64,000 nt of DNA, from positions 1,436-65,435 of the forward strand of contig JBBSJE010000003.1 of NCBI GenBank assembly GCA_038257535.1. The letters run 5' to 3'. A program made the translations under genes and the position numbers. Shown one piece after another: positions 1 to 64,000 of the stretch. Below the pieces are notes generated by a model. It was not told the origin of the DNA. It searched no databases and saw only the letters and a list, made by a program, of their open reading frames with translations. The DNA comes from Polyangia bacterium. GTDB taxonomy: Bacteria > Myxococcota_A > Polyangia > Fen-1088. Numbering within the stretch: the first letter of the stretch is position 1; every line of letters starts with the position of its first letter.

Positions 1-1810
1 TCGGCTCCAGCAGACGTCGCAGAGCGGTTCCCACCAGCGTTTCATCGTCCACCACCAAGATCCGTGCACGTGGGCCGCTTCTGGGGGGCGGGATTGTGGC
101 GCTGGGTCTTACCGCCGAGCCCTTCGCCAACGGCAACAACACGCGGAAAGTGGAACCGTGTCCAGGTTGGCTCTCCACCTCTATTCGCCCACCCATCTCG
201 GACAAGATCGCGTGGCAAAACGCCAAGCCCAACCCGGTGCCCTGACCGGGCGGTTTTGTCGTGAAGAAAGGCTGGAAGATCCTTGCCAGGTTGGCTTCTG
301 GGATGCCCATGCCCGTGTCGCAAACCTGCACTTGCACAAACTCGCCCTCACGCCTGCCCGTGATCCGAATGACATTCTCTAACGCGGCTCCCTCCTGAAT
401 GGCGTGAGCCGCGTTCACCAGGAGGTTGAGAAACACTTGCCCCAGCCGGCCTTCATTGCCGCGCACCGGGGGAAGCGCTTCGAGGTGCACCTTCACAACG
501 GCCCGATGACGAATTTCGACTGAGGCCATGCGAACGGCAAGCTGCACCACGCGCGCCAAGTCGACAACTTGAATTTCGTCGTTGTCTACGCGCGAGAAGA
601 GACGCAGGTCAGCCACAATTCTGCGGATTCGTTCGGCGCCCTCTTGAGAATCAACAACCATCTCCTTGAGTTCCAAGAGCTCTGGCTTGGGCAGCGTTTC
701 GCCCCGCGATAGGCGTTGCACCGAGGCAGCCAAAAGATCCAGATTGCTGGTGACGAAGGCCAAAGGGTTGTTGATCTCATGGCCCACGCCCGCCGCCAAT
801 GTGCCCACGGAGGCCATTCGTTCGGCCATCATCAGCATGCTTTGGATTCGCCTTCGCTCGGTCGAATCGCGCGCGATAATGACTTGGCTGGCCTTGCCGT
901 CGAAGTCGAGTGCAAGTGTGAAAGACTCCGCGGGGATCTTTTGGCCGTCCTTGTTCAGCAACCAGATCTCTTTGAGCATGACTTCCGCGGGCCCGCTGGA
1001 TCGCGAATTTGCGGGGGAGTTTTCAAACAAGCGCGTTTCCGGCACGCCCACGAGTTCGTCACGCCCAAGACCCAGCTTCGTACTTGCAGCGGCGTTTGCG
1101 TAGATCACTTTGCCCGCTTGGCTGATCAGAACAACGTCCGGCATGGATTGGATCAAGGCACGAAAGCTTGCGTCCGCCCGTCTGCGTGCGGCGTCGGATT
1201 CCCGGCGCAGCTTCAGGTGCCTGAGACTTCGCGTCTGCTTTCGTTGCCAAGACGCCAGCAAAAATAGATTCGCTACCGCTGATCCGAGGGCTATCATGCC
1301 TAACAAGTAGAGCGAGCGAGAGCGCACCTCCAGGCGGGCGGCGATTTCATCGTCTCGCCCACGTAGGATTTGCCCTAGCTGCCCCACAGGCGCCAGCGCC
1401 GGGTGCAGTGCGTTCCGAAAATCGCTGGTGGCTGCATTCAACAGAGGCGGGCTGGCTGTGGTCTCGTGACTTAGGCGCTCAAGCTGTTGCGCCAGGGCCA
1501 CGGCCTGCGGGACGTCGCTCGCGGCTTCGAGCACAAGTTGCGACACAGCGATCAAGCGATGAGCGATGGTACGCGCCGCGCTGGTTGGCACGGCCGTTGC
1601 GCCGATACCCATTTTCTGCAAATCACCTTCAAGTTCATCGACCGCCGCTACAAGGTCTATGTTTTGACGCCACTGAAGCCGGACCTCGTGCAGTTTGTGA
1701 AACAACCAGCCGCACCACAACGCCATTACGATGACCACGATGCTCGCCAACCACAGCGGAGCAAAGGGTCGTTCTTTTGGCACCTCACCCGAGTCTGGCG
1801 GCGTCTGCAC
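1..1810 (-). CDS. Hybrid sensor histidine kinase (2 TM, PAS-like, HisKA, HATPase_c, start of receiver domain); 3' end runs off the window
   Basis: Absent from the ORF track because no stop codon lies in the window. My manual minus-strand translation gives RMASVGTLAAGVGHEINNPLAFVTSNLDLL (H-box, about nt 760-850), NLLVNAAHAI, DTGMGIP and GTGLGLA (N/G boxes), then ARILVVDDETLVGTALRRLLEP (receiver start) at nt 1-70. There are two hydrophobic segments near the N-terminus. Candidate GTG starts lie at 1810 or 1783, just after an in-frame TAA. Confidence 0.85.
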   Translation of the reverse strand, partial: MQTPPDSGEVPKERPFAPLWLASIVVIVMALWCGWLFHKLHEVRLQWRQNIDLVAAVDELEGDLQKMGIGATAVPTSAARTIAHRLIAVSQLVLEAASDVPQAVALAQQLERLSHETTASPPLLNAATSDFRNALHPALAPVGQLGQILRGRDDEIAARLEVRSRSLYLLGMIALGSAVANLFLLASWQRKQTRSLRHLKLRRESDAARRRADASFRALIQSMPDVVLISQAGKVIYANAAASTKLGLGRDELVGVPETRLFENSPANSRSSGPAEVMLKEIWLLNKDGQKIPAESFTLALDFDGKASQVIIARDSTERRRIQSMLMMAERMASVGTLAAGVGHEINNPLAFVTSNLDLLAASVQRLSRGETLPKPELLELKEMVVDSQEGAERIRRIVADLRLFSRVDNDEIQVVDLARVVQLAVRMASVEIRHRAVVKVHLEALPPVRGNEGRLGQVFLNLLVNAAHAIQEGAALENVIRITGRREGEFVQVQVCDTGMGIPEANLARIFQPFFTTKPPGQGTGLGLAFCHAILSEMGGRIEVESQPGHGSTFRVLLPLAKGSAVRPSATIPPPRSGPRARILVVDDETLVGTALRRLLEP

Positions 1811-1942
1811 TCGCGGCCAATCTTAGGGCTAAAACTTCGCGAGAAAGGTTACAAAACGGTGATTCCTTTCCGCGGCTGCGTCGCCTCTTCGGACTTACTT
1901 TGTGTGACGGTTGTGTGACAGGTGGCTGCGCGGATGGGCTGA

Positions 1943-3280
1943 TCAGCTCTTCAGGGCCGCCTTGATGATGGCGCCGCGGTTGATCTTTTCGTCAAGGTAG
2001 GCGCCGTTGACGCCCAAGGCCGAGCCCATCGTCTTGCCAACGGCACCCAGCGAAGCGTCAGGCGCAACGTCGCCCGCATCGCTCAGGGCGCCGGTGGTGG
2101 CGTCGAAGGCACCAGCGATGAAATCGGTTCCTAGCTTGTTGGGAACCAAACCGCCTACGACACCGGGGCGAACATTGTTGCCGATTAACATGGTTACCTG
2201 GTGGGCGCCGTAGTGGTCGCGGCCGCGTACACCTTTTTTCGCCAGCGTGCGCCCAAAGACATTTTGAACACCAAAGGTGACCTGATCCTGAAGCCCACTT
2301 GTTTTGAGGGCTTCGAGCAGCGTGGCGATGTGTCCCAAGCTGTCAACGTGGCTCGCAACTTCTTTGCCTAGATCTGGGTCCTCGTGGTTGTCCCCGCCAA
2401 ATGAAAATCGCACGTACATCACAGGTGAAACTTTCATTCGGATCAGCGCCAAGGCGGCCGTGACCTGACCACTAGGGCCATCGCTATCGATGCTGGCCAG
2501 CAGTTGCAACAAATCATCTGATAGCGACCGGGCTTGGCGGCGCGACGTGACCAAAGAATCCATATGGCGCTGTTGCGCCATGGTGCCTCGGGTCTTTAGC
2601 AAAGCCGACATCTCATCGACGGATTTGTCGCGCAAGCTCTCTAGTTTGGTGAGCACGCTGTCATCGGTCGCAAGCAAGTCCTTGAGCGCCCGTGGCTTTA
2701 AATCTGGTAGCGCACGGCCCTCGTAAGAAAAGTTGTTGCCGGCGCCGATGGAAACCGGTTCCGGTTGGACGGTGCCTAGACACGTGTAAAGGGCTTTGGC
2801 ACACAGCGAGGGAACCATTTCACCACGGGAGGCGGCGCCCATGAGACGCAGAACCTTGTCGTGGTCTGCATGGTTGTTGGTCAAGGTGGAGTGGTGAATG
2901 AAGGTGGCTCGATCAAGCGCCCATTGCGGCAAAGTGGAAAACACCTTCGCAGCCGAGGTGCGAACCGGGCCAAGCGACAGCTCCGTCTTCTGCATGACGG
3001 GACTCGCGGCGTGCGCGGGACCGGTCAGGCCATACATGCCGGGCGCGTTGGCGTTGAACGGATCGCCAGCGCCTGAGGTGCTTAGGATAAGAAATTGCGC
3101 CCTTGCTTTGTCGGCCGTGCACATCAGCTCTTCGGCCTGCGCGGTCAAAGGACGGGCGAGAAATGCGGTGGGCAATCCTGTGGCAAGGGCGCGTAGACCA
3201 AGACCGCTGGTGCCAAAAAGAATGTTCGCCAAAGCGTTTCGTCTGGTGGTGAGTCTGGTGGTGAGTCTGCTATTGATCAT
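1943..3280 (-). CDS. DUF1501-like (sulfatase-fold) exported protein
   Basis: ORF 1943..3358 trimmed to ATG 3280 (MINSRLTTRLTTRRNALANILFGTSGLGL, a Tat-like Arg-rich n-region plus hydrophobic core). The motifs GGDNHED and FGRT..GRDHYGAH....G..V.PGVVGG match my memory of the DUF1501 family. Confidence 0.7.
   Translation of the reverse strand: MINSRLTTRLTTRRNALANILFGTSGLGLRALATGLPTAFLARPLTAQAEELMCTADKARAQFLILSTSGAGDPFNANAPGMYGLTGPAHAASPVMQKTELSLGPVRTSAAKVFSTLPQWALDRATFIHHSTLTNNHADHDKVLRLMGAASRGEMVPSLCAKALYTCLGTVQPEPVSIGAGNNFSYEGRALPDLKPRALKDLLATDDSVLTKLESLRDKSVDEMSALLKTRGTMAQQRHMDSLVTSRRQARSLSDDLLQLLASIDSDGPSGQVTAALALIRMKVSPVMYVRFSFGGDNHEDPDLGKEVASHVDSLGHIATLLEALKTSGLQDQVTFGVQNVFGRTLAKKGVRGRDHYGAHQVTMLIGNNVRPGVVGGLVPNKLGTDFIAGAFDATTGALSDAGDVAPDASLGAVGKTMGSALGVNGAYLDEKINRGAIIKAALKS
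3241..3269 (-). repeat. 12-nt in-frame tandem repeat (gtctggtggtga x2 plus partial) encoding TTRL-TTRL in the signal n-region
   Basis: Read directly from the sequence at 3241-3269. Confidence 0.8.
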
Positions 3281-3293
3281 GGCGACTGACTCC

Positions 3294-5381
3294 TTAGAGG
3301 CCGAGAGAAAGCGAAAGTGGTGATTGGCACGCAACGATGAATGTTGAGCGCAGGGCATCGCGGGCGCTGGCCCCCGTCTCTAGCGCGGCTTGGTGGTGCC
3401 GCTTCAACACGTCGATGATGCCCGGCCGCAGTGAATCGTTGTCCGGAAGACCCATGAGCTTGTCAGCAAAGTCGTTGATGGCACGCTCCGTTTCAGTGTC
3501 CGCCCACAAGGTGTTGCGCCCGCCAGCAACGATGTCTACTGATAGTTTCGTGCAGATCGCCTCGACCGCCGCCACAAAAAACATGTTGGGCTCGCGTGGC
3601 ATAACCGCGGTGACCTCACCACGCGCGTATCCCGCATCAGGTAGGCCTAGCGCCAAGGTACTAAGATTGGGGCCGATCGACTTTTTGCCTTCCAGATTGC
3701 AGACGTCAGTCAAGCCCAGGCGTACGCCTAACCGGTCACAGAAAATTTCCCTGCGAGCCAACGCAACGATGGCGTCATGCTTTTCTCCGGTCAACGTACG
3801 GGCGGCGAATGTCGTGATGGGAGAGGAAAACAGTTCGCGGACTAGGGTGCTAAAGTTATGGCCGCTGGCTTTGAAGACGGTCGCCACACGAAGCAGCTCG
3901 GGATCGTCTGGCTCACAAACGCCGGCATTGGCGTATTGACAAAGCTTTAGCGCCCAAGCAAAAGCGAAACGCGGGTGCTGCGCCAACGCTTGCGCCAAGG
4001 CTGTGATGCCTTGACCCTGGATCGGCATGCTATCGTCGGCGGAAAAGGTCCCGGTTGCAGGGATGTTCTTGGTGGGATCCAGCTGATCGAAACGTTTGGC
4101 ATAGTAAAGCGTGTAATCGTGGCGAAAAAAGTCGCGCATGGGATCTAAGGTAACGTGGCAGCCATAACAGACTGTTCCTTTGGCCGCGTGCTCTCCTTCT
4201 AAGTTTGAGTCGTCGATGGGAATGCCCGGGCCTTCCGGCTGAAAGCTGAGCCCCAATGCGGTAATCAGCGTTTGGTTGGCAGTTACGCGGAAAACGTTGC
4301 TATCGTTCGTGGCCCAGTTTGCAAAGAACGCCAACGTCGTCATGAAGCCAACGCGTGGCGTGCCCACGACCAACTCTGCCGTGCGACGAAACTTGTTTAC
4401 GTTCCAGAACACATCGGGGTTTTCACCTTCGGCCGGGGGGCGGATGGTGACCATGCGGAATTGATTCCAATCCTCTTCGGTAAACACGGGCTGCATAAGG
4501 CCTGCGCAAAAAGTTGTGTGGCCGAAAAGCGTCGCGAAGGCCTCTTCAAGGCCCCTGCCGCCCGTGGAAACGTAGGGCGTGTCAGAGCACGGCAACCTAT
4601 CACTACCAGGAACGAACTTGAATTTCATGAAAGCGGCGTTGCCCTCTGTATAAGCATCGGCCGCAACGGCGGGGGGCGGAGCGCCCTTGATTCCGGCACG
4701 GGTCGCGATCATTTGAAAATTGGGATACTTCTGCGAAAACCACGCGTTCTGGGTTTTTTTTCGCTTGTCGTCGAGGGGGCGTGCATCCAAGAACGCGAGC
4801 AGCGCCATCATCGGAGGGTTCAGCATGAACCTATTCGTGGTCACGGTCTCAGTGAACGGTCGGCCCTCGTCGATGAGCGCCATTGCGGTGCGGGCAAAGG
4901 TTTCTGTGATGAGCTTTTCAATTCGGGCGCGGTTATCGTTCCCAAACACGTTGCTAGGGTCAAAGCCAAGTTGGTCGGCAAATTCATCTCGGTCCACCTG
5001 GACTTGCTGAAAGGCTTGCCCAAGCCACTGCTGCAGCTTCGCGCGGTAGGCAGGAAGTCCACGCCAAGTTTCAAGAAGGTCACGCAGCGCTGCGGGATCT
5101 GCCTTAACTCTATCAAGCTCGGCGGATGTGATCGGCAGTCCGGTGAGCAGATCTTTAAGCTTGGGCAGATAAGCCTCGGGCGGCTGTGCCGTGAACGGCG
5201 GTGGCGGTGGTGGTTTAACAACGTCTGGCTTGTCGGTGGGATCTTTGTCCCCGGGCGGGGGCGGCGTTGCCGGGTTGGCGCCATCGCCACTTTCCGATTC
5301 GGCGATGCGGCCCTCGCAACCTGTGGCAATGGCAAGCACAGAGGCAAGGGCAAAGAGCCGCGATGACTGGAACTTCTTCAT
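3294..5381 (-). CDS. Large lipoprotein with a single CxxCH motif (partner-type protein of DUF1501/DUF1552 genes; DUF1585/1588/1592-like or DUF1800-like)
   Basis: ORF 3294..5480 trimmed to ATG 5381 (MKKFQSSRLFALASVLAIATGC lipobox). A Pro-rich linker follows, then VCYGCHVTLDPMRDFF. It sits immediately upstream of the DUF1501-like gene with a 13-nt gap. The family assignment is from memory only. Confidence 0.6.
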   Translation of the reverse strand: MKKFQSSRLFALASVLAIATGCEGRIAESESGDGANPATPPPPGDKDPTDKPDVVKPPPPPPFTAQPPEAYLPKLKDLLTGLPITSAELDRVKADPAALRDLLETWRGLPAYRAKLQQWLGQAFQQVQVDRDEFADQLGFDPSNVFGNDNRARIEKLITETFARTAMALIDEGRPFTETVTTNRFMLNPPMMALLAFLDARPLDDKRKKTQNAWFSQKYPNFQMIATRAGIKGAPPPAVAADAYTEGNAAFMKFKFVPGSDRLPCSDTPYVSTGGRGLEEAFATLFGHTTFCAGLMQPVFTEEDWNQFRMVTIRPPAEGENPDVFWNVNKFRRTAELVVGTPRVGFMTTLAFFANWATNDSNVFRVTANQTLITALGLSFQPEGPGIPIDDSNLEGEHAAKGTVCYGCHVTLDPMRDFFRHDYTLYYAKRFDQLDPTKNIPATGTFSADDSMPIQGQGITALAQALAQHPRFAFAWALKLCQYANAGVCEPDDPELLRVATVFKASGHNFSTLVRELFSSPITTFAARTLTGEKHDAIVALARREIFCDRLGVRLGLTDVCNLEGKKSIGPNLSTLALGLPDAGYARGEVTAVMPREPNMFFVAAVEAICTKLSVDIVAGGRNTLWADTETERAINDFADKLMGLPDNDSLRPGIIDVLKRHHQAALETGASARDALRSTFIVACQSPLSLSLGL

Positions 5382-5640
5382 GGGCGCGTGGTCCTTCGGG
5401 AAAATCAGGAGGCGGCAGGCATTGCTGCAAAAGGCAGGCCCGCCTTGGCGCCTCAGTGTCACGCAGCAGGGGGGCGCCAAGTACCTTGAATCACAGGCAT
5501 CAAGCGACGTGGGCGACAGCTCCAGGGTGCAACCTGTGGCGTAACATGTTGCACCTGCTGCGGGGGGCGCAAGCAGCTGCGCTGGTCGAACGTGGCACCG
5601 TCTTCGCGCCGCAGCGGCGGCACGTCCTAATGGGCCCGGT

Positions 5641-7014
5641 TTACGGAAAAATCTTTCCGGGGTTCATAAGGTCCATCGGATCAAACGCCAACTTGAGCCG
5701 CTTCTGCAGCGCCAACACTTCCGGCTGTTGCTCCCACGGCATATAGCGAGACTTCGCAATGCCAATGCCGTGCTCGCCGGAAAGCGTGCCGCCCATCGCA
5801 AGGGTTTCGCGAAAGATGTCATCGATGGCGGCGTCAATGCGGGCGCGCACCAGCGGATCTTTTGCATCTTCGTCGCTCAGCACGTTCACATGCAGATTGC
5901 CGTCCCCCGCGTGCCCATACGCCGCAATCGTAAGGCGATGTTTTGTTCCCACTGCGTAGAAGCGCTCGAAGGCCTCAGGGATCCGCGACAACGGCACCAC
6001 CACATCTTCCGACAGCTTGAACTTGTAAGCCGCGGTTAAGCAGCGCGAAGCCATGCGCCGGGTTTGCCAGATGCGTTCGCGATCTTGATCGTCGCGCGCC
6101 ACCAGCACATCTTGCGCCTCGAAGGATTCGAAGAGCAGGCCCTGCTGTTCCAATTGGTTGGCCACCGTGTCTGGGTCGCCATCCAGTTCCACCAACACCG
6201 CCGCGCCCGCGCCAACCGGCAATTTGTAAGGGGCGTGGGGGCGCACATGGTCCAAAGTCACTTTGTCCAAAACCTCCACGGCCCGCGGACGAGCTTGCCG
6301 CAACAAAGCGTTGATGGCCCGGCCGGCGATTACGGCGTTCGGTAGCACCGCCATGAGCAGCCCTGTGGCTTGTGGTTTTCCCAATAGCTTCACCGTGATT
6401 TCCGTGGCAACGCCAAAGGTGCCTTCTGAGCCCACGAAGGTGCCCACGAGATCGTAACCCGTGACGCCTTTTTGCGTTTGCCGCCCGAAGCGAAGCCGGT
6501 CGCCGCCCATCAGACAAACGTCCAATCCGATCACCCAATCGCGGGTCACGCCGTACTTAAAAGCCCGTGGGCCACCCGCGTTGGCGGCCACGTTGCCACC
6601 CAGGCTGCACATCGACAAGCTGGCGGGATCCGGCGCGTAGAACAAACCCTGCGCCTCCACAGCGCTTTGCAGATCACCCGTGATCACCCCGGGTTCAACC
6701 ACGGCCACCAAATCGTCGGGATCGATGCACTTGATGGCGCGCATGCGCTCGGTGGACAGCACAATCCCGCCCTTCACCGCCAGTGCGCCCCCGGTTTTGC
6801 CCGTGCCCGCCCCACGCGGCGTGACCGGCACATGGGCTTCGTGTGCCAGGCGCAAAACCAGCGCCACCTCTTCGGCGGACTCGGCCAGCACGGCGGCGGC
6901 GGGGGGAAAGTGGCCCAACAACGACTCGTCGCGCGCGTACGTTTCCAACGCCGCTTCGTCTCGCAGCACGCGGCGGGCGCCTAGCTCTTGCGTGAGTCGT
7001 TGATAAATGTCCAT
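5641..7014 (-). CDS. FAD-linked oxidase, GlcD / D-lactate dehydrogenase family
   Basis: ORF 5641..7080 trimmed to ATG 7014 (MDIYQRL). It has PCMH-type FAD-binding motifs (PRGAGTGKTGGA, GGNVAANAGGP) and the C-terminal GGTLSGEHGIG. Confidence 0.85.
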   Translation of the reverse strand: MDIYQRLTQELGARRVLRDEAALETYARDESLLGHFPPAAAVLAESAEEVALVLRLAHEAHVPVTPRGAGTGKTGGALAVKGGIVLSTERMRAIKCIDPDDLVAVVEPGVITGDLQSAVEAQGLFYAPDPASLSMCSLGGNVAANAGGPRAFKYGVTRDWVIGLDVCLMGGDRLRFGRQTQKGVTGYDLVGTFVGSEGTFGVATEITVKLLGKPQATGLLMAVLPNAVIAGRAINALLRQARPRAVEVLDKVTLDHVRPHAPYKLPVGAGAAVLVELDGDPDTVANQLEQQGLLFESFEAQDVLVARDDQDRERIWQTRRMASRCLTAAYKFKLSEDVVVPLSRIPEAFERFYAVGTKHRLTIAAYGHAGDGNLHVNVLSDEDAKDPLVRARIDAAIDDIFRETLAMGGTLSGEHGIGIAKSRYMPWEQQPEVLALQKRLKLAFDPMDLMNPGKIFP

Positions 7015-7081
7015 GTGCTTGAAATGAAAACCGCCGCGCCCGGAAGTCCGGGGCGGCGGCACAACAGGCCCCGGGAGCAAG

Positions 7082-7471
7082 TTATGCAGAGAACGAACTG
7101 CCGCAGCCGCAGGTGCTTTTTACGTTGGGGTTCTGGAATTTGAAGCCCGCGCCGTGAAGGCCCTCCACGTAATCAATTTCGGTGCCCATGAGGTACATCA
7201 GGCTCATTTGGTCGCAAATGACCTTCACGTCGTTGACCTCAAAGTGGTGGTCAACGTCTTGTGGCTGGTCGAAATACAAATCGTAGGTGAAGCCCGAACA
7301 CCCGCCGCCCACAACCTTCACGCGCAGGGCGTAACTCTCTTCGATGCTCTCTTCGGTGCGAATCTCGCGAACCTTGGTGGCCGCGCCCTCGGTCAGGGTC
7401 ACAAACGAAGGGGTTTCGTCCAAGGAAGTGGTGGACGGTGTGACGGTGGCGGTTTCAGCGCTGGCAGACAT
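7082..7471 (-). CDS. A-type iron-sulfur cluster carrier (HesB/IscA/ErpA family)
   Basis: 129-aa ORF with GGGCSGF and the C-terminal STCGCGSSF signature. Confidence 0.85.
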   Translation of the reverse strand: MSASAETATVTPSTTSLDETPSFVTLTEGAATKVREIRTEESIEESYALRVKVVGGGCSGFTYDLYFDQPQDVDHHFEVNDVKVICDQMSLMYLMGTEIDYVEGLHGAGFKFQNPNVKSTCGCGSSFSA

Positions 7472-7698
7472 GGGAGCTCCTATAACGCAGCAATTGTCGA
7501 ATGCAAATCAGTTGGATGCCGGTCCGCCGAAGCGGGTCCGCATGAAACTATACTCGACTATAGCTGTTTGTCCCCGGTCGGGCCAAGCGCAACTCATGAC
7601 GCAACGCCCCCCGAATCCCGCGGGTGTTGATGGCATCTTAGCTGGGCGCGGGTCGTGATTGCCTCTGGCGGCCCTATGAGCTAGGAAAGGCGACCTCA

Positions 7699-8874
7699 AT
7701 GGCTACGTTCTCGAGTTTTCTCAAAGACATCAAATCGCAGATCCGGGAAACCGACGTTCCTTCGGTGAAGGAAATGGTTACCAGCCGCGGCAAAACCGCA
7801 GCCGGCCCCGTATTGCTCGACGTACGCGAAAAGGACGAATACCTAGAAGGGTATATCCCTGGCGCCAAGTGGATCCCTCGCGGCTTCCTTGAGCTTCGCA
7901 TCGAAGAGCAGGTTCCCGAAAAGACCAGCGAAGTGGTGCTTTACTGCGCGGGGGGGACGCGCTCGGCCTTGGCCGCCAAGGCGCTTGAAGATTTGGGCTA
8001 CACCAATGTGAAGTCGATGGCGGGCGGCTTTACCGCCTGGAAGCGCGCCGGCTTGGCCTTCGATCGCCCCTATGTGATGACGCAGGATCAGGCGATTCGC
8101 TACGCCCGCCACACCATGCTGCCCGAGGTGGGCGAAGAGGGGCAGGTCAAGCTGCTCAAGTCGCGCGTGTTGTGCTTGGGTGCTGGCGGCCTGGGATCGC
8201 CTGCGGGATTTTACTTGGCCGCTGCCGGCGTGGGCACCTTGGGCCTGATCGACGACGACGTGGTGGATGCCTCAAATCTGCAACGACAGATCTTGCACTC
8301 AACCGACACAGTGGGCATGCCCAAGGTGGAATCGGCTGCGCGCAGGCTCAACGCCTTGAACCCTGACGTAAAAGTGGTTCAGCACAAGACGCGGCTGAGC
8401 TCCGAAAACGTGCTGGACATCCTCAAAGACTACGACGTGATCGTTGACGGCGTGGACAACTTCCCCACGCGCTACTTGCTCAACGACGCCGCGCTCAAAC
8501 TGAACAAGCCGGTGGTTCACGCGTCGATTTACAGGTTCGAGGGCCAGCTGACATGCTTCATTCCTGACGAAGGCCCCTGCTACCGCTGCTTGTATCCTGA
8601 GCCGCCACCGCCTGACATGGCGCCCTCGTGCCAGGAAGCCGGCGTGGTGGGCGTACTGCCGGGTGTGGTGGGCGTGTTGCAAGCCACCGAGGCGATCAAG
8701 ATCATTTTGGGCCTAGGAAAATCGATGGCGGGCCGCTTGATGATGTACGACGCCCTGGGCAGCAAGTTCCGCGAGATGAAGCTGCGCCGCGATCCGAAAT
8801 GCCCCACCTGCGGTGAGGGTGTGGATCGCAGCAAGATTGAGCTCATCGACTACGAACAGTTCTGCGCGGTGTGA
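7699..8874 (+). CDS. Rhodanese-domain / ThiF-MoeB (E1-like adenylyltransferase) fusion protein
   Basis: N-terminal rhodanese domain (LLDVREKDEY, active-site loop YCAGGTRS). The ThiF/MoeB core has the GAGGLGSP nucleotide loop and two Cys pairs, CYRC and CPTC. Confidence 0.8.
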   Translation: MATFSSFLKDIKSQIRETDVPSVKEMVTSRGKTAAGPVLLDVREKDEYLEGYIPGAKWIPRGFLELRIEEQVPEKTSEVVLYCAGGTRSALAAKALEDLGYTNVKSMAGGFTAWKRAGLAFDRPYVMTQDQAIRYARHTMLPEVGEEGQVKLLKSRVLCLGAGGLGSPAGFYLAAAGVGTLGLIDDDVVDASNLQRQILHSTDTVGMPKVESAARRLNALNPDVKVVQHKTRLSSENVLDILKDYDVIVDGVDNFPTRYLLNDAALKLNKPVVHASIYRFEGQLTCFIPDEGPCYRCLYPEPPPPDMAPSCQEAGVVGVLPGVVGVLQATEAIKIILGLGKSMAGRLMMYDALGSKFREMKLRRDPKCPTCGEGVDRSKIELIDYEQFCAV

Positions 8875-8894
8875 GCCGCGAATTTGTTGCCCCA

Positions 8895-8922
8895 GAGGGG
8901 TGCCAATGCCAAGGCACCCCTC
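8895..8922 (+). terminator. Perfect 10-bp GC-rich hairpin after the moeB-like gene
   Basis: gaggggtgcc-aatgccaa-ggcacccctc lies 21 nt after the stop. Only a weak T-rich tract (ctgttttgtgttattt) follows after a 12-nt gap. Confidence 0.45.
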
Positions 8923-8959
8923 GTGCGGCGGCTCTGTTTTGTGTTATTTACGAAGCCTC

Positions 8960-10111
8960 ATGCCCAAGGTCTTCGTTCCCAAAGAAACCCAACCTGGTGA
9001 AACCCGTGTGGCCGCAACGCCCGAAACCGTAAAAGCCTTTGTGAAGGCCGGTTTGGAGGTGGTGGTGCAAGCCGACGCGGGCCGCGCGTCGCATATGCTT
9101 GACCACGCTTATGCAGAAGCGGGGGCCAGGCTCACCAGCGCGCCCGCGGCCGAGTGGGGCCAAGCGGACATGGTTCTCAAAGTTGTTGGCCCCGCGCCGC
9201 ATGAAGTCGCCCAGATGAAGCCCGGAGCCATCTTGGTTTCATTCATCACCCCGCACAAGAATCTGCCTCTGGTCAAGGCGTTGGTGAACCAAAGAATCAG
9301 CACCTTGGCAATGGAGCTGGTGCCGCGCATCACAAGGGCGCAAAAGATGGATGCGTTGTCGTCCCAGGCAAGCATCGCGGGCTACAAAGCCGTTCTGGTG
9401 GGCGCCACCAGGCTGGGCAAATACTTTCCCATGCTGATGACAGCCGCGGGCACGGTGCAGCCTGCGAAGGTGGTGATCATGGGCGCGGGCGTGGCGGGGC
9501 TTCAGGCCATCGCGACCGCAAAGCGTTTGGGCGCCGTCATCTGGGTTTCCGATGTACGACCGGCGGTCAAAGAGCAGGTAGAATCGCTGGGCGGCAAGTT
9601 CATTGATCTGCCGATGGAAGAAAGCGGCGAAGGGCAGGGCGGCTACGCAAAAGAAATGAGCCCAGAGTTCTTGGCCAAACAGCAGGCGATCATTGCCGAA
9701 CACGTGGCCAGCGCCGACGTGGTGATCACCACCGCGCAGATCCCCGGCAAGCCCGCGCCTCGCTTGGTGACCGCGGAGACCGTAAAGAAGATGCGTCCCG
9801 GCTCCGTGATTGTGGACCTTGCGGCCGAGCAGGGGGGCAACTGCGAATTGACCGAAGCCGGTCAAGACGTGCTGAAACATGAAGTGTTGATTGTGGGCAC
9901 CACCAACTGGCCTGCCACCATGCCTTTGGACGCCAGCATGTTGTACGCGCGCAACATTCAGGCGCTGGTGCTGCACATTCTAAAGAAGGGCGAAGCGGGG
10001 CCATCGCTGAACATTGACACCGCCGAAGAGGTTACGCGGGGAACTTTGCTCACCCACGCGGGCGAAGTGCTTCACGGCCCCACGGCCGAAGCGGTTAAGA
10101 CGGGGACGTAA
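8960..10111 (+). CDS. pntAA: NAD(P) transhydrogenase subunit alpha part 1 (soluble dI domain)
   Basis: ORF 8813..10111 trimmed to ATG 8960. MPKVFVPKETQPGETRVAATPETVKAFVKAGLEVVVQADAG matches the PntA N-terminus. It has the Rossmann loop VVIMGAGVAGLQA, is 383 aa long, and has no TM segment. Confidence 0.85.
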   Translation: MPKVFVPKETQPGETRVAATPETVKAFVKAGLEVVVQADAGRASHMLDHAYAEAGARLTSAPAAEWGQADMVLKVVGPAPHEVAQMKPGAILVSFITPHKNLPLVKALVNQRISTLAMELVPRITRAQKMDALSSQASIAGYKAVLVGATRLGKYFPMLMTAAGTVQPAKVVIMGAGVAGLQAIATAKRLGAVIWVSDVRPAVKEQVESLGGKFIDLPMEESGEGQGGYAKEMSPEFLAKQQAIIAEHVASADVVITTAQIPGKPAPRLVTAETVKKMRPGSVIVDLAAEQGGNCELTEAGQDVLKHEVLIVGTTNWPATMPLDASMLYARNIQALVLHILKKGEAGPSLNIDTAEEVTRGTLLTHAGEVLHGPTAEAVKTGT

Positions 10112-10139
10112 CCACATTCTCTGGACGCCTTGACGCAGT

Positions 10140-10168
10140 TTGACGGCATGGCTATGTGCTGTTAAAAT
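10140..10168 (+). promoter_or_regulatory. Sigma-70-type promoter of the vapBC cassette (TTGACG - 17 nt - TAAAAT)
   Basis: -35 ttgacg at 10140-10145, a 17-nt spacer, and -10 taaaat at 10163-10168. The ATG of the antitoxin starts 7 nt after the -10 element, so the mRNA may be leaderless. No Shine-Dalgarno sequence is visible. Confidence 0.5.
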
Positions 10169-10174
10169 GTTGGC

Positions 10175-10444
10175 ATGACGCGTACCCAGATACAGCTTCC
10201 TGATGACACCTTCGCCCGGGCGAAGAAGCTGTGCGAAGCGCGCGAGATCTCGCTCGCCGAACTGGCTAGGCGCGGCATCGAATACATACTGAGCGTCTAT
10301 GCGACTGAATCCGATGCCAATCGCGAATGGCAGCCGCCAACGCCGCGTCGCCTGGGCTGGAAAGGGCTTAGCGACGCGGAGATCAAGGAGCAAGGGCAGT
10401 TAACCACGGTCGAACTGTCCCTGGCCCGCCCGCGTCGGAAGTAA
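10175..10444 (+). CDS. vapB: Type II antitoxin, ribbon-helix-helix (VapB-like)
   Basis: 89 aa. TQIQLPDDTFARAKKLCEAREISLAELARRGIEYIL fits a beta-strand plus two helices. The gene ends 4 nt before the PIN toxin gene. Confidence 0.75.
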   Translation: MTRTQIQLPDDTFARAKKLCEAREISLAELARRGIEYILSVYATESDANREWQPPTPRRLGWKGLSDAEIKEQGQLTTVELSLARPRRK

Positions 10445-10448
10445 CCCT

Positions 10449-10892
10449 ATGCTTTCGATCGACACCAACATCCTTCTGCACGCCTTCAACGAAGATTCGC
10501 CCCGCCACGCTTCTGCGTACGCCTGGCTAACGTCGATCCAGCGCGAGGAAGAGGTGGCCATCTCCGAGTTCATCCTCGCCGAACTTTACGGCCTGCTCCG
10601 CAACCCCGTCGTGCTCACACACCCACTGTCCTCCGATGAGGCCGTCGAGGTCATCCAATCTTATCGCACGCACCCGCGTTGGCGACTGATCGGCTTTCCC
10701 ACCGAGAGCCGACCCCTGCACGACACTCTTTGGCAGAAGGCTCGCTCCACCGCTTTTGCCTTCCGAAGACTTTACGATGTCCGCAGTGCCCTCACGATGA
10801 CCGCTCAGGGCGTAACTGAGTTTGCGACCGCGAACGTAAAGGACTTTCAGGGCATGGGCTTCAAAAAACTGTGGAACCCGATAGCCAGGTAA
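10449..10892 (+). CDS. vapC: PIN-domain ribonuclease toxin VapC
   Basis: 147 aa. It has MLSIDTNILL (first acidic residue), ILAELYG, LYDVRSA and TANVKDF, in the usual PIN acidic-residue spacing. Confidence 0.85.
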   Translation: MLSIDTNILLHAFNEDSPRHASAYAWLTSIQREEEVAISEFILAELYGLLRNPVVLTHPLSSDEAVEVIQSYRTHPRWRLIGFPTESRPLHDTLWQKARSTAFAFRRLYDVRSALTMTAQGVTEFATANVKDFQGMGFKKLWNPIAR

Positions 10893-10936
10893 AGAGTTGG
10901 CGCTTACGAGTACGCGATGCGACTCCCAATCAGCGA

Positions 10937-11713
10937 CTAAGTTGGTGTAAGCGGTAGCGATTGCGCGCGGCGAATGTAATTGGCCGCGCGCTCTGCGGCT
11001 TCCGCCGACCACGACCGGAACCGAAGGTGCACGGTGAGCGGGTCGTGGGCGTCTCGAACAAATTGCACCTCGGCGCGCCGGTCCCGGTAACCGCACCAAT
11101 GCGCCGCCCAGCGCAAGCGCGCCAACTCGTGCTCGTTTTTCACTGTCACCGAAAGTTCCACCGCCACCGTTTTGTCGGGTGTTGCGATGGAAAATGGTTG
11201 ATCGTGCAGGGCGGAGATCGGCACATGCAGCCTGTCTCCGTTGTCCAATCGAAGCACCAAGTGAAACAATCCGAAGGATTCCACCACACCTTGGCCTTGG
11301 GCAATCGTTAGGCGATTTGCGGTTTTTAAGTGGCCCCGCAAAATGGTCCATGCGCCACCCAACCAAGCGCGCGAGCGGAAGCCTACCGCCACCAAAGCCC
11401 CAGCCACAAGGGCGCCCAACAATACGGTTACCAGCAGGGGCGCGGCGCTGTAGGCAAACAGCACTAACAAACTTAGCGCGAACCACGCCCCGAACAAACG
11501 CATGCCGAACGCCGCTTGTGCGCCCAGTGCCATGCCCGTGCGGCTGCGGCCGCGCCCCAGCAGCCGAGATGCGAACATCACCAGCAGCAAGGCCAAACCC
11601 AAAAGCACGAAGAGGGCCGTGGCGCCTTGCACGAAGAACGCGCCCAGTCCTTCGATCTGCGCCCTCAAAGTGTTTTCAATTTGTGTTCCCCACTCTTCAT
11701 TTTTGGCGCTCAT
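10937..11713 (-). CDS. Small MscS-like mechanosensitive-channel-fold protein
   Basis: 258 aa with three or four N-terminal hydrophobic helices. The segment GHLKTANRLTIAQGQGVVESFGLFHLVLRLDNGDRLHVPISAL resembles the MscS beta-domain (G..V..I....T.lrt.dg....iPN). Its start overlaps the upstream stop by 4 nt (ATGA). Confidence 0.6.
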   Translation of the reverse strand: MSAKNEEWGTQIENTLRAQIEGLGAFFVQGATALFVLLGLALLLVMFASRLLGRGRSRTGMALGAQAAFGMRLFGAWFALSLLVLFAYSAAPLLVTVLLGALVAGALVAVGFRSRAWLGGAWTILRGHLKTANRLTIAQGQGVVESFGLFHLVLRLDNGDRLHVPISALHDQPFSIATPDKTVAVELSVTVKNEHELARLRWAAHWCGYRDRRAEVQFVRDAHDPLTVHLRFRSWSAEAAERAANYIRRAQSLPLTPT

Positions 11714-14700
11714 GGTCGGGTCTCCGGGGTCAGAATGCCCAGCTCCTCAAGCCCTCGTTGCAAGGGGCCATCAAGGTGAGGGGGAACGAATAAGGTTTGT
11801 CCATGCTCCCCGGCGCGCACGATGCTGGCATCGCGCAAAGGCAGCACGAAACGCGCGGCCGTCACTTCATCTACCAACATAAGCGAGGCCAATTCCGTCA
11901 GCGATAGGGGGCCGTAAGCGATGAAGAACCCCAGGCAGGCCATGGCGTCGGTTCCCAGACGAGCCAGAAAGGGCAGCGCGGCCCGTGTATCGCTGCGAAC
12001 CAGGAATCGATCCTCGCCCAACGCTTTGAGGCTGCGCAGGTGTGTGAGCAAGGCGTGCCTCAGGTTGCCCCGCGTAGCTTGCGCCAACGCGCGGTAATAG
12101 CCATCGCGCGCGCGCTTTTCCACAGCGCGGCGGCTGCCGTCGGGGGCGTACGACAATTTCACCCCCGCCAGCCGTGCCCGCGTTTCAATGCACAACCGCA
12201 GGTCATCGGCGCCCAAAGGCGACAAATCCAGCTGGCGGCCAAACACCTGCGAGAGCGACAACGTCTCTTGAAACAAATTGTAGGCGGTGCGTCCCACCGA
12301 AACGATCCATCGCGCTTCAGGCGAAGACTGAACCATCAATTCCATGAACCTTTGCAGCGAGGCCAACCCTTGTTCATTGGGAAGCACGTAGTGCTGCAAA
12401 TCATCAATGAGAACCACCGCGCGTCGTCGCTTGACGGTGTCCAAGATGCTGGCGAAGTCATCCGCGCAACCAAGCTCTGCAGCGATGGCCTCGAGCAATC
12501 CCTCGCTGCGATGGTGAAAGCGTGGGTCTAGCCTAACAACTTGAAACCGCGCGAGGCGTAGTTCCACGATGTTGATGACCGAGCTGCGTCCGGCGCCACG
12601 CGCGCCGGTGATCAACACATTGGTGAAGCTATCTAGGCGGCCCTTTTGAAGATGCGAGATGAGATCTTCCAAAGCGCCGCGCCGTGCGGTCACCAAGCGA
12701 ATGTCGTCGATGGGATCGGGGCTAAACCCATTGCGGCAGCTTGTGGGCAAAGATAGCGTTTCAGACTCTTTGAAGTTGGCAAGCAGGATGCGCCGAATGC
12801 CGCTAGGGTCCATGTTGTCGGAGCGGGCTTCAAACAGCCAACCAGGAACATTCTTTCGGCGCGCCAACCGCATGGTGGCTGACAGCAGCATGCGCAGCCA
12901 GTGTTGCCCGCGGCTGAGGATGGACATAAACGCACGTCGCGCGGCTTGCTGCGTTTGCCCCATCGAAGCGCGCAGCCTGTCTTTCGCACCTGCCTGCGAG
13001 GTCAAAAGCGTGTCCAGGGTGGACAGCGTTTCTGTTGACGCTTCATTAAGGCGGCCGCGCGCCTGCTCCAACGACTTCGCTACCTCGTCCAAGATGATTT
13101 GGATCTGATCGTGCGCCCGCCCGAGTACCTCTGGGATCGTGGTCTTGAGCTCATCGGAGGCTTCGTCCCCGCTGCGTTCAAGCGCGCGCATGCCAAACGC
13201 GGCGATGGCCAACGCGGCCTCCACACGCTCGTCAATGTCGGCCATGTGTTCTGACAAGGGGCCCAGCGCCTCGGCAAAACGCGGCACAAAGCGATCGATG
13301 AGCGCCTCTTGAAGCGCGTCGGCCAAGTCCAGGGTGTCGGTGCGCAAATCAGCGAGATCGGCGTCAATCCGAAACATCGTGGTGTCGCGTGCCGGATGCA
13401 GTTCCTTGGGCACCGTCTCCACAATCTTTGAGCAATCGGTCAACAGTTCGGAAAACTGCGTGGCGTGGCGGTACTTTGCTTTCAGGCCAGTGAGTCGGTT
13501 GCGCTCGCGCTTGGTCAGGATCTCTTCAAAGCGACGGGTGTAGGTTTGGCCCACTTTGCCACTGAGCTGTGCGTTGGTGTCTTCGCGCAGTTCGGCCAGT
13601 GGCTGCAGTACCCCCTGAATCAAAGGGGCGATTTCATTCTCAACCAACGCCAAGGGGGCCCAACATCGGCGTTCCACAGCAGAGCGGAACTGTGAGCCCG
13701 CAGCGTCGAGCGCAGCCGTGGCCTTGAGGCCATCCATGGCCGCCGCCACCAATCGTTGCCATCGCGGCAGCCTCTGATTGCGCCGTTTGCGGGCCGCTTC
13801 AATCGCAGGCAGCACTTCCGACAAGCGCACTTCCGAGGCCGGGTGGCCCGGCCCCCCCAACCGATCAAGCCACAATGCGCCTGTTTGCATGCCTTGGTTC
13901 AAAGCGTCGTCGATCCGCGCTTTGGTTTGCGAAGCCCATCTTGCTTCGTGGCGATCCAAGCGCAGCCGACATTCTTCGGCGTCGATGAGTCCTTTCGCCA
14001 ACAGGGTCAAGGGCTCGGTCAATCCCAGCTCGTACAAGAACAAGCTTTCCCCTAGCAATGAAACCGCATCGACCATCGGCTTTTCAAATGCAAGCCGCAT
14101 CGTCAACCGGATGGGAACATTGCGGCGGCGGGGGTAGAGCCGTACCATGCTCAGGGCCTTGGTGAAAAGCTTCACGGCCTTGACTTCCAAAAAATCGTCG
14201 TTAGCCGCCCGGAAGTTTTCGGGCGTCAGGCGAACCTGCAAGCGTTCGGGGAAGCTCTCCAAGGTTGCAATCAAAGTGCGCTCGAGCGCATCAAGCGAAG
14301 GCGCCAGGGTCTGCGCGTTGGTGAGCCCTTCAACATTGAGGAGCCGCAGCATGGTTTGAGAGGCACGTTCATCGCCTTCACGGTCAGATGAGGCGCGAAG
14401 GGCGCCTAGCTTGCTGGCCGCACAGCGCTCCTCAATGGTGCTCTCCCAGAACGTTTCGATCTGCGCCTTCAACTCGTCGCCCGCCGACACCAAGGCCAGC
14501 TCCAACGCCGGATCGTTGGGAAGCGTGAGGGTGGGTTTGGGCTGAGGCTCTTCGTTTGGGACAGGGTCTGCGCTCGTGAGCGCGTCGGTAACAGCAGGGG
14601 CAACGGATGCGGTGGGCGCTGGCTCCGGTTGTGGCTTCGTAAGCGCGCGCGCCACATCCCCTGCGCGGCGCAAGGCGATTCCTAGCGTGACGGGGCCGAT

Positions 14701-15930
14701 CAAGAGGTTGATCGAGACCACCGCCAGCCCCATGCTCATGATGGCGTTCGACAGTTCAGGCAGTTGTCGCGCTGTAAGCAGCACCAACCCCAGCGTGACA
14801 CCGGCTTGCGGAATGTATGCCAGCCACGCGTTGTCGCGAACGGCGGGGCGTTCACCGCCCGCGCGCGTGCCCACGGCACTGGCGATGTAAAAGGTGATGG
14901 CGCGAGCGCCCGCCATGGCCGCCGCCAACGGCAATAGTTTCAACGTGCCCTGCAAATCCACGCCAGCTCCAGCGGTGGTAAAGAACACCACGAAAACCGG
15001 CAGCGACACGCGCGTCAGCGGTGTGAGCAGGGTGTGCTCAAACTTAGAGAAATTGCGCACCACAAATCCGGCGGCGATCAACACCAAAAGCAGTTCAAGG
15101 TGCAGCGCATCCGAGGCTTCTGCCGTTAGCAACACCAATGCCACCAAGGCCAACAACATCTCTTTGCCGAAAAAGCGCACGTACAGGATCAGGAAGAATC
15201 CTAAGCCCGAACCAAACAAGATGGAGCCACCCAGCTCCTTGGCCACGTGCACAAGCGCGCCGCTGTTGAAGTGGGAATCTGAACTAACAAAACTGCGACC
15301 CACGGCGATGGCCACAGCCAAAGAAACCACAACCACCAGATCTTTGACCACCGCCATGGCAAGCGTGAGATCCGCCATGCGTCCTTTGGCCTTGGAATCG
15401 TTGATCACGGCAAGCGACACCGAGGGGGAGGTGCCGATGGCCAACACGGCGAAGATCAATGCCAGGGCCACGACGGCACCCTTGGTCGGCAGCCCCAGAA
15501 GCGGATGGTAGGTTTCGATCAACCAGAACGCGCCGCCCACTGACAGCATCAGCATGGGGACCTTGACAGCAACGGTCACCATCAGGGTCCGAAAAACCTT
15601 TTGGGTGGCTTTCACATCAAGCTCGAGACCGGCCGTTAGAGCGATGAGCCCCAGCGCCAACGTGTTGAACACACGCATGTCGCTGACGATGCGATGGGAA
15701 AGAATGTTCGACAGCTGTGGCCCGAACACCACACCGCTAAGGATGTATCCCGTAATTTTCGGAATCGAAAGTGTGGCCACCAATTCACCCACGGTGAACG
15801 ACGCCAAAACCACGAACCCAATGGCCGCCAAAGTCAACGGACTGTCAGATTCAAGGTCGATCTCATTCAAGAATAGCTTCAGCCCTATCATCACCCCCAA
15901 GAGCGTGGCGAGGACCAGCAGCCGCCTCAT
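11710..15930 (-). CDS. 1406-aa fusion: CPA2-type cation/proton antiporter domain, long helical region, and C-terminal P-loop NTPase (AAA/ORC-like) with an atypical Walker A
   Basis: The single long ORF has ATGA overlaps at both ends. N-terminal motifs are IPKITGYILSGVVFGPQ, GTSPSVSLAVINDSKAKG, PVFVVFFTTAGAGVD and IPQAGVTLGL. A Pro-rich linker lies at about 14515-14645. Walker A reads ITGARGAGRSS (12583-12606) and Walker B reads VVLIDDLQ (12394-12417). Confidence 0.85.
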   Translation of the reverse strand: MRRLLVLATLLGVMIGLKLFLNEIDLESDSPLTLAAIGFVVLASFTVGELVATLSIPKITGYILSGVVFGPQLSNILSHRIVSDMRVFNTLALGLIALTAGLELDVKATQKVFRTLMVTVAVKVPMLMLSVGGAFWLIETYHPLLGLPTKGAVVALALIFAVLAIGTSPSVSLAVINDSKAKGRMADLTLAMAVVKDLVVVVSLAVAIAVGRSFVSSDSHFNSGALVHVAKELGGSILFGSGLGFFLILYVRFFGKEMLLALVALVLLTAEASDALHLELLLVLIAAGFVVRNFSKFEHTLLTPLTRVSLPVFVVFFTTAGAGVDLQGTLKLLPLAAAMAGARAITFYIASAVGTRAGGERPAVRDNAWLAYIPQAGVTLGLVLLTARQLPELSNAIMSMGLAVVSINLLIGPVTLGIALRRAGDVARALTKPQPEPAPTASVAPAVTDALTSADPVPNEEPQPKPTLTLPNDPALELALVSAGDELKAQIETFWESTIEERCAASKLGALRASSDREGDERASQTMLRLLNVEGLTNAQTLAPSLDALERTLIATLESFPERLQVRLTPENFRAANDDFLEVKAVKLFTKALSMVRLYPRRRNVPIRLTMRLAFEKPMVDAVSLLGESLFLYELGLTEPLTLLAKGLIDAEECRLRLDRHEARWASQTKARIDDALNQGMQTGALWLDRLGGPGHPASEVRLSEVLPAIEAARKRRNQRLPRWQRLVAAAMDGLKATAALDAAGSQFRSAVERRCWAPLALVENEIAPLIQGVLQPLAELREDTNAQLSGKVGQTYTRRFEEILTKRERNRLTGLKAKYRHATQFSELLTDCSKIVETVPKELHPARDTTMFRIDADLADLRTDTLDLADALQEALIDRFVPRFAEALGPLSEHMADIDERVEAALAIAAFGMRALERSGDEASDELKTTIPEVLGRAHDQIQIILDEVAKSLEQARGRLNEASTETLSTLDTLLTSQAGAKDRLRASMGQTQQAARRAFMSILSRGQHWLRMLLSATMRLARRKNVPGWLFEARSDNMDPSGIRRILLANFKESETLSLPTSCRNGFSPDPIDDIRLVTARRGALEDLISHLQKGRLDSFTNVLITGARGAGRSSVINIVELRLARFQVVRLDPRFHHRSEGLLEAIAAELGCADDFASILDTVKRRRAVVLIDDLQHYVLPNEQGLASLQRFMELMVQSSPEARWIVSVGRTAYNLFQETLSLSQVFGRQLDLSPLGADDLRLCIETRARLAGVKLSYAPDGSRRAVEKRARDGYYRALAQATRGNLRHALLTHLRSLKALGEDRFLVRSDTRAALPFLARLGTDAMACLGFFIAYGPLSLTELASLMLVDEVTAARFVLPLRDASIVRAGEHGQTLFVPPHLDGPLQRGLEELGILTPETRP

Positions 15931-17150
15931 GACACCACCTCTGGGGCTTGCGCGATGGGAGCCACAACGTCACGCTGGTGTTCACCGGCATCCACCAGCA
16001 CACGGCGAATGGCCGAGGATCCGATGACATCGCTGACCACCACGCCTATCACGGTGATGCAAAGGACCACGCGCCCCTCAGGCTCCGAGACCTGATCATG
16101 GTTGATGGCAATGGCCACAGCCAATCCGCCTTGCCGCAGCAGCGCGTTGCCCACGCGTGGCACACGCGGCAAGCCGGGCAGCAGCCAGCACGTCACTCCT
16201 GTGATCAAGCGCAGAACGCAAAAGCGAATGGCAAGATAAGCCGGGGCCACCAACCATAGCCACGAATGGATTGGCATCCATAAGACGCCCGCAAAGATCA
16301 TTAGCAGCACAATGGCGGGGCGTTCCAAGCGCTCAAGATGCGCATACAGCGCTTCTGCGTCTTTCGACAGCAAAGACACAACCACGCCCGCAAGCATGTT
16401 GATCAGCAGTGGCGACACATCGGCTGCCAAAGCCAACCCGCTTGCAAAGGTAATCACGCCCACCGTGGCCAAAAACAGGCGATCGTCGCTTTCCTGTTTG
16501 CGACGACCCATAAACATGGCGAACAGCAGCCCCGAGGCGATGCCCAAGCCAACCAACGCGGCCAACCACGTGGTTCCCGAAAGCCCGAAACGATCGGAGG
16601 CTTGGCTGGACCTTCTCCAGGCCAAGGCGGTTCCCGCGGCCGCCACCGCCACCACCGAAAGCGCCAGCGAAAGGCTGCGCACGAGTTCAGTGACCACACC
16701 GCGGGCGCGAACCGATTGCAAGGTGCTTTCCACGCCGGGCAGCGATGTGGCCGCGGCCGCGCATGCCAAGGAAATGGCCACCCATAGCGGCTGCCCGGGC
16801 ACCCAGCGCGTAAGGTAGAGCAGCAGCGCGAAGAAACTTGCCGCCATCGCCGCCAACGAAAACAAGGCGGCTGTGGCGCCCGCTTCGAGCGCATGTGCGG
16901 TGGCGAGCCGGCGTCGCAGCGCGAGCCCCAGCATGAAACCCACCATCCCCAACAGAAGCGAGATCACGGGCCCCAGCGATTGCAGCGTGTTGTCGCCCAG
17001 CAAACCGGCGCCCCAGGGGCCCAGCAAGGCGCCGATCACAATGTATTGCGCATCAGGCACAAAACCCAATCGCGCGGTGTAGCGCCGTACCAAGCCACTG
17101 ACGACCACAGCGAATGTGACCACCAGCACAAGCGTTATCGTTGTGGACAT
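15927..17150 (-). CDS. CPA2-like (Na+/H+ exchanger fold) membrane protein without an RCK/KTN domain
   Basis: ORF 15927..17306 trimmed to ATG 17150 (MSTTITLVLVV); 17306 remains an alternative start. LGFVPDAQYIVIGALLGPWGAGLL and LERPAIVLLMIFAGVLW resemble the CPA2 TM1 and TM-core motifs. There are about 11-12 hydrophobic segments. Confidence 0.65.
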   Translation of the reverse strand: MSTTITLVLVVTFAVVVSGLVRRYTARLGFVPDAQYIVIGALLGPWGAGLLGDNTLQSLGPVISLLLGMVGFMLGLALRRRLATAHALEAGATAALFSLAAMAASFFALLLYLTRWVPGQPLWVAISLACAAAATSLPGVESTLQSVRARGVVTELVRSLSLALSVVAVAAAGTALAWRRSSQASDRFGLSGTTWLAALVGLGIASGLLFAMFMGRRKQESDDRLFLATVGVITFASGLALAADVSPLLINMLAGVVVSLLSKDAEALYAHLERLERPAIVLLMIFAGVLWMPIHSWLWLVAPAYLAIRFCVLRLITGVTCWLLPGLPRVPRVGNALLRQGGLAVAIAINHDQVSEPEGRVVLCITVIGVVVSDVIGSSAIRRVLVDAGEHQRDVVAPIAQAPEVVS

Positions 17151-17275
17151 AGTTAAGACCGCGAGTCGTTCGTGACTTTCTCTTATCGCATAGCACTCGC
17201 ATTTGGGCGAGGGGGGCGGCAGAGAAGTCGCATTTCTACAGCCCTTTTTCTCGGGCCCCACCTGCAGAGCTGTGT

Positions 17276-18880
17276 TTAGAGCGGTCGCGTGGACTCTTGT
17301 CGCCAATCACTCGAACGCATGCCAATCACGTTGTACACGGCAAGCTCTTTTTCTTTCCCCTTCACACGCAATGGAGGCAAGCGGATGGCCGCCACGCGAT
17401 CCATGACTTTTTGATAGGTATGTTCAGATACCAGCAGTTGACCGGGTTTGGCGTTTGAGCACAACCGCGCAGTGGTGTTGACAGCGTCGCCGATGGCCGT
17501 GTACTGCAAGGCGCGGGAGCTACCAATGGCCCCCGTAACCACTTCCCCGGTGTTGATGCCGATGCCGATTTCAATCTCAGGCAAGCCTTCAGACACCCGC
17601 ACCCGGTTCCAATCCTTGAGCACCTTCAGCATTTCCAGCGCGCACTCAATGGCGCACAATTCGGCCGTGGGAATGGGCACGGGCGCACCGAACAGCGCAA
17701 TGACCTCGTCGCCCACGAACTTATCCAGCGTGCCCTGATGGCGGAAGATCACATCCACCATGATCTCGAAGTATTCGTTCAGCATGCGAACGATCTCTTC
17801 GGGCGATGTATTTTCGCTCATGCTGGTGAAGCCGCGGATGTCGGAAAACAGCAAGGTGATCTCGCTGCGTTGGCCACCCTTTTCTAGCTGAAGGTGACCT
17901 TTAACGATCTGCTCAACGAGGTTGGGCGAAAGCAGCCGTTGAAATTGCGCGCGCGTGCTGGCTTCGTGCTCAATCTTCTTGGCCAGCAGAGTGTTTGAGA
18001 TCGCAACTGCGGCTTGGCCCGCAATGCTGCTGAAGATCTGCAGGTCTTTTTCACCAAAAGCATTGGCTGTGATCAGCGAATCCAGGTGCATGATGCCCAA
18101 GATTTCGCCCTTGTGCAAAAGCGGCACCGTCATGGTGGATCTGATGCCCTGAATGATGATCGAGTGGGCGCCCGAAAACCGGCTGTCCATCGACGCATCC
18201 GAAGACAGCACGGCAATCTTTTTCGCCAGAACCTCGTTGATGATCGACGACGAAAGCGCGATCTGTTCGGCGCGGCCGTCACGCGTGCGGGCGATGCGCG
18301 GCGTGGGTACACCATTTTCCAACAGCAAAATCACGCCTCGATCGGCGGGAAGCAGATCAAACGCTTTGGCGATGATCTTGTCCAGCAGCACGTCCAGGTT
18401 CACTTCCAAGCCAATGGAACGGCCCAGTTCGTGCGCCATGCGCAGCTTTTCGTAGTCGCGCCTCAAGACATCCAGATCCGTGATGCGCGCCTCAGGGAGA
18501 AACTCTTGGTCCTCGCGCTGCGTCTGTATGGTTTGACGAATCAGCGTCTCCTGGGAGTGCTCGATGGTGACTTGTTGCGCCGGCGCGGGGGCCATGGCCT
18601 GGGCGCGGTACACCAGCCGCGTGGCGCCCATCACAATCTCGTCGCCCTCGACGAAGATGCGTTCGCCCACCCGCTCATCGGCGTAGAACGAGCCGTTCAA
18701 GCTGCCCAGGTCGCGGAACAAAAACCGTCCGTCCGGCTGCCGGATGATCTGGGCATGCTCTTTGGAGACAATGCGGTCCAGAATTTGGATGGTGTTGTCC
18801 GGATGCCGCCCAATGGTGGTCATTGGGCCTAGCTCGAACTCACGTTCCTCGTTGTTGGCAACTACTATCAGCTTGGGCAT
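17276..18880 (-). CDS. FHA - GAF - class III adenylate/guanylate cyclase
   Basis: FHA domain: TIGRHPDNTIQILDRIVSKEHAQI...RDLGSLNGSF. A central GAF-like region follows. Cyclase domain: ITLLFSDIRGFTSMSE, KFVGDEVIALFGAP, IGINTGEVVTGAIGS, YTAIGDAVNTTARL. Confidence 0.9.
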   Translation of the reverse strand: MPKLIVVANNEEREFELGPMTTIGRHPDNTIQILDRIVSKEHAQIIRQPDGRFLFRDLGSLNGSFYADERVGERIFVEGDEIVMGATRLVYRAQAMAPAPAQQVTIEHSQETLIRQTIQTQREDQEFLPEARITDLDVLRRDYEKLRMAHELGRSIGLEVNLDVLLDKIIAKAFDLLPADRGVILLLENGVPTPRIARTRDGRAEQIALSSSIINEVLAKKIAVLSSDASMDSRFSGAHSIIIQGIRSTMTVPLLHKGEILGIMHLDSLITANAFGEKDLQIFSSIAGQAAVAISNTLLAKKIEHEASTRAQFQRLLSPNLVEQIVKGHLQLEKGGQRSEITLLFSDIRGFTSMSENTSPEEIVRMLNEYFEIMVDVIFRHQGTLDKFVGDEVIALFGAPVPIPTAELCAIECALEMLKVLKDWNRVRVSEGLPEIEIGIGINTGEVVTGAIGSSRALQYTAIGDAVNTTARLCSNAKPGQLLVSEHTYQKVMDRVAAIRLPPLRVKGKEKELAVYNVIGMRSSDWRQESTRPL

Positions 18881-18926
18881 CAGCCGGTCGTGGCCCCGAG
18901 TGTATCACGACGATGGAAAACGCCAC

Positions 18927-19358
18927 CTACCAGTCCACGCGGGCCGCGTCGGTTTCCACCCGCATGTGGTGGTTGATGGGATATCGCTTGTCTAAGCCCA
19001 CAAGTTCAAACGACGACACGAACCGCGTTTCAAGCGAAACGGTTTTGGGGTTCATATCGACAAGGAGCTGCAGGTCTGGGTCGGTGACGCCCACCTTCAG
19101 CAAATTGGCGCGCAGAGTTTTTTCAAGCGTTTCCTTGTTGCGCAGGGTGTGCTTGTCCTGCCGAAGGTTCAAGCGGTAGAGCTGGATCAAGGCATCCTGC
19201 ATTTCGCTTTTTGCGTTCGATTTGAGCCGTATCGTAGGCCAATAGCAGTAAGCCAAATACACCATCGCACCCAGGATCAAGCAAACGGAAATCGAAACCG
19301 GGTTGATGGCGTGTGGCTGCTTGTAGGAAACGGGGGCACGGCGCGAAGGTTGTTGCAT
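18927..19358 (-). CDS. Hypothetical single-pass membrane protein (143 aa)
   Basis: It has one hydrophobic helix (VSISVCLILGAMVYLAYCYW) and a soluble C-terminal domain. It is tightly packed between the flanking minus-strand genes, with 7-nt and 46-nt gaps. Confidence 0.5.
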   Translation of the reverse strand: MQQPSRRAPVSYKQPHAINPVSISVCLILGAMVYLAYCYWPTIRLKSNAKSEMQDALIQLYRLNLRQDKHTLRNKETLEKTLRANLLKVGVTDPDLQLLVDMNPKTVSLETRFVSSFELVGLDKRYPINHHMRVETDAARVDW

Positions 19359-19365
19359 GGCATCC

Positions 19366-20460
19366 TCAGGGCGACAAACCGGAATCGCTGGGGGGGCTGT
19401 TGCCCTGCGCGGTTAAGACCTGCGCCAGCTGGCTGCGCAGGCACACGAGACCAATCACCATTTGCACGGACACGGCGAGCACCCAACCGGTGAGGCTGGC
19501 GGCAAACACCGCCGCTTCGGCAGGGCGACCGTCGCCGGGGCCATAGGGCGCAAACACAGCCACCATCACCGCTTGCACGGCGCCCAGGCCCTGACCAGGA
19601 AGGGGAATGGCTGCCACCAAGAACGAGATCGGCAGAAACAAAAGCGCCTGAAGTGGGGGCACTTGCACGTCAAAGGCGTAAAGGTAGAGGTAGGCAAACA
19701 CGAGCAAGCTGGCGATGTGGGGCAGGCGCGCCAACAGGGCTTTGCCGTGGCCTGCCAGGCCTGCGGAAAACAACACCTGGAAAACTTCGCGGCGGGCCAA
19801 AAACTTGGGTTTGGCCAGCACAAGCGCCACATAAGCGGCAAGCCCACCGTAGCCGGCTAGGGCCAAAATGCGGGCGGTGGCCAAGGTGCCCGAAGCGGCG
19901 TCGGGCACGTCACCCGACAGGGCCAATCCGGCGGTGGCGGCAAACAACAACAGCAGCAAGTTGGTGCCCATGATCAAGAGCACGGTGGCCCCTGTGCGCA
20001 AGATGGGAACGCGCTTGGTTTTGTGCAGAAAATACGCAAACGCGCCTTGGCCCACGGCGTAGTTCACCAGCGCCAAGATGTACGAGGCACCGCGAACGGT
20101 GAGGGCTTCGCGGTAGGTCAGCGGGGCGGCGAACCACGAGAAGGTCTTCCAGGCCGCAAAGGTGTCGGCGGCGTAAACGACCAACACCATAAAAACCAAC
20201 ACGGGCAGCGTCCATGGCGCGGCGTTGGCGAGCGAAGCGGCCACGTCGCGCAGCGGGATTCGCGAAAACAGATACACCAAAATGGCCACGGCCACCGCCC
20301 AGGCGCCCAAACGGACGAGGCGCTGGGTTGACGTTTTTGCGGGCTTGGGTGCGGGCGAGCCCGAGGGCACCGGCGAGCGCGCCGGCGAGGTCGGCAAGGG
20401 TGATGGCAAGGGTGATGGCAAGGGTGATGGTAGAGGCGGCTGCATGGACGGGCGCATCAT
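19366..20460 (-). CDS. Flippase-like / lysyl-phosphatidylglycerol-synthase-TM-like (UPF0104) membrane protein
   Basis: ORF 19366..20601 trimmed to ATG 20460 (MMRPSMQPPLPSPLPSPLPSPLP). It has 8 or more hydrophobic helices. RLVRLGAWAVAVAILVYLFSRIP...ALVNYAVGQGAFAYFL is typical of the family as I remember it. Confidence 0.65.
   Translation of the reverse strand: MMRPSMQPPLPSPLPSPLPSPLPTSPARSPVPSGSPAPKPAKTSTQRLVRLGAWAVAVAILVYLFSRIPLRDVAASLANAAPWTLPVLVFMVLVVYAADTFAAWKTFSWFAAPLTYREALTVRGASYILALVNYAVGQGAFAYFLHKTKRVPILRTGATVLLIMGTNLLLLLFAATAGLALSGDVPDAASGTLATARILALAGYGGLAAYVALVLAKPKFLARREVFQVLFSAGLAGHGKALLARLPHIASLLVFAYLYLYAFDVQVPPLQALLFLPISFLVAAIPLPGQGLGAVQAVMVAVFAPYGPGDGRPAEAAVFAASLTGWVLAVSVQMVIGLVCLRSQLAQVLTAQGNSPPSDSGLSP
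20393..20430 (-). repeat. 12-nt in-frame tandem repeat (ggcaagggtgat x3) encoding (PLPS)n
   Basis: Read directly from the sequence: three perfect copies plus a partial one. Confidence 0.85.
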
Positions 20461-20526
20461 CGCACGATGTGGCGGCAAAAGAAGTTCTTCCCCCAAGCCC
20501 CTGGGTCGAAGTACGCTGCAACCGCC

Positions 20527-21474
20527 ATGACTGTGACGGGGCTCGAAACACCGCAGGGTTTGGCGCCACTCACGTGGGAGGCGCCGGAGGGGTGGCTGCA
20601 ATCACAGTCTTGCCGGCTGGCAGCGTACCTACCCTTGGAGGGTTTGGTGGCGGGTCGGCGCGTGCTTGATGTGCGGGGCGTGCCAGCGGCCCACGATCGT
20701 TTGCGCCGCGCGCGGGCCCGCGGGGTGGTGAGCGTGGGCGCCACCCCATGGCGGGTTCCTGACGCCAGCATGGACGTTGTCTTGCTGCTGGACGCTGGCT
20801 CCCCCGTGCAGCCCGATGTGTTGGCCGAGGTCAAGCGGGTGCTGTCTCCACAAGGTTTTGTGGCGTGGCGGCTGGCGGCTCCAGCTGGCCATAGCCGGGG
20901 CGAATTGACCGCGCCGCTAACCCAGGCTTTCGCCACTGTTGAGTCGCTGGGTCAGGTTCCCATCGCCGGGTTTACTTTTGATCGCGGCGGCAGTCCCGAG
21001 GTGGTGGTGGCCGAGGACCTGTTCCCTACCAGCGCCGCCCCCAGCCACATTTTGGCCTTGTGCGCGCCCGGCTCCGATCGGCCGTGGGAGGGATTGGAGT
21101 CATGGGTGGTGCCGTTGGCCCGGCCCGAGGTTGCAGGGCGGGCCGCCCCGCCTTTGCCGGATGAGCGCGCGGCCTGGGAGCAACGAATCGCAGAGCTCTT
21201 GCATGAGCGCGAATACCTGCGGGAAGCCGTGATGACTTTGCAAGACGAGCGCGAACGGCTGGAACGCTTGGCCACCAATTTGCGCCGAGATGCCGACCGC
21301 AATTTGGCGCGGTTGTCTGAGCAAGCGGCGGCGCTCGAGGTGTTGGGCTTGGAGCGAGACCACGCCGAGCGGCGCGCGGGGCGGGCAGGTGCGGCCCGTG
21401 GGCCTGGGGAGGATCTGCATCCCGATCTCAGTGGCCCCGACACGATGGTGGATTCCCCTTGGCGACCCGCTTGA
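20527..21474 (+). CDS. Hypothetical protein: degenerate class I methyltransferase-like N-terminus plus C-terminal coiled coil
   Basis: ORF 20467..21474; ATG 20527 is preferred because 20467 would leave only 6 nt to the divergent gene. RRVLDVRG...VVLLLDAG...VLAEVKRVLSPQGFV resembles the SAM-MTase motif I/post-I/III spacing but lacks the GxGxG loop. The C-terminus has a heptad-like ERERLERLATNLRRDADRNLARLSEQAAALE. Confidence 0.5.
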   Translation: MTVTGLETPQGLAPLTWEAPEGWLQSQSCRLAAYLPLEGLVAGRRVLDVRGVPAAHDRLRRARARGVVSVGATPWRVPDASMDVVLLLDAGSPVQPDVLAEVKRVLSPQGFVAWRLAAPAGHSRGELTAPLTQAFATVESLGQVPIAGFTFDRGGSPEVVVAEDLFPTSAAPSHILALCAPGSDRPWEGLESWVVPLARPEVAGRAAPPLPDERAAWEQRIAELLHEREYLREAVMTLQDERERLERLATNLRRDADRNLARLSEQAAALEVLGLERDHAERRAGRAGAARGPGEDLHPDLSGPDTMVDSPWRPA

Positions 21475-21511
21475 CCAAAGGGCTTGTGTCCCCTATGGTC
21501 TGCATCCCGTC

Positions 21512-21595
21512 GCGGTCGTGGCGGAATTGGTAGACGCGCCAGATTCAGGTTCTGGTGAGAGCAATCTTGTGAGAGTTCGAGTCTCTCCGACCGCA
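21512..21595 (+). tRNA. tRNA-Leu (anticodon CAG), long variable arm
   Basis: Hand-folded. The acceptor stem is GCGGTCG/CGACCGC, the anticodon stem CCAGA/TCTGG carries loop TTCAGGT, and the T-arm is GAGAG-TTCGAGT-CTCTC. There is a long variable arm and discriminator A. CCA is not fully encoded. Confidence 0.9.
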
Positions 21596-21607
21596 CCTGT
21601 CAGCCCG

Positions 21608-21630
21608 CGTCGTCCAAACGACGTCCCTTT
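21608..21630 (+). terminator. Short hairpin plus T-rich tail after the tRNA
   Basis: cgtcgt-ccaa-acgacg (6 bp, tetraloop) followed by tcccttt. Confidence 0.3.
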
Positions 21631-21683
21631 GGCGCGTCGCGCCTGAACAGCGGGAGTCGTTACACACTCCATATGCCAACCAG

Positions 21684-23162
21684 ATGAAAAAGTCTTCAAG
21701 GTTAGGTACGGGAGTTCTTAAGAGGCTAGGCGTGTGGGCGCGAACGAGCCTGGTTCCGCTGATGCAAGGGACCTTGGCTTTGGTCGTTCTCGCTTGCGTG
21801 CTTGTCGCCGTAGCTGGTTTTGGAATCTACGGTTTCGGGGCTTGGCGGGTCTGGTGGGTTTTGGCAGGTAGCGTGGCAACAGCGTTGCTTGTGGCGATCA
21901 CGCTGCTTGGCGGTGCTCGCATTCAAATGCCCTTGCGACGCTTGCTTCCCTTGCTCCTCGTGGTGGCCGCGGTTTGGATGGATCAAGGCTGGACGCCCAA
22001 TGGCGTGCCGATTGAGTTTTTGCACGCGCGCCTCTCGCTGGTCTTGATGTTGTCCGTAGTTTTTTCACAACTTGCGTGGTTGTACCCACGTGCTGCAAGG
22101 GCGCTTCCTTTTGGTTTGTTCGTAGCGTTCGGCACGGCGTGGTACCTGTGGCAGATTGTCGAGTTCGTGCCGTCACCGTTTGTCGACGTCTGGCACCACC
22201 TTGACAAAGCGGCGGCGGTCTTGGCCGAAGGCAAGAATCCTTATGCAACGTTCTTTCCTGACTTCTATCAGGGGCGCGCGTGGTACGGCTTCGATGCACC
22301 GGGGTTTCCCTATCCTCCCCCCGTCCTGTTGACCGCATATTTCGCCAAGGTCATAGCTGTTGACGTGCGGTACGTGCTTGGCGGCCTTGTCGTACTTTCG
22401 GCAGGCATTGTCCGACAAGTGGCTCGCACTTCAGGATGGCCGCGCAGCGCTGCGACCCTCCTTGCGGTCGCTTACATGCAGGTCCCTCACCTTGGCTTCG
22501 TACTGGTGAGCGGGCATTCGGAACCAATATCCGGCTTCTTGCTAGCCCTGTCTTGCCTTCTGATGAGCAGAGGCAATGTTCTCGCGGCTTTCTTTGTCGC
22601 AGGTGTTTTCTTTACCTCAAAACAGTATTTGATCGTCTTGGTGCCGATAGCACTCCTTGCCACCAGTACCTGGCGGCACGTTTTCGCCCTTGGAGCGGGA
22701 AGCCTGATTTTGTGGCTTCCTTGGATCGTGCTCGATGTCCGAGCGCTGTGGAATGCGACTTTTCAAACTCACCTTGATCGCCCAGCCCGCAAAGATGCCT
22801 TGACGATATCCGCTTGGAGACTGAACCATGGGCTCATGCCCCTTCGAAGGTGGCTTCCCATAGCCACTGGCCTCGTCGGTGCGATTCTAAGTGGCCTGCG
22901 CTTCAAAACGCCCCAGAGAATTCCCCTCTACGTTGGGATGGTTCTACTGCCCATGTTGCTTGTGAGTCCTCAGGCCTTTGGCAATTACTACACACTGGCG
23001 TATTGGAGCTTCATTGTCGGCCTCGCGTCCTTCCCTGCGCATGACGCCCGCCCTGAAGTGTCTTGGGCGTGGAAGTCCATCGCTTCTTCATTCGCCCTTG
23101 TTCGGCGAAGAAACCGCGATCTGCGCAGCAAAAGCCTGCTAGTGCCTAGCGGTGAGATGTAG
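21684..23162 (+). CDS. Polytopic membrane glycosyltransferase-like protein (GT-C fold, DUF2029/GT87-like)
   Basis: 492 aa with more than 10 hydrophobic helices. The first loop, VDVWHHLDKAAAVLAEGKNPY....FPYPPPVLL, resembles the D..vY..a...l.G..pY....f.Y.P motif of DUF2029-type GT-C enzymes (from memory). Confidence 0.5.
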   Translation: MKKSSRLGTGVLKRLGVWARTSLVPLMQGTLALVVLACVLVAVAGFGIYGFGAWRVWWVLAGSVATALLVAITLLGGARIQMPLRRLLPLLLVVAAVWMDQGWTPNGVPIEFLHARLSLVLMLSVVFSQLAWLYPRAARALPFGLFVAFGTAWYLWQIVEFVPSPFVDVWHHLDKAAAVLAEGKNPYATFFPDFYQGRAWYGFDAPGFPYPPPVLLTAYFAKVIAVDVRYVLGGLVVLSAGIVRQVARTSGWPRSAATLLAVAYMQVPHLGFVLVSGHSEPISGFLLALSCLLMSRGNVLAAFFVAGVFFTSKQYLIVLVPIALLATSTWRHVFALGAGSLILWLPWIVLDVRALWNATFQTHLDRPARKDALTISAWRLNHGLMPLRRWLPIATGLVGAILSGLRFKTPQRIPLYVGMVLLPMLLVSPQAFGNYYTLAYWSFIVGLASFPAHDARPEVSWAWKSIASSFALVRRRNRDLRSKSLLVPSGEM

Positions 23163-23229
23163 GCATTGACGCTGCTGCCTCAGGCGGCTCGTTGCCCGCT
23201 TGACCTTTTCCCCAACTTAAGCGAAACGC

Positions 23230-24447
23230 ATGTACATGCGCGCGCACTGGCTCGTGGTTGGACTTTGGATGTGTTTCACGCTGCCTGCACGCGGGGCCCA
23301 TGCTCAAGCGGAGGCAGCCGAAGCTGAGGCCCCTGCATCCGTGGAAGCGGCCGCCTCGCCTACCACCAAGCTCACTGCCGAACAATGGGAACGCAGCTAC
23401 GACAAGGCCCGCTCGGCATTGAAAGACGGCGCTTTCATCGCTGCGGCTGCGGCTTTGTCACAGCTGGCAGAGCAAGCGCCCGACGCCACCCGCAAACGCG
23501 TGGCGCTGGAGGCGTCTTGGCTGGCGCTGTATTGGTCCAAGCGAGGCTATGCCCTTCAAGTGCCATCGTCTTCATCGGACACAGACGAGGGCGGGGGGGC
23601 GAGGCCCAGCAAACGCACCACCGATGAACTGGCGATTCTCTACACCTCGTCCGTGATCTACGGCGTAGGCTCCGGGGTGGCTCTGGCCATGCTCACCGAG
23701 CCCAATTCCGCTGCCGGGGCCATTTTGCCCACGCTGGCCCTGGCCGGCGTTTCTGCCACCGCGGTGTATCAGATCGACAAGCGCGTGGGCCTTCGCTACG
23801 GCGCCGCGCAGGCCATGACCTCGGGGCTTTACATTGGGTTTGAGGAAGGTCTTGCGTGGGTGCTGTGGCAGCAAGAATACGCGCGATGGGAAAATCAACT
23901 CAGTGCCAAGCAAGTTGCCTCTGTGCTTTGGGCGACCAGCACGGTGGGCGTGGTGGCTGGCGGCTTGGTGGGACAGCTTTATGGCACCACCCCAGGACGC
24001 GCTTCGCTGATGGGATCGGGGGCGTTTTGGTCTGCGCTTGTGGTGGGCTTCGGTGTGGCCGCAATGACCGACAACACGCAAACGGCACTGCTCTCGTCCG
24101 CTGTGGCCTTGAACGTGGGCGCGGTGGGGGGCGTGTTGTTGGGGAACACCATGCGCCCTTCCATTGCGCGCGTGCGCTTCATTGATCTGGGCGGTGTGTG
24201 CGGTGGCTTGGTGTTGGGTGGCCTATACCTTGCCGTTGCCGACACAAGCGGAAACTCCCGCGCAGCTTTCGGCACCATAGCGGCCGGCTTCGGTGGCGGG
24301 CTGTTGGCGGCCGCTTACCTCACCCGCGATATGGAGCCTGACGATCCCCGTCGCCCGCGCGACGAATCGCAATTCAGCATGGTGCCCACAATCGCACCCA
24401 GTGCACATGGCCACGGAGGCACTTTGGGACTGGCAGGCGCTTTCTAA
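23230..24447 (+). CDS. Hypothetical exported/membrane protein (signal peptide, helical domain, Gly-rich TM region)
   Basis: Signal peptide MYMRAHWLVVGLWMCFTLPARGAHAQ. An Ala-rich helical N-domain is followed by about 7 Gly/Ala-rich hydrophobic segments. Confidence 0.55.
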   Translation: MYMRAHWLVVGLWMCFTLPARGAHAQAEAAEAEAPASVEAAASPTTKLTAEQWERSYDKARSALKDGAFIAAAAALSQLAEQAPDATRKRVALEASWLALYWSKRGYALQVPSSSSDTDEGGGARPSKRTTDELAILYTSSVIYGVGSGVALAMLTEPNSAAGAILPTLALAGVSATAVYQIDKRVGLRYGAAQAMTSGLYIGFEEGLAWVLWQQEYARWENQLSAKQVASVLWATSTVGVVAGGLVGQLYGTTPGRASLMGSGAFWSALVVGFGVAAMTDNTQTALLSSAVALNVGAVGGVLLGNTMRPSIARVRFIDLGGVCGGLVLGGLYLAVADTSGNSRAAFGTIAAGFGGGLLAAAYLTRDMEPDDPRRPRDESQFSMVPTIAPSAHGHGGTLGLAGAF

Positions 24448-24451
24448 GAAA

Positions 24452-24480
24452 AATGGCCCAAGCATTTCGGCTGGGCCATT
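24452..24480. terminator. Hairpin between convergent genes; on the minus strand it is followed by TTTTTCTT
   Basis: aatggccca-(11 nt)-tgggccatt, a 9-bp stem. Read on the minus strand, the stem is followed by tttttctt, giving a good intrinsic terminator for the RRM gene. The plus-strand tail is weaker (ctttgtt). Confidence 0.55.
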
Positions 24481-24513
24481 CGAGTGCTTTGTTACGTCTG
24501 TAAGGACGAGAGC

Positions 24514-24927
24514 TTACCAGCGTCCGCCGCCGCCACCGCCGCCGCCGCGGTCATACCCGCCGCCGCCGCCGCCACGGTCGCGATCGCGACCACCGCCGCC
24601 ACCGCCGCCACCGCCACTGCGACCGCCGCCGCCACCACCACGACCGCCGCCGCCACCGCCACCGCCGCCACCGCCGCCACTGCGCTCAAGCGCTTCGCTG
24701 ACGCGCAGGGTGCGACCGCGAAGGTCACGACCGTTCAGGTTTTGGATCGCATTGGCGCAGTCACCATCGGAACCCATCTCCACGAAAGCAAACCCGCGCG
24801 GGTTGTTGGTATACCGGTCGAGGGGGACTGCCACTGAGCGAACGTCGCCACATTCAGCAAACACTTCGCGAAGCTCATCCTCACCAACATCAAACGACAG
24901 ATTTCCAACAAACAACTTGTTTCCCAT
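24514..24927 (-). CDS. RNA-binding protein: single RRM plus a long Gly/Arg-rich tail
   Basis: RNP-2 is LFVGNL and RNP-1 is RGFAFVEM. The C-terminal ~55 residues are almost pure Gly interrupted by R, S, D and Y. Confidence 0.9.
   Translation of the reverse strand: MGNKLFVGNLSFDVGEDELREVFAECGDVRSVAVPLDRYTNNPRGFAFVEMGSDGDCANAIQNLNGRDLRGRTLRVSEALERSGGGGGGGGGGGGRGGGGGGRSGGGGGGGGGRDRDRGGGGGGYDRGGGGGGGGRW
24517..24685 (-). repeat. Low-complexity (GCC/ACC)n tract encoding the poly-Gly/RGG tail
   Basis: Read directly from the sequence. It generates several spurious Ala/Pro/Thr-rich ORFs in other frames. Confidence 0.85.
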
Positions 24928-25434
24928 AATACTCGTCCTCGTCTCTTACCCTTGCGGGCTCTTGTCTCTTAACGCCTGCTCTCACCAGCGAATCCAGCAA
25001 AAGCATTCGGGACAACCCGCCCCCAACTCACATTCCATTTGACGTCCTCGGCTGACCAAGGCGAAAAAGCAAAGCGACTCTAAGGACGAGGAACCCGTGC
25101 GCGGCTGAAATCTTAGCGGTTTGAGCGGCGCCCGTCCATTCTGGGACCGTGTGCCCCGCGAAATTAAAGCACAGCGCATCGCGTCGTGAGTCGCGACGCT
25201 TGCGCGCGGCAATCGCCTAGCCTCTTCCACGGCAGGCAAAAATGCGCGAATTGCCTTACAACATTGGCGGCTAGGCGCCGCGGGCTGCCTCGGAGGTGGC
25301 GTTAGGGGATCGGGTGACCTTTAGGTGGCCGCATGTCTTACAAATTGCCCGTTCAGCGCTTTCAATGCCCCGCCGATTCCCTATACTCGCGCGCTCATCC
25401 CTCACTAGAGCGCGGTCTGCCCAGGTCAAATTTA

Positions 25435-26826
25435 ATGAGCCAACTACTCAGCAGTGCAATGTCCGGTTCCAGTCTTGTCTCCCTGGCCTCAGCGGGGGGG
25501 CTTGATTTAACCCGCCACTGGGCCGGCTACGTGGCCCTGGCGTGCTTCGTGATCGCTTACGCACTGGTAATGGCGGAGGAGTTCACCAAGCTTAAAAAGT
25601 CGGGGCCTGTGATTTTGGCTGCCGGATTCATCTGGGCCATGTTGGCGTTCGTCAACCGCGGCACCGAACACGCCGAGCTCGTTGAGCAATCAGTTCGCCA
25701 TGCGGTGCTTGAGTACAGCGAGATCCTGCTGTTCTTGCTTACCGCCATGGCCTACATCAACGCCATGACCGACCGAGGGATCTTCGATGCCCTTCGCGTG
25801 AATTTGATCCGCCGACGGTATTCCTACCGCAAGCTGTTTTGGATCACAGGCGTTGCCGCGTTCTTCATGTCGGCGATCTTCGATAACCTAACAACCGCTT
25901 TGGTGCTGGGGGCCGTGGTGTGTTCCGTGGGGCGGGGCAACCAGCGCTTCATCCAAATTGGTTGCATCAACATCGTGGTCGCAGCCAACGCAGGCGGCGC
26001 CTTCAGCCCGTTTGGCGACATCACCACGTTGATGGTGTGGCAAAAGGGTGTCTTGGCTTTCGGCGAGTTCTTTAACCTGTTCGTGCCTTCCGTGGTGAAC
26101 TATGTGCTGCCCGCCGTCGCGATGGGCTTGGCGGTGCCCAAAGGTGTGCCAGAGGCCGATGCGGATGAAGTGATGCTCAAGCCGGGCGCCTGGCAAGTGT
26201 TGGGCTTGTTCTTGTTGACCATCGCCACCGCGGTCACGTTCCACAGCGTCCTGGGCATTCCCCCCTTCTTGGGCATGGTGACGGGTTTGGGTATGCTGCA
26301 GGTGTTTGGCTACTACCTTGAGGTGTCAGGCAAGCGGTCACGCAACAGCCGCGGAGACAAAAACTCTCAGCTGGGCGACGTGGTGGCTTTCGACACCTTC
26401 CGATTCATCGAGCGCGCCGAGTGGGACACACTGCTGTTTTTCTACGGAGTGATCTTGTGCGTGGCTGGCTTGGGCTTCGTGGGCTACCTGTCCATGGTGT
26501 CGCACACGCTTTACGAAGGGTGGAGCCCCACGATGGCCAACGTGACCCTGGGTGTCATGTCAGCGGTCATCGACAACATTCCCATTATGGCGGCTGTGCT
26601 GCAGATGAACCCTGCAATGTCTGACGGCCAATGGCTGATGATCACCTTGACCGCTGGCGTGGGCGGCAGCTTGCTGTCAGTGGGCTCAGCCGCTGGTGTG
26701 GCGCTGATGGGGCAATCGAAGCACAACTACACGTTCTTCAAACATCTGATGTGGACGCCCGTCATTGCCTTGGGCTACTTCGCCAGCATATGGGTGCATA
26801 TGCTGATCAACGCGAAGATGTTCTAA
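25435..26826 (+). CDS. nhaD: NhaD-type Na+/H+ antiporter (ArsB/NhaD permease superfamily)
   Basis: ORF 25333..26826 trimmed to ATG 25435. It has about 12 TM segments. The family-like motifs are FFMSAIFDNLTTALV, AANAGGAFSPFGDITTLMVW and MSAVIDNIPIMAAVL. Confidence 0.75.
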   Translation: MSQLLSSAMSGSSLVSLASAGGLDLTRHWAGYVALACFVIAYALVMAEEFTKLKKSGPVILAAGFIWAMLAFVNRGTEHAELVEQSVRHAVLEYSEILLFLLTAMAYINAMTDRGIFDALRVNLIRRRYSYRKLFWITGVAAFFMSAIFDNLTTALVLGAVVCSVGRGNQRFIQIGCINIVVAANAGGAFSPFGDITTLMVWQKGVLAFGEFFNLFVPSVVNYVLPAVAMGLAVPKGVPEADADEVMLKPGAWQVLGLFLLTIATAVTFHSVLGIPPFLGMVTGLGMLQVFGYYLEVSGKRSRNSRGDKNSQLGDVVAFDTFRFIERAEWDTLLFFYGVILCVAGLGFVGYLSMVSHTLYEGWSPTMANVTLGVMSAVIDNIPIMAAVLQMNPAMSDGQWLMITLTAGVGGSLLSVGSAAGVALMGQSKHNYTFFKHLMWTPVIALGYFASIWVHMLINAKMF

Positions 26827-28184
26827 GAGCTTTTCACAACCGGCGTAAGCCTCACTTCGATGCGGCGATTGCGTGCGGCGTTCTTGCTGCGTGGTCGATA
26901 CTGCGAGAACGCCGCCGCGGACACTTTCTCCGGTGCCATCCCCACCTCTTCCACCAAATAGCGAACAACGCTTACGGCACGGGCTGCTGACAACTCCCAA
27001 TTGGTGGCGAAGTCGCCGCGTTTCAACGGGCGATCGTCGGTGTGGGCGCCGATCGTGATTTGTTTGTCTTCAACCTCTTTGAGAACCTTGCCCACGCGGG
27101 CCAACACGCGGTAGCCCACCAAAGAAAGCTCAGCGCGCCCTTTGTCGAACATCACATCGTCAACAAGGCTCAAAGACACCTCGCGCCCAGCGGTTTCGAT
27201 GTCGCCTTCTTTGTCAGACAGCTGACCCTTCAAGTTGGCAATCAGTTTTTGGTCTTCAGAGGAGGTGGTCTCGTTGGCGGCCACCTCGGCCTTCAGACCC
27301 GTTAAATCACCTTCGGCCGCCTTCGCCCGTTGCTCCGCAGCGGCCACCGCTTGTTGGGCTTGCGAAGCGAGTTCGCGCTCGTGCGCGGTGGCGTCGAGCA
27401 AGCGCTGACGCTCTTCAAGGCCCAAGGAGATGCCCGCGGCCAAGGCCGAAAACCCCAACACGGCCATCAACCAACCGATGCGACCGCGGCGACGGATGGC
27501 GCGCAGCTTCGCAATGGGCAACGTTTCGGTCTCGTAGGGATCTACGCCGCCGCGCTTTTTCGTTTTTGCGGCCGTGCGCCCGAGCAAGCTGTCGGGCGCG
27601 TGGTTGCCCCAGCTGGTGGGCGGAGGAGGCGCCCACCCCACTTGTTGCGGGGCAGAGTAGGGTTGTTGGTAACCACCCAACGCCGGCGCCTGTTCGAACG
27701 GCGCTTGCTGGGGGGCTTGCTCGAAGGGGGCTTGCTCGAAGTCTGCTTGCTCATACGCCGGCTGAGGCGGTTGGCCGTAATCGTAAGCGGCCGGGGCCAT
27801 CGATGGCGGGGACACAGCCACGGGTGGCGGCGTTGCCATCGAGATGTTGAGGTCGTCCCAAGGCGCACGTTCCACCGGGCCCAAGTTGGTGGGCGGGGGT
27901 GGCGCCGACCTGTGGGGAGGCGCTGGTGGACGCGTCGGCGTTTGCAAACGCGGCGGGGTGTATCCGGGCGCGGCTGAAGGTGTCCATTTTTGCTGCGACG
28001 CCATGGGCCTCGTCGCCGCTGGGGGCGGTGGAGGCGGCGTGGGACGCGGCGGAGGAAGCGATGGTCCTGGACCACCAGAACGGGCCGAAGCGGGTTTTGC
28101 ACCCACCTTTGGAATGCCGGGGGTCGACATGGCCCACAAGCTACCACACGGTATATCTAGGCGGTACCGTTGGTTTTGTGACAC
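26823..28184 (-). CDS. OmpA/MotB-family peptidoglycan-binding protein with a Pro-rich cytoplasmic N-terminus, one TM and a coiled coil
   Basis: The C-terminus, MFDKGRAELS...ITIGAHTDDRP........NWELSAARAVSVVRYL...RNRRIEVRL, is a canonical OmpA_C/MotB domain. The TM segment is IGWLMAVLGFSALAAGISLGL. ATG 28130 is an alternative start. Confidence 0.8.
   Translation of the reverse strand: MSQNQRYRLDIPCGSLWAMSTPGIPKVGAKPASARSGGPGPSLPPPRPTPPPPPPAATRPMASQQKWTPSAAPGYTPPRLQTPTRPPAPPHRSAPPPPTNLGPVERAPWDDLNISMATPPPVAVSPPSMAPAAYDYGQPPQPAYEQADFEQAPFEQAPQQAPFEQAPALGGYQQPYSAPQQVGWAPPPPTSWGNHAPDSLLGRTAAKTKKRGGVDPYETETLPIAKLRAIRRRGRIGWLMAVLGFSALAAGISLGLEERQRLLDATAHERELASQAQQAVAAAEQRAKAAEGDLTGLKAEVAANETTSSEDQKLIANLKGQLSDKEGDIETAGREVSLSLVDDVMFDKGRAELSLVGYRVLARVGKVLKEVEDKQITIGAHTDDRPLKRGDFATNWELSAARAVSVVRYLVEEVGMAPEKVSAAAFSQYRPRSKNAARNRRIEVRLTPVVKSS
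27685..27759 (-). repeat. About five imperfect 15-nt in-frame tandem units encoding (F/Y)EQAP-type pentapeptides
   Basis: Units ggcgcctgttcgaac / ggcgcttgctggggg / gcttgctcgaagggg / gcttgctcgaagtct / gcttgctcatacgcc. The protein reads YEQADFEQAPFEQAPQQAPFEQAP. Confidence 0.7.
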
Positions 28185-28211
28185 CCCGGCCTCATTGGCC
28201 CGCGTGCGCGC

Positions 28212-29936
28212 TTAGTCTGTGTCTTTATTCGAGATCTTCGACCACGAGTCTTTCAAAGTAATGGTGCGGTTGAACACCAAACCGCCTGGGCCCGCGGTGT
28301 GGCTGTCAACGCAGTAGTAGCCAAGGCGCTCGAATTGGAACCTCGCGCCAGGCGCGGCCGCCGCCAGGCTGGGTTCGGACATGGCGCCCTCAATCACCGT
28401 TAACGATTGGGGATTAAGATGCTTACGAAAGTCGCCCCCGAGCGCTTCGTCCATGGGGTTTTCCACCGTGAACAAGCGGTCATAGTTCCGCACCTCCGCG
28501 GGCACAGCGTGGGCCGCTGACACCCAATGCAAGGTGCCCTTGATCTTGCGCCCATCTGCTGGTGATCCGCCACGCGAGTTTGGGTCCCAGGTGCAGCGCA
28601 ATTCCACAACCTGGCCGCTTTCGTCTTTGATCACGCTTTCACATTTGATGATGCACGCGTAGCGAAGGCGAACCTCCCTGCCGGGAGCCAATCGGAACCA
28701 CTTCTTCGGGGGATCCTCGGCGAAGTCGTCGCGCTCGATGTAAAGCTCTCGGGTCAGCGGCAGCGGACGCGCTCCGTAGCTAGGATCTTCCGGGTTGTAA
28801 GCGCCCTCAAAGGTCTCTGTGTGGCCCTCGGGGAAATTTTCGAGCACCACCTTCAACGGGTTCAGCACGGTGAACACGCGAGGTGATGTGGCGTTGAGAT
28901 CTTCTCGCAGCGCGTATTCAAGCAGCGAGATGTCCACGATGCCGTCGCGTTTGGACACGCCGATGCGATCGCAAAACTTCCGCAACGCCACAGGCGTGAA
29001 GCCGCGCCGGCGCATGCCAGCCATTGTAGGCATGCGGGGATCGTCCCAGCCGTCAACGATGTTTTCCTTAACCATCTGCTGCAAACGGCGCTTGCTCAGC
29101 ACCGTGTAGCTGAGGTTCAGCTTGGCAAATTCGATTTGGCGGGGGCGCTTGTCGGCAGGGATCTCCGGAATCTGCTCCAAGTACCACTCGTAAAGCGGGC
29201 GGTGGTCTTCAAATTCCAATGTGCACACGCTGTGGGTGATGCCCTCAATGGCATCCGATTGCCCGTGCGCCCAATCGTAGGTGGGGTAGATGCACCATTT
29301 GTCACCTGTGCGGTGGTGGTGAACGCGCTTGATCCGGTACATCAACGGGTCGCGCATGTTGATGTTGGTATGCGCCATGTCGATCTTGGCGCGCAGCACG
29401 TGGGCGCCATCGGCAAACTCGCCGGCGCGCATGCGAGCAAACAGATCCAGGTTCTCTTGCACGCTGCGGCTGCGAAACTGGCTCTCTACGCCGGGCTTGT
29501 AGAAGTTGCCCCGGGTGTCTCTTATTTGTTCTAGGGTTTGGCTATCAACGTAGGCCTTGCCCTCTTTGATCAAGTACACCGCCCAGCTGTAGAGCTGCTC
29601 GAAATAGTCGGATGCGAAAAAAAGATCCGCCCACTCGAAGCCCATCCATCTGATGTCGTCTTGAATGGCGTTGACATATTCAACGTCTTCCGTCGCTGGA
29701 TTTGTGTCGTCGAAACGAAGGTTGCATTTGCCCGTGGCCACCTTCTGAGACAGCGGAAAGTTCAGGCAAATGGATTTGGCGTGCCCGATGTGAAGATAGC
29801 CGTTGGGTTCAGGCGGGAATCGCGTGACCACGCGGCCCTGGGTGCGGCCTGTGCGCAGGTCGTCGTCGACCATGTCAGCCACAAAGTTGCTGGGGTTGGC
29901 GTCGCTGGTGTCGGGGGTGTCTGAAGGCGCGGTCAT
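28212..29936 (-). CDS. glnS: Glutamine--tRNA ligase
   Basis: RFPPEPNGYLHIGHAKSICLNF (HIGH motif) and LSKR (KMSKS-type motif), with the typical GlnRS length and C-terminal anticodon-binding barrels. Confidence 0.93.
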   Translation of the reverse strand: MTAPSDTPDTSDANPSNFVADMVDDDLRTGRTQGRVVTRFPPEPNGYLHIGHAKSICLNFPLSQKVATGKCNLRFDDTNPATEDVEYVNAIQDDIRWMGFEWADLFFASDYFEQLYSWAVYLIKEGKAYVDSQTLEQIRDTRGNFYKPGVESQFRSRSVQENLDLFARMRAGEFADGAHVLRAKIDMAHTNINMRDPLMYRIKRVHHHRTGDKWCIYPTYDWAHGQSDAIEGITHSVCTLEFEDHRPLYEWYLEQIPEIPADKRPRQIEFAKLNLSYTVLSKRRLQQMVKENIVDGWDDPRMPTMAGMRRRGFTPVALRKFCDRIGVSKRDGIVDISLLEYALREDLNATSPRVFTVLNPLKVVLENFPEGHTETFEGAYNPEDPSYGARPLPLTRELYIERDDFAEDPPKKWFRLAPGREVRLRYACIIKCESVIKDESGQVVELRCTWDPNSRGGSPADGRKIKGTLHWVSAAHAVPAEVRNYDRLFTVENPMDEALGGDFRKHLNPQSLTVIEGAMSEPSLAAAAPGARFQFERLGYYCVDSHTAGPGGLVFNRTITLKDSWSKISNKDTD

Positions 29937-30104
29937 GGTGCAAATCCTCCCTTACCATATACCGAGAGCGCCTGGCTTGCTGCGTCTTGGGTCCCCGGGG
30001 CGTACACAGCAAAACCGGCCGATCGCGCCAGTCACCCCCCTGATACCGGTGCCAGGTCTGCTATCGTTGAAAACTTTTTCGGGCCCCTCGCCGAAGTCCC
30101 TCCC

Positions 30105-31163
30105 ATGCGACCCATCAACAACCTACGCGTAAAAGATTACCGCCTGTTGGCGTCTCCCTCCGAAATCGTGGCCGAAATCCCCATGACTGACGCCGCCGCC
30201 GAAACGGTGGCCACCAGCCGCGAAGAGGTTCGCCAGCTGATTCATGGCCAAGACCCCCGGCTGCTGGTCGTGGTGGGCCCTTGCAGCATTCACGATCTGG
30301 GTATGGCCGAGGAGTACGCGGGCTTCATCGCACAAGCCCGTCGCGAATACGCTCAGGCGCTGGTGGTTTTGATGCGGGTCTATTTTGAAAAACCCCGCAC
30401 CACCGTGGGGTGGAAGGGCCTCATCAACGACCCGCATCTGGATGGTTCCTACGACGTGGAAACCGGATTGCGCATGGGGCGAGGCTTGCTCGTGAAATTG
30501 GCGGATCAAGGCATTCCCGCGGCGTCTGAAGTTTTGGATCCCATCTCCCCGCAGTACGTGGCGGAAACCATGGCGTGGGCCGCGATTGGCGCGCGCACAG
30601 TGGAAAGCCAAACCCATCGTGAAATGGCCTCAGGTTTGTCGATGCCCATCGGGCTGAAGAACGGCACCGATGGCTCACTGCAAACAGCGCTTAACGCGAT
30701 GAAGTCGGCGGGCCAGCCTCACCATTTCCTGGGCGTCGAGGCCTCGGGTCGCGTGGCGATTGTGGCCACCACGGGCAATCCAGATACGCATCTGGTGTTG
30801 CGGGGCGGCCTTGCGGGGCCCAACTACGACGAGAACCAGGTTTGTGCCGCCGCGTCTGAATTGCGCAAGGCCGGGCTGCCTTCACGCGTGATGATCGATT
30901 GCAGCCACGACAACAGCGCCAAAGATTACACCCGGCAATCCCTGGTGATGGACGACATTGCGCAACAGATTGCTCGTCACAACAACATCTTGGGTGTGAT
31001 GATCGAATCGAATTTGGTGGCTGGCAAACAGGCGTTTCCACCGGCCCCGGGCACCAGCTTGCGCTATGGCCAAAGCATTACGGATGGCTGCGTGGATCTG
31101 CCCACCACCCGCGGCATGCTTGAGCAGCTGGCCAACGCGATTGTGAAGCGCCCAGCCGCTTAG
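30105..31163 (+). CDS. aroG: 3-deoxy-7-phosphoheptulonate (DAHP) synthase, class I
   Basis: LVVVGPCSIHD, VYFEKPRTTVGWKGLINDP and IDCSHDNS. It is 352 aa long. Isozyme specificity cannot be told from the sequence. Confidence 0.9.
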   Translation: MRPINNLRVKDYRLLASPSEIVAEIPMTDAAAETVATSREEVRQLIHGQDPRLLVVVGPCSIHDLGMAEEYAGFIAQARREYAQALVVLMRVYFEKPRTTVGWKGLINDPHLDGSYDVETGLRMGRGLLVKLADQGIPAASEVLDPISPQYVAETMAWAAIGARTVESQTHREMASGLSMPIGLKNGTDGSLQTALNAMKSAGQPHHFLGVEASGRVAIVATTGNPDTHLVLRGGLAGPNYDENQVCAAASELRKAGLPSRVMIDCSHDNSAKDYTRQSLVMDDIAQQIARHNNILGVMIESNLVAGKQAFPPAPGTSLRYGQSITDGCVDLPTTRGMLEQLANAIVKRPAA

Positions 31164-31310
31164 GCGGGCCCAACGTGCAAGGCAGCACCCGGCCTCCCAA
31201 GGCAAGGGGGAGCCTATGGTTCCTGGCGCCGTGCCGCCGGCAACCGTGTCTGTGAACAGCCGATGCACGGCGCCCAGGAGGTTCGACGAAGTAGGAGCCC
31301 TGCGAATGCC

Positions 31311-32186
31311 CTACATCCCGAAAGTCATCTTCACAAACTGGCGGCTCGCTCGGAGGTTGTCCGGCAGGCTGCGCGCAAGCTCCGTCTTCTCTTCATACGC
31401 GAGCTCAACCGTGAGGAAGCCGGCGTAGCGGCGCGCCCACAATGCCTTGGCGATCAAACGCATATCAAGATCGCCGGCACCCAAGGACTCGGTCCAGACG
31501 TCATCTTTGCTGTTGCGCAGGTGAAGATCGCGCAGGCGATCCCCCGCTTCGTCCAAGAGAGCCAAGGGATCCTGCTTCCCACGCAGCGCCCAGTGCAGGT
31601 CCAGGCAAATACCAACCGCGGCAGTCGTGTTTTCGAGAATGTGGCGCCACTCGCGCGCCCCTGATCGCATCTCTTTGTCGTGTGCATGCACAGCGAGCTG
31701 TACGCCAACGCGCGCAAGAGCCCGTGCGAGCTGGTCGAGCGCCTGGGCCTGTAAAGTGAGCTCGTCGTCAGTCTTTTCCTTCTTGTCGTCACGAACGTCA
31801 GGATTTAAAACCACGAGCTGCAGACGCGCCGCTTTCTTCGCGCGGCGGGCCTGGGCGACGATCTGCGCGATTGTTGCCTCAACTTTCGCTGCCTCATGCA
31901 ATGTTCCGCCAGCGTAAGCTGCGGGCATCGTCAAACGGTGGTGTGCGAGCAGGGAGCCCACCTGGGCGGCGCGTTTCTCATCTTCGAACCACGAGAGCCA
32001 CCCTTGCACGGCCGTGAACCCGGCTTGCTTCGTGAGTTTAAGCGCTTCGCCCATGTGTTCATCAAGGGTCGTACCTTGTTTCGCGTAATGCTGCGACCAA
32101 ACGTACATCTGCGCAGCCACCCGCGGCTTTGCAAACACGAGTGCCCCTTGCGACAAAAGAAGCATGGCTACGAGGAGCAGGCGCAC
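31311..32186 (-). CDS. Exported sugar-phosphate isomerase/epimerase (xylose-isomerase-like TIM barrel)
   Basis: Signal peptide MRLLLVAMLLLSQGALVFA. AVHAHDKE, ICLDLHW and GFLTVELAYE have a metal-ligand-like spacing typical of the AP_endonuc_2 fold. Confidence 0.6.
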   Translation of the reverse strand: MRLLLVAMLLLSQGALVFAKPRVAAQMYVWSQHYAKQGTTLDEHMGEALKLTKQAGFTAVQGWLSWFEDEKRAAQVGSLLAHHRLTMPAAYAGGTLHEAAKVEATIAQIVAQARRAKKAARLQLVVLNPDVRDDKKEKTDDELTLQAQALDQLARALARVGVQLAVHAHDKEMRSGAREWRHILENTTAAVGICLDLHWALRGKQDPLALLDEAGDRLRDLHLRNSKDDVWTESLGAGDLDMRLIAKALWARRYAGFLTVELAYEEKTELARSLPDNLRASRQFVKMTFGM

Positions 32187-32405
32187 TTCAACAAGCTTAC
32201 CCGGTCCCGAGGGCTGCGTAAACGCAAACGCAGCTCAGCGGCCCCACAAGAAACTGGGCAACTTAGTCTCAATTCAAGACGGCTGTGAGACCTAGGGTCA
32301 TCACTCTATGCGTCCACCAGCCCAGAGGCGATCGGCTTGGGCCGGCGTTACGCTGTTCAAGTCGCCCGGACGCTTTCGCAAGGCGATCAAATCGCGGGTC
32401 GGGGT

Positions 32406-35150
32406 TTAAGGCACAACCGCCCGAAACGTCCACGCATCTGCGATTGCGGACCGCGCGTGCAGATCGAGCTGGGCCTTTCGCAACACAGCCGCAGGGTGCT
32501 TGTGAGGATCGGCAAACCCGCCTTCGTAGAGGGCTTCGGACAAAGCGCGGGCCGTTGCATCGGGCACTTGGCGCACCGCCGCGATCACCACACCCGCGCC
32601 CGCCGTGACAAAGGCGTGTGCCAAGGATAACCCCCCAGCGGTTTCATCAAGCCGGGCGCCCTCGCACGACGACAACACCACTTTGCGCGGGGCCTGCTTT
32701 AACGACAAGATGTCGCCCACCAGCAAGCGCGTGTCTTGACCCAAGAACAGTGCGCTTTGCCAGCCATCTGTGCCTGAAAACGTGCCGTGCCCTGCATAGT
32801 GAAGCAGAACGGATTTTGCCAAGGTATCGATCACCCGCTCGTGTGTGGCGTCACTTCCCGCCAAGGCCACAATCACATGGTTCGTTGAAGACAAAAGCGA
32901 CGTCACGCTTGCGGCCTCCTTGCGCGCGCCTTGCAGATCCAACTTGGGATCCGAAATCACCAGCGCCGAGGCACGCCCGGTGAGCACGCCCTGGGGCACA
33001 CAACCTTCAACGCCGTGACACACATCGAGTTGGTATTGAATGGCCGCATGCTGAGCCAGAGGTTTGCTTTTCCAGGGAAGCGAAGCAAAGTCGATCGGCC
33101 ACATGGCCGGCGGCAACACCAAACTGATGAGCTTGGCATTGGTGAGCTCGCGCTCGAACGGCGTAAGCAAGGCGGAGGACATTCGCGCGGCGTTGCTCTC
33201 GGCTGGCACATCATCAACACGTGCAAAGCGCGCGCCTTTGGGTGTCACCACAAACCCCAACAGGCCGTCGTTGGCCTGAAAATAACCCAGGACGATCTCA
33301 TCCTCGCCGGGTTTTCTTAAGGTGGCGCGCGTGACGGACGCTCCTGGTCGCAACGCGCGGTAAACCTCATCAAGCGCTTGATCAATGTCTGCCGGAACGC
33401 TGGCTGTGTCGGGCGTGGCGTTGGACGAGGGTTCCACCAGCTTGTCCACCGGCCTATCCCAATTTGCCTGCTGCAACTCGAACTGGCTGCGTAGCTGGTG
33501 ATAGTGGGCCAGCGCGGTTTCCCATTGCTGCCGGGCGGGGGCAGACAAACGTGCCACCTGCGGCGCTTGGGAGGCCAGCAACAAGGCTCGTGAACGCGCC
33601 ACGCGAACGGCATCAGCCGCGGCTGCCTGTTGCCCCATTTGCAAGAGGGTTTGCACAAGCTCCTGAACGCTTTGGCGATGATCACGGGTGAAAGCCGCCA
33701 CCCCCTGCCCCAAGGGAACCTGCCGCGCCAACCCATCAAGCGCGGCTTCCGCTTGCTGAAGGGCGGCGACGGCCAAACCACGTCGCTTACCCATCTTTAA
33801 GGCCATGCCCTGGCCCACCAAGGCCCGAAAACTTTCTTGAGCCAGTCCCAGATGTTGCGCCAAATGGTTTTCGTTTTCGAAAAACCTGAGGGCGATTTGC
33901 CATTGCCCGCGCAACAGCGCCAATCGGCCTTGGGCGTCGTGTTGCCATACCTGCAGCAAGGGGCTTTGCCCACCTTGCACCATGAGCAGCGCCTTCTGCG
34001 CGGCCATGCCGGCTTCCAAAGCACCTTGCTCCACGGCCAGCAGAAGTTGTTCGATCAGCAGGTTCCGCTGGCGAAAGGGATCCGGGCAGTTCGCCAGATC
34101 CTCCTGCGCGTGTTGCATCAAGCGCAGGGGCTCCTCAGTATGGGCAAGCCCACCTGCCAGCGCACCTTGGCCGCGCACCAGCGCCAGCAGGCTCAAAGCC
34201 AGATTGAGGCGATCATCAGAGGCGTCACACGGCGTCTCCCACGGCCCCTGCACCAAGGCCCGCTGCAAGGCCACGGCTTCATCGCTGCGGCCAATCAGCC
34301 GCAAGGCCACCGCCACATGGCGCTGGGCTGTGCGCGCCAAGGCATCACGACCCAGCTTTTGAGCGCTGTGTGCGCTGTCGCGAAACGCCGCCAGGGCTTC
34401 ACCTATGTTGCCCACCTGACTGGCGATGCCCCCTTCGTTGTACCGCAACGCCAAACGGTGTTCGGGCACAGTTTGTGTAAGCGGCAGGGCTGCCTCTATC
34501 ACGGCACGGGCGCCGGCATAGTCTTGGCGGTAATTTAAAAGGGCATACGACAAGGCCACTGCATCTTTGAGCGCCTGAGACAAAAGCCCTTCTCGCTGCG
34601 CCGCCGCCATCGAAACGCGCAACGCTTTGATGGCTCCGGGCACGTCTTGCGTTTGCAGCTTAAGCCTGGCAATGGCCGCCAGCAAACGGGGTTTCTCGAT
34701 GCCTTGTGCGTGCAGAGCCGCTTCTTGTAGGCCCACCAAGGCGCCTGAAACGTCACCTCCCTTTTGCCGACGCGCGGCCTCTTCAAGCGCAGGCAAGGGG
34801 GCATACGTGCCCAGCGCCAAACGATATTGCGAAGTGTGCGACCCATCGCCCAGCACCAGCTCCACCCACGACGCCAAGGCGGGCGCTTCAAGCCGCAACG
34901 TATAGCCTTCGTGTTGAATCTGTGCCTGGGCAAGCGGCAGCGCGCCTTGCGAGCCGCGAAGGGCCGTAAGCTGCCCGAAGCGCTGCGGCCACCACAAAAC
35001 AAGGCTGCGGTTGGATGCCGACAGCAAACACACGGGCCCCGTCACAACCGCATCACAGCCGGCGTACTGCACAGCGTGTGCGGGCAAGACGTTTGGCTTT
35101 GCAGTGGTTTTGGTGCACGAAATGCACAAACCGGCCGCAAGGCCCAACAT
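32406..35150 (-). CDS. TPR-repeat CHAT-domain (caspase-fold) protease lipoprotein
   Basis: ORF 32406..35243 trimmed to ATG 35150 (MLGLAAGLCISC lipobox). A long TPR-like helical repeat region follows. The C-terminal CHAT domain has the dyad LHYAGHG ... VVLSSCEG, with the Cys codon at about 32664-32666. Confidence 0.85.
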   Translation of the reverse strand: MLGLAAGLCISCTKTTAKPNVLPAHAVQYAGCDAVVTGPVCLLSASNRSLVLWWPQRFGQLTALRGSQGALPLAQAQIQHEGYTLRLEAPALASWVELVLGDGSHTSQYRLALGTYAPLPALEEAARRQKGGDVSGALVGLQEAALHAQGIEKPRLLAAIARLKLQTQDVPGAIKALRVSMAAAQREGLLSQALKDAVALSYALLNYRQDYAGARAVIEAALPLTQTVPEHRLALRYNEGGIASQVGNIGEALAAFRDSAHSAQKLGRDALARTAQRHVAVALRLIGRSDEAVALQRALVQGPWETPCDASDDRLNLALSLLALVRGQGALAGGLAHTEEPLRLMQHAQEDLANCPDPFRQRNLLIEQLLLAVEQGALEAGMAAQKALLMVQGGQSPLLQVWQHDAQGRLALLRGQWQIALRFFENENHLAQHLGLAQESFRALVGQGMALKMGKRRGLAVAALQQAEAALDGLARQVPLGQGVAAFTRDHRQSVQELVQTLLQMGQQAAAADAVRVARSRALLLASQAPQVARLSAPARQQWETALAHYHQLRSQFELQQANWDRPVDKLVEPSSNATPDTASVPADIDQALDEVYRALRPGASVTRATLRKPGEDEIVLGYFQANDGLLGFVVTPKGARFARVDDVPAESNAARMSSALLTPFERELTNAKLISLVLPPAMWPIDFASLPWKSKPLAQHAAIQYQLDVCHGVEGCVPQGVLTGRASALVISDPKLDLQGARKEAASVTSLLSSTNHVIVALAGSDATHERVIDTLAKSVLLHYAGHGTFSGTDGWQSALFLGQDTRLLVGDILSLKQAPRKVVLSSCEGARLDETAGGLSLAHAFVTAGAGVVIAAVRQVPDATARALSEALYEGGFADPHKHPAAVLRKAQLDLHARSAIADAWTFRAVVP

Positions 35151-35185
35151 AAGGCGCGTGACAATGGGGGCGCGAAGTGGGCGAA

Positions 35186-36022
35186 TCAAGGCGTTGTTGA
35201 AGCGTCGCTGACCACGAACACGGGAACCACGAGCTTGCGCCACGTGGGATCCATTTCGTCGCGGTTGAGGGCTTTTGAAGAGGGTTTCTCGCTGTGGGCC
35301 GAATGGATCACGAACACCAACACCCCATGCCCCGCACGGTTTGGCAGCAGCGACGACACGTTGGCCACCAACCGCATCGCGCCCGTTTGCCCCTTTTCAA
35401 AATTCACGGTCAACGGCACCCAAGGGCCGTCGGATGGAAAGCGCGCATACCCGGCAACGGCCACCGGATACGCCACCGTGGTTTGCGGCCGCAGAAGGAT
35501 TTCAAGCGGCGCGTCGGGCGTCAAACGCAGTGGCTCGGTAGACGGCGCGGCGCCACGAACGCGCGCTTCACCACCTTGCACCACCACAGAATAAGGAGGC
35601 AAAGCTTCACCCGGGGGCGCGTTTTGCCCCACCACCACGAAGATCGCCACAACCGCGGCCACCGCCAAAGCAGGCGCCCAGATCGTTAAGACACGGGCCG
35701 AACGGCGCGCGCGCGCACGCGCCAAATCGTGTTGCCCAGCGGAAGCGGAGGACAGCGCGGCCACGACGGCATCGGCCAACGCTTGATCTTGGGCGGCCGG
35801 AGGCGGGGCAAAAAGTTTTAAGGCCTCGGCCAGCTCGGGATCTTGCTGCGCGCGTCGTTGCAGGTCTTGTAGCTCGTTGGCCGACAAAGTGCCTTCCACC
35901 AACCTTTGCAAGCCCGCGTCGCACAAACGGGCATCGTCTTGCAGCAGCGCCAACTCTTCCGCACGCGCCGCGTGCAAGACAGACTGCAAGGTGGCATCGC
36001 TAGATGTGTTCTTAACCGTCAT
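35186..36022 (-). CDS. Anti-sigma factor (single TM, periplasmic C-domain)
   Basis: It has a 4-nt ATGA overlap with the upstream ECF sigma gene. The TM segment is VLTIWAPALAVAAVVAIFVVV. There is a helical cytoplasmic N-domain and no zinc-finger motif. Confidence 0.7.
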   Translation of the reverse strand: MTVKNTSSDATLQSVLHAARAEELALLQDDARLCDAGLQRLVEGTLSANELQDLQRRAQQDPELAEALKLFAPPPAAQDQALADAVVAALSSASAGQHDLARARARRSARVLTIWAPALAVAAVVAIFVVVGQNAPPGEALPPYSVVVQGGEARVRGAAPSTEPLRLTPDAPLEILLRPQTTVAYPVAVAGYARFPSDGPWVPLTVNFEKGQTGAMRLVANVSSLLPNRAGHGVLVFVIHSAHSEKPSSKALNRDEMDPTWRKLVVPVFVVSDASTTP

Positions 36023-36681
36023 GGCGCCACCGCCTTGGATCCGGGATCAGCCTGCACGGCCAAGCCGGCGGGCGTGACATCGTCTCGCAGCTCGTGTGCC
36101 AGGTTTTGCACAAGCTTCAGCAAACGGTTGCGCCAGATATAAACCGCGTTGGCGCTTAAACCCATGGCAACACAGATCTGTTCAACGGGCTCTTGATGGC
36201 AAAGCAACCTGTAGAACAGCTCAAGGCCCAACGGCGAAAGCCGCGCCTGCACCTGCGCCAAGATGATCTCAAGCTCTTGGCGCGAAGCCAGCACGGCGTC
36301 AACCGCCGGGGCCCCCGCGGCGCCGTCCTCAATCTCACTGAGATCGTCGCTTAAGCGTTCAACACCCGGCCGGGTGCGCAAAATCGAAATCGCACGCCGC
36401 TGCGCCACAAGCCCCACAAAGGTGCGCAACGAAGCGCCCTTGCTGGCGTCCCACGTTCGCAGCAAGCGGCCCTCATTTTGAAAAAGCTGCAGCAGAATTT
36501 CCTGCGTCAAATCCTGAACCTCTTGAGCGTGATCAACAATTCCCCCCGCCCGCAAACGCAGCAGCACCAGCCCTGCGCGGTATCTCACCACCGGCGTTAG
36601 CAGCGCGACCAAACGACGCACCGCCACCGGATCGCCCGCAAGGGCGGAGGTCACAACGTGCTGTTCCTCCTGTTCATGCAT
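36019..36681 (-). CDS. ECF-type RNA polymerase sigma-70 family factor
   Basis: Region 2 (VQDLTQEILLQLFQ...LRTFVGLVAQRRAISILR) and region 4 HTH (VEQICVAMGLSANAVYIWRNRLLKLV). Confidence 0.85.
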   Translation of the reverse strand: MHEQEEQHVVTSALAGDPVAVRRLVALLTPVVRYRAGLVLLRLRAGGIVDHAQEVQDLTQEILLQLFQNEGRLLRTWDASKGASLRTFVGLVAQRRAISILRTRPGVERLSDDLSEIEDGAAGAPAVDAVLASRQELEIILAQVQARLSPLGLELFYRLLCHQEPVEQICVAMGLSANAVYIWRNRLLKLVQNLAHELRDDVTPAGLAVQADPGSKAVAP

Positions 36682-36756
36682 CCAGGGCGCATCATTGCAT
36701 TGCAGGCCCCAGATGCAACTTCAACAAATCCGCCTTCCTTTTTGGCCTTCCCCTTG

Positions 36757-37167
36757 TTACCCCCCCTTGCCCGGTGATGGCGTTCGCGGATTCGCAAGCT
36801 GGCACTGGTAAAGCGCGTCTTGTTCGGGCCGACAAAGCTCCTGCTTGATCGCCACCATCGACAAAAAGCAAAACCAGGGCTCTGGGTGCTGCATGAGGCA
36901 GAGATCCAGAGCCGTGCCTGGCCCCCCGCATACCCCTTCATTGGCGGGAACACACATTTGCAGGCACTCCTGCAGCGTGTCGGTGGCGCACGCAACCTGA
37001 AGTTTTGCCGTGCATTTGTCATGACACAACGCCGCGATGTTCATGCCGGCATCGGCGCCCGCATCCATCTGCGGCGCAGTGGCGACACCGTCGCAAGCCG
37101 CCCCCATCGTCACCATACCCACAAGGGCAAGTCGGAGGGGCAACGGCAAAGGCAACATGGGGCACAA
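36757..37167 (-). CDS. Small exported Cys-rich protein (CX3C...C...CX3C framework)
   Basis: 136 aa with an N-terminal hydrophobic signal ending ..MGAAC, and 12 Cys in the mature part including CHDKC and CLQMC. It lies 13 nt downstream of the 954-aa-ORF S8 gene. Confidence 0.6.
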   Translation of the reverse strand: MCPMLPLPLPLRLALVGMVTMGAACDGVATAPQMDAGADAGMNIAALCHDKCTAKLQVACATDTLQECLQMCVPANEGVCGGPGTALDLCLMQHPEPWFCFLSMVAIKQELCRPEQDALYQCQLANPRTPSPGKGG

Positions 37168-37180
37168 ACCCTCCTGACGA

Positions 37181-39988
37181 CTAGCGATTGATCACAGCAA
37201 TCACTTCGGTGTGCGTGAGTAAACCGCTGCCGTTCCAAGTCACCACCCAGTTGGTAAGACTGCTCACATACAAGTTGTCGACCCCCGACAAATAAACCAA
37301 GAAGCGGGAATTGTTTGTGGGCACGGGCGTGTAACCGGGGGCGTTGTAAAAAACCAATCGCGTGTCAACAGGCTGAAATGGACGCTGCAAATGCACCTGG
37401 GTTGCGTAGATTTGCGTGTCTTGGGGTGCATCGTAGGCACCCGCAAAGTAGCCAAAGCGAAAGCCGAGGTTGTAGATGTCAAGCGTGCAGTAGCCCGGTA
37501 AGCAGCCAAAAGGTGAAGGTGCAGGCCGAATCCACGGCGCCAGGTGCAGGCCCCAAACCGGAGCGCCGCCGGGCGGAATCGGCGACACATCGCTTTCGTC
37601 CATGCCCGCGGCCAAACCATCGGGCATGGTGGGAACATCGGGCTCGGCCACCCTCGGAGGGCATTGCCAGGGCGCGCGCCCCAAAGCCACGCCGGCCGCG
37701 GACACCGCCTGACAAAACTGCACGCTGCGGGTGCGGCGGCACGTGTGATCAACGCAGCCGGGACGCGCAAAGTCGGCGTTGGAGAAATCAAGCAGATCCA
37801 CCGCCCCCGTATAAAGCAGCGTTGTAAATCCCGTATCGTAAAGCCACTGCATCACCTGAAATGAATCCACGTTGCGGTTCACGGCCCACGCCGCTGCAGC
37901 CACGCCGCTGACGGTGGCCGCCGCCATCGAGCTGCCGCTTAAGGTCATCGTATGCGAAGGGCCGCCGCTACGTGATTCAGACGTGACCACGCCCATGCCC
38001 GCGCCCGCCAACCGGGCTTTGCCCTCGGCGCGGGAGTTGCCCAAGATCAAGTGTCCTTGGCCCGCGCCCATCGCCGCAAACACAAGCGGGCGGTAGGCGG
38101 CTGAGCTAGGCGAAGGGTTGGCAGCGCCGCGCGTCCATCCGGGGGGCAAAAACGAAGCGCAGCGGGCGGGATCTTCCACCGCAGGAAGCGCCTCCCAGCC
38201 GGCCGGCAAAAACGGCCCTCGATCATAACCGGGGTTGTCCTCGTTGCCCGCGGCCGCCACCACCAAAGCACCCAGGCAAGACGCCCGTTCCAGAGCCACT
38301 TGCACCACCTCTTCAAGCAGCGCCGGCTCATCACGCGGGCAATCGCCGGGATCGGTGCGCAGATCGCGGAAGTCGTTGAGATAAGGCACATGGCGTTTGT
38401 CCCAACCCAAGCTGAGGTTCATCACCAGAGGCTCGGCGCCGCCATCGGCCACCCAATCATTTAAAGCGGCGTGAATCTGCGTGGCCAAGCCTTGAAAGTC
38501 GGCGTAGTAGCCGCCCCGCTCGCGATCAGGGGGCGCCTCCAAATGCACGCGATCCAGCGTAAGATAGTTGCGAATTTGTTGTGCACACTGCGCGCTGCCA
38601 GGATCCACACACGCCAGATCCGCAATCGTTCGGCCCACGGCGCGGCCATGGCCATAAAGTTCACGGCGGTCGTCATCGTAAGGAAACACAGCCGAATCCA
38701 ACACGGCCACGCGCACCGGGTTGGGCTTTTGCGAAGCCAAGCCGGGCACCCAGCCCGTGCGCTGGCGATGCAGGTCACGCAGGCTTTGCCACACATCTGC
38801 GGGAAGCGCCTCGGCACCTGTGGGCGACAGCGCCGGTTGATCACAGGCAAAACTTGGGCTTCCCAGATCCTTCAACAGTTCATAGTTGGGACTTTGAGCC
38901 GATTGCCAGCGGTAGCCGCAATGAACCTGGGTTGCCTTTGATTTTGGCGCCGTGAACGTGGTGAGGGTTTCGCCCTTCCATTCACCCAACGAAGGGCACG
39001 CCACATCGCCCTTGAAGGGGCCTTGACGCTTCACCAGCACGCTGGGCGAGTTTTTCACATAAGGTGGCATGACGTCGAAGCCCACGCCTTGGGGTTCATG
39101 CAAACGGGTGGGAAACGCAGGCGGCTCACACGTGCATTGACCGTGCTGTTCAACTGGATTCGGCATCGCCGCGCCCACCAGCTTGCCTTGGCAGACCGGG
39201 GGGCCTTGGCAGTCGCTCACGTGCAGGGGAAACGTTAGTTTGGCAGCGGGGCCCTTGCCGTCGCTGGCCTCAACGGTGATGTGATACGTGCCCGGCGCTT
39301 GCGCGGCGAAAACAGCCAGCTTGGGGTCTGAAGCCAAACAAAACGACGGCATTTTTGCGCCTTCGGGGTTAACCGAATATTTCAAGGTGACGGTATCGCC
39401 ATCGGGATCGGACGCGCCCACAACAATCTGCGCCGCCTCGTGGGAACACACAAACTTGCCGCCGCCAATCTGCAAGGAATTGATGCTGGGTTGCGTGTTC
39501 AGGGCCACGGCCACATCAAGGCCGGCGTTCCCCGGCGCAAGACACGTGAGCGCCAACGAAATTTCTGTGGTTGCGGTGGGCACAACAGTGACGCGTTGTT
39601 TGCCCTCTGCACAATTCGGCAGCGGCGCGCCGGCTGCGTCAATCACAACGGCAGTTACATCGTAAGAACCCGCGCGCAGAACAAACAGCGCGTCGGCAAA
39701 CGGCCGCGCAGCCAAGTTTGAGTCTACGGCAGGGGGCAAGCCGTGGTTCTCGAACGGCACCACTTGCGTGTGCTCGCCCGAAGCGCCCACCACCTTCACC
39801 CGCACCGCTTTCGCTCCCGCGGGGATCTGCAATGACATTTGCAACCGCACGGTTCCACGCGAGCCATCCTCAGGCAGCGGCGTCCCTTGCGGTGGCTCAG
39901 CCGATTGACAAGCCAGCACCAAAGCCGCAGCAACCAGCCATTTGGCGGCGAACGTGGCAAACGCTTTTGCAGAATCTAAGCACATCAT
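37181..39988 (-). CDS. Large S8 (subtilisin-like) serine peptidase lipoprotein
   Basis: ORF 37181..40045 trimmed to ATG 39988 (lipobox LVLAC). The triad is VAVLDSA (Asp), YGHGRAVG (His), AAAGNE (oxyanion Asn) and SGSSMAAATVSG (Ser). It has N-terminal Ig-like modules and a ~300-aa C-terminal extension. Confidence 0.85.
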   Translation of the reverse strand: MMCLDSAKAFATFAAKWLVAAALVLACQSAEPPQGTPLPEDGSRGTVRLQMSLQIPAGAKAVRVKVVGASGEHTQVVPFENHGLPPAVDSNLAARPFADALFVLRAGSYDVTAVVIDAAGAPLPNCAEGKQRVTVVPTATTEISLALTCLAPGNAGLDVAVALNTQPSINSLQIGGGKFVCSHEAAQIVVGASDPDGDTVTLKYSVNPEGAKMPSFCLASDPKLAVFAAQAPGTYHITVEASDGKGPAAKLTFPLHVSDCQGPPVCQGKLVGAAMPNPVEQHGQCTCEPPAFPTRLHEPQGVGFDVMPPYVKNSPSVLVKRQGPFKGDVACPSLGEWKGETLTTFTAPKSKATQVHCGYRWQSAQSPNYELLKDLGSPSFACDQPALSPTGAEALPADVWQSLRDLHRQRTGWVPGLASQKPNPVRVAVLDSAVFPYDDDRRELYGHGRAVGRTIADLACVDPGSAQCAQQIRNYLTLDRVHLEAPPDRERGGYYADFQGLATQIHAALNDWVADGGAEPLVMNLSLGWDKRHVPYLNDFRDLRTDPGDCPRDEPALLEEVVQVALERASCLGALVVAAAGNEDNPGYDRGPFLPAGWEALPAVEDPARCASFLPPGWTRGAANPSPSSAAYRPLVFAAMGAGQGHLILGNSRAEGKARLAGAGMGVVTSESRSGGPSHTMTLSGSSMAAATVSGVAAAAWAVNRNVDSFQVMQWLYDTGFTTLLYTGAVDLLDFSNADFARPGCVDHTCRRTRSVQFCQAVSAAGVALGRAPWQCPPRVAEPDVPTMPDGLAAGMDESDVSPIPPGGAPVWGLHLAPWIRPAPSPFGCLPGYCTLDIYNLGFRFGYFAGAYDAPQDTQIYATQVHLQRPFQPVDTRLVFYNAPGYTPVPTNNSRFLVYLSGVDNLYVSSLTNWVVTWNGSGLLTHTEVIAVINR

Positions 39989-40219
39989 CGAACAACTCAC
40001 CTTTCCTTGCTGGCACCGGCTCATCTCGGGGCAGGGCGCAGGCAATCAACCTTATTTGGCGCGAGCCTAGTACACGAAGCCGTTGAGGGGAACCATTGTC
40101 GCGGGCCGCAGCCGTAGCTGGGCAAGATGTTTGCGTTTTTGTCACCGGCGATGGGCGCCACGGCAGCTCCGTGGCGCCCCCCAGGACAGGGCCGCTGGCC
40201 CCAAGCGGTTACGAGTGGG

Positions 40220-43200
40220 TTAGCATAGGGTCCAGATCAGCAGGCGGCGTGACCCCAACGCCGTACGATTGCCGTTGCTGTCAATGGCCACCGCTGTGAT
40301 GACATGCTCCGTGCCAAAGCAAGAATTGCTAAAGAGCCGCACCGTTAACCGCGTGCCTGTGCCCAGAAGCTCGGCCTGCACGCCCGTTTGGTTGGTTCTC
40401 CATTCGATCGCAGCGCCAGCCAGAACACCATCTTCAACATCCGTTGCGAAGGCTTCAAGTTGCACGTCTTTGAACCACATTCCCGATGCGTCATCAAAGC
40501 CATCGTAAACGTAGTCGGGATTGTCTCTGCCCGAGTCGCCCGTGGGCCTGATGATGTTGCCCGTAGGCACGTTGGCGGTGCAGGGACGAGCGGTTAGCCG
40601 GATCACATCAAGGCTTGCCGGATCGCCGTACACCTGTACCGTCACATCATGCACACCGGGCGCAAACCGACGCACCAGTGGATTGCCATTGCCCAGCGTC
40701 ATCGACCCGTTCGACCACTGATAAGCGCCACCGGCAACCACCAGCGGTGAACCGGTAAACTCGGCTCGCGCCCGCAACGTAACATCGGCATCTGAACACA
40801 CTTCGTGTTCGTCGGCGTCTAAAGGCTGCAAAATGCGCACCGTGGGAACCGCTGGGCGCGTGATCATCCGCAGCTTATAGACGTTGTCATTCTCGATTGA
40901 TCCCTGCACCGAGAACACAACGCGTGCGCCTGCGTTGGCAACAACCCGGTACACCACATTGCCAGACCCACGGCTAACAACACGCAGCCCTTCACCCTGG
41001 AGCAACAAAGACCCAAACGAATCTGGGTATGAAAGCGTGATGTCCGCCTCCATGGGCCGCGCGCCCGCAGGCATGTTGAAGGCGTAGAAGTCCACATCAG
41101 GCACCGGCGCGAAGGGGCCCTCGCCCCGCAGGGTCACGATGGTTCCCGTGCGCTCAACACCCGCCACCAACGGCAAAGCTTGTGCGGGCGTGTCGTTAGG
41201 CGCATCTTGCTCACTGAAGCCCAATGAGGTGTCGTATCCCAAGGCGGCCAGATTGGGCACAGAGCTTCCTGCGGCCGCCATCACTGTTGCCAAGGGGTTA
41301 ACCAATCGCGGACGCACTGCAGGTTGATTGGAAAAACCGCCTGCAACCAATTGCGCGTTGGTGAAGCTGTTGCTGCGAATGAGCGTTCGAATGCGCTCCA
41401 CAATGGTTCGCTTCTGCGCATCTGTTAGCCCCGGTGTGTTGGGGTTCAGCTCGGTGTTCGCAGCCTGCATAACGGCAATCAAACCCGTTACGTAAGGCGC
41501 AGCCGCGCTGGTGCCCCCAATGGTGTTTGCAACCAAAGGTGATCCAGGGTTGTTCACATCGTTGGGCGCAAAGTAGGCTGATCGAATGGGCGCCCAAACA
41601 TCAACCGTGTTGCCAAAGAAGTGCACGTTGTTCAGATTTTCATCAACGGCCCCCACCGAAATGGTGTGCGGCAGCACGGCCGGCATCACGCGCCAGTCAT
41701 CAGAGTTGCGGTTGCTCAGATCCACCAAGTCGCGGATGACTTCAGGCAGCGATTCGCGCGACAAGGCGTTGCCTGAGCTAACCACCACCGGCACGCCGCG
41801 GCTGTGCGCGAAGCGCGCACCCACATCCATCGGCCCCGCTAGGTTGCCGAACGCCAGCGTGGACAAACACGCGGATGTTGCCGCCACCACAGCACCTGTG
41901 GCCGCGCCACACGCTATGGCGCCAACAAAAGGAATCCAACCGGTGGCCGCACACACCGCGGCTGCCGCGGAAGCGGCCGCGGCGGTTACAACGCCGCAAA
42001 TGCCCAAGCGTCCGGCCCCCGAACAAATGTCGAAGTCGGGGCCGAAATTCATCATGATGCGACAGGGGTAGCCGCCACTGATGTTGATGCAGGACGCGCC
42101 ATCGTTGGTGGCTCGCCGCATGCCGGCGCCCACCTCGAACACATACGCCATGGCATCGTACTTATAGAGCATCGGCACGGCCACCTGTCCCGCCACACCA
42201 GCGGCACCAAAGCCGTTGTTCACCACACCGCCCATCGTCGTCACCACGCCGGTGCCGTGCCAGGATCGGTCGCCAAAGAAGCTGTTGCCCACCGTGGGCG
42301 ATCCTTGCGCACGGCCGGGGCCGCATACCGGACCCGCAGAGCTCGTCATGTCGCATTCACGCATGGGGCCCGAAGCGGGCGCGCGAAAATCTGCGTTGGG
42401 GGCAAAGCCCATATCCAACACGGCCACGTTCACGCGAGAGGTGTCCTTGTCCCACAACGCGGTCCACGACCACAAGGCGGGCACGTTTTCAAAACACGGG
42501 CGCGTGGCGTCGCCCGGACGGCAGCCGGGTGTCAACTTCATCGTATGCGTCACAGCATCGTTCTCGGTGGTTGAGATGGTGGGGGCCGCTTGGTATTGCA
42601 GGCGCGGGTTCACCGCCACCGCCCAGCCGTCCAACCTCCAGGTGATCACCTGCGCCACCAAAGACGCCACCTGGGCGTTGCTCACAAGCAAAGGCTGCGA
42701 TTCGCCCAAGAATGCATCAAGCGTGGCCAAGCGGCGGCCCGACTCGGCTTTGGGGCTTACCTTCACGAGCGCCACTTGCGCGTAAGAGGGCGCATTGTTG
42801 TCGCTTGGATCCAGTTCCTGTTTGGCAACCACCTCGCCGCCACTCATGGCAACGAAAGCTTGCAGTTCGGCATCGTTGCGCACCCATACCATCACCTCTT
42901 CGGACGCGATCTGAACAGGCATGCCGCCTGAACGCAAAAGCGTGCCGGCCGGCTTGGCTTGGTTCGCGGTTTCGTCATCGGTCAATGCCAAGCGGGGCTC
43001 CACTGCGGGCGCAACGGCGTTTGGGTTGTCCAAGAATGCCACGTCGCTAAAATGATCAACGCCCAGGTTCGCAAGCTGGGGCTGTGTTTTGTCGGGGAAA
43101 TACATCGCGAACAGCGCCTGACCCGCGCCCACCACAAGCTTGCCATCAGCAGGCGTGGGCTCGCCCTCGGCATGAAGCGTAAAGCCCGTTTCGCCTTGGT

Positions 43201-44248
43201 ACGTGCCCGTGCCGGTGCGGCTCAACGTTACCGGCTCCACGTCTTTTGTGCCGGGCACCGACAGCACCACGTCCATGGTTTCGGCGCCGGTGTCATATGA
43301 ACCCATGTTGAGGCTCACCGAAGCGGACGCTGCTTCCGCATAAAACACCCGATCAAGTTTGATCTCCACACCGGTAAGCGTCTTGGCCGGCGTGGTGGTG
43401 TTGGTGTTCCCGCACGAACATTCGCCAGCGCTGGCAGCGGGCGGTTGCTTCAACGCGGTTTGCGCGGCCTCCCCTAAACATTGAGGGGCGTCACCACAAT
43501 CTGAAATATAAACCGGGAAGGTCAAAGCGGTGCCGTGCGCGCCTTCGCCCACCTGCACGCGCAGCTCATATTTTCCCGGCACCGACGCCGTGAAGGCCAC
43601 CCGCGAGCCAGCCCACGTCAGGCAATGGTTGAAATCCGTTGCCCCTTGCGGCACCTGCACCACAGACCAATTCCAAGCATGGGCCACATCGGGATCTTGC
43701 AACGCAATCGTGCCGGCAAAAGCCTCGTTGGAGCACACAAACTTGCTGCCATCCAGATCGATGCCTGCGATGACAGGGCCTTTGGCGAACACCAAGGTGG
43801 CGTCAAGCGCCCCGTTCGCCTCAGCACCACAACGTGCAACCAGCAGCACTTCCGTTGTGGAGGCGGGCATCACGTGGGCCTGCGTTTTCGCCAACGAGCA
43901 GGCTTCTGAGGCTTGGCCGTTGGGGCCCAGCGGGGTGGCTTCAACGTCGTAAACGCCCTGCGGCAGCACCACCAACCAATCGGCAAAGCGAGAGCCGGCG
44001 TGCGCGGTGTCCCTCGCGGCCGGCAGGGGTTCGGCTTCAAGAGGAATCACCGCCGACGTCACCTGGCCGGCCGCGTTGGTGGCCGAAAACGCCACGCCCG
44101 ACACCTCAAACTCGGGCGAAATGCTGGTAAGCGCCAGCTTCATACTGCCCACCGCGTCAGGAGGCTGTTTGGGCCCCGAAGGGCCGGTGTTGCACGCAAA
44201 CATCAGAAAAAGCGGGGCCCAGGCCGCCGCACGCAAAGTTGGTTTCAT
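40220..44248 (-). CDS. Giant S8 (subtilisin-like) serine peptidase lipoprotein with an insertion in the catalytic domain
   Basis: ORF 40220..44266 trimmed to ATG 44248 (MKPTLRAAAWAPLFLMFAC lipobox). The triad is VAVLDMG (Asp), SWHGTGV (His), VSSGN (Asn) and GGTSAAAPYVTG (Ser). The N-terminal modules are homologous to those of the 37181-39988 protein. Confidence 0.88.
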   Translation of the reverse strand: MKPTLRAAAWAPLFLMFACNTGPSGPKQPPDAVGSMKLALTSISPEFEVSGVAFSATNAAGQVTSAVIPLEAEPLPAARDTAHAGSRFADWLVVLPQGVYDVEATPLGPNGQASEACSLAKTQAHVMPASTTEVLLVARCGAEANGALDATLVFAKGPVIAGIDLDGSKFVCSNEAFAGTIALQDPDVAHAWNWSVVQVPQGATDFNHCLTWAGSRVAFTASVPGKYELRVQVGEGAHGTALTFPVYISDCGDAPQCLGEAAQTALKQPPAASAGECSCGNTNTTTPAKTLTGVEIKLDRVFYAEAASASVSLNMGSYDTGAETMDVVLSVPGTKDVEPVTLSRTGTGTYQGETGFTLHAEGEPTPADGKLVVGAGQALFAMYFPDKTQPQLANLGVDHFSDVAFLDNPNAVAPAVEPRLALTDDETANQAKPAGTLLRSGGMPVQIASEEVMVWVRNDAELQAFVAMSGGEVVAKQELDPSDNNAPSYAQVALVKVSPKAESGRRLATLDAFLGESQPLLVSNAQVASLVAQVITWRLDGWAVAVNPRLQYQAAPTISTTENDAVTHTMKLTPGCRPGDATRPCFENVPALWSWTALWDKDTSRVNVAVLDMGFAPNADFRAPASGPMRECDMTSSAGPVCGPGRAQGSPTVGNSFFGDRSWHGTGVVTTMGGVVNNGFGAAGVAGQVAVPMLYKYDAMAYVFEVGAGMRRATNDGASCINISGGYPCRIMMNFGPDFDICSGAGRLGICGVVTAAAASAAAAVCAATGWIPFVGAIACGAATGAVVAATSACLSTLAFGNLAGPMDVGARFAHSRGVPVVVSSGNALSRESLPEVIRDLVDLSNRNSDDWRVMPAVLPHTISVGAVDENLNNVHFFGNTVDVWAPIRSAYFAPNDVNNPGSPLVANTIGGTSAAAPYVTGLIAVMQAANTELNPNTPGLTDAQKRTIVERIRTLIRSNSFTNAQLVAGGFSNQPAVRPRLVNPLATVMAAAGSSVPNLAALGYDTSLGFSEQDAPNDTPAQALPLVAGVERTGTIVTLRGEGPFAPVPDVDFYAFNMPAGARPMEADITLSYPDSFGSLLLQGEGLRVVSRGSGNVVYRVVANAGARVVFSVQGSIENDNVYKLRMITRPAVPTVRILQPLDADEHEVCSDADVTLRARAEFTGSPLVVAGGAYQWSNGSMTLGNGNPLVRRFAPGVHDVTVQVYGDPASLDVIRLTARPCTANVPTGNIIRPTGDSGRDNPDYVYDGFDDASGMWFKDVQLEAFATDVEDGVLAGAAIEWRTNQTGVQAELLGTGTRLTVRLFSNSCFGTEHVITAVAIDSNGNRTALGSRRLLIWTLC

Positions 44249-44438
44249 GTCCATTCTCCCGTTCATGTGAAAAAAACGCCGTCGGAATGGCTTTCACGGG
44301 AAGGGAGCGAAATCTTTCAAGCGCGGGCAAAAGAAGTTTCAAAAAGGCGCAACACTTGCGGTTTCACGGCGGCGACAAGTTACAAGCCAGCTTCGCATAT
44401 TGACCTTCCTGGCGTTTGCACGCAGGCTTCGGCCAACC

Positions 44439-45080
44439 ATGGCAAAGTCAGGTCTTTCGAGAGGTCTTCACCCGCTTATCGTTGTATTGGTCTTGGCCGG
44501 CGTCAGCTCGGTTGTTGGGGTGGTCGCCTGCTCGGGCGATGACGACGACGCAAAGGCGCTGTGCGTGCAAGGCTGCGACAAACTGGTTTCCTGCAACCCT
44601 CAGCTTCAAGGGTTCGTGGGCTCGTGCAAGACCCGATGTGAACAGCCCGCCGAGGGCGCTTCAAACCAGCGGTGCGCCAACGAAGCGGCCATTGTGTCGA
44701 AGTATAAGGAATGCTTGTCAACGGCGTGCCCGCAGTTTGAGGGCTGCCTTGGGGCCATTCCCGCGTGCCAGGGTAACAGCACCTCGGGTACGGGCGGCAC
44801 AACAGGAGCGGGTGGCACACAGGGAATGGGCGGCACAACAGGCACCGGGGGTGTACCGGGCACCGGCGGCATGAGCGGCTCTACAGACTGCAGCGTGTGC
44901 ACGAAGGCGGATGCTTGCTGTACGGCGTTTGCGGCGCTGTCCAACGCGGGCACCGGGGCCTGCACTTTGGAACAAGCTTGTGCAACTTCCGGCGGAAACG
45001 CATCGACCGTCGTTGAAACCTGCACCTTGTTGATAACAAACATAGCTCAGGCCGCGCCCGATTTGGCGGCGTGTAAATAA
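44439..45080 (+). CDS. Cys-rich lipoprotein (CX3C...C...CX3C framework, Gly/Thr-rich linker, second Cys-rich half)
   Basis: ORF 44400..45080 trimmed to ATG 44439; the lipobox is VVACSG. It has CVQGC ... CKTRC, the linker GTGGTTGAGGTQGMGGTTGTGGVPGTGG, and then 9 further Cys. Confidence 0.7.
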   Translation: MAKSGLSRGLHPLIVVLVLAGVSSVVGVVACSGDDDDAKALCVQGCDKLVSCNPQLQGFVGSCKTRCEQPAEGASNQRCANEAAIVSKYKECLSTACPQFEGCLGAIPACQGNSTSGTGGTTGAGGTQGMGGTTGTGGVPGTGGMSGSTDCSVCTKADACCTAFAALSNAGTGACTLEQACATSGGNASTVVETCTLLITNIAQAAPDLAACK

Positions 45081-45100
45081 AGCCGTTCTTTCGAGCGGCT
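45081..45100 (+). terminator. 8-bp hairpin with tetraloop directly after the stop codon
   Basis: agccgttc-tttc-gagcggct (one G-U pair). No T-tract follows, so function is uncertain. Confidence 0.3.
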
Positions 45101-45487
45101 GGTGCATGGGCCAGCCTTGTAGCAGACCCATGCGTTGCCGCTGCAGATCCCTTAGCCGCGTGGTTGCGGACGTGACACGGCGTTAACCGTGCTGCCCGTT
45201 GTGGTTCCTCAAAACCCCATCCACCACGGAATGATTGAATTTTTCGGCAAGGCCGTCAAGCTCCTCCGGCTCGATGCTGCACCTACTTCTTGCACTGCTC
45301 GCCACAGCAAGGTCGAGCCTCAAGCCGCAACGGGACCTCGCCCTGAGAACCTAGCGCCTCGCCAGCAGTTCCGCGCGCACGCATTTGTCGTTGGCCAAGG
45401 ATGCCCCTGTGCCCCGGCCCGTCGTGACCAATAGCCATGGTCACATGGTTGGCTTGCCTGAGCGGCATCTCTCGACTCAAGCCAAAC

Positions 45488-47227
45488 TCAAAGCGGCAGT
45501 CGAGCGTTGATTCCCCAGCACCACAACCTCTGGTCGATTCCGATGGCGCAGTTGCTTCTCCCCGTGCCCAATGCTGTGAAGCTGCCCTCAGGTACCACCG
45601 CGCGGCTGTGAAAATCTCCGGAGCAAGTGATGGTGCCGTCCGTGCGCAAGCCACACATCAGGCGCTCGCCGAGGTTGATTTGCTTGAACGTCCCCATGTC
45701 TGGAAAGTGGCGAGGCTCCATCCCGCCGCCCCAACAAACGATGGTTTTGTCCGTTCTCAGGCCACACGTACGGAAGCGATCTGCAGTGAGCTGAACGAAG
45801 TTCTCATTGGGTGCGTCTGCCTGGCCCTCGGCGTTGTTGCCCCAACAAGCAGCGGAGCCATCGAGCCGAAGACCGCAGCTGTGGAAGTCGCCGGCCACCA
45901 CCTTCACGAAAGGTTCATCGGGCGGCATAGATTGGCCAAATTCGTCGCTGCCCCAGCAGGTGGCGCGTCCGTCTGCCCTCACGGCGCAGCTATGCTGATC
46001 GCCCGTCGCCACATCCACGAAAGTCCCCTCAGGCGCAGCGGTTTTGCCGTCACGCTCATTGCCCCAACATTTGACCGTCTGTTGGCTTGTGATCCCGCAC
46101 GCGTGTGAAGCCGCGGCGCTGACCATAAGGAAGCGATCGCGAAAGAAACCAGCGCCCCAACATAGAAGCGTCTGGTCTGGCTTTAGGCCACAGGAGTAAC
46201 CCGCACCGCCACTGACCTGCGTGAAGAGATCGTTGGGCGCGGTACTTTGCCCGTAGGGATCGCTTCCTTGGCAAACGATGTCGCCATCGCTTTTGAGCCC
46301 GCAAAGGTGCCCCGGATATAAACCTCCCATGTCTATCTGCGTGAACTTTCCTTCAAGTCCTACAGGCCCAACGCACGCTACGCTGCCGTCATTCCTGATT
46401 CCACAACTGAGGTGGCGTCTACCCGCGCTGATTCGGGTGAGGGGGCCGAGCGAGGCGAGTTGGTTCTTTTCTTCACCCGAGATCTCTCCCCAACAAGTGG
46501 CGTTCCCCTCGGCGTTCAAAGCGCAACTGTGTGCATCACCTACAGCCAGCTGAGTGAACTTTCCGCTGGGTGGTTGCTCGTAAGTGGGAGATCCCCAGCA
46601 GGCAATTGTGCCATCGACCCTGAGACCGCAGTTATGCACCCCGCCGGAGCTCACGCCGATGAAAGATCCCGCAGGCGGCGGCACGACCGGGGCCCGATAA
46701 GCGATCTGATGACCCCAACAGGCGAGCAACCCATCCTGCTTTACGCCGCAGGCGTGCCTCATTCCGGCGCTTATCTGTTTGAAGAAGCCATCCGGCCCCG
46801 GCGCGGGCCAATTCTCCTTGTGGCCCCAACACTCGACGGACCCATCCATCCGCAATCCACAGGTGAACGAAGACCCGGCGGTGACTTGCGCGAACTTGCC
46901 CGCAGGGGGAGAACTTTGACCTTGGTCATTTCTTCCCCAGCAGGCGACGGTCCCATCGCGCCGCAGGGCGCAGGTGTGAGAGCCGCCCGTGGCCACCCCG
47001 CGCTCCAGAGGAAGCAGAGGCGGCGGCGCGTCGGGCTGCACTGCAAGCTCCGAAGTGTCGGACTCTGCGGCATCAGAGGCTTTGATCAGGGCCGCATCAA
47101 CATGCTCTGCCCATCTAGTGTCCGGATCGCCCCCATCGTTAAGCTCCGGCTCGCTCGCGGGTGGGCTGCCGCCGCACGCACCTAAAACGACACACGATGC
47201 AACCGCCCACACAAACTTTGCCTTCAT
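45488..47227 (-). CDS. RCC1-like short-repeat (beta-propeller) lipoprotein
   Basis: ORF 45488..47296; the lipoprotein start MKAKFVWAVASCVVLGAC at 47227 is preferred. The alternative start at 47296 would make an ATGA overlap with the caspase gene. There are about 14 tandem ~37-aa units of the form xCG(L/V)RxDGxxxCWGxxxxGQ..P.G.F.Q(V/I).(A/G)G. Confidence 0.85.
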   Translation of the reverse strand: MKAKFVWAVASCVVLGACGGSPPASEPELNDGGDPDTRWAEHVDAALIKASDAAESDTSELAVQPDAPPPLLPLERGVATGGSHTCALRRDGTVACWGRNDQGQSSPPAGKFAQVTAGSSFTCGLRMDGSVECWGHKENWPAPGPDGFFKQISAGMRHACGVKQDGLLACWGHQIAYRAPVVPPPAGSFIGVSSGGVHNCGLRVDGTIACWGSPTYEQPPSGKFTQLAVGDAHSCALNAEGNATCWGEISGEEKNQLASLGPLTRISAGRRHLSCGIRNDGSVACVGPVGLEGKFTQIDMGGLYPGHLCGLKSDGDIVCQGSDPYGQSTAPNDLFTQVSGGAGYSCGLKPDQTLLCWGAGFFRDRFLMVSAAASHACGITSQQTVKCWGNERDGKTAAPEGTFVDVATGDQHSCAVRADGRATCWGSDEFGQSMPPDEPFVKVVAGDFHSCGLRLDGSAACWGNNAEGQADAPNENFVQLTADRFRTCGLRTDKTIVCWGGGMEPRHFPDMGTFKQINLGERLMCGLRTDGTITCSGDFHSRAVVPEGSFTALGTGRSNCAIGIDQRLWCWGINARLPL

Positions 47228-47292
47228 CCTGTAAAGACGGCTGAGGGTAGAAAATCCGGCCAACCATCGCACCCGAGCCTGACTAGGTGCCG

Positions 47293-49101
47293 TCAAAAGT
47301 CCGCAGAGAATCCAATCAAGTAGGTTTCTTCAACGGAGGCTGTGCGATACACGTAGGCGACGGTGACGTGGCCCTCCAAAGCCCAAGATTCACCCAAATA
47401 AACGCGCACCAAAGGCAAGGGACGCAAGGCGCGCCTTTGCACAGAGCCCACCGCCACCACAAGTCCCCCTTGTGAAAGCAGATCAGCTGCCGGCTGCCAG
47501 ATCCCCCCTTGCACGAACGTCTTCGCCACGCCGCCACCTAAGTTGAAAGTGGCGATGCCACGCAAGTCCCACGAGGCCCCCACTGTTGATAACGCGGTCC
47601 ATGTGTCAAATGGCTTGCGTGGCGCCGCTTGCTCGGCCCACTGCCCAGCGCCGAAAGCCGCCAGGCTGATGTTGAAAGACTCAGTACGTGGCATTTCATG
47701 CCAGCGAAAATCGACGCCGGCGCCAATTAACGAACTAACCATAATACCCTGCGCATCAGTTCGAGAGACACCCACTACCGGCATGCCGAACCAAGGAATC
47801 CATTCTAGGCCGTACTCGTCACCACCTCCGTAGGCCAGTGCCAGAGGCAGCGCCAAGTGCCATCGTGGCGCAAATCCATAGGTGATGCGTAGCAACCCCG
47901 CCGCGCCGTCTGACCCCGTCAAGCGCACTCCAGGATCAATGACCGGCGCATGACGAACGCCCAACGCCAACTGAACGTTCCACGAACCCGGGGCGACAAT
48001 GCTGGTCTCGCCTGCTGTCAAAGACTTATTGGCCAAAACCTGATCACGGCCACGGACGAGTTCGGCTTCTTCAAGACTGGCGTTGCCTTCGCGGCCAAGG
48101 GCCACTTCACGGGACCAAACGGCGCCTTTGCCTTGACGGCGCACCAGATACTTTCCAGCGGGTAGAGCCAGACGCAACCTCTTCTTCCCAGGCTGCGTTT
48201 CAAGCAAAACGATCCCGTTGCGCAGATCAACAAGTTGCAACGGCCCCGTTTCTTGCCGAAGCATCAACAAAGCGCGCGGTCTATCCAAGGCGGAAAGAAC
48301 CAGATCATCACGCCCTTTCACATCCATATGGAAGCTGGGGTTTTGGGGCTCACTTGCCAATCGTGCGGTGTCCCGAACCGTCATTTCGCGCGCATAGGCG
48401 AAAGCCTCGTTGATCGTGATGAGGCCATCGTCGTTGTGATCACCGGCGCCGCGCAGCCCCGCGTTCCAATGATGTGTGAAGAACGAGGCGCCCAATAGCT
48501 CGGACTCGTGGGCGTTCTGGGCCCCCGAACTGGAGGAGATCAAGATGGCGCCCTCGCTCGTCAAAGCGCTGGGTACATCCACGTCAAATGGGGCGGCTTC
48601 ACTCAAACCCTTGCTGCCCGTCCATCCGCCGCCGCGGCAGGCATCGATAATTCCCATCCGCAACAGGGCCCGCTTGTCTTGCATCCGAACCCGCAGGTCG
48701 GACACGGCCAACTTTTGCCCGCTCGGATAAAGCGCTTCGGGATCCGCGTGGCCCGAGTAGTAAAATAGCAGCAAAGCCTGACTCGACTTCACTTTGCCTG
48801 CCTGAGCCAAAGCGTTTTCGAGCGCATCTATCACCTGCGCTGGCTGCGGCTCCTTCAGCAGGCGCACATTCTCCGGAAGAAATCCTCCCGTTTGAACCAA
48901 CACGTCCGCGACCGCCTGGGCGTCCCTGTGCGCGTAGCGCAAGCGTGCCCGGCCAGTCGGTGCGGCATTCGCCCCAACCACGACTGCCAAGCGCAAAACG
49001 GGTGGTTCAGTTTGTGCCTGCGCGCGGCCTGGAGTGGGCAGGGCAATCGCCAAACCCAGCGCCAACCTCCACACCCGCAACGTACGCGACCGCGCTTGCA
49101 T
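47293..49101 (-). CDS. Caspase-family (peptidase C14) protein fused to a C-terminal outer-membrane beta-barrel-like domain
   Basis: The signal peptide ends GRAQA. The C14 dyad is LLFYYSGHADPE (His) and GIIDACRGGGW (Cys). The last ~230 aa have alternating hydrophobic beta-strand patterns, and the protein ends ..TYLIGFSADF with a terminal Phe. Confidence 0.8.
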   Translation of the reverse strand: MQARSRTLRVWRLALGLAIALPTPGRAQAQTEPPVLRLAVVVGANAAPTGRARLRYAHRDAQAVADVLVQTGGFLPENVRLLKEPQPAQVIDALENALAQAGKVKSSQALLLFYYSGHADPEALYPSGQKLAVSDLRVRMQDKRALLRMGIIDACRGGGWTGSKGLSEAAPFDVDVPSALTSEGAILISSSSGAQNAHESELLGASFFTHHWNAGLRGAGDHNDDGLITINEAFAYAREMTVRDTARLASEPQNPSFHMDVKGRDDLVLSALDRPRALLMLRQETGPLQLVDLRNGIVLLETQPGKKRLRLALPAGKYLVRRQGKGAVWSREVALGREGNASLEEAELVRGRDQVLANKSLTAGETSIVAPGSWNVQLALGVRHAPVIDPGVRLTGSDGAAGLLRITYGFAPRWHLALPLALAYGGGDEYGLEWIPWFGMPVVGVSRTDAQGIMVSSLIGAGVDFRWHEMPRTESFNISLAAFGAGQWAEQAAPRKPFDTWTALSTVGASWDLRGIATFNLGGGVAKTFVQGGIWQPAADLLSQGGLVVAVGSVQRRALRPLPLVRVYLGESWALEGHVTVAYVYRTASVEETYLIGFSADF

Positions 49102-49880
49102 CAGTGCAAATCATCCGATCCCCGCACCGCGGGGGCAGACCCTTCCGCAGGCTTTTTCGGCAAAACCAGCTCCGTTAGCCACCAGCGGGGATCCGGCTCT
49201 TTGCCCTTCAACTCATTCACATCTTCACTTCGCACAGCTTCCTTAGACAGCACAAGCAAGATCCGCTCGTCGCCAGGTTGTGAATCTATTTGCCACGCCA
49301 CGGGCAAACTCGTGGGGCCCTTGCCTCCGGCCGGGCCCGTCCATAGTCTCTGCCAAGCGCCGGAAGCATCGCGACCGAATGCCGATATGTGCGTGTGGTT
49401 CATTGCATCGACCTTTAGCCGCAACAGGTCCCCCGGTAGGACCGTTGTCGACCCGTCCCACAAAAACGTGTCGTCGCCGCGCTTGACGTAAGCCCAAACC
49501 ATGGGACTTGCCGCCTTGACCCCTACGTAGGCCTCATGATCCCTAACGGCATCATGAGGCTGCGGTTTCAGCAAGAACAAGGAAATTGCGAGTGCAGGCG
49601 CCATCACCAAAGCGGGCAGCCACAAGGCCCGCAGGCGGCTTCGTAGACCAGACAAAGAATGCCTGCCAGGGTGCGGTGCTTCTCCGCGTCGCGGGGGAAC
49701 CGATGCAGGAAGCTCCCGCACCCAAGCAGGTAAAACTTCGGCGTCAGGGCCCACGCGCGCCACGTGTTGCTGGCAAACGATGCAAAAGCTCACGTGCTCT
49801 TGCACGGTGGGAGAGGCGGGTGCCCCGGTTGCAAGTGAATCCAGGGCAAGGAACGACGGATGTGCCTGGTTATCGTTCAT
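49101..49880 (-). CDS. Anti-sigma factor with zf-HC2 (Hx3Cx2C) motif and one TM
   Basis: EHVSFCIVCQQHV lies near the N-terminus and the TM segment is LWLPALVMAPALAISLFLL. It has an ATGA overlap with the sigma gene (49877-49880) and a TGATG 1-nt overlap with the caspase gene (49099-49103). Confidence 0.75.
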   Translation of the reverse strand: MNDNQAHPSFLALDSLATGAPASPTVQEHVSFCIVCQQHVARVGPDAEVLPAWVRELPASVPPRRGEAPHPGRHSLSGLRSRLRALWLPALVMAPALAISLFLLKPQPHDAVRDHEAYVGVKAASPMVWAYVKRGDDTFLWDGSTTVLPGDLLRLKVDAMNHTHISAFGRDASGAWQRLWTGPAGGKGPTSLPVAWQIDSQPGDERILLVLSKEAVRSEDVNELKGKEPDPRWWLTELVLPKKPAEGSAPAVRGSDDLH

Positions 49881-50371
49881 GCTTCCACTCCCTGCTGTAT
49901 GCGCATGGTGGCCAAACGGTCATCGAGCCGCTTCAGCACACGCCTCACGCTTCGCTCGCTGATGCCCATCACCGCAGCGACTTCTTGTTGGTTTAGACCG
50001 TCCAAACGCGACAACACAGCCACTTCCATCTCGTCGCCTGGTAGGTCTTTCACCAACTTGTGCAGCAAGAGCCGGGCGTGGCTCAGTCCCTCGGGGCTGC
50101 TCGTGTCTGCGTGCATTTCATTAAGAGCTGCCAGTTGTTTGCTTGAGCGAAGCTTGTCGATGGCCAGGTGCGTGGCGGTTCTGTAGATCCAGGCGATGGC
50201 CGCCTCAGGCGCGCGCAGGCTGTCCTGCAACTGCCAGAACCGCAGAAACGTTTCCTGCGCCACATCCTGGGCATCACCCGCGCTGCCAAGAATGCGTTTG
50301 CACTTCTCTCTGATCATGGGGAAGTAATGACGGTAGGTGGCCTCAAGGCCTTGTTTGCCCGGTTGGGTCAT
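49877..50371 (-). CDS. ECF-type RNA polymerase sigma-70 family factor
   Basis: 164 aa with region 2 (AQDVAQETFLRFW...WIYRTATHLAIDKLR) and region 4 HTH (QQEVAAVMGISERSVRRVLKRL). Confidence 0.88.
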   Translation of the reverse strand: MTQPGKQGLEATYRHYFPMIREKCKRILGSAGDAQDVAQETFLRFWQLQDSLRAPEAAIAWIYRTATHLAIDKLRSSKQLAALNEMHADTSSPEGLSHARLLLHKLVKDLPGDEMEVAVLSRLDGLNQQEVAAVMGISERSVRRVLKRLDDRLATMRIQQGVEA

Positions 50372-50936
50372 ACGTTGTTCGAGAGTTAACTGAACACAAG
50401 ACGAACCGGCGGGGAAATTCCGGCCAAAAAAAAGTGACAGCGTAAAACTTGGCAGAGCTTGAGGGCGCGCATGACTTTCAAGCTGACAACGCGAAGACGA
50501 TGGCGGGCGTTGGGGTTACCACGCCCCGGGCGAGTCCAAGTGGCTTCGAGACAAATCTGCGGGCGTAGCCATCGAGTTTTACCGCGTGTTCCAAGAGTCA
50601 AATGGCACGGCGTATATGATCCCACGCCCCGATGGCAACCCCGATCTGTTGGCGATCTGTAGCAACCCTACACACGTGCTGCGGCCAACGCTTGATCGAT
50701 ATGGTCTTTGCAACGCAGCTCCCTCGCCAGAGGTGGTTAATGCTATGGCCCCCGCCGATGCGCTGGCGATCGCCCGTCATCTGCACGAGGAGCTGGTGTT
50801 CGTGGGAGAGCAAGGTGCCGTCACGCCCTACGTGCCACCAGACGACATTCTCGCGCTCTGCAACACCGACGAAGTATTTCGCACCACCATGAGATCGCGA
50901 ATTTGCGTGGCCTTCTTCAGGCGTCCGCCAGCTCTA

Positions 50937-52238
50937 TCAGAACGGAGCCAGTGCGCCTGTGATAGAAATCGGCTCGTAGCCCTTCGGCTGCACCGATGTG
51001 GCCCCAAACGCGTCAATCGGGATGCCGTAAAGGCGGGCCAGGCTGACCAGCAATTGATTGTGGGACGCGCCGGTGAAGAGGGGGGCGTCCTGACTGGTTG
51101 GTTTGACGGGTACGTCGCGCGCCACGTGAACGTATCGCCCACTGCGAAAGCCCAATTTCTCCCCGCCCAGCATGACCACGTGCCAGGGAAAGAACGAGTG
51201 ATCGGGCTGTCCTTCTCGGCCCATCCAAACCATCAAGGTCGAATCAAGCAAGCGCCCATCGCCTTCACGCTCCTCTGCATTGGCCAGCGCTTGCGCCAGC
51301 TTTGCCACCTGGGTGGCGGCGTAGGCGTTGTAAGCAACCATCGTTGCACGTGCTCGCATGCCCGATTCTCCCGGAACGCCAATGCGGTGGGCGTGATCCT
51401 GTTCAAGGTTACCATTGTAATGCACCTCCTCGGGACTGGGCAAGGGTAGATGCAAGGTGACAACTCGCGTGCGATCGCAGAGAAACGCCGAGGTGACAAC
51501 GTCGACCACGGCCGCCATCCATGTATCGAGGCGTGATGGACGCGTTGTGGGTGCTGGCTTGGCGTCTGGACAGGATGTGCCTTCCATGGTGGCGAACAAG
51601 AGATTGTGAAAACCACGTAAATCGAGTTTGGGTATAGGCTTCCCTTGCTGATCGAACGAGACGTTTCCCGCTACGATGGTTCCCGCGACCGCCAGAGTCA
51701 CCGGAGCCTTCCCTTGCACCTGGTTTCCTATCAGCCAGTCGATCGACGGACCGGGCACATGAATCTGACCAGCTCTATCCATTAGCGAAGGCAGATGGCC
51801 GGTGAGCAGCAGCACCGGATGGTGGACGTTCTGGTTTATCGCCGTGTGCATAGACAATCCGTCGAACACACTGAGGCGTTGGCGCAAACTCTCGAACGGG
51901 GCCAGGATGGGACTAAGCCCGGGCTCTGGGGCGTCGAGCGAAGCCGACCAGAACTCTTTGTCGTTGGCCTCCGCGGGTTTTGGCAACGCCAGCCCTTCAT
52001 CGAGAAACCCGAAGGCGTGTGTGATGATCACCAAGCGCCGCGGTGGCTCGCCTGCCACCGGGACTGGGCCACCGTCGGCAGAGGCGTCGATGGCGGTCGC
52101 GGTGTCGGTTGGGTCAACTGCTGCGTCATCGCCAGCGTTGGGTCCGCTATCGGGCGTTTCATCTGACTCAAGCGCCCGACCATCAGCGCAGCCGCAGTAC
52201 AGCAAGATCAGAACCGCGATCGATACAGCTTGTCGCAT
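50937..52238 (-). CDS. DUF1552-like protein with lipoprotein-type signal
   Basis: ORF 50937..52352 trimmed to ATG 52238 (MRQAVSIAVLILLYCGC). The features LVIITHAFG, ..FDGLSMH........LLTGH, SIDWLIG, CDRTRVVTL and HNQLLVSLARLYGIPIDAFG follow the DUF1552 pattern as I remember it. Confidence 0.6.
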   Translation of the reverse strand: MRQAVSIAVLILLYCGCADGRALESDETPDSGPNAGDDAAVDPTDTATAIDASADGGPVPVAGEPPRRLVIITHAFGFLDEGLALPKPAEANDKEFWSASLDAPEPGLSPILAPFESLRQRLSVFDGLSMHTAINQNVHHPVLLLTGHLPSLMDRAGQIHVPGPSIDWLIGNQVQGKAPVTLAVAGTIVAGNVSFDQQGKPIPKLDLRGFHNLLFATMEGTSCPDAKPAPTTRPSRLDTWMAAVVDVVTSAFLCDRTRVVTLHLPLPSPEEVHYNGNLEQDHAHRIGVPGESGMRARATMVAYNAYAATQVAKLAQALANAEEREGDGRLLDSTLMVWMGREGQPDHSFFPWHVVMLGGEKLGFRSGRYVHVARDVPVKPTSQDAPLFTGASHNQLLVSLARLYGIPIDAFGATSVQPKGYEPISITGALAPF

Positions 52239-52788
52239 GGGGGAAACTATAACCCCAACTCTCCCACTGCCACCATGTCTCCCAACAACGAACGTGGCCA
52301 TCTGAACGCTGCGGGCAGACATGGTGATCTCGTGCTGGCCTGGAGCTCCCAATCCCCTCGGGCGCGTTATTGTCCCACGGGGTCACGCGCCGAACGAAGT
52401 GCGTAGGAAGTTTAAGCTGACTTTGCGTTCGCGTTAAAGTTGCATATGGTGAGTATCCCGAGGAACCCTCCTGGCCCGTCATGTTGGGATCGACCGCGAT
52501 GTTCTTAAAGAAAAAGGTGTGCTTCTCCGCGGTGCTATCGCTGGCTTGCTTGCTACTGGGCACGCCTTTGGCGGGATCTTCCACTGTGATACACGCGGCA
52601 CTGGCGTCGGCAGCGGCCGCATCGGGCGTAGTGACGTCGGAGCTACTGGAGTCGCCGGAAGCAGAATCCACGAGTAATGCATCCGCGCCGCTATCCTGCG
52701 ACGTGGCTGCCGCGTCGGGAACTTTCCGGACCGAGGCCTCATCAGAACACCCAAACGTTAATCCGATCCAAAACAACACAAGTCGCAC
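52183..52788 (-). CDS. Putative lipoprotein with an Asp/Ser/Ala-rich low-complexity region; the 3' part is probably not genuine (possible decayed gene)
   Basis: MRLVLFWIGLTFGC lipobox. After about residue 150 the translation turns W/R/C/H-rich and overlaps the next gene by 56 nt. The underlying DNA near 52390-52440 is AT-rich and looks non-coding. Confidence 0.3.
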   Translation of the reverse strand: MRLVLFWIGLTFGCSDEASVRKVPDAAATSQDSGADALLVDSASGDSSSSDVTTPDAAAADASAACITVEDPAKGVPSSKQASDSTAEKHTFFFKNIAVDPNMTGQEGSSGYSPYATLTRTQSQLKLPTHFVRRVTPWDNNAPEGIGSSRPARDHHVCPQRSDGHVRCWETWWQWESWGYSFPHATSCIDRGSDLAVLRLR

Positions 52789-52904
52789 GAAGCTCCATCA
52801 GCTTCTTTTCCCACACTGCCGTGCGCTTGTCACCATGGCAGCCCTAGCTTTGCGGGCTCGCCGACCTCAAGGCGGTTGCAAAACGAAGAAATTTTCCTGG
52901 TCCT

Positions 52905-54014
52905 CTACCGCCGGACGAGCCTTACCGTCCACACCGCCAGTGCTGCCAGCACCAGCACCAGCGCAAAAGTGATCTTGGCGCTATGCGTTTCGGTCCAGGG
53001 AAGCGATGCCGGCGCGCGCACTCCGAAAACAGAGTTGGCATGCACTGATCCAAACCGTGCGGAGCGGAAGGCTCCGCTACCCTCACGCGCGACGATGGCT
53101 GCCAGATCATAATCGGGAGGTTGTCCCTTCGCCCCGAACAACAACTCATAGCTTCCGGGCTCGTGCGCCTCGAACACGAGTTGTTCGACCTGGTATGAGA
53201 GCTGAGCGCCAGCGACGTTCAGGCTTGCGTTGTCTCCGTCTTGAACGTCCAGTCGGAACAAACGCCGCGGTGCCTGCCCTAGCTCCAGTGACAATGACGA
53301 GGTGCCGGAAGCCTTGTGCAACCAGCCCGCCGTCTGTGGGATCCAGATCTGCCCATCGTCGCTGGCAAACACTTGAACCGCGCGCTCGAAAGCGGCCGTG
53401 TCCACATCGAAAACAGTCGATGAAAAGGGCACGCCCGAAACGCCAGCATCGAATACGAACGACGATACGCCTGGGCGGGGAGGAGCGGGCGCCAAGCCAA
53501 GCTTGGCGGCAAGCGTTCGCGTAGGCGGCTTCGAGGCAGTAGGAGCAAACGAAAGCTGTGCGCCCGTGATGCGCACGAAGCCGACGCCAGCAGAGGCGAT
53601 GGGCAAAAGACTGATGCGCACGTACCGCGCATCCGAAACCGGATAGCTCACCACCAACTGGGACCGTGGCGTGGGGCTGCTGGTTACGCGAAACACGATC
53701 TGCCCCTGGGCCAACAGGTCCCAAGTCTTTTCGTTGTCAGAGCGTTCGATGCGAGTGTGCCGCATAAAATCCGTGCCATCGACCTGCAACGATAACTGAC
53801 TGTGCTTGCGTCCCGCGTGCCCCAAATCCAGCACGGCGCGTGCGGTTCCGTCGCTCATTGTCACTGGATCGACCAGCGTGGCGTCGACCGACGTCACTGG
53901 TGCTTCTACAGTGGCGCATGCCGCCGGTGCGGCTTTTTTACTTTCTTCGGCTTCATCTGGATACCTTTCTACGCCCTTTTCTTCAGGCGAGGGGTGTCCG
54001 TGAAACCGGGTCAA
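52905..54014 (-). CDS. Hypothetical protein with two similar beta-rich modules and a C-terminal TM anchor (possibly DUF3999-like)
   Basis: 369 aa. The two modules end ..FVRITGAQLSF and ..LNVAGAQLSY, and the C-terminal helix is ITFALVLVLAALAVWTV. No N-terminal signal is visible, so it may be 5'-truncated. The family guess is from memory only. Confidence 0.45.
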   Translation of the reverse strand: MTRFHGHPSPEEKGVERYPDEAEESKKAAPAACATVEAPVTSVDATLVDPVTMSDGTARAVLDLGHAGRKHSQLSLQVDGTDFMRHTRIERSDNEKTWDLLAQGQIVFRVTSSPTPRSQLVVSYPVSDARYVRISLLPIASAGVGFVRITGAQLSFAPTASKPPTRTLAAKLGLAPAPPRPGVSSFVFDAGVSGVPFSSTVFDVDTAAFERAVQVFASDDGQIWIPQTAGWLHKASGTSSLSLELGQAPRRLFRLDVQDGDNASLNVAGAQLSYQVEQLVFEAHEPGSYELLFGAKGQPPDYDLAAIVAREGSGAFRSARFGSVHANSVFGVRAPASLPWTETHSAKITFALVLVLAALAVWTVRLVRR

Positions 54015-54100
54015 CTCCAGTCATGATAACCTCAGCGTACCTCTCATCTGCCGGATGGTGGAAGAGAGGAGACACCACCTTTCATAGGCAAGGAACCAAA

Positions 54101-54322
54101 ATGAATGCAGTCAAGATAGTAGCCATTGCACTTATCGTAGGCGGTGCGCTCGCCTTGGCGTATGGAGGGTTCAGTTATACAAAAGATGCCCAGGATGTGA
54201 AACTGGGACCCATCGAGCTGTCCGTCAAAGAAAAGGAAACGGTCAATATCCCTGTATGGGGGGGGCTCGGTGCGGTTTTGCTGGGGTGCGTACTCCTTGT
54301 TACCGGCGGCAAGAAGGACTAA
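54101..54322 (+). CDS. Small two-TM membrane protein (73 aa)
   Basis: ATG 54101 lies inside ORF 53840..54322 and is preceded by a purine-rich aggaaccaaa. The protein is MNAVKIVAIALIVGGALALAYGG...VWGGLGAVLLGCVLLVTGGKKD. The local G+C is low: 49 of 100 nt hand-counted at 54101-54200. Confidence 0.55.
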   Translation: MNAVKIVAIALIVGGALALAYGGFSYTKDAQDVKLGPIELSVKEKETVNIPVWGGLGAVLLGCVLLVTGGKKD

Positions 54323-54390
54323 GTCACAACGCATCTCGGGTCTCGATCCTTGCGGGAATTTGGACACTTCGGCCTAGGCGGGCCGAACGT

Positions 54391-55143
54391 TCACGCCCGC
54401 AGGTCGCCCCAAGTGCCGTCAGCCAAACTGGCTTCGGCCTGGGTGCGTTCGTCGGGCGTGTCCACTTCAAGCCAACCGTGTCCGCTGATGTCGCGGCAAT
54501 GGGGTGGCTGTGTGGTTTTGGCCAAGCGGGCAAGCACGCGCTCGACGTGAATGTCTTGACCGTCCTCTGCGATGGCGGCGTCAACCTCGGCCAAGTAGCG
54601 CGCACGGGCCGATGCGGGCACGTACGTCATTCCCACATAGCCGCAATCAAATGCGGTGAGAGTTTTCGCGATCTCGCGCATGCGACCTTGGTCGTCGCGC
54701 AACACCTTCATATCGTCGGCGCCCAGTGTGCGGTCGGTGTCAATGAAGCCTGTGACATCGGCCGCCGCTGCCGCCACGATGGGCGCGATGGAGGGGCGAT
54801 AGATGTGGTCAACGTTGGCCAACAAAAAGTCGCCTTGCAGGTGCGGGCGCGCCGCTTGGAAAGAAAGGATGTTGCCGCGGCGAAATTCGTGGTTTTGCAA
54901 CAGTTCAATGGGCAAGTTGGCCGCCGAACCTGAAGCCAGTTGCTCCAGGGTTGCCGCCACCTGCTCAAACTCGAAACCGCCCACCACGTAGATGCGGCGC
55001 GGGTTCAGCAAACGCGCAAACGCCAAGCCGTACGCCAACAGCGGTTTGCCCGCCACCGGAATCAGGGCCTTGGGCAGGCTGCGCGTGAGATCTCCCAAGC
55101 GGCTGCCGAGGCCAGCCGCCATCAGAACAACGTCAAGCGACAC
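54391..55143 (-). CDS. Nucleotidyltransferase (NTP_transferase fold; sugar-phosphate or phospho-alcohol cytidylyl/uridylyltransferase)
   Basis: The N-terminal loop VLMAAGLGSRLG.....PKALIPVAGKPLL is present. It is 250 aa long and lies 3 nt after the HAD gene. Confidence 0.75.
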   Translation of the reverse strand: MSLDVVLMAAGLGSRLGDLTRSLPKALIPVAGKPLLAYGLAFARLLNPRRIYVVGGFEFEQVAATLEQLASGSAANLPIELLQNHEFRRGNILSFQAARPHLQGDFLLANVDHIYRPSIAPIVAAAAADVTGFIDTDRTLGADDMKVLRDDQGRMREIAKTLTAFDCGYVGMTYVPASARARYLAEVDAAIAEDGQDIHVERVLARLAKTTQPPHCRDISGHGWLEVDTPDERTQAEASLADGTWGDLRA

Positions 55144-55146
55144 GGC

Positions 55147-55923
55147 TTAAAGGCCCGCAGCGGCGGCCAGCGGCCAGAAGAGTTCGGGAATCTCGCCGAA
55201 GCTCTCAACAACGGGGTGCTTTGGAAATTTCAAGCAAAAGCGCTCGCGTGAGAAGGTGCCGGCCACACCAATGAAGCGCAGGCCCTCGGCGTCGGCGATG
55301 TCGCCGTCGTGCAGAGAATCGCCCACGAACATCAGCTCGTGGCGTGCAACGCCGAAATGCTTCATGGCCAATTCGATGTGCGGGCGCCCCTTGGCAAGTC
55401 CGTTTCCGTAACCTAGGGCCAGCCCAAAAGGAAATGGATTGCGCTCAACGAAAGTGCCAACGTTTTCGATGCCATTGTTTGATGACACCACGATGTGAAC
55501 GCCGCGGCTGTGCAGGTGCTCCAAGGCCAGGCGGGTCTCGTGCGACAAACGGGCGTCGTTGCAACGCGCGGGCTTGGCAGCCTCGAATCGATCGGAGGCG
55601 CCTTGGTTGCGTGGGTCGCCCGGGCAAATGGCGTCAAGCTGGCGGATGAACGGAAGCCCGCACGTGGTCAGGTACATATCCCGGGCCAAGCCTCGGTCCA
55701 TGCCATAAACGCTTTCGAGCACGTCGGTGGCCAGGTCGGCCAAAATGGGCATGGTGTCGATCAAGGTGCCATCCAGGTCACACAACAGCACTTTGGGCAA
55801 ACGCAACCGCGACACCTGGCGCAGAGCCCGCCGGGTCGAATTGATGCTGGGGCTGATTTGTGCCTGAATTTCCATTGGTTCGCCAAACTGAAGCAAAGCG
55901 CGATCCAGATACAAGAATTTCAC
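55147..55923 (-). CDS. HAD-superfamily hydrolase/phosphatase
   Basis: Motif I is LLCDLDGTLIDT, motif II is VVSSN and motif IV is FVGDSLHDGDIA. Confidence 0.75.
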   Translation of the reverse strand: MKFLYLDRALLQFGEPMEIQAQISPSINSTRRALRQVSRLRLPKVLLCDLDGTLIDTMPILADLATDVLESVYGMDRGLARDMYLTTCGLPFIRQLDAICPGDPRNQGASDRFEAAKPARCNDARLSHETRLALEHLHSRGVHIVVSSNNGIENVGTFVERNPFPFGLALGYGNGLAKGRPHIELAMKHFGVARHELMFVGDSLHDGDIADAEGLRFIGVAGTFSRERFCLKFPKHPVVESFGEIPELFWPLAAAAGL

Positions 55924-56035
55924 CTAAGTGTCTAGAAAGTCACACATTTCACGCTTCTGTAACGCAATGCTCACGTGTTGGGTGTCAGATTTTCACCAGC
56001 TAAAGTGTGCGAAACCGAACGCCGATTCCTGACGC

Positions 56036-56362
56036 ATGAACGATTCGGTAAAGGAACAGGCGAAGGCGAAGCTGAGCGCGCTTATCAACCAAGTGCTGCA
56101 AGACGGGGTCATCGACGACGAAGAACGCCTCGCGCTGCAGGCGTTTTTCCGCGACGCCTTGCTGGGCGTGTCCGACGTGAAGGAGGTTTACCTCAGCTGC
56201 GTGGGGGCGTTGCAAACCGAGGTTCTGGCGGATGGGGTGGTCACCCAGGAAGAAGTTGAGCGCTGCAAACTTGTGGTGGATCAGTTAAAGATCCCGCTGC
56301 GGATGTTGCCGCCGGAAATGGTTGAGATTGTGGCGGGGCGCCGCCCCAGCACAGGCTTTTAG
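56036..56362 (+). CDS. Hypothetical small protein (TerB-like DGxIDxxE repeats)
   Basis: 108 aa with two similar helical units, QDGVIDDEERLALQAFF and ADGVVTQEEVERCKLVV. Confidence 0.45.
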   Translation: MNDSVKEQAKAKLSALINQVLQDGVIDDEERLALQAFFRDALLGVSDVKEVYLSCVGALQTEVLADGVVTQEEVERCKLVVDQLKIPLRMLPPEMVEIVAGRRPSTGF

Positions 56363-56448
56363 CGTTAAAACGCCGTCTTAAGTGGCAGACCAACCCGGTT
56401 GCCGCAGGGCCCAAGCGCATTTCGCTGCGTTTGAGGAACTCTGCTACG

Positions 56449-58953
56449 ATGCCGCGGTTGTCTAACTCAACTTCTGTGGATCACATTTCCCCCCGCGCGA
56501 GACGCTACGCTGCGTTGGTGGATCGTCATCCGGTCGCCATTTTGGCGATAGGGGCGCTGCTGCTTCTAATTGGGGCTTGGCTGACATCGCGGCTTGAGCT
56601 GAAAACCGCATTTCACGAGCTTTTGCCCAGCAAAGACCCCGGGGTGGTTTCGCTGTTGCGTACGCAGGAACGCATCGGCGACATGAGCCTGTTGGCGGTG
56701 GGAATTAGATCTCCCGACAAAGCGGCCAACTTACGGTTTGCCGAAGAGCTGACCAACCAGTTGCGCAAACTGCCCGCCGGCATCTCGGAATTGGCCGCGT
56801 ACAACGTGCTCGATCTCAAAAGCTTCTTCGAGCGCAATCAGTGGCTTTACCTATCCGTTGACGATCTTGAGCAGATTCGCGATCGGCTGCGCGGCGAAAT
56901 CACCAAGCGGAAAAATCCGCTGATGATCGATCTGGGCAGCGACGAGGATGACGAAGCCGACGAAAAGGCCTTGAACGACCGCATTGAGAATCGCCGCTCT
57001 TCGTTGTCGAAGAAGTTTCCTGATGGCTACTTTATGAGCGCCGATGGGAAGTATGTGTGGGTGGTGGCGCTGCCCCCAGGGGGCATGTTCGTCGAGCGCG
57101 CAGGCGAGGCCTTGCTGGCCCAGGCGCAGCAAATCATAGGGCGTATGAATCCGCGCAGCTTTCATCCCCAGATGACGGTGGAGCCCGGTGGTCCGATTAT
57201 CACCGCCATCGCCAGCCGCAAGGCGGTTGAACGCGACATTGTCTGGGTGACGGTGACGTGCCTCATCATCGTTGGTTTCTCGATCGGGTTTTACTTCCGT
57301 CGCGTGCGGGCTGTGCCTCTGATCGGCATTCCCGCAGCGGTGGGCACGGCACTGGCGTTTGGTGTGGCCGAACTTTCGTTTGGCTACTTGAATGCGTCCA
57401 CAGCGTTTTTGGGGTCGATCATTTTGGGCAACGGAATCAACTACGGCATCGTGTTGTTGGCTCGTTACCAAGAAGACCGCGCACGTGGCTTGGCGTATCT
57501 GGACGCTTTGGCCAGCAGCATATCGGGCGTGTTGAACGGCACGCTCACCGCGGCGATGTGCGCCTCAGCGGCCTACTTGAGCCTAATGCTCACTAGTTTT
57601 CGAGGATTTTCCCAGTTTGGCGTGATGGGCGGGGTGGGGGTGCTGTTTTGTTGGGTGGCCAATTTCACTTTGTTGCCGGCCATGCTGGTGTTGTTAGATC
57701 GTCGCGGCGGCGCGGTAAAAACGGCCAGCGCCCCCTGGTCGATGAAACCCGTGGGGCTGTTGTTGCAGAAGCATGCCTTGCCACTGGTTGTGTTTTCGCT
57801 GGTGTTAACGGGGCTCTCCGCCTGGGGGGCCACGCATTTCCTTGATGCGCCGTTTGAGTACAATTTCCGCAAGCTCGCCGCGAATTTGGATCAAAGTCAG
57901 GACCAAAAGCAGTTTTCCCAAAGCCTTGACGATCTGTTTGGCCGCTGGCCGCAACCCACCATTGTTGTGGCCGATGACGTGGGCGAAGTGGAAGCCATTC
58001 GCCAGGCATTGCGGCGGCAAGATGAGATGGTCACGCCAGAGCGCAAGGTGGTGGGCCAGATCGTCACGATCTATGACATGCTGCCGGGGCCTCCTGAGGT
58101 TCAAGAGGAAAAGCTGGAGCTGATCGCCCACATTCGGAAGCTGGCCAACGATCCGGCCTTGGAGGTCATGACGGAGGAAGAGCGCAAAAAGCTCTCGGAC
58201 GTGAATCCCCCGGATGATCTAAAGGTGTTGTCGCCCCAAGATCTGCCGCCTTTGGCGCGGCGGCCGTTCAGCGAAGTGGATGGCAGCGTGGGGCGCGTGG
58301 TGCTGTTTTACCCTGTGGAAAGGGGGTATTCGGTTTGGAACGGCAACGACCTGCTCGAAATGGCCAGGGTGTCACAGCGATTGGTGCTTCACCCCGACAA
58401 GGCGGATTCCAAGACCATTGAAACGGCTGGTCATGCCGTCGTGTTTGGCGCGATGATTCGCTCGATCATCAAGGATGGTCCTTTGGCCACAGCGGTGTCG
58501 TTGCTGGCCGTCGTGATGCTTGTGTTTCTAATCATGCGACCGGCGTGGGCGGCGATGGCGTCGGTGGCGTCTTTGCTGCTGGGCGTGCTGTGGATGTTGG
58601 GCGCGGCGGGGGCGGGCGGGGTGGCCATCACCTTCTTGAATTTCATCGCATTGCCCATCACGTTTGGCATTGGCGCCGAATACGCCCTGAACGTTATGGC
58701 GCGCTATCGACAAGACAAGGATGTGGTGGCCGCGGTGATCTCCACGGGAGGGGCCGTCACCTTGTGCTCATGGACAACGATCGTTGGCTATGGTTCGCTT
58801 CTGGCTGCGCGCAATTCGGCGTTGCGCGGATTTGGTCTGATGGCAATCTTGGGCGAGGTGGCGTGTTTGCTGGCCGCGATTTTGGCATTGCCCGCGATCC
58901 TGCTCATGCTGAGACGGCGGCGCGAAAACAAGCTGAATCAGGCGTCGGTTTAA
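56449..58953 (+). CDS. MMPL/RND-superfamily transporter (HpnN-like, two 6-TM bundles with large periplasmic loops)
   Basis: ORF from TTG 56431; the first ATG is at 56449. The protein is ~835 aa with a 1+5 and 1+5 TM arrangement and sterol-sensing-like segments (GSIILGNGINYGIVLLARY; LPITFGIGAEYALNVMARY). Confidence 0.8.
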   Translation: MPRLSNSTSVDHISPRARRYAALVDRHPVAILAIGALLLLIGAWLTSRLELKTAFHELLPSKDPGVVSLLRTQERIGDMSLLAVGIRSPDKAANLRFAEELTNQLRKLPAGISELAAYNVLDLKSFFERNQWLYLSVDDLEQIRDRLRGEITKRKNPLMIDLGSDEDDEADEKALNDRIENRRSSLSKKFPDGYFMSADGKYVWVVALPPGGMFVERAGEALLAQAQQIIGRMNPRSFHPQMTVEPGGPIITAIASRKAVERDIVWVTVTCLIIVGFSIGFYFRRVRAVPLIGIPAAVGTALAFGVAELSFGYLNASTAFLGSIILGNGINYGIVLLARYQEDRARGLAYLDALASSISGVLNGTLTAAMCASAAYLSLMLTSFRGFSQFGVMGGVGVLFCWVANFTLLPAMLVLLDRRGGAVKTASAPWSMKPVGLLLQKHALPLVVFSLVLTGLSAWGATHFLDAPFEYNFRKLAANLDQSQDQKQFSQSLDDLFGRWPQPTIVVADDVGEVEAIRQALRRQDEMVTPERKVVGQIVTIYDMLPGPPEVQEEKLELIAHIRKLANDPALEVMTEEERKKLSDVNPPDDLKVLSPQDLPPLARRPFSEVDGSVGRVVLFYPVERGYSVWNGNDLLEMARVSQRLVLHPDKADSKTIETAGHAVVFGAMIRSIIKDGPLATAVSLLAVVMLVFLIMRPAWAAMASVASLLLGVLWMLGAAGAGGVAITFLNFIALPITFGIGAEYALNVMARYRQDKDVVAAVISTGGAVTLCSWTTIVGYGSLLAARNSALRGFGLMAILGEVACLLAAILALPAILLMLRRRRENKLNQASV

Positions 58954-58972
58954 CGCCTGCCGCGTCGACTGG

Positions 58973-59923
58973 CTAGGGCGCCGCGTGCAGGTCTAGATCG
59001 CCCACAATGGCCCGCAGCGAACCTCGGTGCTGCACCAAGAGCTCTTTGGCGCGGACAGCGTTGACGTGCGCGTGGTGCATCACCAAAGCAACCTTCGCGC
59101 GCCCGCCGGCCTTTTTGATCAAAGCCAGCGCGGCCTCGTCGTCCAAACCTGTGAGCCTCTGAACAATGCGGGTGGCGCGGGCCCACAGTTTGGCGTTGGT
59201 GGGGCGCACGTCGACCATAAGGCCTCCGTATGTCTTTCCCAGCATCACGAACGCCGTTGTTGAAAGCGCGTTCAGGGTCATCTTGGTGGCCGTGCCCGCC
59301 TTTAGGCGCGTGGAGCCGGAGATCACTTCAGGGCCTGTGGCCAGTTCAATCACCACATCAGCAATGGGGGATCCATCGTCGTAGGTGACGCTGCGACCGC
59401 AGGTGATGAAAATGGTGGCGGCTTTGCGGCTGTGCGCGTACTCCAGCGCGGCTCTGACAAACGGCGTGACGCCGGACGCGGCGATGCAACACACAACATC
59501 TTTGGGTCCTACAGCAATCCGGCGCATGCGTTGTTCGGCTTCGCGCGTGTCGTCTTCGGCGCCTTCCACCGATTTCACCAGCGCGCGGCTACCGCCGGCC
59601 ACGATCGCTTCCACCAGCGAGGGCGGGATTCCAAACGTGGGCACACATTCGGCGGCGTCCAAATTGCCCAAACGCCCTGACGTGCCGGCGCCCACATAAA
59701 CCATGCGGCCGCCCTTGACCAAGGTGTTGGCGATGAGCTGCGCTCCCGCGGCGATGGTTTCTGCCCGGGCGCGAACGGCTTTGACCGCATTGGCCTCTTC
59801 ATCAAGCATCAGCTTGACGACGTCCTGCGGGGCCATCGTGTCCAGAAACTCTGAACGCGGGTTGTCGGCCTCGGTGGGCAGGGCCGCGTAGTCGGGCAAC
59901 GGGTTTTTGCGGCCGCGGGGCAT
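58973..59923 (-). CDS. murQ: N-acetylmuramic acid 6-phosphate etherase
   Basis: ORF 58973..59965 trimmed to ATG 59923. It has a SIS domain (GGRMVYVGAGTSGRLG, DAAECVPTFG) and the C-terminal GSTRLKAGTATKM. Confidence 0.88.
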   Translation of the reverse strand: MPRGRKNPLPDYAALPTEADNPRSEFLDTMAPQDVVKLMLDEEANAVKAVRARAETIAAGAQLIANTLVKGGRMVYVGAGTSGRLGNLDAAECVPTFGIPPSLVEAIVAGGSRALVKSVEGAEDDTREAEQRMRRIAVGPKDVVCCIAASGVTPFVRAALEYAHSRKAATIFITCGRSVTYDDGSPIADVVIELATGPEVISGSTRLKAGTATKMTLNALSTTAFVMLGKTYGGLMVDVRPTNAKLWARATRIVQRLTGLDDEAALALIKKAGGRAKVALVMHHAHVNAVRAKELLVQHRGSLRAIVGDLDLHAAP

Positions 59924-59989
59924 GGTGCCGCTCCTTTGTACCTCAGGTTTAGGGCCCGGGTTCAAATTCTGCCGCGTGGGGCGGCGGTT

Positions 59990-60796
59990 TTAACGCAGCC
60001 CCAAAACGTCGCGCATGTCGTAGATCGCAGGTTTTCGCCCGGCCGCCCACACGGCGGCGCGCACGGCACCACCGGCGAAAGCGTCGCGCGAGGAAGCCCG
60101 ATGGGTGATTTCAATGCGCTCGTTGGCGCCAAAGAAAAACACCGTGTGATCGCCCACCACGTCGCCCCCGCGAAGGGTTTGTATGCCAATTTCGCCCGCA
60201 GGGCGCGGGCCTACGTCGCCGTGGCGGCTGTAACAGGCCACTTGCGCAAGCGGCACGTTGCGGCCTTCGGCGGCGGCTTCCGCCAACCGCAAGGCTGTGC
60301 CCGAGGGCGCGTCGCGCTTGAGCTTGTGATGCGCTTCCACAATGTCGATGTCGTAGCCAGGCCCCAGCGCGCGGGCGGCGTCCGTTACCAGTTTCAGCAG
60401 CACATTCACGCCCACCGACATGTTGGGCGCCAGCACAATGGCCGTGCGGGCGGCGTGTTCGGCCACCTGCGCTTTTTGTTCATCAGACAGGCCCGTGGTG
60501 CCAATCACCAGCGCGGCTTGCGCGGCCGCGGCGGCTTGCGCGTGGCCCGCGGCGGCGGCGGGCTGCGTGAAATCGATCCACGCGTCGGCCACACCCGCGG
60601 CTGGCAGGCCGGTGCAAAGCTGCACACCTAGATCGGCCACACCTGCCAATGCGCCCGCGTCTTTGCCCAACTCGGGCGATCCGTCGCGTTCAATGGCGGC
60701 GGTTAAACGCGCGTCGGGCGATTGGCTGATGAGGCGAATGATGGCGCGGCCCATGCGGCCCGAAGCGCCCAAAACGGCAATACGTGTGGTCATCAC
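59990..60796 (-). CDS. dapB: 4-hydroxy-tetrahydrodipicolinate reductase
   Basis: IAVLGASGRMGR and EAHHKLKRDAPSGTA, with the typical length. It has an ATGA overlap with dapA. Confidence 0.92.
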   Translation of the reverse strand: MMTTRIAVLGASGRMGRAIIRLISQSPDARLTAAIERDGSPELGKDAGALAGVADLGVQLCTGLPAAGVADAWIDFTQPAAAAGHAQAAAAAQAALVIGTTGLSDEQKAQVAEHAARTAIVLAPNMSVGVNVLLKLVTDAARALGPGYDIDIVEAHHKLKRDAPSGTALRLAEAAAEGRNVPLAQVACYSRHGDVGPRPAGEIGIQTLRGGDVVGDHTVFFFGANERIEITHRASSRDAFAGGAVRAAVWAAGRKPAIYDMRDVLGLR

Positions 60797-61665
60797 ACCA
60801 ACCCTAAGTCAGCCAGCGTGTGCTTCAGCTTGTCGCGGTGCTTTTGCGACAGCGGATAAAGCGGTGGCCGAATCTCTTCGCTGATCACACCCATCATCGC
60901 CAAAGCGGCTTTGACCGGAATGGGGTTTGATTCCACGAACAAACCCTGCGAAATCGCGAACAGCTTGTAGTGCAGCTCGCGGGCGGTGTCCCACTGGCCC
61001 GCGGCGGCGGCATCCCACATGGCCGACATTTGCCGGGGCGCCACGTTTGACACCACAGAGATGCAGCCTTTGGCGCCCAACGCGTAGAGCGCGAACGAAG
61101 TGGCGTCGTCGCCGGAAAGCACAGCCAAGCGATCACCGATGCGTGCAATGATCTCGGCCGCCCGGGTGGCTGAAGCCGTTGCTTCTTTCACAGCCACCAC
61201 TTGCTTCACCGCGCACAGGCGTTCGATGGTTTCCGGCAGCATGTCGCAGGCTGTGCGGCCGGGAACGTTGTAAAGCACGGTGGGCAAAGGCACCGCTTCA
61301 ATGATGGCCTTGAAGTGATTGTAAAGGCCGTCTTGCGTGGGCTTGTTGTAGTAGGGCGTGACCTGCAGCATGCCGTCAACGCCGGCGCCTTTGGCGGCCT
61401 TGGACAGCTCGATGGCTTCACGGGTGGAATTGCCGCCCGTACCGGCAATGACCGGCACCCGCTTGTTGGTTTCCTCCACCACGATTTTTATGACGCGCAG
61501 GTGCTCGTCCACGTCAAGCGTGGCCGACTCGCCCGTGGTGCCACAGGGAACAAGGCCGTCGATGCCGTTGGCGATTTGATCGTTGACGAGGCGGCGCAGT
61601 GCCTCTTCGTCCACGCGATCATTGCGAAACGGCGTAACCAGTGCGGTGATAACTCCAGAAAACAT
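60793..61665 (-). CDS. dapA: 4-hydroxy-tetrahydrodipicolinate synthase
   Basis: ORF trimmed to ATG 61665 (MFSGVITALVTPF). It has CGTTGES, YYNKP and VAVKEA (Schiff-base Lys). Confidence 0.92.
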   Translation of the reverse strand: MFSGVITALVTPFRNDRVDEEALRRLVNDQIANGIDGLVPCGTTGESATLDVDEHLRVIKIVVEETNKRVPVIAGTGGNSTREAIELSKAAKGAGVDGMLQVTPYYNKPTQDGLYNHFKAIIEAVPLPTVLYNVPGRTACDMLPETIERLCAVKQVVAVKEATASATRAAEIIARIGDRLAVLSGDDATSFALYALGAKGCISVVSNVAPRQMSAMWDAAAAGQWDTARELHYKLFAISQGLFVESNPIPVKAALAMMGVISEEIRPPLYPLSQKHRDKLKHTLADLGLV

Positions 61666-61836
61666 GAGGGCGAGGACAGTACCATTGTTTGCAAACGCCC
61701 GCAGCGGATCGTGAAGGCGGAGGCAACGGTTTGGTGAAATCTCTTTAGAATCTCTTGGGGTCAAAGCGGCGGTTGACGAATTGCGTAGCGAGTTCGCCGT
61801 GTTTTTCCATGGGCTAGGGAGCCCGCAGCCTCAACT

Positions 61837-62340
61837 TCAGCCCTGAGGCAACGCGGACCGCGCCCAAGGCACAAACCGGCCGTTTTGCACCACGCCTGCG
61901 GCGGCCAAAACCGAATGCAGGCCGGGGGCGGTGATGGCCACGCGGCCCGATGAGGACGACACCGCGACTTGGCGCTTTTCGGTTTCGATGCCTTCGGGGC
62001 CTCGCACCACCAGCATCACTTCCAAAACGGGCGGACCTGGGGTGGGTGGCAGGGCCCACGCCACGATGGCGGCGCTTTCGCCTTGGTCATCTTGACCAGC
62101 CACAGCCACCACGCCGGGCGCGCCGGGCAGCGGCACTTCATGCGGCAAAGTGGGCCCGCCGCCGTCTTCTTGCCAGGCGGCTTCCAGCTCACGCAGCTTG
62201 CTTTGCCATTGCCCAGTCAAGTTGTGGCCGGGATGCGCCCGCAGCAAGTTGCGGTAGATGGCGATGGCGGCGCCAAAGCGGCCCTGGCGCGCACACAGCT
62301 CGGCCATGGTTTCTGTCTCGAAAGGTGTGGTGGCGTTCAT
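61837..62340 (-). CDS. Hypothetical protein (N-terminal TPR-like helix pair)
   Basis: 167-aa ORF in the same orientation as ribF and 4 nt downstream of it. AELCARQGRFGAAIAIYRNLLRAHP is TPR-like. Nothing else is recognisable. Confidence 0.45.
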   Translation of the reverse strand: MNATTPFETETMAELCARQGRFGAAIAIYRNLLRAHPGHNLTGQWQSKLRELEAAWQEDGGGPTLPHEVPLPGAPGVVAVAGQDDQGESAAIVAWALPPTPGPPVLEVMLVVRGPEGIETEKRQVAVSSSSGRVAITAPGLHSVLAAAGVVQNGRFVPWARSALPQG

Positions 62341-62344
62341 GGCA

Positions 62345-63310
62345 TTACCTTTTTAGGTCGCCGGGGTCGGTGGTGGCAAGCACCTTGCGCGTGCGATCCA
62401 CATCAAGCCCGATCTGGGCCACCAGGGCGTCAACACTTTGGAACCGCTGCTCGTCGCGCAGGCGCGCCACGAAGTCCACGCGCACGTGTTGGCCGTATAG
62501 ATCGGCATCAAAGTCCAGCAGATGAGCTTCCACCGAGACGCCCGCGTTGGGGGTGAACGTGGGATTGGTGCCGACGCTGACGGCCGCCGGGTTGTTTCGA
62601 GGGCCGGCGTCCGCATCCGACGATACGCGAGCAGCGTAGATTCCGGGCTTTGGCAGCAGTTCGGTTTCCACAGCCAGGTTGGCGGTGGGGTATCCCAGCC
62701 CGCGCCCGCGCTGAGCCCCTGGAATCACGAGGCCTTCAAGCGCAAACGGACGCCCCAGCAGCAACTGGGCCCCTTCGATCCGGCCTTCCAAAACAAACTC
62801 ACGCACCTTGGTAGAAGAACACACCAGGCCATTGACAGTGACGGGCTCAAGCACATCAACGCCCATCGACACGGATTGCGCCAGCTGGATCAGCTGCTGC
62901 GTGTTGCCCTTGCGCCCTTTGCCAAAAGCAAAATCGTAACCCACCACCACGTGCGCCACGCCCAGGTCGCGGTGAAGATACTCAAGCACAAACGCCTCGG
63001 GCGACATCGCGGCCAAGTTGGCATCGAAGGTTTCCACGAGCGCGAACTGCGCTCCACAAACTTCCAACGTGGCCAACCGGGTGGCCAGCGACATGATCAT
63101 GGGGGGCGCCAGGTGCGGGGCAAAGAAGCGCGCGGGATGGGGATCGAAGGTCAGCACACCCGCTGCGCTGTGCAAAGCGTGTTTGCGGGCGCATGCCAAA
63201 AGCGCTTGGTGGCCCAGGTGAACGCCGTCAAAGTTGCCAATGGCCACCACGGGGCCGGCGGGGCGCGCTGGGTTGGCCGCCCAGGCTGCATGTCCCCGGA
63301 AGATCTGCAT
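62345..63310 (-). CDS. ribF: Bifunctional riboflavin kinase / FMN adenylyltransferase
   Basis: ORF trimmed to ATG 63310 (MQIFRGH). It has IGNFDGVHLGHQ, GYPTANL and the C-terminal riboflavin-kinase barrel (YGQHVRVDFVARLRDEQRF). Confidence 0.9.
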   Translation of the reverse strand: MQIFRGHAAWAANPARPAGPVVAIGNFDGVHLGHQALLACARKHALHSAAGVLTFDPHPARFFAPHLAPPMIMSLATRLATLEVCGAQFALVETFDANLAAMSPEAFVLEYLHRDLGVAHVVVGYDFAFGKGRKGNTQQLIQLAQSVSMGVDVLEPVTVNGLVCSSTKVREFVLEGRIEGAQLLLGRPFALEGLVIPGAQRGRGLGYPTANLAVETELLPKPGIYAARVSSDADAGPRNNPAAVSVGTNPTFTPNAGVSVEAHLLDFDADLYGQHVRVDFVARLRDEQRFQSVDALVAQIGLDVDRTRKVLATTDPGDLKR

Positions 63311-63371
63311 GTTCAGGGAATAACGGGTGGGGCCTGGGGCGTCAAGGCGGAGGAGGTCCTGGGGTAAGCAA

Positions 63372-63839
63372 TTACTTGGCGAAGAATAGGCTGCGCAGCC
63401 TGTCGGCAATGCCCGCGTTGTCCACTTCAGGGTTCAAGAAGCGGCAGGCCACCTCGATGCCTTCGGGGTCTGTGTCGGCAACCCGCACCAGCGTCACGGG
63501 AAGCTCATGAACCGCGTGCTCCAGTTTTAGCGACAAGGTCATGAAGGCGGCATGGGCAACATCAAAGGGCTGCTGCTTGGGAACCCGAACGCGCACGCCG
63601 CTGGCAGAGATGTCGCGAATCAAAACAACCTCATCGTAGCCTTCGTGGCTTAGCCGCCCGGTGCGCTTCACGCTTCGACGTTCGGCGCGGGGACGAAATC
63701 TGGATTGCAAAAGCCGGAGCAGCTCCACCTGCAGCCGCTCGTCGGCTTGTCCACTGAGGACCTCAACCAAACGCGGGTACCGCTCGGGGCTGACAATCGC
63801 CCTGAGGTGCTCCCATGCTGCGGCGGATGATCCGTTCAT
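63372..63839 (-). CDS. PilZ-domain (c-di-GMP-binding type) protein
   Basis: 155 aa with RAERR...(20 aa)...RDISASGVRV, the RxxxR / D.SxxG PilZ signature. Confidence 0.7.
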   Translation of the reverse strand: MNGSSAAAWEHLRAIVSPERYPRLVEVLSGQADERLQVELLRLLQSRFRPRAERRSVKRTGRLSHEGYDEVVLIRDISASGVRVRVPKQQPFDVAHAAFMTLSLKLEHAVHELPVTLVRVADTDPEGIEVACRFLNPEVDNAGIADRLRSLFFAK

Positions 63840-64000
63840 GTCGAGGTGCTTGTTTTACCCTTCCTTGAAACTATAAAGGAAACCATAAAGCTTATCGCTG
63901 CCGATTGGCGATCTTTTTTACCCGTAAAAAATGCGCGGTTTGTTTCGCCGCGATACTCTGGAGCGGCTTTCATGTTGCCATCCTCCTTGCCCGCGCCGCT

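Follow-up and report, generated by a model that had tools for sequence, protein, structure and literature searches.

A CPA-fold membrane protein fused to a helical stalk and an AAA+ module with a Walker-A arginine, encoded next to a small MscS-family channel in Myxococcota and Bdellovibrionota

Gene B of the window (the whole stretch of 64,000 nucleotides of Polyangia bacterium DNA analysed here) encodes a fusion protein in which a CPA-fold membrane domain is joined through a Pro-rich linker and a long helical region to an AAA+ module that ends in a winged helix. It lies between a gene for a degenerate CPA-fold paralog (gene A) and a gene for a small MscS-family channel homolog (gene C), and this conserved operon suggests a nucleotide-controlled ion-flux complex of a type that appears to be undescribed. 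The observation made in a preliminary description of this DNA is real overall, with ORF, motifs, coordinates and domains re-derived. Its claim that the architecture could not be placed holds for the cytoplasmic part, which is unannotated, but the architecture itself is frequent in two phyla.

Gene B occupies 11710..15930 of the minus strand (stop codon included) as a single listed ORF with an ATG start, and its product has 1406 aa; residue n corresponds to nt 15930-3(n-1). At least 361 homologs are found at E<=1e-3, as scored among the 8000 best word-sharing candidates, and the best 120 of these 361 are mostly ~1350-1470 aa long with 30-62% identity. Relatives are present in 126 species genomes of Myxococcota and Bdellovibrionota. 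Gene B is judged from these comparisons to be a genuine gene, and a chance ORF is dismissed, because its homologs are numerous, similar in length and spread over many species genomes. In an NJ tree the Bdellovibrionota loci are basal, form two branches and are separate from the Myxococcota loci, a topology that fits mainly vertical descent and not island-like mobility. Cultured hosts of the family include Enhygromyxa salina DSM 15201 and Paraliomyxa miuraensis. Database names for the family are just 'cation:proton antiporter/KefB', and the family is undescribed in the literature searched on AAA+ with MscS, CPA with AAA+ and natural Walker-A Arg, an absence that is no proof. Single-sequence phmmer of gene B against the PDB gave nothing relevant. 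A whole-protein profile against the PDB was dominated by apolipoproteins, designed bundles and the like, which are low-complexity helical proteins and were taken as compositional matches, and the NCBIfam matches to MagA and ZorA are weak and far under the cut-off.

The CPA-superfamily (Na_H_Exchanger) membrane domain comprises residues 1-428 (14647..15930, minus strand), as delimited by Pfam, conservation and profile. Pfam PF00999 matches residues 43-421 with E 5.4e-18 and 65.4 bits (curated cut-off 26.2), spanning profile positions 4-374 of 375 and thereby the core of 12-13 TM segments, in agreement with the Na+/H+-exchanger domain proposed earlier for residues 1 to ~430. No other part of the protein is as well conserved, the mean column identity being 58% here vs 38% over the full length. 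The best PDB matches of the N-terminal family profile are NHE6/NHE9 at E 3e-5, and NapA follows at E ~1. In CPA proteins, the Asp at motif position 7 is D164 of EcNhaA, and the TM5 motif reads D-D in electrogenic CPA2 and N-D in CPA1. The corresponding TM5 ion-site motif of gene B, aligned to the N-D of CPA1, is K196-D197 (15340..15345, minus strand), where 'gaavlKDlvvv' of the family is aligned with 'gEsvlNDAvai'; the ion-site Asp D197 (position 7) is retained and the preceding position is Lys. Both residues are invariant among 37 sequences and nearly invariant in the whole-protein family alignment. The unwound-TM4 motif T167-S168-P169 (15424..15432, minus strand), aligned to T-D-P of NHE6/9, is invariant in the 37-sequence alignment and carries Ser in place of the usual Asp of motif position 3, which belongs to the T-D of NHE and NhaA. 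The invariant intramembrane polar residues are T167, S168, K196, D197 and N293, with R292 and Q375 nearly invariant, and R292 is the likely, putative position 8 by a tentative alignment.

The CPA motif definition used here is that of PMC6181914, in which the CPA2 motif has no Glu at position 5 and usually Lys at position 8, and the position 6 states named for the main CPA clades omit Lys, being D, N or Q in CPA2. According to the same source, Kef-like K+-selective CPA2s also lack the position-3 Asp and have L-S-S-T instead (PMC6181914). Gene B has a residue other than Glu at position 5, which fits CPA2, and Lys at position 6. The earlier assignment to CPA2 is thus upheld at the level of the CPA superfamily, but CPA2 is not established, with Lys at position 6 and the CPA1 proteins NHE6/NHE9 as nearest solved relatives. 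By its motifs the domain is an atypical member of the superfamily, with K-D for ND/DD and T-S-P for T-D-P, and antiport activity of gene B is therefore not assured.

The membrane domain is followed by a Pro-rich linker at residues ~429-472 (14515..14646, minus strand; sequence 'KPQPEPAPTASVAPAV...PVPNEEPQPKPTLTLPNDP'), found where it had been described, at about nt 14515-14645. Homologs differ in the length and sequence of this linker, and its consensus is unconserved. Residues 473-1039 (12814..14514, minus strand) constitute an all-alpha region, as defined by AF2, Foldseek and hhalign. The earlier impression of some 550 helix-like residues without a recognised motif is borne out for ~570 aa, which are all-helical and have no family in Pfam or NCBIfam. 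AF2 on a 75-sequence alignment gives confident helices (pLDDT 89.9, pTM 0.79), predicted to reach 80-100 residues in an elongated bundle or stalk, and Foldseek of the region against the PDB gives no significant match (best E 0.12). The ZorA tail, TolC and BAR matches of this search, at E>0.1, were set aside as generic long-helix similarity.

The last ~330 residues contain an AAA+ base, a lid and a winged helix, consistent with the AAA/ORC-Cdc6 style first suspected. N-terminal helices and the alpha/beta nucleotide-binding core make up residues 1040-1239 (12214..12813, minus strand; AF2, Foldseek, Pfam), the lid residues 1240-1311 (11998..12213, minus strand; AF2 secondary structure, conservation), and a C-terminal winged-helix domain with an ArsR/MarR-like fold residues 1312-1406 (11713..11997, minus strand; profile, AF2). 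The AF2 model of the module has pLDDT 94.6 and pTM 0.92, and its top Foldseek matches are RuvB and Orc1/Cdc6 (E ~3e-8, prob 1.00); ORC subunits, CED-4 and TnsC are also matched, the range being E 3e-8 to 5e-6, and NLR structures are among the matches too. Pfam AAA_22, one of the models anticipated for this region, does match residues 1105-1201 but remains below threshold (E 2e-5), and AAA_16 matches only some homologs. The label 'STAND/ORC-like' is right as to the ORC/Cdc6-RuvB fold but not as to STAND: gene B ends after the winged helix without a C-terminal repeat sensor domain, and the STAND models are below threshold (nSTAND6 by Pfam, E 0.14). Pfam finds neither RCK/KTN (TrkA_N) nor CBS regulatory domains in gene B, and no known transporter-regulatory family matches its C-terminal region.

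The Walker B motif V-V-L-I-D-D-L-Q is located at residues 1172-1179 (12394..12417, minus strand), and S-V-G-R-T-A-Y-N at residues 1211-1218 precedes the helical and winged-helix tail, both as originally read. The family consensus of Walker B is hhhhDDLE. Among 75 sequences D1176 is found in 74, D1177 in 64 and Glu at 1179 in 61, the window protein having Gln at this last position. The lid has an invariant R1251 and a sensor-2-like motif G-N-L-R at 1288-1291, and the window protein has a candidate Arg finger in F-G-R at 1230-1232. Many homologs lack the sensor-2 Arg and the candidate Arg finger, so the nucleotide cycle could be degenerate in part of the family. Little or no variation is seen at the pocket residues G1109, G1112, G1114, S1117, D1176, W1208, R1251 and G1288, and the nucleotide pocket is, by this conservation, under selection. 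In the AF2 model beta2 is followed, ahead of the Walker-B strand, by two helices at fragment residues 106-114 and 120-130, which by their placement are compatible with the initiator-specific helical insertion (beta2-alpha2) of DnaA/ORC/Cdc6. In the PDB the family profile of the winged helix matches NmtR, BigR, ArsR and SmtB (E 4e-4 to 0.05). Its recognition helix varies among members, and the net charge of the domain averages -1.6 (range -11 to +7).

Walker A, at residues 1109-1116 (12583..12606, minus strand), reads G-A-R-G-A-G-R-S, in which Arg1115, encoded by CGC, takes the place of the canonical Lys; the sequence and position given beforehand are correct. The glycines and the Ser/Thr of the motif are conserved across the family. 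At the Lys position 71 species loci have R in 42 cases, K in 28 and C in one, which means that the homologues do not uniformly carry GK[ST], but also that Arg is not universal. The Arg codons are CGN in 38/41, and together with the family survey this rules out a sequencing or strain artefact. Lys looks ancestral, K-to-R has at least three independent origins among the 71 loci, and Walker-A Arg is, on the sequence record, a real and old feature of the family. K-to-R replacement at Walker A usually keeps nucleotide binding and cripples hydrolysis (e.g., RecA K72R). The Cys present in a few members suggests that even tight nucleotide binding is perhaps dispensable.

Gene B is the middle gene of its operon and has 4-nt overlaps with both neighbours. 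Gene A (15927..17150, minus strand) encodes a 407-aa polytopic membrane protein whose stop overlaps the ATG of gene B (ATGA), and gene C (10937..11713, minus strand) encodes a 258-aa protein whose ATG overlaps the stop of gene B by 4 nt; from this layout the A-B-C operon is taken to be translationally coupled. Scanning the operon for promoters and terminators gave nothing informative. A PIN gene adjoins the operon in the window. Gene A has no Pfam match, and hhalign of its family against the gene B N-terminal family identifies it as a CPA-fold paralog (prob 99.35, E 6e-21, 376 columns). It has hydrophobic residues in place of K196-D197 and the ion-binding Asp is absent. Its orthologs are upstream of gene B in all 67 evaluable loci. 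The gene C family profile matches MscS in the PDB at E 3e-17 over profile positions 29-177, comprising the MscS pore-lining TM3 and the beta-domain, and Pfam MS_channel_2nd (PF00924) recognises 42/43 family members, the window copy alone being sub-threshold. Gene C is downstream of gene B in 61/65 loci. The trkA-trkH pair is found between gene A and gene B in 37/67 loci and is absent from the window operon.

The helical+AAA+ unit also occurs without a transporter domain and is once fused to an amino-acid permease. Transporter-less forms were accepted with a Met start, no TM/CPA signal and a position inside the contig with an upstream gene or intergenic DNA. Seven such relatives were examined, and in six a Pfam-confirmed MscS-family gene is directly adjacent; the neighbour of the seventh (P0218) is a 225-aa protein without family assignment. 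An MscS gene is likewise present at a TrkH - helical-AAA+ - MscS locus and beside the permease fusion (Pfam AA_permease, E 2e-41), giving an MscS-family neighbour at 8/9 alternative-architecture loci. Over 432 columns, hhalign aligns the gene B stalk with the N-terminal part of the transporter-less proteins (prob 98.7, E 3e-16), and both stalk and AAA+ part are homologous across these architectures. Shorter matches (300-1050 aa) were not all accepted as new architectures, as some are clearly truncated ORFs (P0125, for example, starts inside TM11), and the ORF upstream in L085, considered as a split-off CPA domain, is TrkH. The genomic contexts of relatives are varied and housekeeping, e.g., OpuA, haem synthesis and complex I, and one relative (L092) is near AbiEii and ART genes. 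By these comparisons, the helical+AAA+ unit predates the CPA fusion, and what accompanies it almost constantly in genomes is a small MscS-type channel and not the antiporter domain. An account in which the unit gates the antiporter fused to it would therefore be partial at most.

The reading we prefer, held tentatively and at slightly less than an even chance, has gene B as the central subunit of an osmotic/K+ flux complex that a nucleotide-state switch would control. We infer that this complex is conserved, lies in the membrane and serves ion and osmotic homeostasis. In it, the CPA-fold domain of gene B, with its ion-binding Asp kept, would probably pair with the degenerate paralog A, because CPA transporters act as dimers. 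The flexible Pro-rich linker and the ~570-residue stalk would join this domain to the ORC/Cdc6-type AAA+ with its winged helix, and the operon would supply the MscS-type channel of gene C by coupled translation. The helical+AAA+ unit may have been an ancient cytoplasmic protein that was fused to a CPA domain in Myxococcota and Bdellovibrionota and to a permease in one other lineage. Binding of ATP or ADP may set the conformation or oligomeric state of the AAA+ module, and the stalk may relay that state to the CPA domain or the MscS-like channel, or to the two together, and so set ion flux. The Arg-type P-loop, including that of the window protein, would still bind nucleotide with slow or no hydrolysis and would act as a sensor more than a motor. 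Counting against such a complex, the MscS heptamer and the typical AAA+ hexamer would have no obvious stoichiometric match.

Another role, which we regard as unlikely, is that the AAA+ unit serves the MscS-like channel C alone, in its assembly, remodelling or gating, the CPA domains of A and B being non-transporting anchors or pseudo-transporters. The constancy of the MscS-family neighbour across architectures in which the transporter domain is absent or swapped speaks for it, as do the missing ion-binding Asp of gene A and the unusual K-D / T-S-P site of gene B. However, the gene B membrane domain is the most conserved part (58%) and its invariant intramembrane polar residues are beyond the needs of an anchor, and the independent AA_permease fusion (E 2e-41) argues that transport activity matters.

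Two further explanations make different use of the same module. Its best structural matches are winged-helix DNA-handling AAA+ proteins (RuvB, Orc1/Cdc6, ORC), and in profile comparison its winged helix is similar to repressors of the ArsR/SmtB/MarR type (E 4e-4), as would suit a membrane-tethered DNA-binding protein that links ion status to the nucleoid through chromosome anchoring or transcription control. This is improbable: the putative recognition helix is poorly conserved in a domain that is acidic on average (-1.6), the conserved neighbours are all ion-transport genes and none belongs to DNA metabolism, and winged helices in AAA+/STAND proteins are often purely structural. It is very improbable that the operon is an anti-phage or conflict system in which the NTPase senses infection and opens the CPA or MscS pore, with depolarisation in the style of abortive infection. 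Defence systems commonly pair a large P-loop sensor with a membrane effector, nSTAND matches are weak (E 0.14, and E 8.8e-4 below the curated cut-off), ZorA tails are the top, non-significant Foldseek matches of the stalk (E 0.12), AbiEii and ART genes lie near L092, and a PIN gene lies next to the window operon. Against this, PADLOC-DB 2.0 has no match at E<=0.1 for gene A, B or C, synteny with housekeeping trkA-trkH (37/67) and with gene A upstream (67/67) is stable, the NJ tree is as expected for mainly vertical descent, and relatives stand in varied housekeeping contexts.

To our knowledge, RCK/KTN, CBS and c-di-AMP-binding domains account for nearly all that is understood of how bacteria control K+ and osmolyte flux from the cytoplasm, and the view of MscS channels is that they are tension-gated and autonomous. 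If the AAA+ module truly controls flux, it would represent a new regulatory principle for the CPA and MscS families. It is possible, if on balance doubtful, that the helical+AAA+ protein of ~950 residues, together with the small MscS-like protein encoded beside it, represents an unrecognised class of nucleotide-controlled membrane channel complex in several bacterial phyla, to which lineages add transporters (CPA, amino-acid permease, Trk). In that event, osmolyte release and uptake would be coordinated by one nucleotide-driven machine, and 'mechanosensitive' MscS-type pores could be gated enzymatically and not by membrane tension alone. In addition, the recurrent natural Walker-A Lys-to-Arg change offers a ready-made evolutionary experiment on switch-type vs motor-type AAA+ proteins. 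Cultured hosts exist and the idea is therefore directly testable.

Among known systems, the large MscS channels with extra domains, such as MscK, MscM and YnaI, share the MscS pore helix and beta-domain with gene C (E 3e-17 to 1e-11). In contrast to them, the gene C family is minimal (170-300 aa), and the accessory part is a separate or transporter-fused polypeptide that carries an ATPase, a kind of accessory part for MscS channels not described in the literature searched. Orc1/Cdc6, the ORC/Cdc6 subunits and RuvB have the same alpha/beta base, lid and winged helix (Foldseek E ~3e-8). The family further resembles Orc1/Cdc6 in having G-N-L-R-x-A-L at the sensor-2 position, and its 'F-x-R...L-x-P-L....R' stretch resembles box VII and the first lid helix. 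However, identity to these proteins is 11-18%, most close relatives have the Walker-A Arg, gene B is membrane-anchored, no conserved basic DNA-reading helix is seen, and the context is ion transport and not replication or recombination. STAND proteins (AAA_16/MalT-like, NB-ARC) have the same order of NBD, helical domain and winged helix, and Walker B of the form hhhhDD followed by an aromatic residue, whereas gene B lacks the C-terminal repeat sensor arm and has a sensor-2-type G-N-L-R in the lid.

Cytoplasmic RCK/KTN domains, which bind nucleotides, gate the Trk/Ktr and Kef systems, and the RCK rings of Trk/Ktr bind ATP/ADP. KefC/KefB, like further CPA2 K+/H+ antiporters that carry a C-terminal KTN/RCK, share with gene B a CPA-fold domain covalently tied to a cytoplasmic nucleotide-binding regulator in a K+-homeostasis context, and in the gene B family, as in Kef, motif position 3 is not Asp and position 5 is not Glu (PMC6181914). 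Unlike Kef, gene B has no KTN/RCK (TrkA_N) and instead has an AAA+ module and winged helix behind a 570-aa helical stalk, with Lys, not Gln/Asp, at motif position 6 and CPA1 NHE6/9 as nearest solved relatives. With regard to TrkAH/KtrAB, RCK is Rossmann-type whereas gene B is a P-loop AAA+ protein, and the window operon is without trkA/trkH. The shared concept would be a cytoplasmic adenine-nucleotide module that controls K+ flux, and trkA-trkH itself lies within the operon at 37 of the 67 loci.

Gene B is a single uninterrupted open reading frame on the minus strand (11710..15930) that begins with ATG and encodes 1406 aa. The sequence details of the preliminary description were all recovered at the coordinates it gives, including the Pro-rich linker (residues ~429-472, nt 14515-14646), the Walker A motif GARGAGRS (residues 1109-1116, nt 12583-12606), the Walker B motif VVLIDDLQ (residues 1172-1179, nt 12394-12417), and SVGRTAYN after Walker B. 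Among 8000 candidates scored, 361 homologs were found at E<=1e-3; the best 120 of these are mostly ~1350-1470 aa long, and 75 of the 120 were aligned end to end with B at 29-62% identity. B is a real gene. The source databases label them just 'cation:proton antiporter' or 'KefB'. In Pfam, Na_H_Exchanger covers residues 43-421 (E 5.4e-18, far over the curated cut-off), the P-loop matches at 1105-1201 (AAA_22 at E 2e-5, DUF815, and nSTAND6) are all sub-threshold, and residues 430-1100 have no match; an NCBIfam scan of B adds nothing beyond Pfam.

The N-terminal 430 residues are the best-conserved part of B, with a mean column identity of 58% against 38% overall. In a profile search of the PDB, the best solved relatives of this membrane domain are the CPA1 members NHE6 and NHE9 (E 3e-5), while CPA2 NapA reaches just E ~1. 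In the NHE6/NHE9 alignments, 'IGTSPAIALAV' of the B family aligns to 'SATDPVTVLAI', and 'gaavlKDlvvv' to 'gEsvlNDAvai'. The alignments were interpreted by the motif of eight residues that Masrati et al. 2018 (PMC6181914) define for CPA proteins. Positions 1-4 read G-T-S-P in the B family, and position 3 is thus without Asp, as it likewise is in K+-selective Kef-like CPA2s (PMC6181914). Position 5 is not Glu, a CPA2-like state, and position 8 is probably occupied by R292. Positions 6-7 are K-D, where N-D, D-D, or Q-D are usual (PMC6181914); the essential Asp is invariant, and the adjacent Lys does not figure among the states named for the main CPA clades (PMC6181914). Judged by its sequence, the domain is a divergent branch of the CPA superfamily. 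Its earlier assignment as a clear CPA2 exchanger domain therefore stands at the superfamily level, but the CPA2 label is too strong because the closest solved relatives are CPA1 proteins and the K-D state lies outside the named clade states.

The C-terminal module (residues 1040-1406) was modelled by AlphaFold2 from the 75-sequence alignment at pLDDT 94.6 and pTM 0.92 as an alpha/beta P-loop core joined to a helical lid and a winged helix. In Foldseek searches against the PDB, RuvB, archaeal Orc1/Cdc6, and eukaryotic ORC/Cdc6 subunits rank at the top (E ~3e-8 to 1e-6, prob 1.00), followed by CED-4, TnsC, and classic AAA proteins. A family profile matches ArsR/SmtB/MarR winged helices across residues ~1318-1400 (E 4e-4 and weaker). 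The family consensus is GxxGSG[RK][TS]S for Walker A and hhhhDDLE for Walker B; 'F-x-R...L-x-P-L' runs into a lid helix carrying the invariant R1251, and G-N-L-R-x-A-L occupies the sensor 2 position. Many family members lack R1232, and many lack R1291, the two candidate catalytic arginines. The conserved motifs fit an ORC/Cdc6-RuvB-like AAA+ protein, and the model, the structural matches, and the conserved motifs agree with the initial view of an AAA/ORC-Cdc6-style P-loop with a winged-helix-like tail.

The Walker-A Lys position (residue 1115 in B) is Arg in 64, Lys in 8, and Cys in 3 of the 75 closest homologs, a count skewed to close relatives of B; in loci sampled at one genome per species, the numbers are 42, 28, and 1, respectively. 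The Cys (codon TGC) that replaces Lys or Arg in a few homologs is seen, for example, in locus L044. On a neighbour-joining tree of the AAA+ module, Lys is found in 6 of 7 basal Bdellovibrionota loci and also in Nannocystaceae- and Enhygromyxa-like clades, and Arg has at least three origins with one apparent reversal. The Arg codon at the position is CGN in 38 of 41 cases, two steps from AAR; that of B is CGC. From the species counts, the tree, and the CGN codons, it is concluded that the K-to-R substitution is old, fixed, and recurrent, and not an artefact. The Arg reported for B is thus real but not universal in the family. The P-loop glycines, the Ser/Thr, and the Walker-B Asp stay nearly invariant around the change. 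In established mutant work, such as that on RecA K72R, Arg at this position generally keeps nucleotide binding and strongly lowers hydrolysis. Since such mutants bind but hydrolyse poorly and the pocket is otherwise near-invariant, we infer that the function of the B family would rest on occupancy of the nucleotide site more than on rapid turnover.

Between the membrane domain and the module lies the helical stalk. Residues 470-1060 were modelled by AlphaFold2 at pLDDT 89.9 and pTM 0.79 as all-alpha, with individual helices of 40 to 100 residues. Foldseek gave no significant PDB match to the stalk (best E 0.12), and no Pfam, NCBIfam, or PADLOC model spans the stalk or the whole assembly. The ~550-aa helix-like middle without a recognisable motif is thus confirmed, and the stalk is unprecedented.

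Gene B is flanked on both sides by same-strand ORFs with 4-nt ATGA overlaps. No Pfam family matches the upstream gene A (15927..17150, 407 aa), yet it is a full-length paralog of the B membrane domain (hhalign prob 99.35, E 6e-21, 376 columns), with hydrophobic residues in place of K196-D197 of B. The downstream gene C (10937..11713, 258 aa) is a member of a family that is plainly MscS (profile vs PDB E 3e-17); PF00924 matches 42 of 43 family members, the window copy by itself being sub-threshold. At one genome per species, relatives of B occur in 126 genomes of Myxococcota (Nannocystaceae, Polyangiaceae, Kofleriaceae, and the cultured Enhygromyxa salina and Paraliomyxa miuraensis) and Bdellovibrionota/Oligoflexia. 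Among 80 loci fetched, A lies upstream of B in all 67 that were evaluable, and C lies downstream in 61 of 65. A trkA-trkH pair stands between A and B in 37 of the 67, among them all Bdellovibrionota loci whose upstream sequence is long enough to be judged, and the Lys-type basal clades; the window operon is the shorter A-B-C form. Conservation across loci does not extend to the other neighbours. An FHA-GAF-adenylate/guanylate cyclase (Pfam; 17276-18880, minus strand, 534 aa), ~125 nt upstream of A, could be a local cNMP-signalling input and is not kept in the other loci inspected. Upstream of it lies a lysyl-phosphatidylglycerol-synthase-like TM-domain protein (LPG_synthase_TM, E 1.6e-12; 19366-20601, minus strand). 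On the plus strand, a PIN-domain (VapC-like) ORF (10449-10892) is convergent with C, and its end falls within the intergenic stretch that follows the operon. Just past the operon are a ThiF/MoeB plus rhodanese gene (7699..8874, 391 aa) and an adjoining alanine dehydrogenase/PNT-type dehydrogenase gene (8813..10111, 432 aa), both also on the plus strand, with an overlap of ~60 nt that is uncertain because ORF starts were set at the first start codon after a stop.

The helical and AAA+ unit also exists outside the CPA fusion. An exhaustive phmmer search of 1.84 billion representatives with the AAA+ and winged helix returned 1408 proteins at E<=1e-3, of which 388 reach E<=1e-10; most are ~1400 aa long with the module C-terminal. 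A subset of ~850-1040 aa lacks TM segments as well as any CPA signal, and aligns to the B family over the AAA+ and winged helix (hhalign prob 100, E 6e-54) and over the helical region (prob 98.7, E 3e-16, 432 columns). A Pfam-confirmed MscS-family gene directly adjoins six of the seven such transporter-less relatives, the two genes overlapping by 4 nt or lying <=13 nt apart; the neighbour of the seventh is a 225-aa protein without assignment. A low-coverage Bdellovibrionota-like contig (L085, 2-4931) carries TrkH, a 977-aa helical-AAA+ protein without CPA domain, and MscS in this order, and may represent a natural loss of the CPA domain inside the fused clade. In P0252 (1638 aa; L092 6001-11675), an AA_permease domain (E 2e-41) is fused to the unit, and an overlapping MscS-family gene comes next. 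As the transporter-less, TrkH, and AA_permease forms nearly all keep the MscS neighbour, the near-constant core is the helical stalk, AAA+, and winged helix beside a small MscS-like channel, and the N-terminal transporter domain is a lineage-specific addition.

Other genes were seen around these relatives. Near P0252, the contig (1x coverage) has AbiEii, ART, RNA-ligase, and FHA genes. Directly upstream of two transporter-less relatives is a gene of 155-162 aa (L086 7497-7985 and L087 9-476; 49% identity, E 3e-48) that has no Pfam match; it may encode an additional, third part of the soluble-type system. Bestrophin-like channel and NhaC-type Na+/H+ antiporter genes lie near another soluble-type AAA+/MscS pair (L084 10466-12970), and a divergent neighbour in L088 is an OpuA-type glycine-betaine ABC transporter; the L084 and L088 neighbours hint at an osmotic/ion theme.

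Our preferred reading, held tentatively, is that A-B-C would form a membrane complex for ion/osmolyte homeostasis. The AAA+ module would bind nucleotide and act as a nucleotide-state switch, and the stalk would transmit its state to one or both of the CPA domain and the MscS-like channel, and so control flux. The CPA domain of B and its degenerate paralog A probably pair as a heterodimer, and Arg-type members, including the window protein, are likely slow or non-hydrolysing sensors. The analysis establishes the domain identities, the motif states, and the linkage of the genes, while association of the proteins, binding of nucleotide, and flux control are inferred. It is rather unlikely that the module serves the MscS-like channel alone with the CPA domains as just anchors, an arrangement to be set beside the transporter-less forms that keep an MscS neighbour. 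The ORC-like fold and the winged helix would also suit a membrane-tethered, DNA-binding protein, but this is improbable; the 'recognition' helix is poorly conserved and the winged helix is acidic on average (mean net charge -1.6), which argues weakly against sequence-specific DNA binding. Slightly more remote still is a defence or abortive-infection system, given the lack of PADLOC matches, the stable synteny with trkAH, and a descent that seems mostly vertical.

A literature search found no description of the B family. The module shares its fold with Orc1/Cdc6 and RuvB, but departs from them in its non-canonical Walker A and its transport context. The absence of a sensor arm and the presence of a sensor-2-type motif exclude it from the STAND proteins. 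The B family is best viewed as a variant of a kind already known, a transporter/channel with a putative cytoplasmic nucleotide-binding regulator; there is a substantial, though less than even, chance that the helical-AAA+/MscS pair represents a truly new class of nucleotide-controlled channel complex. Kef joins a KTN domain to a CPA, and Trk/Ktr has an RCK ring gated by ATP/ADP. The concept is alike in both, whereas the nucleotide-binding fold of the B family differs from either and its stalk is without precedent.

Follow-up and report, generated by a model that had tools for sequence, protein, structure and literature searches.

Sequence-based delineation of two neighbouring ECF sigma factor modules with envelope proteases in a Polyangia bacterium

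Judged by sequence conservation across genomes, the 18-kb stretch of Polyangia DNA studied here (32406-50371; all coordinates are positions in the window, the 64-kb piece of DNA that was analysed) consists of two envelope signalling cassettes that adjoin each other but are conserved independently, and is not one island. We consider these to be independent ECF modules, each with an envelope clan-CD protease beside a single-pass anti-sigma factor, and put roughly even confidence in the proposal that they work by trans-acting regulated proteolysis resembling that of Myxococcus DdvA.

An ORF listing with translation reproduced the gene map of the preliminary description, giving 11 genes (g1 to g11), of which ten are minus-strand genes. 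They include two S8 subtilases and two sigma/anti-sigma pairs, and after each pair comes a clan-CD protease. The four proteases of two folds named there are borne out by Pfam and structural evidence, and the catalytic residues of all four are intact. Lipobox-like signals (a Cys after a hydrophobic stretch) are present at the N-termini of g4, g5, g6, g7, g8, and g11, and a Sec signal at that of g3, and these export signals are kept in homologues. The sole plus-strand gene, g5, is convergent with g4 across a gap of 407 nt. A mobile island was considered and rejected, as the G+C content of the region equals that of its flanks, the only tRNA in the window lies at 21.5 kb, and housekeeping genes (GlnRS and DAHP synthase) flank the region.

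The sigma, anti-sigma, and C14 protease module

Module A (47.3-50.4 kb) comprises an ECF sigma factor, a zinc-motif anti-sigma factor, and a C14 caspase carrying a fused outer-membrane beta-barrel. The sigma factor g1 (164 aa; 49877-50371, minus strand) matches Pfam Sigma70_r2 (55 bits) and r4_2 (34 bits) as well as NCBIfam TIGR02937 (75 bits), with SigW and sigma-E as PDB sequence matches. Its end is overlapped by 4 nt by the start of g2 (259 aa; 49101-49880, minus strand), a single-pass membrane protein with a conserved periplasmic domain of ~150 aa and a zinc motif (H-x3-C-x2-C) kept in 5/5 of the orthologues read. No Pfam family matches g2, even at E<=10, and the anti-sigma role earlier assigned to it is suggested by its position, translational coupling, transmembrane helix, and zinc motif.

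The Sec-exported g3 (47293-49101, minus strand; Pfam Peptidase_C14, 47 bits) consists of a C14 domain (residues 36-261), a beta-sandwich (268-344), and a C-terminal outer-membrane beta-barrel (374-601) of ~12 strands that ends in Phe. Its AF2 model (pLDDT 80) joins a caspase fold to an outer-membrane barrel, and Foldseek matches include metacaspase, MALT1, and caspase-7, along with OmpT, porins, OmpA, and the NalP translocator. According to this model, g3 would be a C14 protease tethered in the outer membrane by its own barrel and either periplasmic or surface-displayed. Across 46 sequences the H118/C155 dyad does not vary, and the equally invariant D153-x-C155 appears to resemble the Asp-x-Cys of metacaspases, enzymes with a preference for basic P1 residues. 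The sigma/anti-sigma/C14 triad recurs in 6/6 other independent contexts with unrelated flanks, namely L001, L002, L004, L091, and two JGI contigs (called genes only, no DNA), with gene overlaps of 1-4 nt and C14 identities of 41-88%. Here, the preliminary description had been right to place a caspase-superfamily protease directly after each sigma/anti-sigma pair, an arrangement that is conserved, translationally coupled, and not due to chance.

Upstream of g1 lies a predicted ECF-type promoter, GGCCGGA-N15-CGTCT (50399..50425, minus strand), whose -10 element ends 27 nt before the g1 ATG. The exact motif, with its fixed 15-nt spacing, precedes the sigma gene in four lineages (the window, L001, L002/L003, and L004), and L091 carries the variant GTCCGGA-N15-CGTCT. 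By our own estimate from base composition, ~0.02 copies per window are expected by chance. The window holds just two zero-mismatch copies, and the second (47235..47261, minus strand) lies between g3 and g4, in their 65-nt spacer, with its end 7 nt from the g4 ATG, so that a near-leaderless g4 transcript is predicted. Module A would thereby be an autoregulated operon. The product of g4 (579 aa; 45488-47227, minus strand) is an RCC1-repeat lipoprotein (nine repeats, Pfam RCC1_2, 250 bits; lipobox VLGAC), and the g1 sigma factor appears to drive this adjacent gene in this genome. In L002, L004, L091, and the two JGI contigs, no RCC1 gene follows the C14 gene, and g4 is probably a g1 regulon member only in this lineage.

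The sigma, anti-sigma, TPR-CHAT, and S8 module

The core of module B (32.4-44.2 kb) has four parts, namely a divergent ECF sigma factor, a non-zinc single-pass anti-sigma factor, and two lipoproteins, one TPR-CHAT and one S8. In this lineage a further, giant S8 and a pair of Cys-rich exported proteins have been added. Taken alone, g9 (220 aa; 36019-36681, minus strand) is a weak sigma call (Sigma70_r2 at 23.3 bits, against a cut-off of 24), though its family profile matches the Streptomyces ECF sigma factor ShbA over the full length (9isn_F, E 2.6e-10; identified as ShbA in PMC12019637). With Pfam r2 in 8/15 family members and r4_2 in 4/15, the sigma identity is confirmed, by sequence comparison, at the level of the family profile only. 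Overlapping g9 by ATGA is g10 (278 aa; 35186-36022, minus strand), a single-pass membrane protein with its own periplasmic domain of ~140 aa. It too lacks a Pfam family, even at E<=10, and position, coupling, and the transmembrane helix point to an anti-sigma role. The g10 family counts 501 cluster representatives, each of ~210-320 aa; the 150 best relatives span ~160-320 aa, so that none of these is fused to TPR-CHAT. Directly after the transmembrane helix the family carries an invariant L-P-x-Y...G-G-[ED]-x3-R-[GAS], in which Arg156 of g10, ~20 residues past the helix, is a candidate cleavage site.

Start codon analysis gives g11 (32406-35189, minus strand) a probable TTG start at 35189 that overlaps the g10 stop as TTGA. 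Its architecture is a beta-sandwich, a TPR solenoid, and a CHAT domain (AF2 model, pLDDT 80.6, pTM 0.73). The earlier TPR-CHAT call holds through homologues (PF12770) and the structure model, though the only Pfam match of g11 itself is Peptidase_C25 (26 bits). The His/Cys dyad of the family is invariant in 23 sequences. Foremost among the PDB fold matches of g11 is the periplasmic TPR-CHAT domain of the anti-sigma factor DdvA (8rw5/8rot; E 3e-15 and 1e-14), followed by Csx29 and separase; global TM-scores with DdvA are low (0.24-0.25), and the two have no sequence-level match. The S8 lipoprotein g7 (935 aa; 37181-39988, minus strand; Pfam Peptidase_S8, 33 bits) has D431, H447, N582, and S687 invariant in 24 sequences, and lipoprotein signals occur in both the g7-type S8 and the g11-type CHAT families. 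For the g9-g10-g11 operon, a candidate sigma-70-type promoter, TTGCAT-N16-AATGAT (36691..36718, minus strand), was recognized by consensus only; it is kept in L005, and other lineages show CTATAAT upstream of the sigma gene. The promoter seems, from these motifs, to be housekeeping-type.

Of the lineage's additions, the S8 lipoprotein g6 (1342 aa; 40220-44248, minus strand; Pfam Peptidase_S8, 57 bits; D/H/S motifs present) has only 3 homologues among 5.8 billion proteins, one of them in L010, where sigma and CHAT genes are lacking; the L005 counterpart is 78% identical. Over its first 270 aa g6 is homologous to the N-terminus of g7, and it would appear to be a lineage-specific accessory of module B. 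Upstream of g6, the window and L005 share a block, TGAAAG-N15-CGTGA (44294..44319, minus strand), that is a candidate ECF-like promoter and is absent upstream of other module B genes and in the other loci searched. The small Cys-rich exported protein g8 (133 aa; 36757-37158, minus strand) has no Pfam family and is conserved in L005, where it is uncalled as a gene. The Cys-rich lipoprotein g5 (213 aa; 44439-45080, plus strand; no Pfam family) seems to be loosely associated with module B, its L005 homologue (12088-12357, minus strand; E 1e-27) lying on the opposite side of the module.

Linkage across genomes and competing explanations

Among 33 loci with a g11-type protein, a g7-type S8 adjoins the CHAT gene in 24, a g9-type sigma factor is found in 19, and a g10-type membrane protein, adjoining a sigma gene, in 17. 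In the ten loci with >=3 kb on both sides these numbers are 8, 9, and 9, respectively, and 50 generic-CHAT control loci yielded 0 sigma, 0 anti-sigma, and 2 S8 genes. The recurrence of the ECF/anti-sigma/CHAT arrangement is thus established, and g7 is the S8 component of a conserved four-part module. Co-occurrence with the S8 pair holds for g7, but not for the rare g6, and no S8 is found around the C14 genes in the six contexts. Since S8 lies in the same operon as sigma, anti-sigma, and CHAT in most other loci, it looks to be part of the system and not one of its targets, contrary to the earlier proposal of S8 genes driven by the ECF factors. Moreover, the only defined ECF motif precedes g1 and g4, not the S8 genes. 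The upstream regions of g6, g7, and g9 yielded no common motif, and no target promoter emerged for g9.

A less probable, though possible, explanation is that the pairs sense an unrelated envelope signal, and that the C14, CHAT, and S8 proteases are exported degradative enzymes that they switch on, with uses in predation, nutrition, remodelling of the surface, or quality control of the envelope. All four carry export signals and intact catalytic residues, the source lineage is related to MAGs of Myxococcota/Polyangia, which are known for secreted proteases, and the C14 gene, lying within an autoregulated operon, would be sigma-induced. Likewise, the weak match of the g3 barrel to the autotransporter NalP translocator (Foldseek rank 47) would allow surface display, and L010 has a g6 with neither sigma nor CHAT. 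However, the tight translational coupling, with flanks freely exchanged, argues for stoichiometric partners rather than cargo, and the linkage in module B survives at least five gene orders among metagenome loci and CHAT-protein identities down to ~25-30%. Also against this explanation are the apparently housekeeping-type, not ECF-type, g9 promoter and the place of the nearest structural relative of g11 within an anti-sigma factor.

It is unlikely that module B (and perhaps A) senses a periplasmic phage or competitor protein and switches on a defence regulon elsewhere. While DdvA, to which g11 is structurally closest, controls a CBASS-CRISPR island (PMC11506125), no defence genes lie beside the modules in the window, and the PADLOC matches are weak and generic (caspase, subtilase). 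Such a sensor role concerns biological function and is compatible with the proteolytic mechanism that we favour.

Despite the adjacency and common orientation of the genes in this genome, and the ECF-like block upstream of g6 in the window and L005, a single cascade of all eleven genes, with C14/CHAT cross-talk and both ECF factors driving the S8 genes, is very improbable, because homologues of g1, g2, g3, and g4 occur in 0/33 CHAT loci and no module B family gene was found in the module A loci with DNA scanned (L001, L002, L004, and L091). Gene calls flanking C14 in the six contexts include no S8, CHAT, or RCC1, and the 64-kb scan placed no copy of the module A promoter motif within module B. 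In L005, the one close relative that can be read at both ends, the gene fragment upstream of g6 is non-homologous. In these loci, the two modules never occur together. A point against our favoured reading is that the g2 and g10 families have no detectable relationship (hhalign probability 4%), so that the modules need not share a mechanism.

Comparison with known systems and a proposed mechanism

In the favoured mechanism, an envelope or extracellular cue would activate the exported protease(s), which would cleave the cognate anti-sigma factor within its periplasmic part (site-1 cleavage), whereupon an RseP-type intramembrane protease would complete cleavage and release the sigma factor. The cleavage step, proposed earlier for the caspase-fold enzymes, fits the hypothesis put forward for DdvA, which is proposed to cleave itself as a site-1 protease, with truncated DdvA being degraded by RseP; DdvA autoproteolysis is undemonstrated, and dyad mutants are without phenotype in unstimulated cells (PMC11506125).

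For module A, gene order (sigma, anti-sigma, outer-membrane beta-barrel protein) recalls FecI-FecR-FecA, and the N-terminal soluble domain of g3 may, like that of FecA, be placed to meet the anti-sigma factor in the periplasm, though the model also allows surface display. In contrast to Fec, module A lacks a TonB-dependent receptor, plug, or FecR domain, the barrel has ~12 rather than 22 strands, and the N-terminal domain is a caspase-like protease with intact catalytic residues.

Cleavage in trans has precedents in Craspase (Cas7-11/Csx29) and Haliangium SAVED-CHAT/PCaspase, where a caspase-fold enzyme cuts a sigma-sequestering protein or another protease, in protease-to-protease cascades ending at a sigma factor; the TPR-CHAT protease Csx29, the third-best fold match of g11, cleaves Csx30 and so frees an ECF sigma factor (PMC10028731; 10.1101/2023.06.23.546230). 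Both of these act in the cytoplasm, are triggered by RNA or cOA, and are associated with CRISPR, whereas modules A and B are extracytoplasmic (lipoprotein/Sec signals) and without CRISPR context. Similar to module B, actinobacterial ECF54 sigma factors are linked to a subtilase and CHAT proteins, and to a carboxypeptidase, and regulation by proteolysis has been proposed for them in a review (PMC8999054 section 3.3; PMC7826278). By description, ECF54 is set apart by having no anti-sigma factor, unlike module B with its conserved anti-sigma-like membrane protein.

The nearest counterpart of module B is DdvS/DdvA, which likewise pairs an ECF sigma factor with a single-pass anti-sigma factor and whose TPR-CHAT also lies outside the cytoplasm and retains its His-Cys dyad; across the PDB, no entry is a better fold match for g11 than DdvA. 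Differences are that the TPR-CHAT of module B is a separate lipoprotein instead of the anti-sigma C-terminal domain and has an extra N-terminal beta-sandwich, that g10 lacks a zinc motif and has a periplasmic domain of its own, that a conserved S8 lipoprotein belongs to the module, and that CBASS or CRISPR genes are not nearby. The S8 may be a second protease in the cascade or the activator of CHAT. By analogy, the DdvA logic of a CHAT site-1 protease followed by RseP may carry over, and module B would then be a 'split', trans-acting counterpart of Myxococcus DdvA, in which TPR-CHAT is fused to the anti-sigma factor.

Gene content and setting of the region

On ORF listing and translation, the gene map given for positions 32406-50371 in the preliminary description, read from 50.4 to 32.4 kb, proved right, with only g5, a Cys-rich lipoprotein, lying on the plus strand. 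On the minus strand are an ECF sigma factor (g1), a membrane protein (g2), a C14 protein (g3), and an RCC1-repeat lipoprotein (g4), here called module A, followed by two S8 proteins (g6, 1342 aa; g7, 935 aa), a small Cys-rich protein (g8), a sigma-like protein (g9), a second membrane protein (g10), and a large TPR protein (g11), which together with g5 we call module B. Scores above the curated cut-offs in Pfam and NCBIfam were obtained for g1, g3, g4, g6, and g7, and no Pfam family was found even at E ≤ 10 for g2, g5, g8, and g10, or for the partner protein in a related module B locus (L007). As had been proposed, export signals are seen in all four proteases (g3, g6, g7, and g11), as well as in g4, g5, and g8, and these are kept in the homologues. 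Moreover, the probable start codon of g11, a TTG at position 35189, overlaps the stop codon of g10 as TTGA, and thus both sigma/anti-sigma/protease triads are translationally coupled. A comparison of g5 with g8 revealed no homology.

The term "island" is apt as a description of gene content, but not in the sense of a mobile island: G+C is 0.60-0.63 both within the region and in its flanks, the flanks consist of housekeeping genes, and neither a tRNA gene nor mobility genes were found nearby. Rfam and tRNA scans across the region gave no matches, and PADLOC placed none of its genes in a defence system.

Between the DUF1552 gene and g1, the 565 nt at 50372-50936 are without a convincing gene; an ORF without a Pfam match, at 50586-51449 (plus strand), overlaps the DUF1552 gene, and conservation of the stretch in relatives is limited to its last ~30 nt, where the g1 promoter lies. 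Here, we also noticed that PSD/PSCyt (Planctomycete-type) genes paired with DUF1552 (HXXSHH) or DUF1501 genes lie no more than a few kb from the C14 triad, in the window (pairs at 50937-52352 and 1943-5480) and in three other lineages, represented by the module A loci L001 (4268-7328), L002 (13693-16598), and L004 (16908-18410). Their distance and orientation to the triad vary, and the association could be due to shared ancestry or to a loose functional link. Elsewhere in the window, and unrelated to the present finding, are a 1406-aa ORF (11710-15930) whose Na+/H+ exchanger domain is confined to the first ~420 residues, and an FHA-GAF-adenylate/guanylate cyclase (17276-18880).

The sigma/anti-sigma/C14 triad and its promoter

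With matches to Sigma70 r2 (55 bits), r4_2 (34 bits), and TIGR02937 (75 bits), g1 belongs to ECF group 4, which comprises proteins of ~160-220 aa having sigma-70 regions 2 and 4 only. The g3 protein is a C14 peptidase (PF00656, 47 bits against a cut-off of 21.4) with a His118-Cys155 dyad that is invariant across 46 sequences. An exact sequence look-up of g3 returned no recorded entry; its family is nonetheless large (at least 817 matches at E ≤ 1e-5 among the candidates scored), ~600 aa in size, and conserved over the full length, with named relatives coming from Myxococcales, Polyangia, and 'Deltaproteobacteria' MAGs. The C14 gene was seen in six independent contexts, with 41-88% identity, and in all six it comes after the genes of an ECF sigma factor (158-171 aa) and a ~240-aa protein without a Pfam match, the gene overlaps being short or absent and the surroundings all different, which bears out the suspected recurrence of this triad. 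The middle protein conserves a zinc motif, a transmembrane helix, and a periplasmic domain. In fact, the H-x3-C-x2-C motif of a ZAS anti-sigma factor reads HVSFCIVC in g2 and is kept in L001, L002, L004, and L091, and a search of PDB sequences with g2 gave no meaningful match. At L004 (9215-10004), the anti-sigma gene needs a frame change, the zinc-motif N-terminus and the periplasmic domain being in different frames, as would be the case for a pseudogene or after a fault in assembly. The gene caller had annotated just 162 aa there, at the C-terminus, and the L091 gene is likewise under-called, without a frameshift.

The AlphaFold model of g3 (pLDDT 80) consists of a caspase domain, a small β-sandwich, and a C-terminal barrel of ~12 strands ending in Phe. 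Foldseek matched the caspase part to metacaspase, MALT1, and caspase-7, and the barrel part to OmpT, porins, OmpA, and, at rank 47, the NalP translocator. Type Va autotransporters are defined by a 12-strand C-terminal translocator whose pore holds a helical linker, and by a passenger on the surface; in g3, the linker (residues 352-364) is predicted to be disordered and not helical, and there is no Pfam autotransporter match.

Upstream of the sigma gene, GGCCGGA-N15-CGTCT is found at fixed spacing in four lineages, with a one-base difference in a fifth, and by its sequence this is a typical ECF autoregulatory promoter. Exactly two perfect copies occur within the 64-kb window, and the second falls between g3 and g4, where 65 nt separate g3 from the true g4 ATG; its -10 element ends 7 nt before this ATG. 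Because only ~0.02 perfect matches per window are expected by chance, as estimated from base composition, g4 has probably been added to the g1 regulon locally, with a near-leaderless transcript. In the other contexts, no RCC1 gene comes after the C14 triad. When relaxed to at most two mismatches, the motif occurs at chance frequency (10 found against 8.9 expected), and so just the two exact copies were used.

The split TPR-CHAT and S8 module

On its own, g9 scores just under the Sigma70_r2 cut-off (23.3 against 24 bits). Since ShbA, an ECF sigma factor of Streptomyces in the PDB (PMC12019637), is matched over the full length by the profile of the g9 family (E 2.6e-10), and family members match Pfam r2 and r4_2 as in ECF group 4, we regard g9 as a real, divergent ECF sigma factor on sequence grounds. 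Clustering at the 50% level gives 501 representatives of the g10 family, every one of ~210-320 aa, and the 150 best g10 relatives measure ~160-320 aa; by these sizes none is fused to a protease. In the window, as in each of the 17 loci having a g10 relative, g10 and g11 are encoded separately. Alignment of the N-terminal region revealed no conserved Cys/His motif, and g10 is not of the ZAS type. Directly after the transmembrane helix (g10 residues 141-157) the family carries L-P-x-Y...G-G-[ED]-x3-R-[GAS], with the Tyr and Arg present in 18 of 18 sequences. This motif resembles the separase-type acidic-x-x-x-Arg site and is a candidate cleavage site.

For g11 itself, only the related PF01364 (C25) was matched, and its homologues carry PF12770 and TPR_12; the CHAT His/Cys dyad is invariant across this TPR-CHAT protease family. 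The g11 model (pLDDT 80.6, pTM 0.73) is a β-sandwich followed by a TPR solenoid and then CHAT, and it is structurally akin to the ectodomain of DdvA, the Myxococcus xanthus anti-sigma factor whose two PDB entries (8rw5 and 8rot) are the top fold matches (ranks 1-2; E 3e-15 and 1e-14), ahead of Csx29 and then separase. The TM-scores with DdvA are only 0.24-0.25, and the link is made by fold comparison only, as searches of PDB sequences with g11 alone and with its family profile found no meaningful match.

Both g6 and g7 are S8 proteases (PF00082, 57 and 33 bits, respectively). The Asp431, His447, Asn582, and Ser687 residues of g7 are invariant in 24 family sequences, in line with the expected conservation of catalytic residues that also applies to the C14 and CHAT dyads; for g6, the Asp-His-Ser/Asn motifs were read from the sequence. 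Homologues of g6 number only three, one of which is in a locus without sigma or CHAT. The CHAT and S8 families both carry lipoprotein signals, and g5 and g8 are kept only in the closest relative (L005), where g5 is found on the other side of the module. The N-terminal ~270-aa modules of g6 and g7 are homologous (33% identity, E 7e-31) and end in a C-x-C motif, the catalytic domains are barely alignable, and shorter g7-type S8 proteins elsewhere (520-700 aa) are without this shared module. We also observed in g6 a 65-residue Ala/Gly/Val/Cys-rich hydrophobic insertion (residues 742-806, window 41831-42025; CSGAGRLGICGVVTAAAASAAAAVCAATGWIPFVGAIACGAATGAVVAATSACLSTLAFGNLAGP) that separates the His motif from the Asn/Ser motifs inside the catalytic domain. 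The L005 protein, 78% identical, keeps it nearly whole, and it looks like a membrane-inserting or disulfide-rich loop.

A word-indexed protein search gave only five g11 relatives besides the window's own protein. Among them, L005 (57% identity) has the S8-S8-g8-sigma-membrane protein-CHAT order of the window, and a 31%-identical lineage has the order sigma-membrane protein-CHAT-S8, the sigma factor being uncertain. Scanning metagenomes with the alignment of the g11 family yielded 80 loci, and 33 loci (30 long matches plus L005-L007) were examined by calling ORFs and searching these with the window proteins. A g7-type S8 gene is beside the CHAT gene in 24 of these 33, 19 have a g9-type sigma gene, and 17 have a g10-type membrane protein gene, many of the contigs being too short to show every component; among the ten loci flanked by 3 kb or more on each side, the counts are sigma 9/10, membrane protein 9/10, and S8 8/10. 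As a control, the 50 loci matching through the generic CHAT domain only had no g9-type sigma, no g10-type protein, and two S8 matches. The supposed linkage of the CHAT triad with S8 is seen for the g7-type S8. Moreover, at least five gene orders were found, including sigma-anti-CHAT-S8, CHAT-S8-sigma-anti, CHAT-sigma-anti-S8, divergent arrangements, and the window's own order with S8 first; such variety speaks for selection acting on the linkage, and not for synteny by descent. Searching GTDB species representatives with the g6 alignment gave two spurious partial matches only, and module B is absent there. In the 31%-identity lineage (L007, 5611-7770, and the JGI contig of P0131), a conserved ~720-aa protein without a Pfam family comes after S8 and may be a further lineage-specific component.

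Proposed protease gating of two separate ECF systems

DdvA is a transmembrane anti-sigma factor that has a TPR-CHAT domain in the periplasm, for which its authors proposed that a signal causes it to cut its own linker as a site-1 protease, after which RseP frees the sigma factor DdvS (PMC11506125). RseP-dependent loss of truncated DdvA was demonstrated and self-cleavage was not (PMC11506125), the latter being hard to show with protease and substrate in one protein and the trigger unknown. In module B, g11 with its export signal is structurally like the extracytoplasmic part of DdvA; in contrast, g10 and g11 are separate polypeptides, and the CHCC zinc-bound three-helix cytoplasmic domain of DdvA has no counterpart in the g10 family. 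In the Craspase experiment, a TPR-CHAT protease cleaves its partner Csx30 and so frees an ECF sigma factor (PMC10028731), and in a Haliangium system a CHAT-to-caspase cascade reaches a sigma factor (10.1101/2023.06.23.546230). Subtilase and CHAT genes are also reported to neighbour actinobacterial ECF54, which is described without an anti-sigma factor (PMC8999054), whereas module B has a conserved anti-sigma-like membrane protein. Module A resembles FecIRA signalling in gene order and topology only: FecIRA has a TonB-dependent transducer and FecR, whereas g3 and g2 are without TonB_dep_Rec, Plug, STN, or FecR matches and the g3 barrel is small. Neither the sigma/anti-sigma/C14-barrel triad nor the split sigma/anti-sigma/TPR-CHAT/S8 module was described in the literature searched, itself an incomplete coverage.

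We infer that the exported clan-CD protease would serve as a signal-dependent site-1 protease of the neighbouring anti-sigma factor. In module A, the C14 domain would be tethered to the outer membrane in the manner of a FecA-type transducer's N-terminal domain, and in module B, TPR-CHAT would act jointly with S8. The chances of such protease-gated signalling seem to us evenly balanced. Its main rival, by which the proteases are outputs of the sigma/anti-sigma pairs, we consider less likely. For the S8 genes, a conserved block upstream of g6, TGAAAG-N15-CGTGA (sGTGA), is a candidate ECF promoter; it is confined to the window and L005 and does not recur at module genes in the 33 loci. The earlier claim that the ECF factors drive the S8 genes found no backing, in that a promoter search upstream of g6, g7, and g9 gave no common motif, and no shared ECF promoter emerged when the sequences upstream of g6, g7, g8, and g9, from the window and from L005, were searched for dyad motifs. 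The g9 operon seems to be started by a housekeeping-type promoter, judging from TTGCAT-N16-AATGAT, which the window shares with L005, and from the CTATAAT of other lineages. A sigma-70/terminator consensus scan gave counts at chance level and was set aside. Because S8 follows CHAT within the same operon in most loci, it looks like a module component rather than a sigma target.

The evidence speaks against the single cascade that the preliminary description had drawn across both modules, as homologues of g1, g2, g3, and g4 occur in no CHAT locus examined, no module B family gene was found in the module A loci scanned as DNA, the called genes of all six module A contexts include no S8 or CHAT, module B lacks the promoter motif of module A, and the anti-sigma families are unrelated. 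A shared protease-recognition domain in g2 and g10 had also been considered and was dropped, profile-profile comparison revealing no homology (probability 4%). In the nearest module A relative (C14 88% identical; MAG GCA_033763315.1), the contig ends within the C14 gene, and so adjacency of the two modules in very close relatives may exist. What stands of the earlier interpretation is that the triads are real functional units and that proteolytic signalling has a strong published parallel, but not the single cascade or the ECF control of S8.

As for protease gating, a broader and more tentative reading, to which we give somewhat less than even credence, is that both modules represent a general, so far unrecognised mode of ECF control, in which a dedicated extracytoplasmic caspase-fold protease encoded by the third gene would, once activated by a signal, act as site-1 protease on its own anti-sigma factor, barrel-anchored in module A and, in module B, part of a two-protease periplasmic cascade of CHAT and S8 cutting at the invariant Arg.

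Few signalling devices of bacteria are as abundant as ECF sigma factors, and for many ECF groups we know of no account of the anti-sigma inactivation step. In architecture, both modules would be new forms of protease-gated ECF signalling, itself a known kind of control, and both designs are widespread and unannotated in uncultured Myxococcota-like and soil bacteria. In each of the two different designs, the protease and its putative substrate are made as distinct polypeptides, which makes the cleavage hypothesis directly testable in vitro and opens a cleaner experimental approach to the hypothesis put forward for DdvA, as yet unproven. Moreover, two putative anti-sigma families (g2 and g10) covered by no domain database are defined, and GGCCGGA-N15-CGTCT is a concrete promoter motif for finding one regulon. 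If the general mode of control holds true, module A would be a proteolytic analogue of cell-surface signalling, with the protease anchored by its own barrel.

What the first reader, a model, noticed from the sequence alone, without database searches (positions are those of the whole stretch)
45488..50371. Translationally coupled operon: ECF sigma, Hx3Cx2C anti-sigma, caspase/beta-barrel fusion, RCC1-repeat lipoprotein
The start/stop overlaps read directly from the DNA are ATGA at 49877-49880 and TGATG at 49099-49103. Depending on which RCC1 start is used, there is also either ATGA at 47293-47296 or a 65-nt gap. Such tight coupling implies co-expression and probably stoichiometric co-production of a redox/zinc-type anti-sigma factor, an exported caspase and a beta-propeller lipoprotein. 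I know of no characterised ECF system whose immediate partners are a C14 peptidase and an RCC1 propeller.
Basis: partly seen in the sequence, partly recalled or inferred. Interest (0 to 1): 0.6.

Follow-up and report, generated by a model that had tools for sequence, protein, structure and literature searches.

The report
Sigma switch with outer-membrane caspase partner
A myxobacterial sigma factor, its membrane inhibitor and a caspase-like protease anchored in the outer membrane form a conserved, apparently self-activating three-gene unit, and the neighbouring RCC1 propeller lipoprotein is not part of that coupled operon but a separate gene carrying its own copy of the same promoter motif.

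Summary
All four minus-strand genes exist. They encode an ECF sigma, a zinc-motif (Hx3Cx2C) single-pass anti-sigma, a caspase/beta-barrel fusion and an RCC1 lipoprotein. The third junction reads TTGA, not ATGA.

The sigma, anti-sigma and caspase genes form a conserved module across Myxococcota. An ECF sigma lies upstream on the same strand in 81 of 89 caspase loci. Four-base gene overlaps recur in most loci. This genome holds three further sigma-linked copies.

RCC1 is not a conserved neighbour. Orthologous loci carry a BNR/Sortilin or Kelch propeller, small lipoproteins or nothing in its place.

A conserved ECF-type promoter motif (TGGCCGGAWTT, then CGTC) precedes the sigma genes. In the 7.2-Mb genome it scores 20 bits or more at only two sites. 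One lies upstream of this sigma gene. The other lies inside the 65-nt gap, with CGTC 8 nt before the RCC1 ATG at 47227. So RCC1 is most likely a separate, possibly leaderless, sigma-dependent gene, not a translationally coupled one.

Best model: trans-envelope signalling in which the outer-membrane-anchored caspase cleaves the anti-sigma. That step is inferred, not shown.

Sigma/metacaspase operons were noted bioinformatically in 2012 and remain uncharacterised.

The parts
50394..50429 (-). ECF-type promoter motif upstream of the sigma gene: TTTTGGCCGGAATTTCCCCGCCGGTTCGTCTTGTGT. CCGG is at 50423-50420 and CGTC at 50403-50400, 28 nt before the ATG.
   Evidence: PWM built from 41 sigma-upstream sites in related loci. 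This site scores 37.0 bits, the top hit in the 7.2-Mb genome. It was 1 of the 41 training sites. The orthologous site in same-genus G002 scores 34.4.
49877..50371 (-). ECF sigma factor, 164 aa, sigma-2 plus sigma-4 only.
   Evidence: Sigma70_r2 E 5.7e-15 and Sigma70_r4_2 E 3e-8. TIGR02937 scores 75.4 bits against a cut-off of 42.9. No specific NCBIfam subfamily reaches its cut-off.
49101..49880 (-). Single-pass anti-sigma factor, 259 aa. N-terminal zinc-motif domain (H7, H29, C33, C36), TM helix 77-104, flexible linker 105-126 with conserved K122, periplasmic Ig-like beta-sandwich 127-241.
   Evidence: H29, C33 and C36 are invariant and H7 is at least 90% conserved in 49 orthologues. AF2 model pLDDT 81.9. 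Profile hits to the anti-sigma factors RsiW (E 0.0018), DdvA (E 0.0049) and RslA (E 0.016). No Pfam hit for the window protein itself. Its start overlaps the sigma stop by ATGA.
47293..49101 (-). Exported caspase-like (C14) protease fused to a beta-sandwich and a C-terminal outer-membrane beta-barrel, 602 aa. Signal peptide about 1-28, caspase domain 36-260 (His118/Cys155), beta-sandwich 268-344, barrel 374-601 ending in ...GFSADF.
   Evidence: Peptidase_C14 E 3.3e-12. H118 and C155 are invariant in 56 homologues. AF2 pLDDT 83.4. Foldseek matches procaspase-7 and metacaspase (probability 1.00), plus OmpT, porins, the NalP translocator and FapF. Its start overlaps the anti-sigma stop by 1 nt, TGATG.
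47230..47265 (-). Second copy of the promoter motif, in the 65-nt gap between the caspase stop and the RCC1 ATG: GGTTGGCCGGATTTTCTACCCTCAGCCGTCTTTACA. CGTC is at 47239-47236, 8 nt before ATG 47227, which is leaderless geometry.
   Evidence: 33.1 bits. It is one of only two sites in the whole genome scoring 20 bits or more, against 0 in a shuffled genome, and it was not in the training set. The same CGTC-8-to-10-nt-ATG geometry recurs before lipoprotein genes in related loci.
45488..47227 (-). RCC1-repeat lipoprotein, 579 aa from ATG 47227. Signal peptide MKAKFVWAVASCVVLGAC with lipobox LGAC.
   Evidence: RCC1_2 scores 250 bits over 9 stretches. There is no orthologue in the same-genus genomes G001 and G002. 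DNA homology to G002 stops exactly at the caspase stop codon, 47293.

Best explanation
The locus is a self-contained envelope-signalling module with an attached target gene.

The core is a three-gene operon on the minus strand, 47293-50371, with its own promoter at 50394-50429. It encodes three proteins:
- An ECF sigma factor.
- A single-pass anti-sigma factor. Its cytoplasmic zinc-motif domain (H7/H29/C33/C36) would hold the sigma. Its periplasmic part is a floppy linker followed by an Ig-like beta-sandwich.
- A Sec-exported caspase-fold cysteine protease (His118/Cys155), anchored in the outer membrane by its own C-terminal beta-barrel.

Shown here: the domain make-up, the conservation of the triad and of its gene overlaps, the conserved promoter motif in front of the sigma genes, and a second strong copy of that motif directly in front of the RCC1 lipoprotein gene.

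Inferred from the motif positions: the sigma transcribes its own operon (positive feedback). It also transcribes the RCC1 gene as a separate, probably leaderless, transcript starting at or next to ATG 47227.

Inferred mechanism, not shown: an envelope signal activates the outer-membrane-tethered caspase. The caspase cuts the anti-sigma in its periplasmic linker, with the conserved K122 as the candidate site. A site-2 protease of the M50 family then cuts within the membrane and the sigma is released.

The beta-propeller lipoprotein is the variable output, or a co-sensor. It is RCC1 here and BNR/Sortilin or Kelch in relatives.

My odds: about 0.85 for the module and regulon description, and about 0.4 for the specific claim that the caspase cleaves the anti-sigma.
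For: Conservation of the triad:
- Of 89 caspase loci with at least 1.7 kb of upstream sequence, 81 have an ECF sigma upstream on the same strand. An anti-sigma between them is detectable in 71.
- 4-nt overlaps occur at the sigma/anti-sigma junction in 45 of 57 loci and at the anti-sigma/caspase junction in 35 of 57.
- This genome has three further sigma/anti-sigma/caspase cassettes, on C24, C87 and C46.
- DNA homology to the same-genus genome G002 spans exactly 47293-50432, from the caspase stop to the -35 element. The three genes plus their promoter are the conserved unit.

Promoter:
- GGCCG followed 13-19 nt later by CGTC occurs in 43 of 82 sigma upstream regions, against 5 after shuffling. 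45 instances have the exact CCGG-N16-CGTC spacing.
- The genome-wide PWM scan gives only two hits of 20 bits or more, one before the sigma and one before RCC1. A shuffled genome gives none.
- A weaker third site (17.5 bits), with the same geometry, precedes the closest RCC1 paralogue on C11.
- In relatives the extra motif copies sit 8-10 nt before the ATG of lipoprotein genes: RCC1 (L031), BNR/Sortilin (L028, L033, L075) and Kelch (L035), among others.

Protein evidence:
- Catalytic His118 and Cys155 are invariant in 56 homologues.
- Caspase and outer-membrane-barrel folds are supported by the model and Foldseek.
- The anti-sigma profile hits RsiW, DdvA and RslA.
- The linker has low pLDDT, and a K or R occupies position 122 in 49 of 49 sequences.
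- The caspase's disordered loop after Cys155 carries G-S-K164-G165, with K in 55 of 56 and G in 56 of 56. The anti-sigma linker has K followed by G in 44 of 49.
- M50 site-2 proteases are encoded in the genome.

Precedent: M. xanthus DdvA is a zinc-motif (ZAS-type) anti-sigma with a periplasmic caspase-family CHAT domain, proposed to act as its own site-1 protease and shown to be an RseP substrate once truncated (PMC11506125). In type III-E CRISPR systems a caspase-like protease cleaves Csx30, which is bound to an ECF sigma, and some Csx30 C-terminal domains are DUF4384 (bioRxiv 10.1101/2022.08.17.504292).
Against: - There is no transcript, protein or activity data.
- Nothing shows that the caspase touches the anti-sigma. 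Co-folding was not available.
- The shared K-G motif is only 2-3 residues long. In the window's own anti-sigma it reads K-A, not K-G.
- P1 specificity of this caspase family is unknown. Its active-site motif D-A-C-R-G-G resembles neither canonical metacaspases nor caspases cleanly.
- If the caspase is made from the sigma-dependent operon and also releases the sigma, the loop would run away unless protease activity is separately gated.
- The topology of the caspase domain (periplasmic or surface-exposed) is not established.
- The periplasmic domain of the window anti-sigma has no significant Pfam or PDB relative.
Confidence: 0.5

Rival explanations
1. The caspase is an output, not a regulator. 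The sigma/anti-sigma pair senses its signal in some other way. The outer-membrane caspase and the propeller lipoproteins are effectors made in response, for example for surface-protein processing, predation, matrix remodelling or developmental autolysis.
For: The caspase gene lies downstream of the sigma-dependent promoter motif, as ECF target genes usually do. Some relatives have stand-alone caspase genes with their own copy of the motif and no adjacent sigma (L008/L055, L036, L044). This fits a target gene better than an obligate co-regulator. The candidate regulon is otherwise made of exported lipoproteins. Asplund-Samuelsson et al. suggested an autolysis role (PMC3501461).
Against: The strictly conserved order and the 4-nt or 1-nt overlap of the caspase start with the anti-sigma stop in 45 of 57 loci point to co-assembly rather than a mere target. 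A paralogous anti-sigma periplasmic domain scores just under the DUF4384 cut-off, and that domain type is described as often fused to protease domains. Both observations are circumstantial.
Confidence: 0.3
2. One reading: all four genes form one translationally coupled operon, giving stoichiometric co-production of anti-sigma, caspase and RCC1 propeller as one complex.
For: A TTG at 47296-47294 overlaps the caspase stop (TTGA) and opens the same frame as the ATG. No terminator-like hairpin lies in the gap, so read-through from the operon promoter probably also reaches RCC1.
Against: - The stated ATGA is not in the sequence.
- The 23 extra codons from the TTG overlap a 33.1-bit promoter motif.
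- The ATG start gives a textbook lipoprotein signal peptide.
- Homology with the same-genus genome stops at the caspase stop codon.
- No RCC1 gene follows the caspase in any of about 100 related loci.
Confidence: 0.07
3. This is a cytoplasmic redox or zinc switch like RsrA/SigR or ChrR/RpoE. Oxidation of the Hx3Cx2C zinc site releases the sigma, and the periplasmic partners play no part in signalling.
For: H7, H29, C33 and C36 are conserved in the pattern of ChrR-type zinc sites (the ChrR ligand pattern is from my own knowledge). There are weak profile matches to ZAS anti-sigma structures.
Against: Most ZAS-motif anti-sigma factors are not redox sensors (established knowledge of the family). 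This protein is membrane-spanning, with a well-folded, conserved periplasmic domain. That domain would be unnecessary for a cytoplasmic sensor. The model does not explain the conserved exported caspase.
Confidence: 0.08
4. This is an anti-phage or programmed-death module of the DdvS/DdvA or craspase kind, in which the caspase kills or arrests the cell after infection.
For: The closest characterised analogue, DdvS/DdvA, controls a defence island. PADLOC's generic caspase model gives a weak hit, E 2.2e-7. One metagenomic orthologous locus sits next to cas1/cas2/cas4 (L027).
Against: No defence genes lie next to the module in the window or in most loci. The targets carrying the motif are exported propellers and small lipoproteins. 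The caspase is exported and outer-membrane-anchored rather than cytoplasmic. PADLOC finds no system-specific match.
Confidence: 0.05

Closest known systems
DdvS/DdvA of Myxococcus xanthus (PMC11506125; PMC6061681)
   Same: A myxobacterial ECF sigma with a single-pass, zinc-motif anti-sigma. A caspase-family protease module sits on the periplasmic side and is proposed to act as the site-1 protease ahead of RseP. The system is autoregulated. The profile of the anti-sigma family here weakly matches DdvA chains (E 0.0049).
   Different: In DdvA the CHAT protease is fused to the anti-sigma itself, behind TPR repeats, in a protein of about 990 aa. Here the protease is a separate C14-type protein anchored in the outer membrane by its own barrel, and the anti-sigma carries only a small Ig-like sandwich. 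The DdvS regulon is CBASS/CRISPR defence. The candidate regulon here is a propeller lipoprotein.
Sigma-70-family/metacaspase operons noted by Asplund-Samuelsson et al. 2012 (PMC3501461)
   Same: Almost certainly the same kind of operon. That paper reports four of the five M. xanthus DK1622 metacaspases in operons with sigma factors, with the same structure in Anaeromyxobacter, Haliangium and Sorangium.
   Different: That paper records only the co-occurrence. In the passages I read, it does not describe the anti-sigma, the outer-membrane barrel, the promoter motif, the regulon or a mechanism.
Cell-surface signalling, FecI/FecR/FecA type
   Same: Three-part logic: an ECF sigma, an inner-membrane anti-sigma with a periplasmic domain, and an outer-membrane beta-barrel protein encoded alongside. 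Release of the sigma involves proteolysis of the anti-sigma. This comparison rests on established knowledge of the system.
   Different: No FecR domain, TonB-dependent receptor, Plug domain or N-terminal signalling domain was found. The outer-membrane partner here carries a cysteine protease.
RseA/DegS/RseP and RsiW/PrsW/RasP regulated intramembrane proteolysis
   Same: A single-pass anti-sigma whose periplasmic part must be clipped by a site-1 protease before an M50 site-2 protease acts. M50 proteases are present in this genome. The anti-sigma profile weakly matches RsiW (E 0.0018).
   Different: The known site-1 proteases are the serine protease DegS and the metalloprotease PrsW in the inner membrane, and they are not encoded in the sigma operon. 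Here the candidate is a caspase-fold enzyme on the outer membrane that is translationally coupled to the anti-sigma.
Craspase (type III-E CRISPR) Csx29/Csx30/RpoE
   Same: A caspase-family protease cleaves an anti-sigma-like protein bound to an ECF sigma. Some Csx30 C-terminal domains are DUF4384, the family that a paralogous anti-sigma in this genome nearly reaches (26.3 bits against a cut-off of 27).
   Different: Craspase is cytoplasmic, RNA-guided and TPR-CHAT based. There is no CRISPR link here, and the protease is exported.

Membership tests
ECF (group 4) sigma-70 family | [quoted passage not shown] | tested here: met
   164 aa. Sigma70_r2 at residues 13-78 and Sigma70_r4_2 at 101-148. 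TIGR02937 scores 75.4 bits against a cut-off of 42.9.
ECF (group 4) sigma-70 family | Assignment to a numbered ECF group (ECF Hub / Casas-Pastor 2021). | not testable with these tools
   No ECF-group HMMs are on hand. No specific NCBIfam subfamily reaches its cut-off. The main text of PMC7826278 does not mention caspase, and its supplements are not held.
ECF (group 4) sigma-70 family | Autoregulatory promoter with an AAC/CGT-like bipartite motif upstream of its own gene. | tested here: met
   TGGCCGGAWTT, then CGTC, with CCGG-N16-CGTC spacing, is conserved upstream of sigma genes in 45 instances. The window site scores 37.0 bits. Actual use by this sigma is not shown.
ZAS (zinc-binding) anti-sigma domain | H-x3-C-x2-C motif in an N-terminal helical domain, encoded next to the sigma. 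| tested here: met
   H29, C33 and C36 are invariant and H7 is at least 90% conserved in 49 orthologues. 55 of 57 related anti-sigmas carry the motif. AF2 gives three short helices at 10-43.
ZAS (zinc-binding) anti-sigma domain | Match to Pfam zf-HC2 (PF13490) or to solved anti-sigma domains. | tested here: inconclusive
   No Pfam hit for the window protein, even at E 10. The paralogue on C46 hits zf-HC2 at E 2.9e-4, 21.3 bits against a cut-off of 22.2. The family profile hits RsiW (E 0.0018), DdvA (E 0.0049) and RslA (E 0.016).
ZAS (zinc-binding) anti-sigma domain | Zinc binding and sigma binding. | not testable with these tools
   Needs biochemistry or a co-fold prediction.
Peptidase C14 (caspase/metacaspase/orthocaspase) | Pfam PF00656 above the gathering score. 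| tested here: met
   47 bits against a cut-off of 21.4, residues 37-238.
Peptidase C14 (caspase/metacaspase/orthocaspase) | Catalytic His-Cys dyad. | tested here: met
   S116-G117-H118 and D153-x-C155 are invariant in 56 homologues.
Peptidase C14 (caspase/metacaspase/orthocaspase) | Caspase-hemoglobinase fold. | tested here: met
   Foldseek matches procaspase-7, Candida metacaspase and caspases 3, 6 and 8 at probability 1.00, with target-normalised TM-scores up to 0.70.
Peptidase C14 (caspase/metacaspase/orthocaspase) | Proteolytic activity and P1 specificity. | not testable with these tools
   Needs an enzyme assay.
EACC1-associated caspase (NCBIfam NF047832) | Score above the curated cut-off. 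| tested here: not met
   57.6 bits against a cut-off of 140.
Outer-membrane beta-barrel protein | C-terminal antiparallel barrel with a terminal aromatic residue (beta-signal) and an N-terminal signal peptide. | tested here: met
   AF2 places the barrel at residues 374-601 with pLDDT mostly above 90. Foldseek hits OmpT, PorB, OmpA, NalP and FapF. The protein ends in ...GFSADF and begins MQARSRTLRVWRLALGLAIALPTPGRAQA.
Type Va autotransporter | Alpha-helical linker through a 12-stranded barrel, carrying an N-terminal passenger to the cell surface. | tested here: not met
   The model has no helix before the barrel. Instead there is a beta-sandwich at 268-344 and a disordered stretch at 353-363. 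The NalP match is weak (target-normalised TM-score 0.34). Surface exposure is not excluded.
DUF4384 (PF14326) | Pfam match in the anti-sigma periplasmic domain. | tested here: not met
   The window protein has no hit. 1 of 49 orthologues hits at E 0.002. The paralogue on C24 scores 26.3 bits against a cut-off of 27. The fold is an Ig-like sandwich with only weak PDB matches. A distant relationship remains possible.
RCC1-repeat beta-propeller | Tandem RCC1 repeats. | tested here: met
   RCC1_2 E 2.8e-76, 9 stretches.
Bacterial lipoprotein | Signal peptide ending in a lipobox [LVI][ASTVI][GAS]C. | tested here: met
   MKAKFVWAVASCVVLGAC from ATG 47227, read directly from the sequence. No dedicated predictor was run.
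DdvA-type anti-sigma | Periplasmic TPR-CHAT fused to the ZAS anti-sigma. | tested here: not met
   The anti-sigma is 259 aa with no TPR or CHAT. The caspase-fold domain is on a separate protein.
FecIRA-type cell-surface signalling | FecR-domain anti-sigma and a TonB-dependent transducer. | tested here: not met
   No FecR, Plug or TonB_dep_Rec hits in the four proteins.

The most novel reading that the evidence does not exclude
A modular proteolytic relay across the Gram-negative envelope. A caspase-fold protease tethered to the outer membrane is the dedicated, signal-gated site-1 protease of a zinc-motif anti-sigma factor. The small regulon it unlocks consists of the module itself plus an interchangeable, leaderless beta-propeller lipoprotein: RCC1, BNR/Sortilin or Kelch, depending on the lineage. 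That lipoprotein serves as the ligand-binding sensor or the effector. This would give bacterial caspase homologues a defined signalling substrate. It would also show non-homologous propellers being swapped into one regulatory slot.
Probability: 0.3. Interest if true: 0.8.

Novelty: new variant of a known kind. Interest (0 to 1): 0.6.

Why it matters
In the literature I could search, bacterial caspase homologues have almost no assigned substrates or physiological roles. In this family, one of them is locked by gene order and overlapping start/stop codons to a sigma/anti-sigma pair across Myxococcota. That yields a concrete, testable substrate (the anti-sigma linker) and a concrete read-out (two promoters sharing one motif).

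The candidate regulon is very small. In this genome it comprises the module itself, the adjacent RCC1 lipoprotein and probably one RCC1 paralogue. That makes the system easy to test.

In relatives, different beta-propeller families occupy the same promoter-driven slot. This suggests a general propeller-plus-caspase envelope function in predatory, social bacteria.

For annotation, the analysis corrects the RCC1 start codon and shows that the gap holds a promoter rather than a coupling site.

Tried and rejected
- **Pfam on the anti-sigma.** No hit at E up to 10 for the window anti-sigma, its C-terminal half or the barrel region. One mis-framed request failed.
- **DUF4384 identity of the anti-sigma periplasmic domain.** Only borderline support, from a paralogue and 1 of 49 orthologues. 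Foldseek gave only generic Ig-like, CARDB and transthyretin matches. I do not file the domain as DUF4384.
- **ECF group assignment.** Not possible. NCBIfam gave only the superfamily. The ECF classification paper's main text has nothing on caspases, and its supplements are not held.
- **RCC1 as a conserved fourth gene.** Rejected. There is no RCC1 hit downstream of the caspase in about 100 loci and no orthologue in the same-genus genomes.
- **Internal terminators or sigma-70 promoters uncoupling the genes.** None beyond chance.
- **Defence-system membership.** PADLOC gave only a weak generic caspase hit.
- **Literature searches.** Searches combining ECF with Peptidase_C14, Myxococcus with ECF and metacaspase, and orthocaspase with outer membrane and beta-barrel found nothing.
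- **First upstream extraction for motif search.** My first attempt mis-set start codons. I redid it anchored on the HMM alignment.
- **P1 specificity of the caspase.** I considered inferring it from active-site motifs and dropped the attempt. I could not align the S1 pocket reliably from memory.

Full report
**1. What is in the sequence**

Four ORFs lie head to tail on the minus strand.
- The sigma gene is at 49877-50371 and encodes 164 aa.
- The anti-sigma gene is at 49101-49880 and encodes 259 aa.
- A 602-aa gene lies at 47293-49101.
- An RCC1-repeat gene ends at 45488.

Pfam finds Sigma70_r2 and r4_2 in the first protein, nothing in the second, Peptidase_C14 (residues 37-238) in the third and nine RCC1_2 repeats in the fourth. 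NCBIfam places the sigma only in the general ECF superfamily (TIGR02937).

The sigma/anti-sigma junction is ATGA. The anti-sigma/caspase junction is TGATG.

It reads TTGA, a TTG start over the TGA stop. The alternative start, ATG at 47227, lies 65 nt after the caspase stop. It yields MKAKFVWAVASCVVLGAC, a short lipoprotein signal peptide with the lipobox LGAC.

Terminator-like hairpins in 44800-51000 are at chance level, and no sigma-70-type promoter lies within the genes.

**2. The proteins**

An AlphaFold2 model of the 602-aa protein, built on 56 homologues, has mean pLDDT 83.4. It shows four parts:
- a signal peptide;
- a caspase-fold domain at 36-260;
- a small beta-sandwich at 268-344;
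- a C-terminal beta-barrel at 374-601, ending in ...GFSADF.

Foldseek against the PDB matches the N-terminal part to procaspase-7, a yeast metacaspase and caspases 3, 6 and 8 (probability 1.00). It matches the C-terminal part to OmpT, porins, OmpA, the NalP translocator and FapF. His118 and Cys155 are invariant in the 56 sequences. The loop after Cys155 (residues 157-182) is modelled with low confidence but is highly conserved (C-R-G-G-[GS]-W-T-G-x-K-G-L).

The anti-sigma model, built on 49 orthologues, has pLDDT 81.9. It shows:
- three short N-terminal helices at residues 10-43;
- a TM helix at 77-104;
- a low-confidence linker at 105-126;
- a very confident Ig-like beta-sandwich at 127-241.

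H29, C33 and C36 are invariant and H7 is nearly so. A profile of the family weakly matches the solved anti-sigma factors RsiW, DdvA and RslA (E 0.0018-0.016). The periplasmic sandwich has only generic structural neighbours.

Its relation to DUF4384 is borderline. A paralogue in this genome scores 26.3 bits against a cut-off of 27. The window protein and 48 of 49 orthologues score nothing.

**3. The conserved unit is three genes, not four**

The genome is a roughly 7.2-Mb MAG. Relatives are labelled Polyangia, Polyangiaceae or Myxococcales. It holds four further homologues of the caspase protein. Three of them (contigs C24, C87 and C46) are again preceded by an ECF sigma and a membrane anti-sigma. 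The genes following them differ from cassette to cassette.

I fetched about 100 caspase loci from relatives and from GTDB representative genomes. They include cultured Archangium, Hyalangium, Pyxidicoccus, Myxococcus and Chondromyces. Of 89 loci with enough upstream sequence, 81 have an ECF sigma on the same strand just upstream. An anti-sigma homologue between them is detectable in 71. The sigma/anti-sigma junction is a 4-nt overlap in 45 of 57 loci. The anti-sigma/caspase junction is a 4-nt overlap in 35 of 57 and a 1-nt overlap in 10 more.

No RCC1 gene follows the caspase gene in any of these loci.
- In the same-genus genome with an 88%-identical caspase, DNA homology to the window runs exactly from 47293 (the caspase stop) to 50432 (just past the -35 element of the sigma promoter) and breaks on both sides.
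- Neither same-genus genome has an orthologue of this RCC1 protein.
- Orthologous metagenomic loci with 62% and 49% caspase identity carry a BNR/Sortilin-type propeller as the fourth gene. A third has none.

**4. A promoter motif links RCC1 to the sigma**

The upstream regions of 82 triad-linked sigma genes share a bipartite motif. GGCCG followed 13-19 nt later by CGTC occurs in 43 of them, against 5 after shuffling. The exact CCGG-N16-CGTC spacing occurs in 45 instances, with consensus gTGGCCGGaTTT...tCGTCtt.

I built a weight matrix from 41 such sites and scanned the whole genome on both strands. Exactly two sites score 20 bits or more, and a shuffled genome gives none.
- The first site, at window 50429-50394, scores 37.0 bits. 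Its CGTC lies 28 nt before the sigma ATG. It was 1 of the 41 training sites.
- The second site, at window 47265-47230, scores 33.1 bits. It lies inside the 65-nt gap, with CGTC 8 nt before the RCC1 ATG at 47227. It was not in the training set.

The next best site in the genome scores 18.9 bits. A 17.5-bit site on contig C11 has the same geometry and a similar spacer (CCTCAGCCGTC). It directly precedes a 617-aa lipoprotein that is the closest paralogue of the window RCC1 protein (30.5% identity).

In relatives, additional motif copies recur right after the caspase stop, or divergently or upstream of the sigma. Their CGTC typically lies 8-10 nt before the ATG of a lipoprotein gene. Pfam identifies these products as follows:
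- RCC1 (L031);
- BNR/Sortilin propellers (L028, L033, L075);
- a Kelch propeller (L035);
- a TonB-dependent-receptor-like protein (L079), where the ATG is 31 nt from CGTC;
- small Cys-rich lipoproteins (L064, L065, L067, L071) and two further products without Pfam hits.

A short distance between the -10 element and the ATG implies leaderless or near-leaderless transcripts. That is an inference from geometry only.

My reading is therefore as follows. RCC1 starts at ATG 47227. It is not translationally coupled. It is a lineage-specific but genuine member of this sigma's very small candidate regulon.

**5. How it most likely works**

Established knowledge of ECF systems says that a membrane anti-sigma holds the sigma until its periplasmic part is clipped by a site-1 protease and an M50 site-2 protease finishes the job. 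M50 proteases are present in this genome.

Here the only conserved, co-translated third component is an exported cysteine protease anchored in the outer membrane. The anti-sigma offers a floppy periplasmic linker of variable length, ending in a basic residue. Position 122 is K in 47 and R in 2 of 49 sequences, followed by G in 44 of 49. The caspase's own disordered loop carries an almost invariant G-x-K-G.

I therefore favour a relay in which an envelope signal activates the caspase, the caspase cuts the anti-sigma linker, and the released sigma drives its own operon and the propeller lipoprotein gene.

The module and regulon description stands on the data above, at about 0.85. The cleavage step is inference, at about 0.4. 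The main rival is that the caspase is simply an output (0.3). Stand-alone caspase genes carrying the motif in some relatives support that rival (L008/L055, L036, L044).

**6. Comparison with what is known**

The nearest characterised system is DdvS/DdvA of M. xanthus. There a ZAS anti-sigma carries a periplasmic TPR-CHAT (caspase-family) domain, proposed to cleave itself ahead of RseP (PMC11506125). Here the protease is a separate, outer-membrane-anchored C14 protein.

Craspase offers a second parallel. A caspase-like protease cleaves Csx30, which is bound to an ECF sigma, and some Csx30 C-termini are DUF4384. ECF54 has been associated with CHAT-domain neighbours (PMC8999054).

The co-occurrence of sigma factors and metacaspases in operons of Myxococcus, Anaeromyxobacter, Haliangium and Sorangium was recorded in 2012 (PMC3501461). 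The association itself is therefore not new. I found no description of the anti-sigma, the barrel anchor, the promoter or the propeller targets.

Earlier notes of this scan report the same module in many other genomes and propose the same cleavage idea. Those are not independent evidence. I checked their shared-motif claim on my own alignments and found it present, but short, and imperfect in the window's own anti-sigma (K-A rather than K-G).

**7. Verdict**

The coupled unit has three genes. RCC1 is a separately promoted, non-conserved candidate regulon member.
- The system is a new variant of a known kind: an ECF/anti-sigma switch with a dedicated caspase partner. It was noted bioinformatically before and has never been characterised.
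- Interest is 0.6.

Noticed in passing
G000 contig C11:40145-42033 (+), outside the window: A 17.5-bit copy of the same promoter motif (TTGGCCGGATCTTCGCGCCTCAGCCGTC) sits 5-8 nt before ATGATG of a 617-aa RCC1-like lipoprotein. That protein is the closest paralogue (30.5% identity) of the window's RCC1 protein. It is probably a second RCC1 target of the same sigma.
   Followed up: partly
window 47293 and 50432 (boundaries of homology to L009/L010): DNA similarity to the same-genus genome G002 (about 79-82% identity) begins exactly at the caspase stop codon and ends just beyond the -35 element. The flanks are unrelated on both sides. The three-gene module with its promoter behaves like a discrete cassette in different neighbourhoods.
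   Followed up: partly
G000 contigs C24:20825-23959 (-), C87:14942-18904 (+), C46:28477-33018 (+), C175:12356-end: Three further sigma/anti-sigma/caspase cassettes occur in the same genome, none with the window's promoter motif. C87 is followed by a 313-aa lipoprotein (CGGNYSNEDIEF...) that recurs after caspase genes in L015 and L023. C46 has a caspase with a C-terminal TM segment instead of a barrel and is followed by a DUF1592/DUF1588/DUF1595-family protein. C175 has a caspase gene with no sigma upstream.
   Followed up: partly
L064, L065, L067, L071 (just after the caspase stop) and L084 (upstream of the sigma): In Myxococcaceae and Archangiaceae loci the extra motif copy drives a lipoprotein of about 91-99 aa. 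It is rich in Cys (…PGPWSYCVQTC…RDFAVL…), has no Pfam match, and its ATG lies 8-9 nt after CGTC.
   Followed up: no
L008/L055, L036, L044: Some caspase/barrel genes have no sigma or anti-sigma upstream but carry their own copy of the promoter motif 110-390 nt before the caspase homology begins. These look like stand-alone caspase genes that could be served in trans by a sigma of this type.
   Followed up: no
L027:1-2513: In one metagenomic orthologous locus the triad lies about 2.3 kb downstream of cas4/cas1 and cas2 genes. This was not seen in the other loci.
   Followed up: no
L032, L033, L034, L035 (opposite strand, 1.25-2 kb upstream of the caspase start): Divergent motif copies stand back to back with the sigma promoter. 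They drive large lipoproteins on the other strand: a 737-aa BNR/Sortilin protein in L033 and a 663-aa Kelch protein in L035. This is a bidirectional promoter region sharing one motif.
   Followed up: partly
window 50372-50936: The 565-nt gap upstream of the sigma gene contains the promoter only in its last 60 nt. The rest, including a T8 run on the minus strand immediately 5' of the -35 element, is not conserved with the same-genus genome.
   Followed up: no
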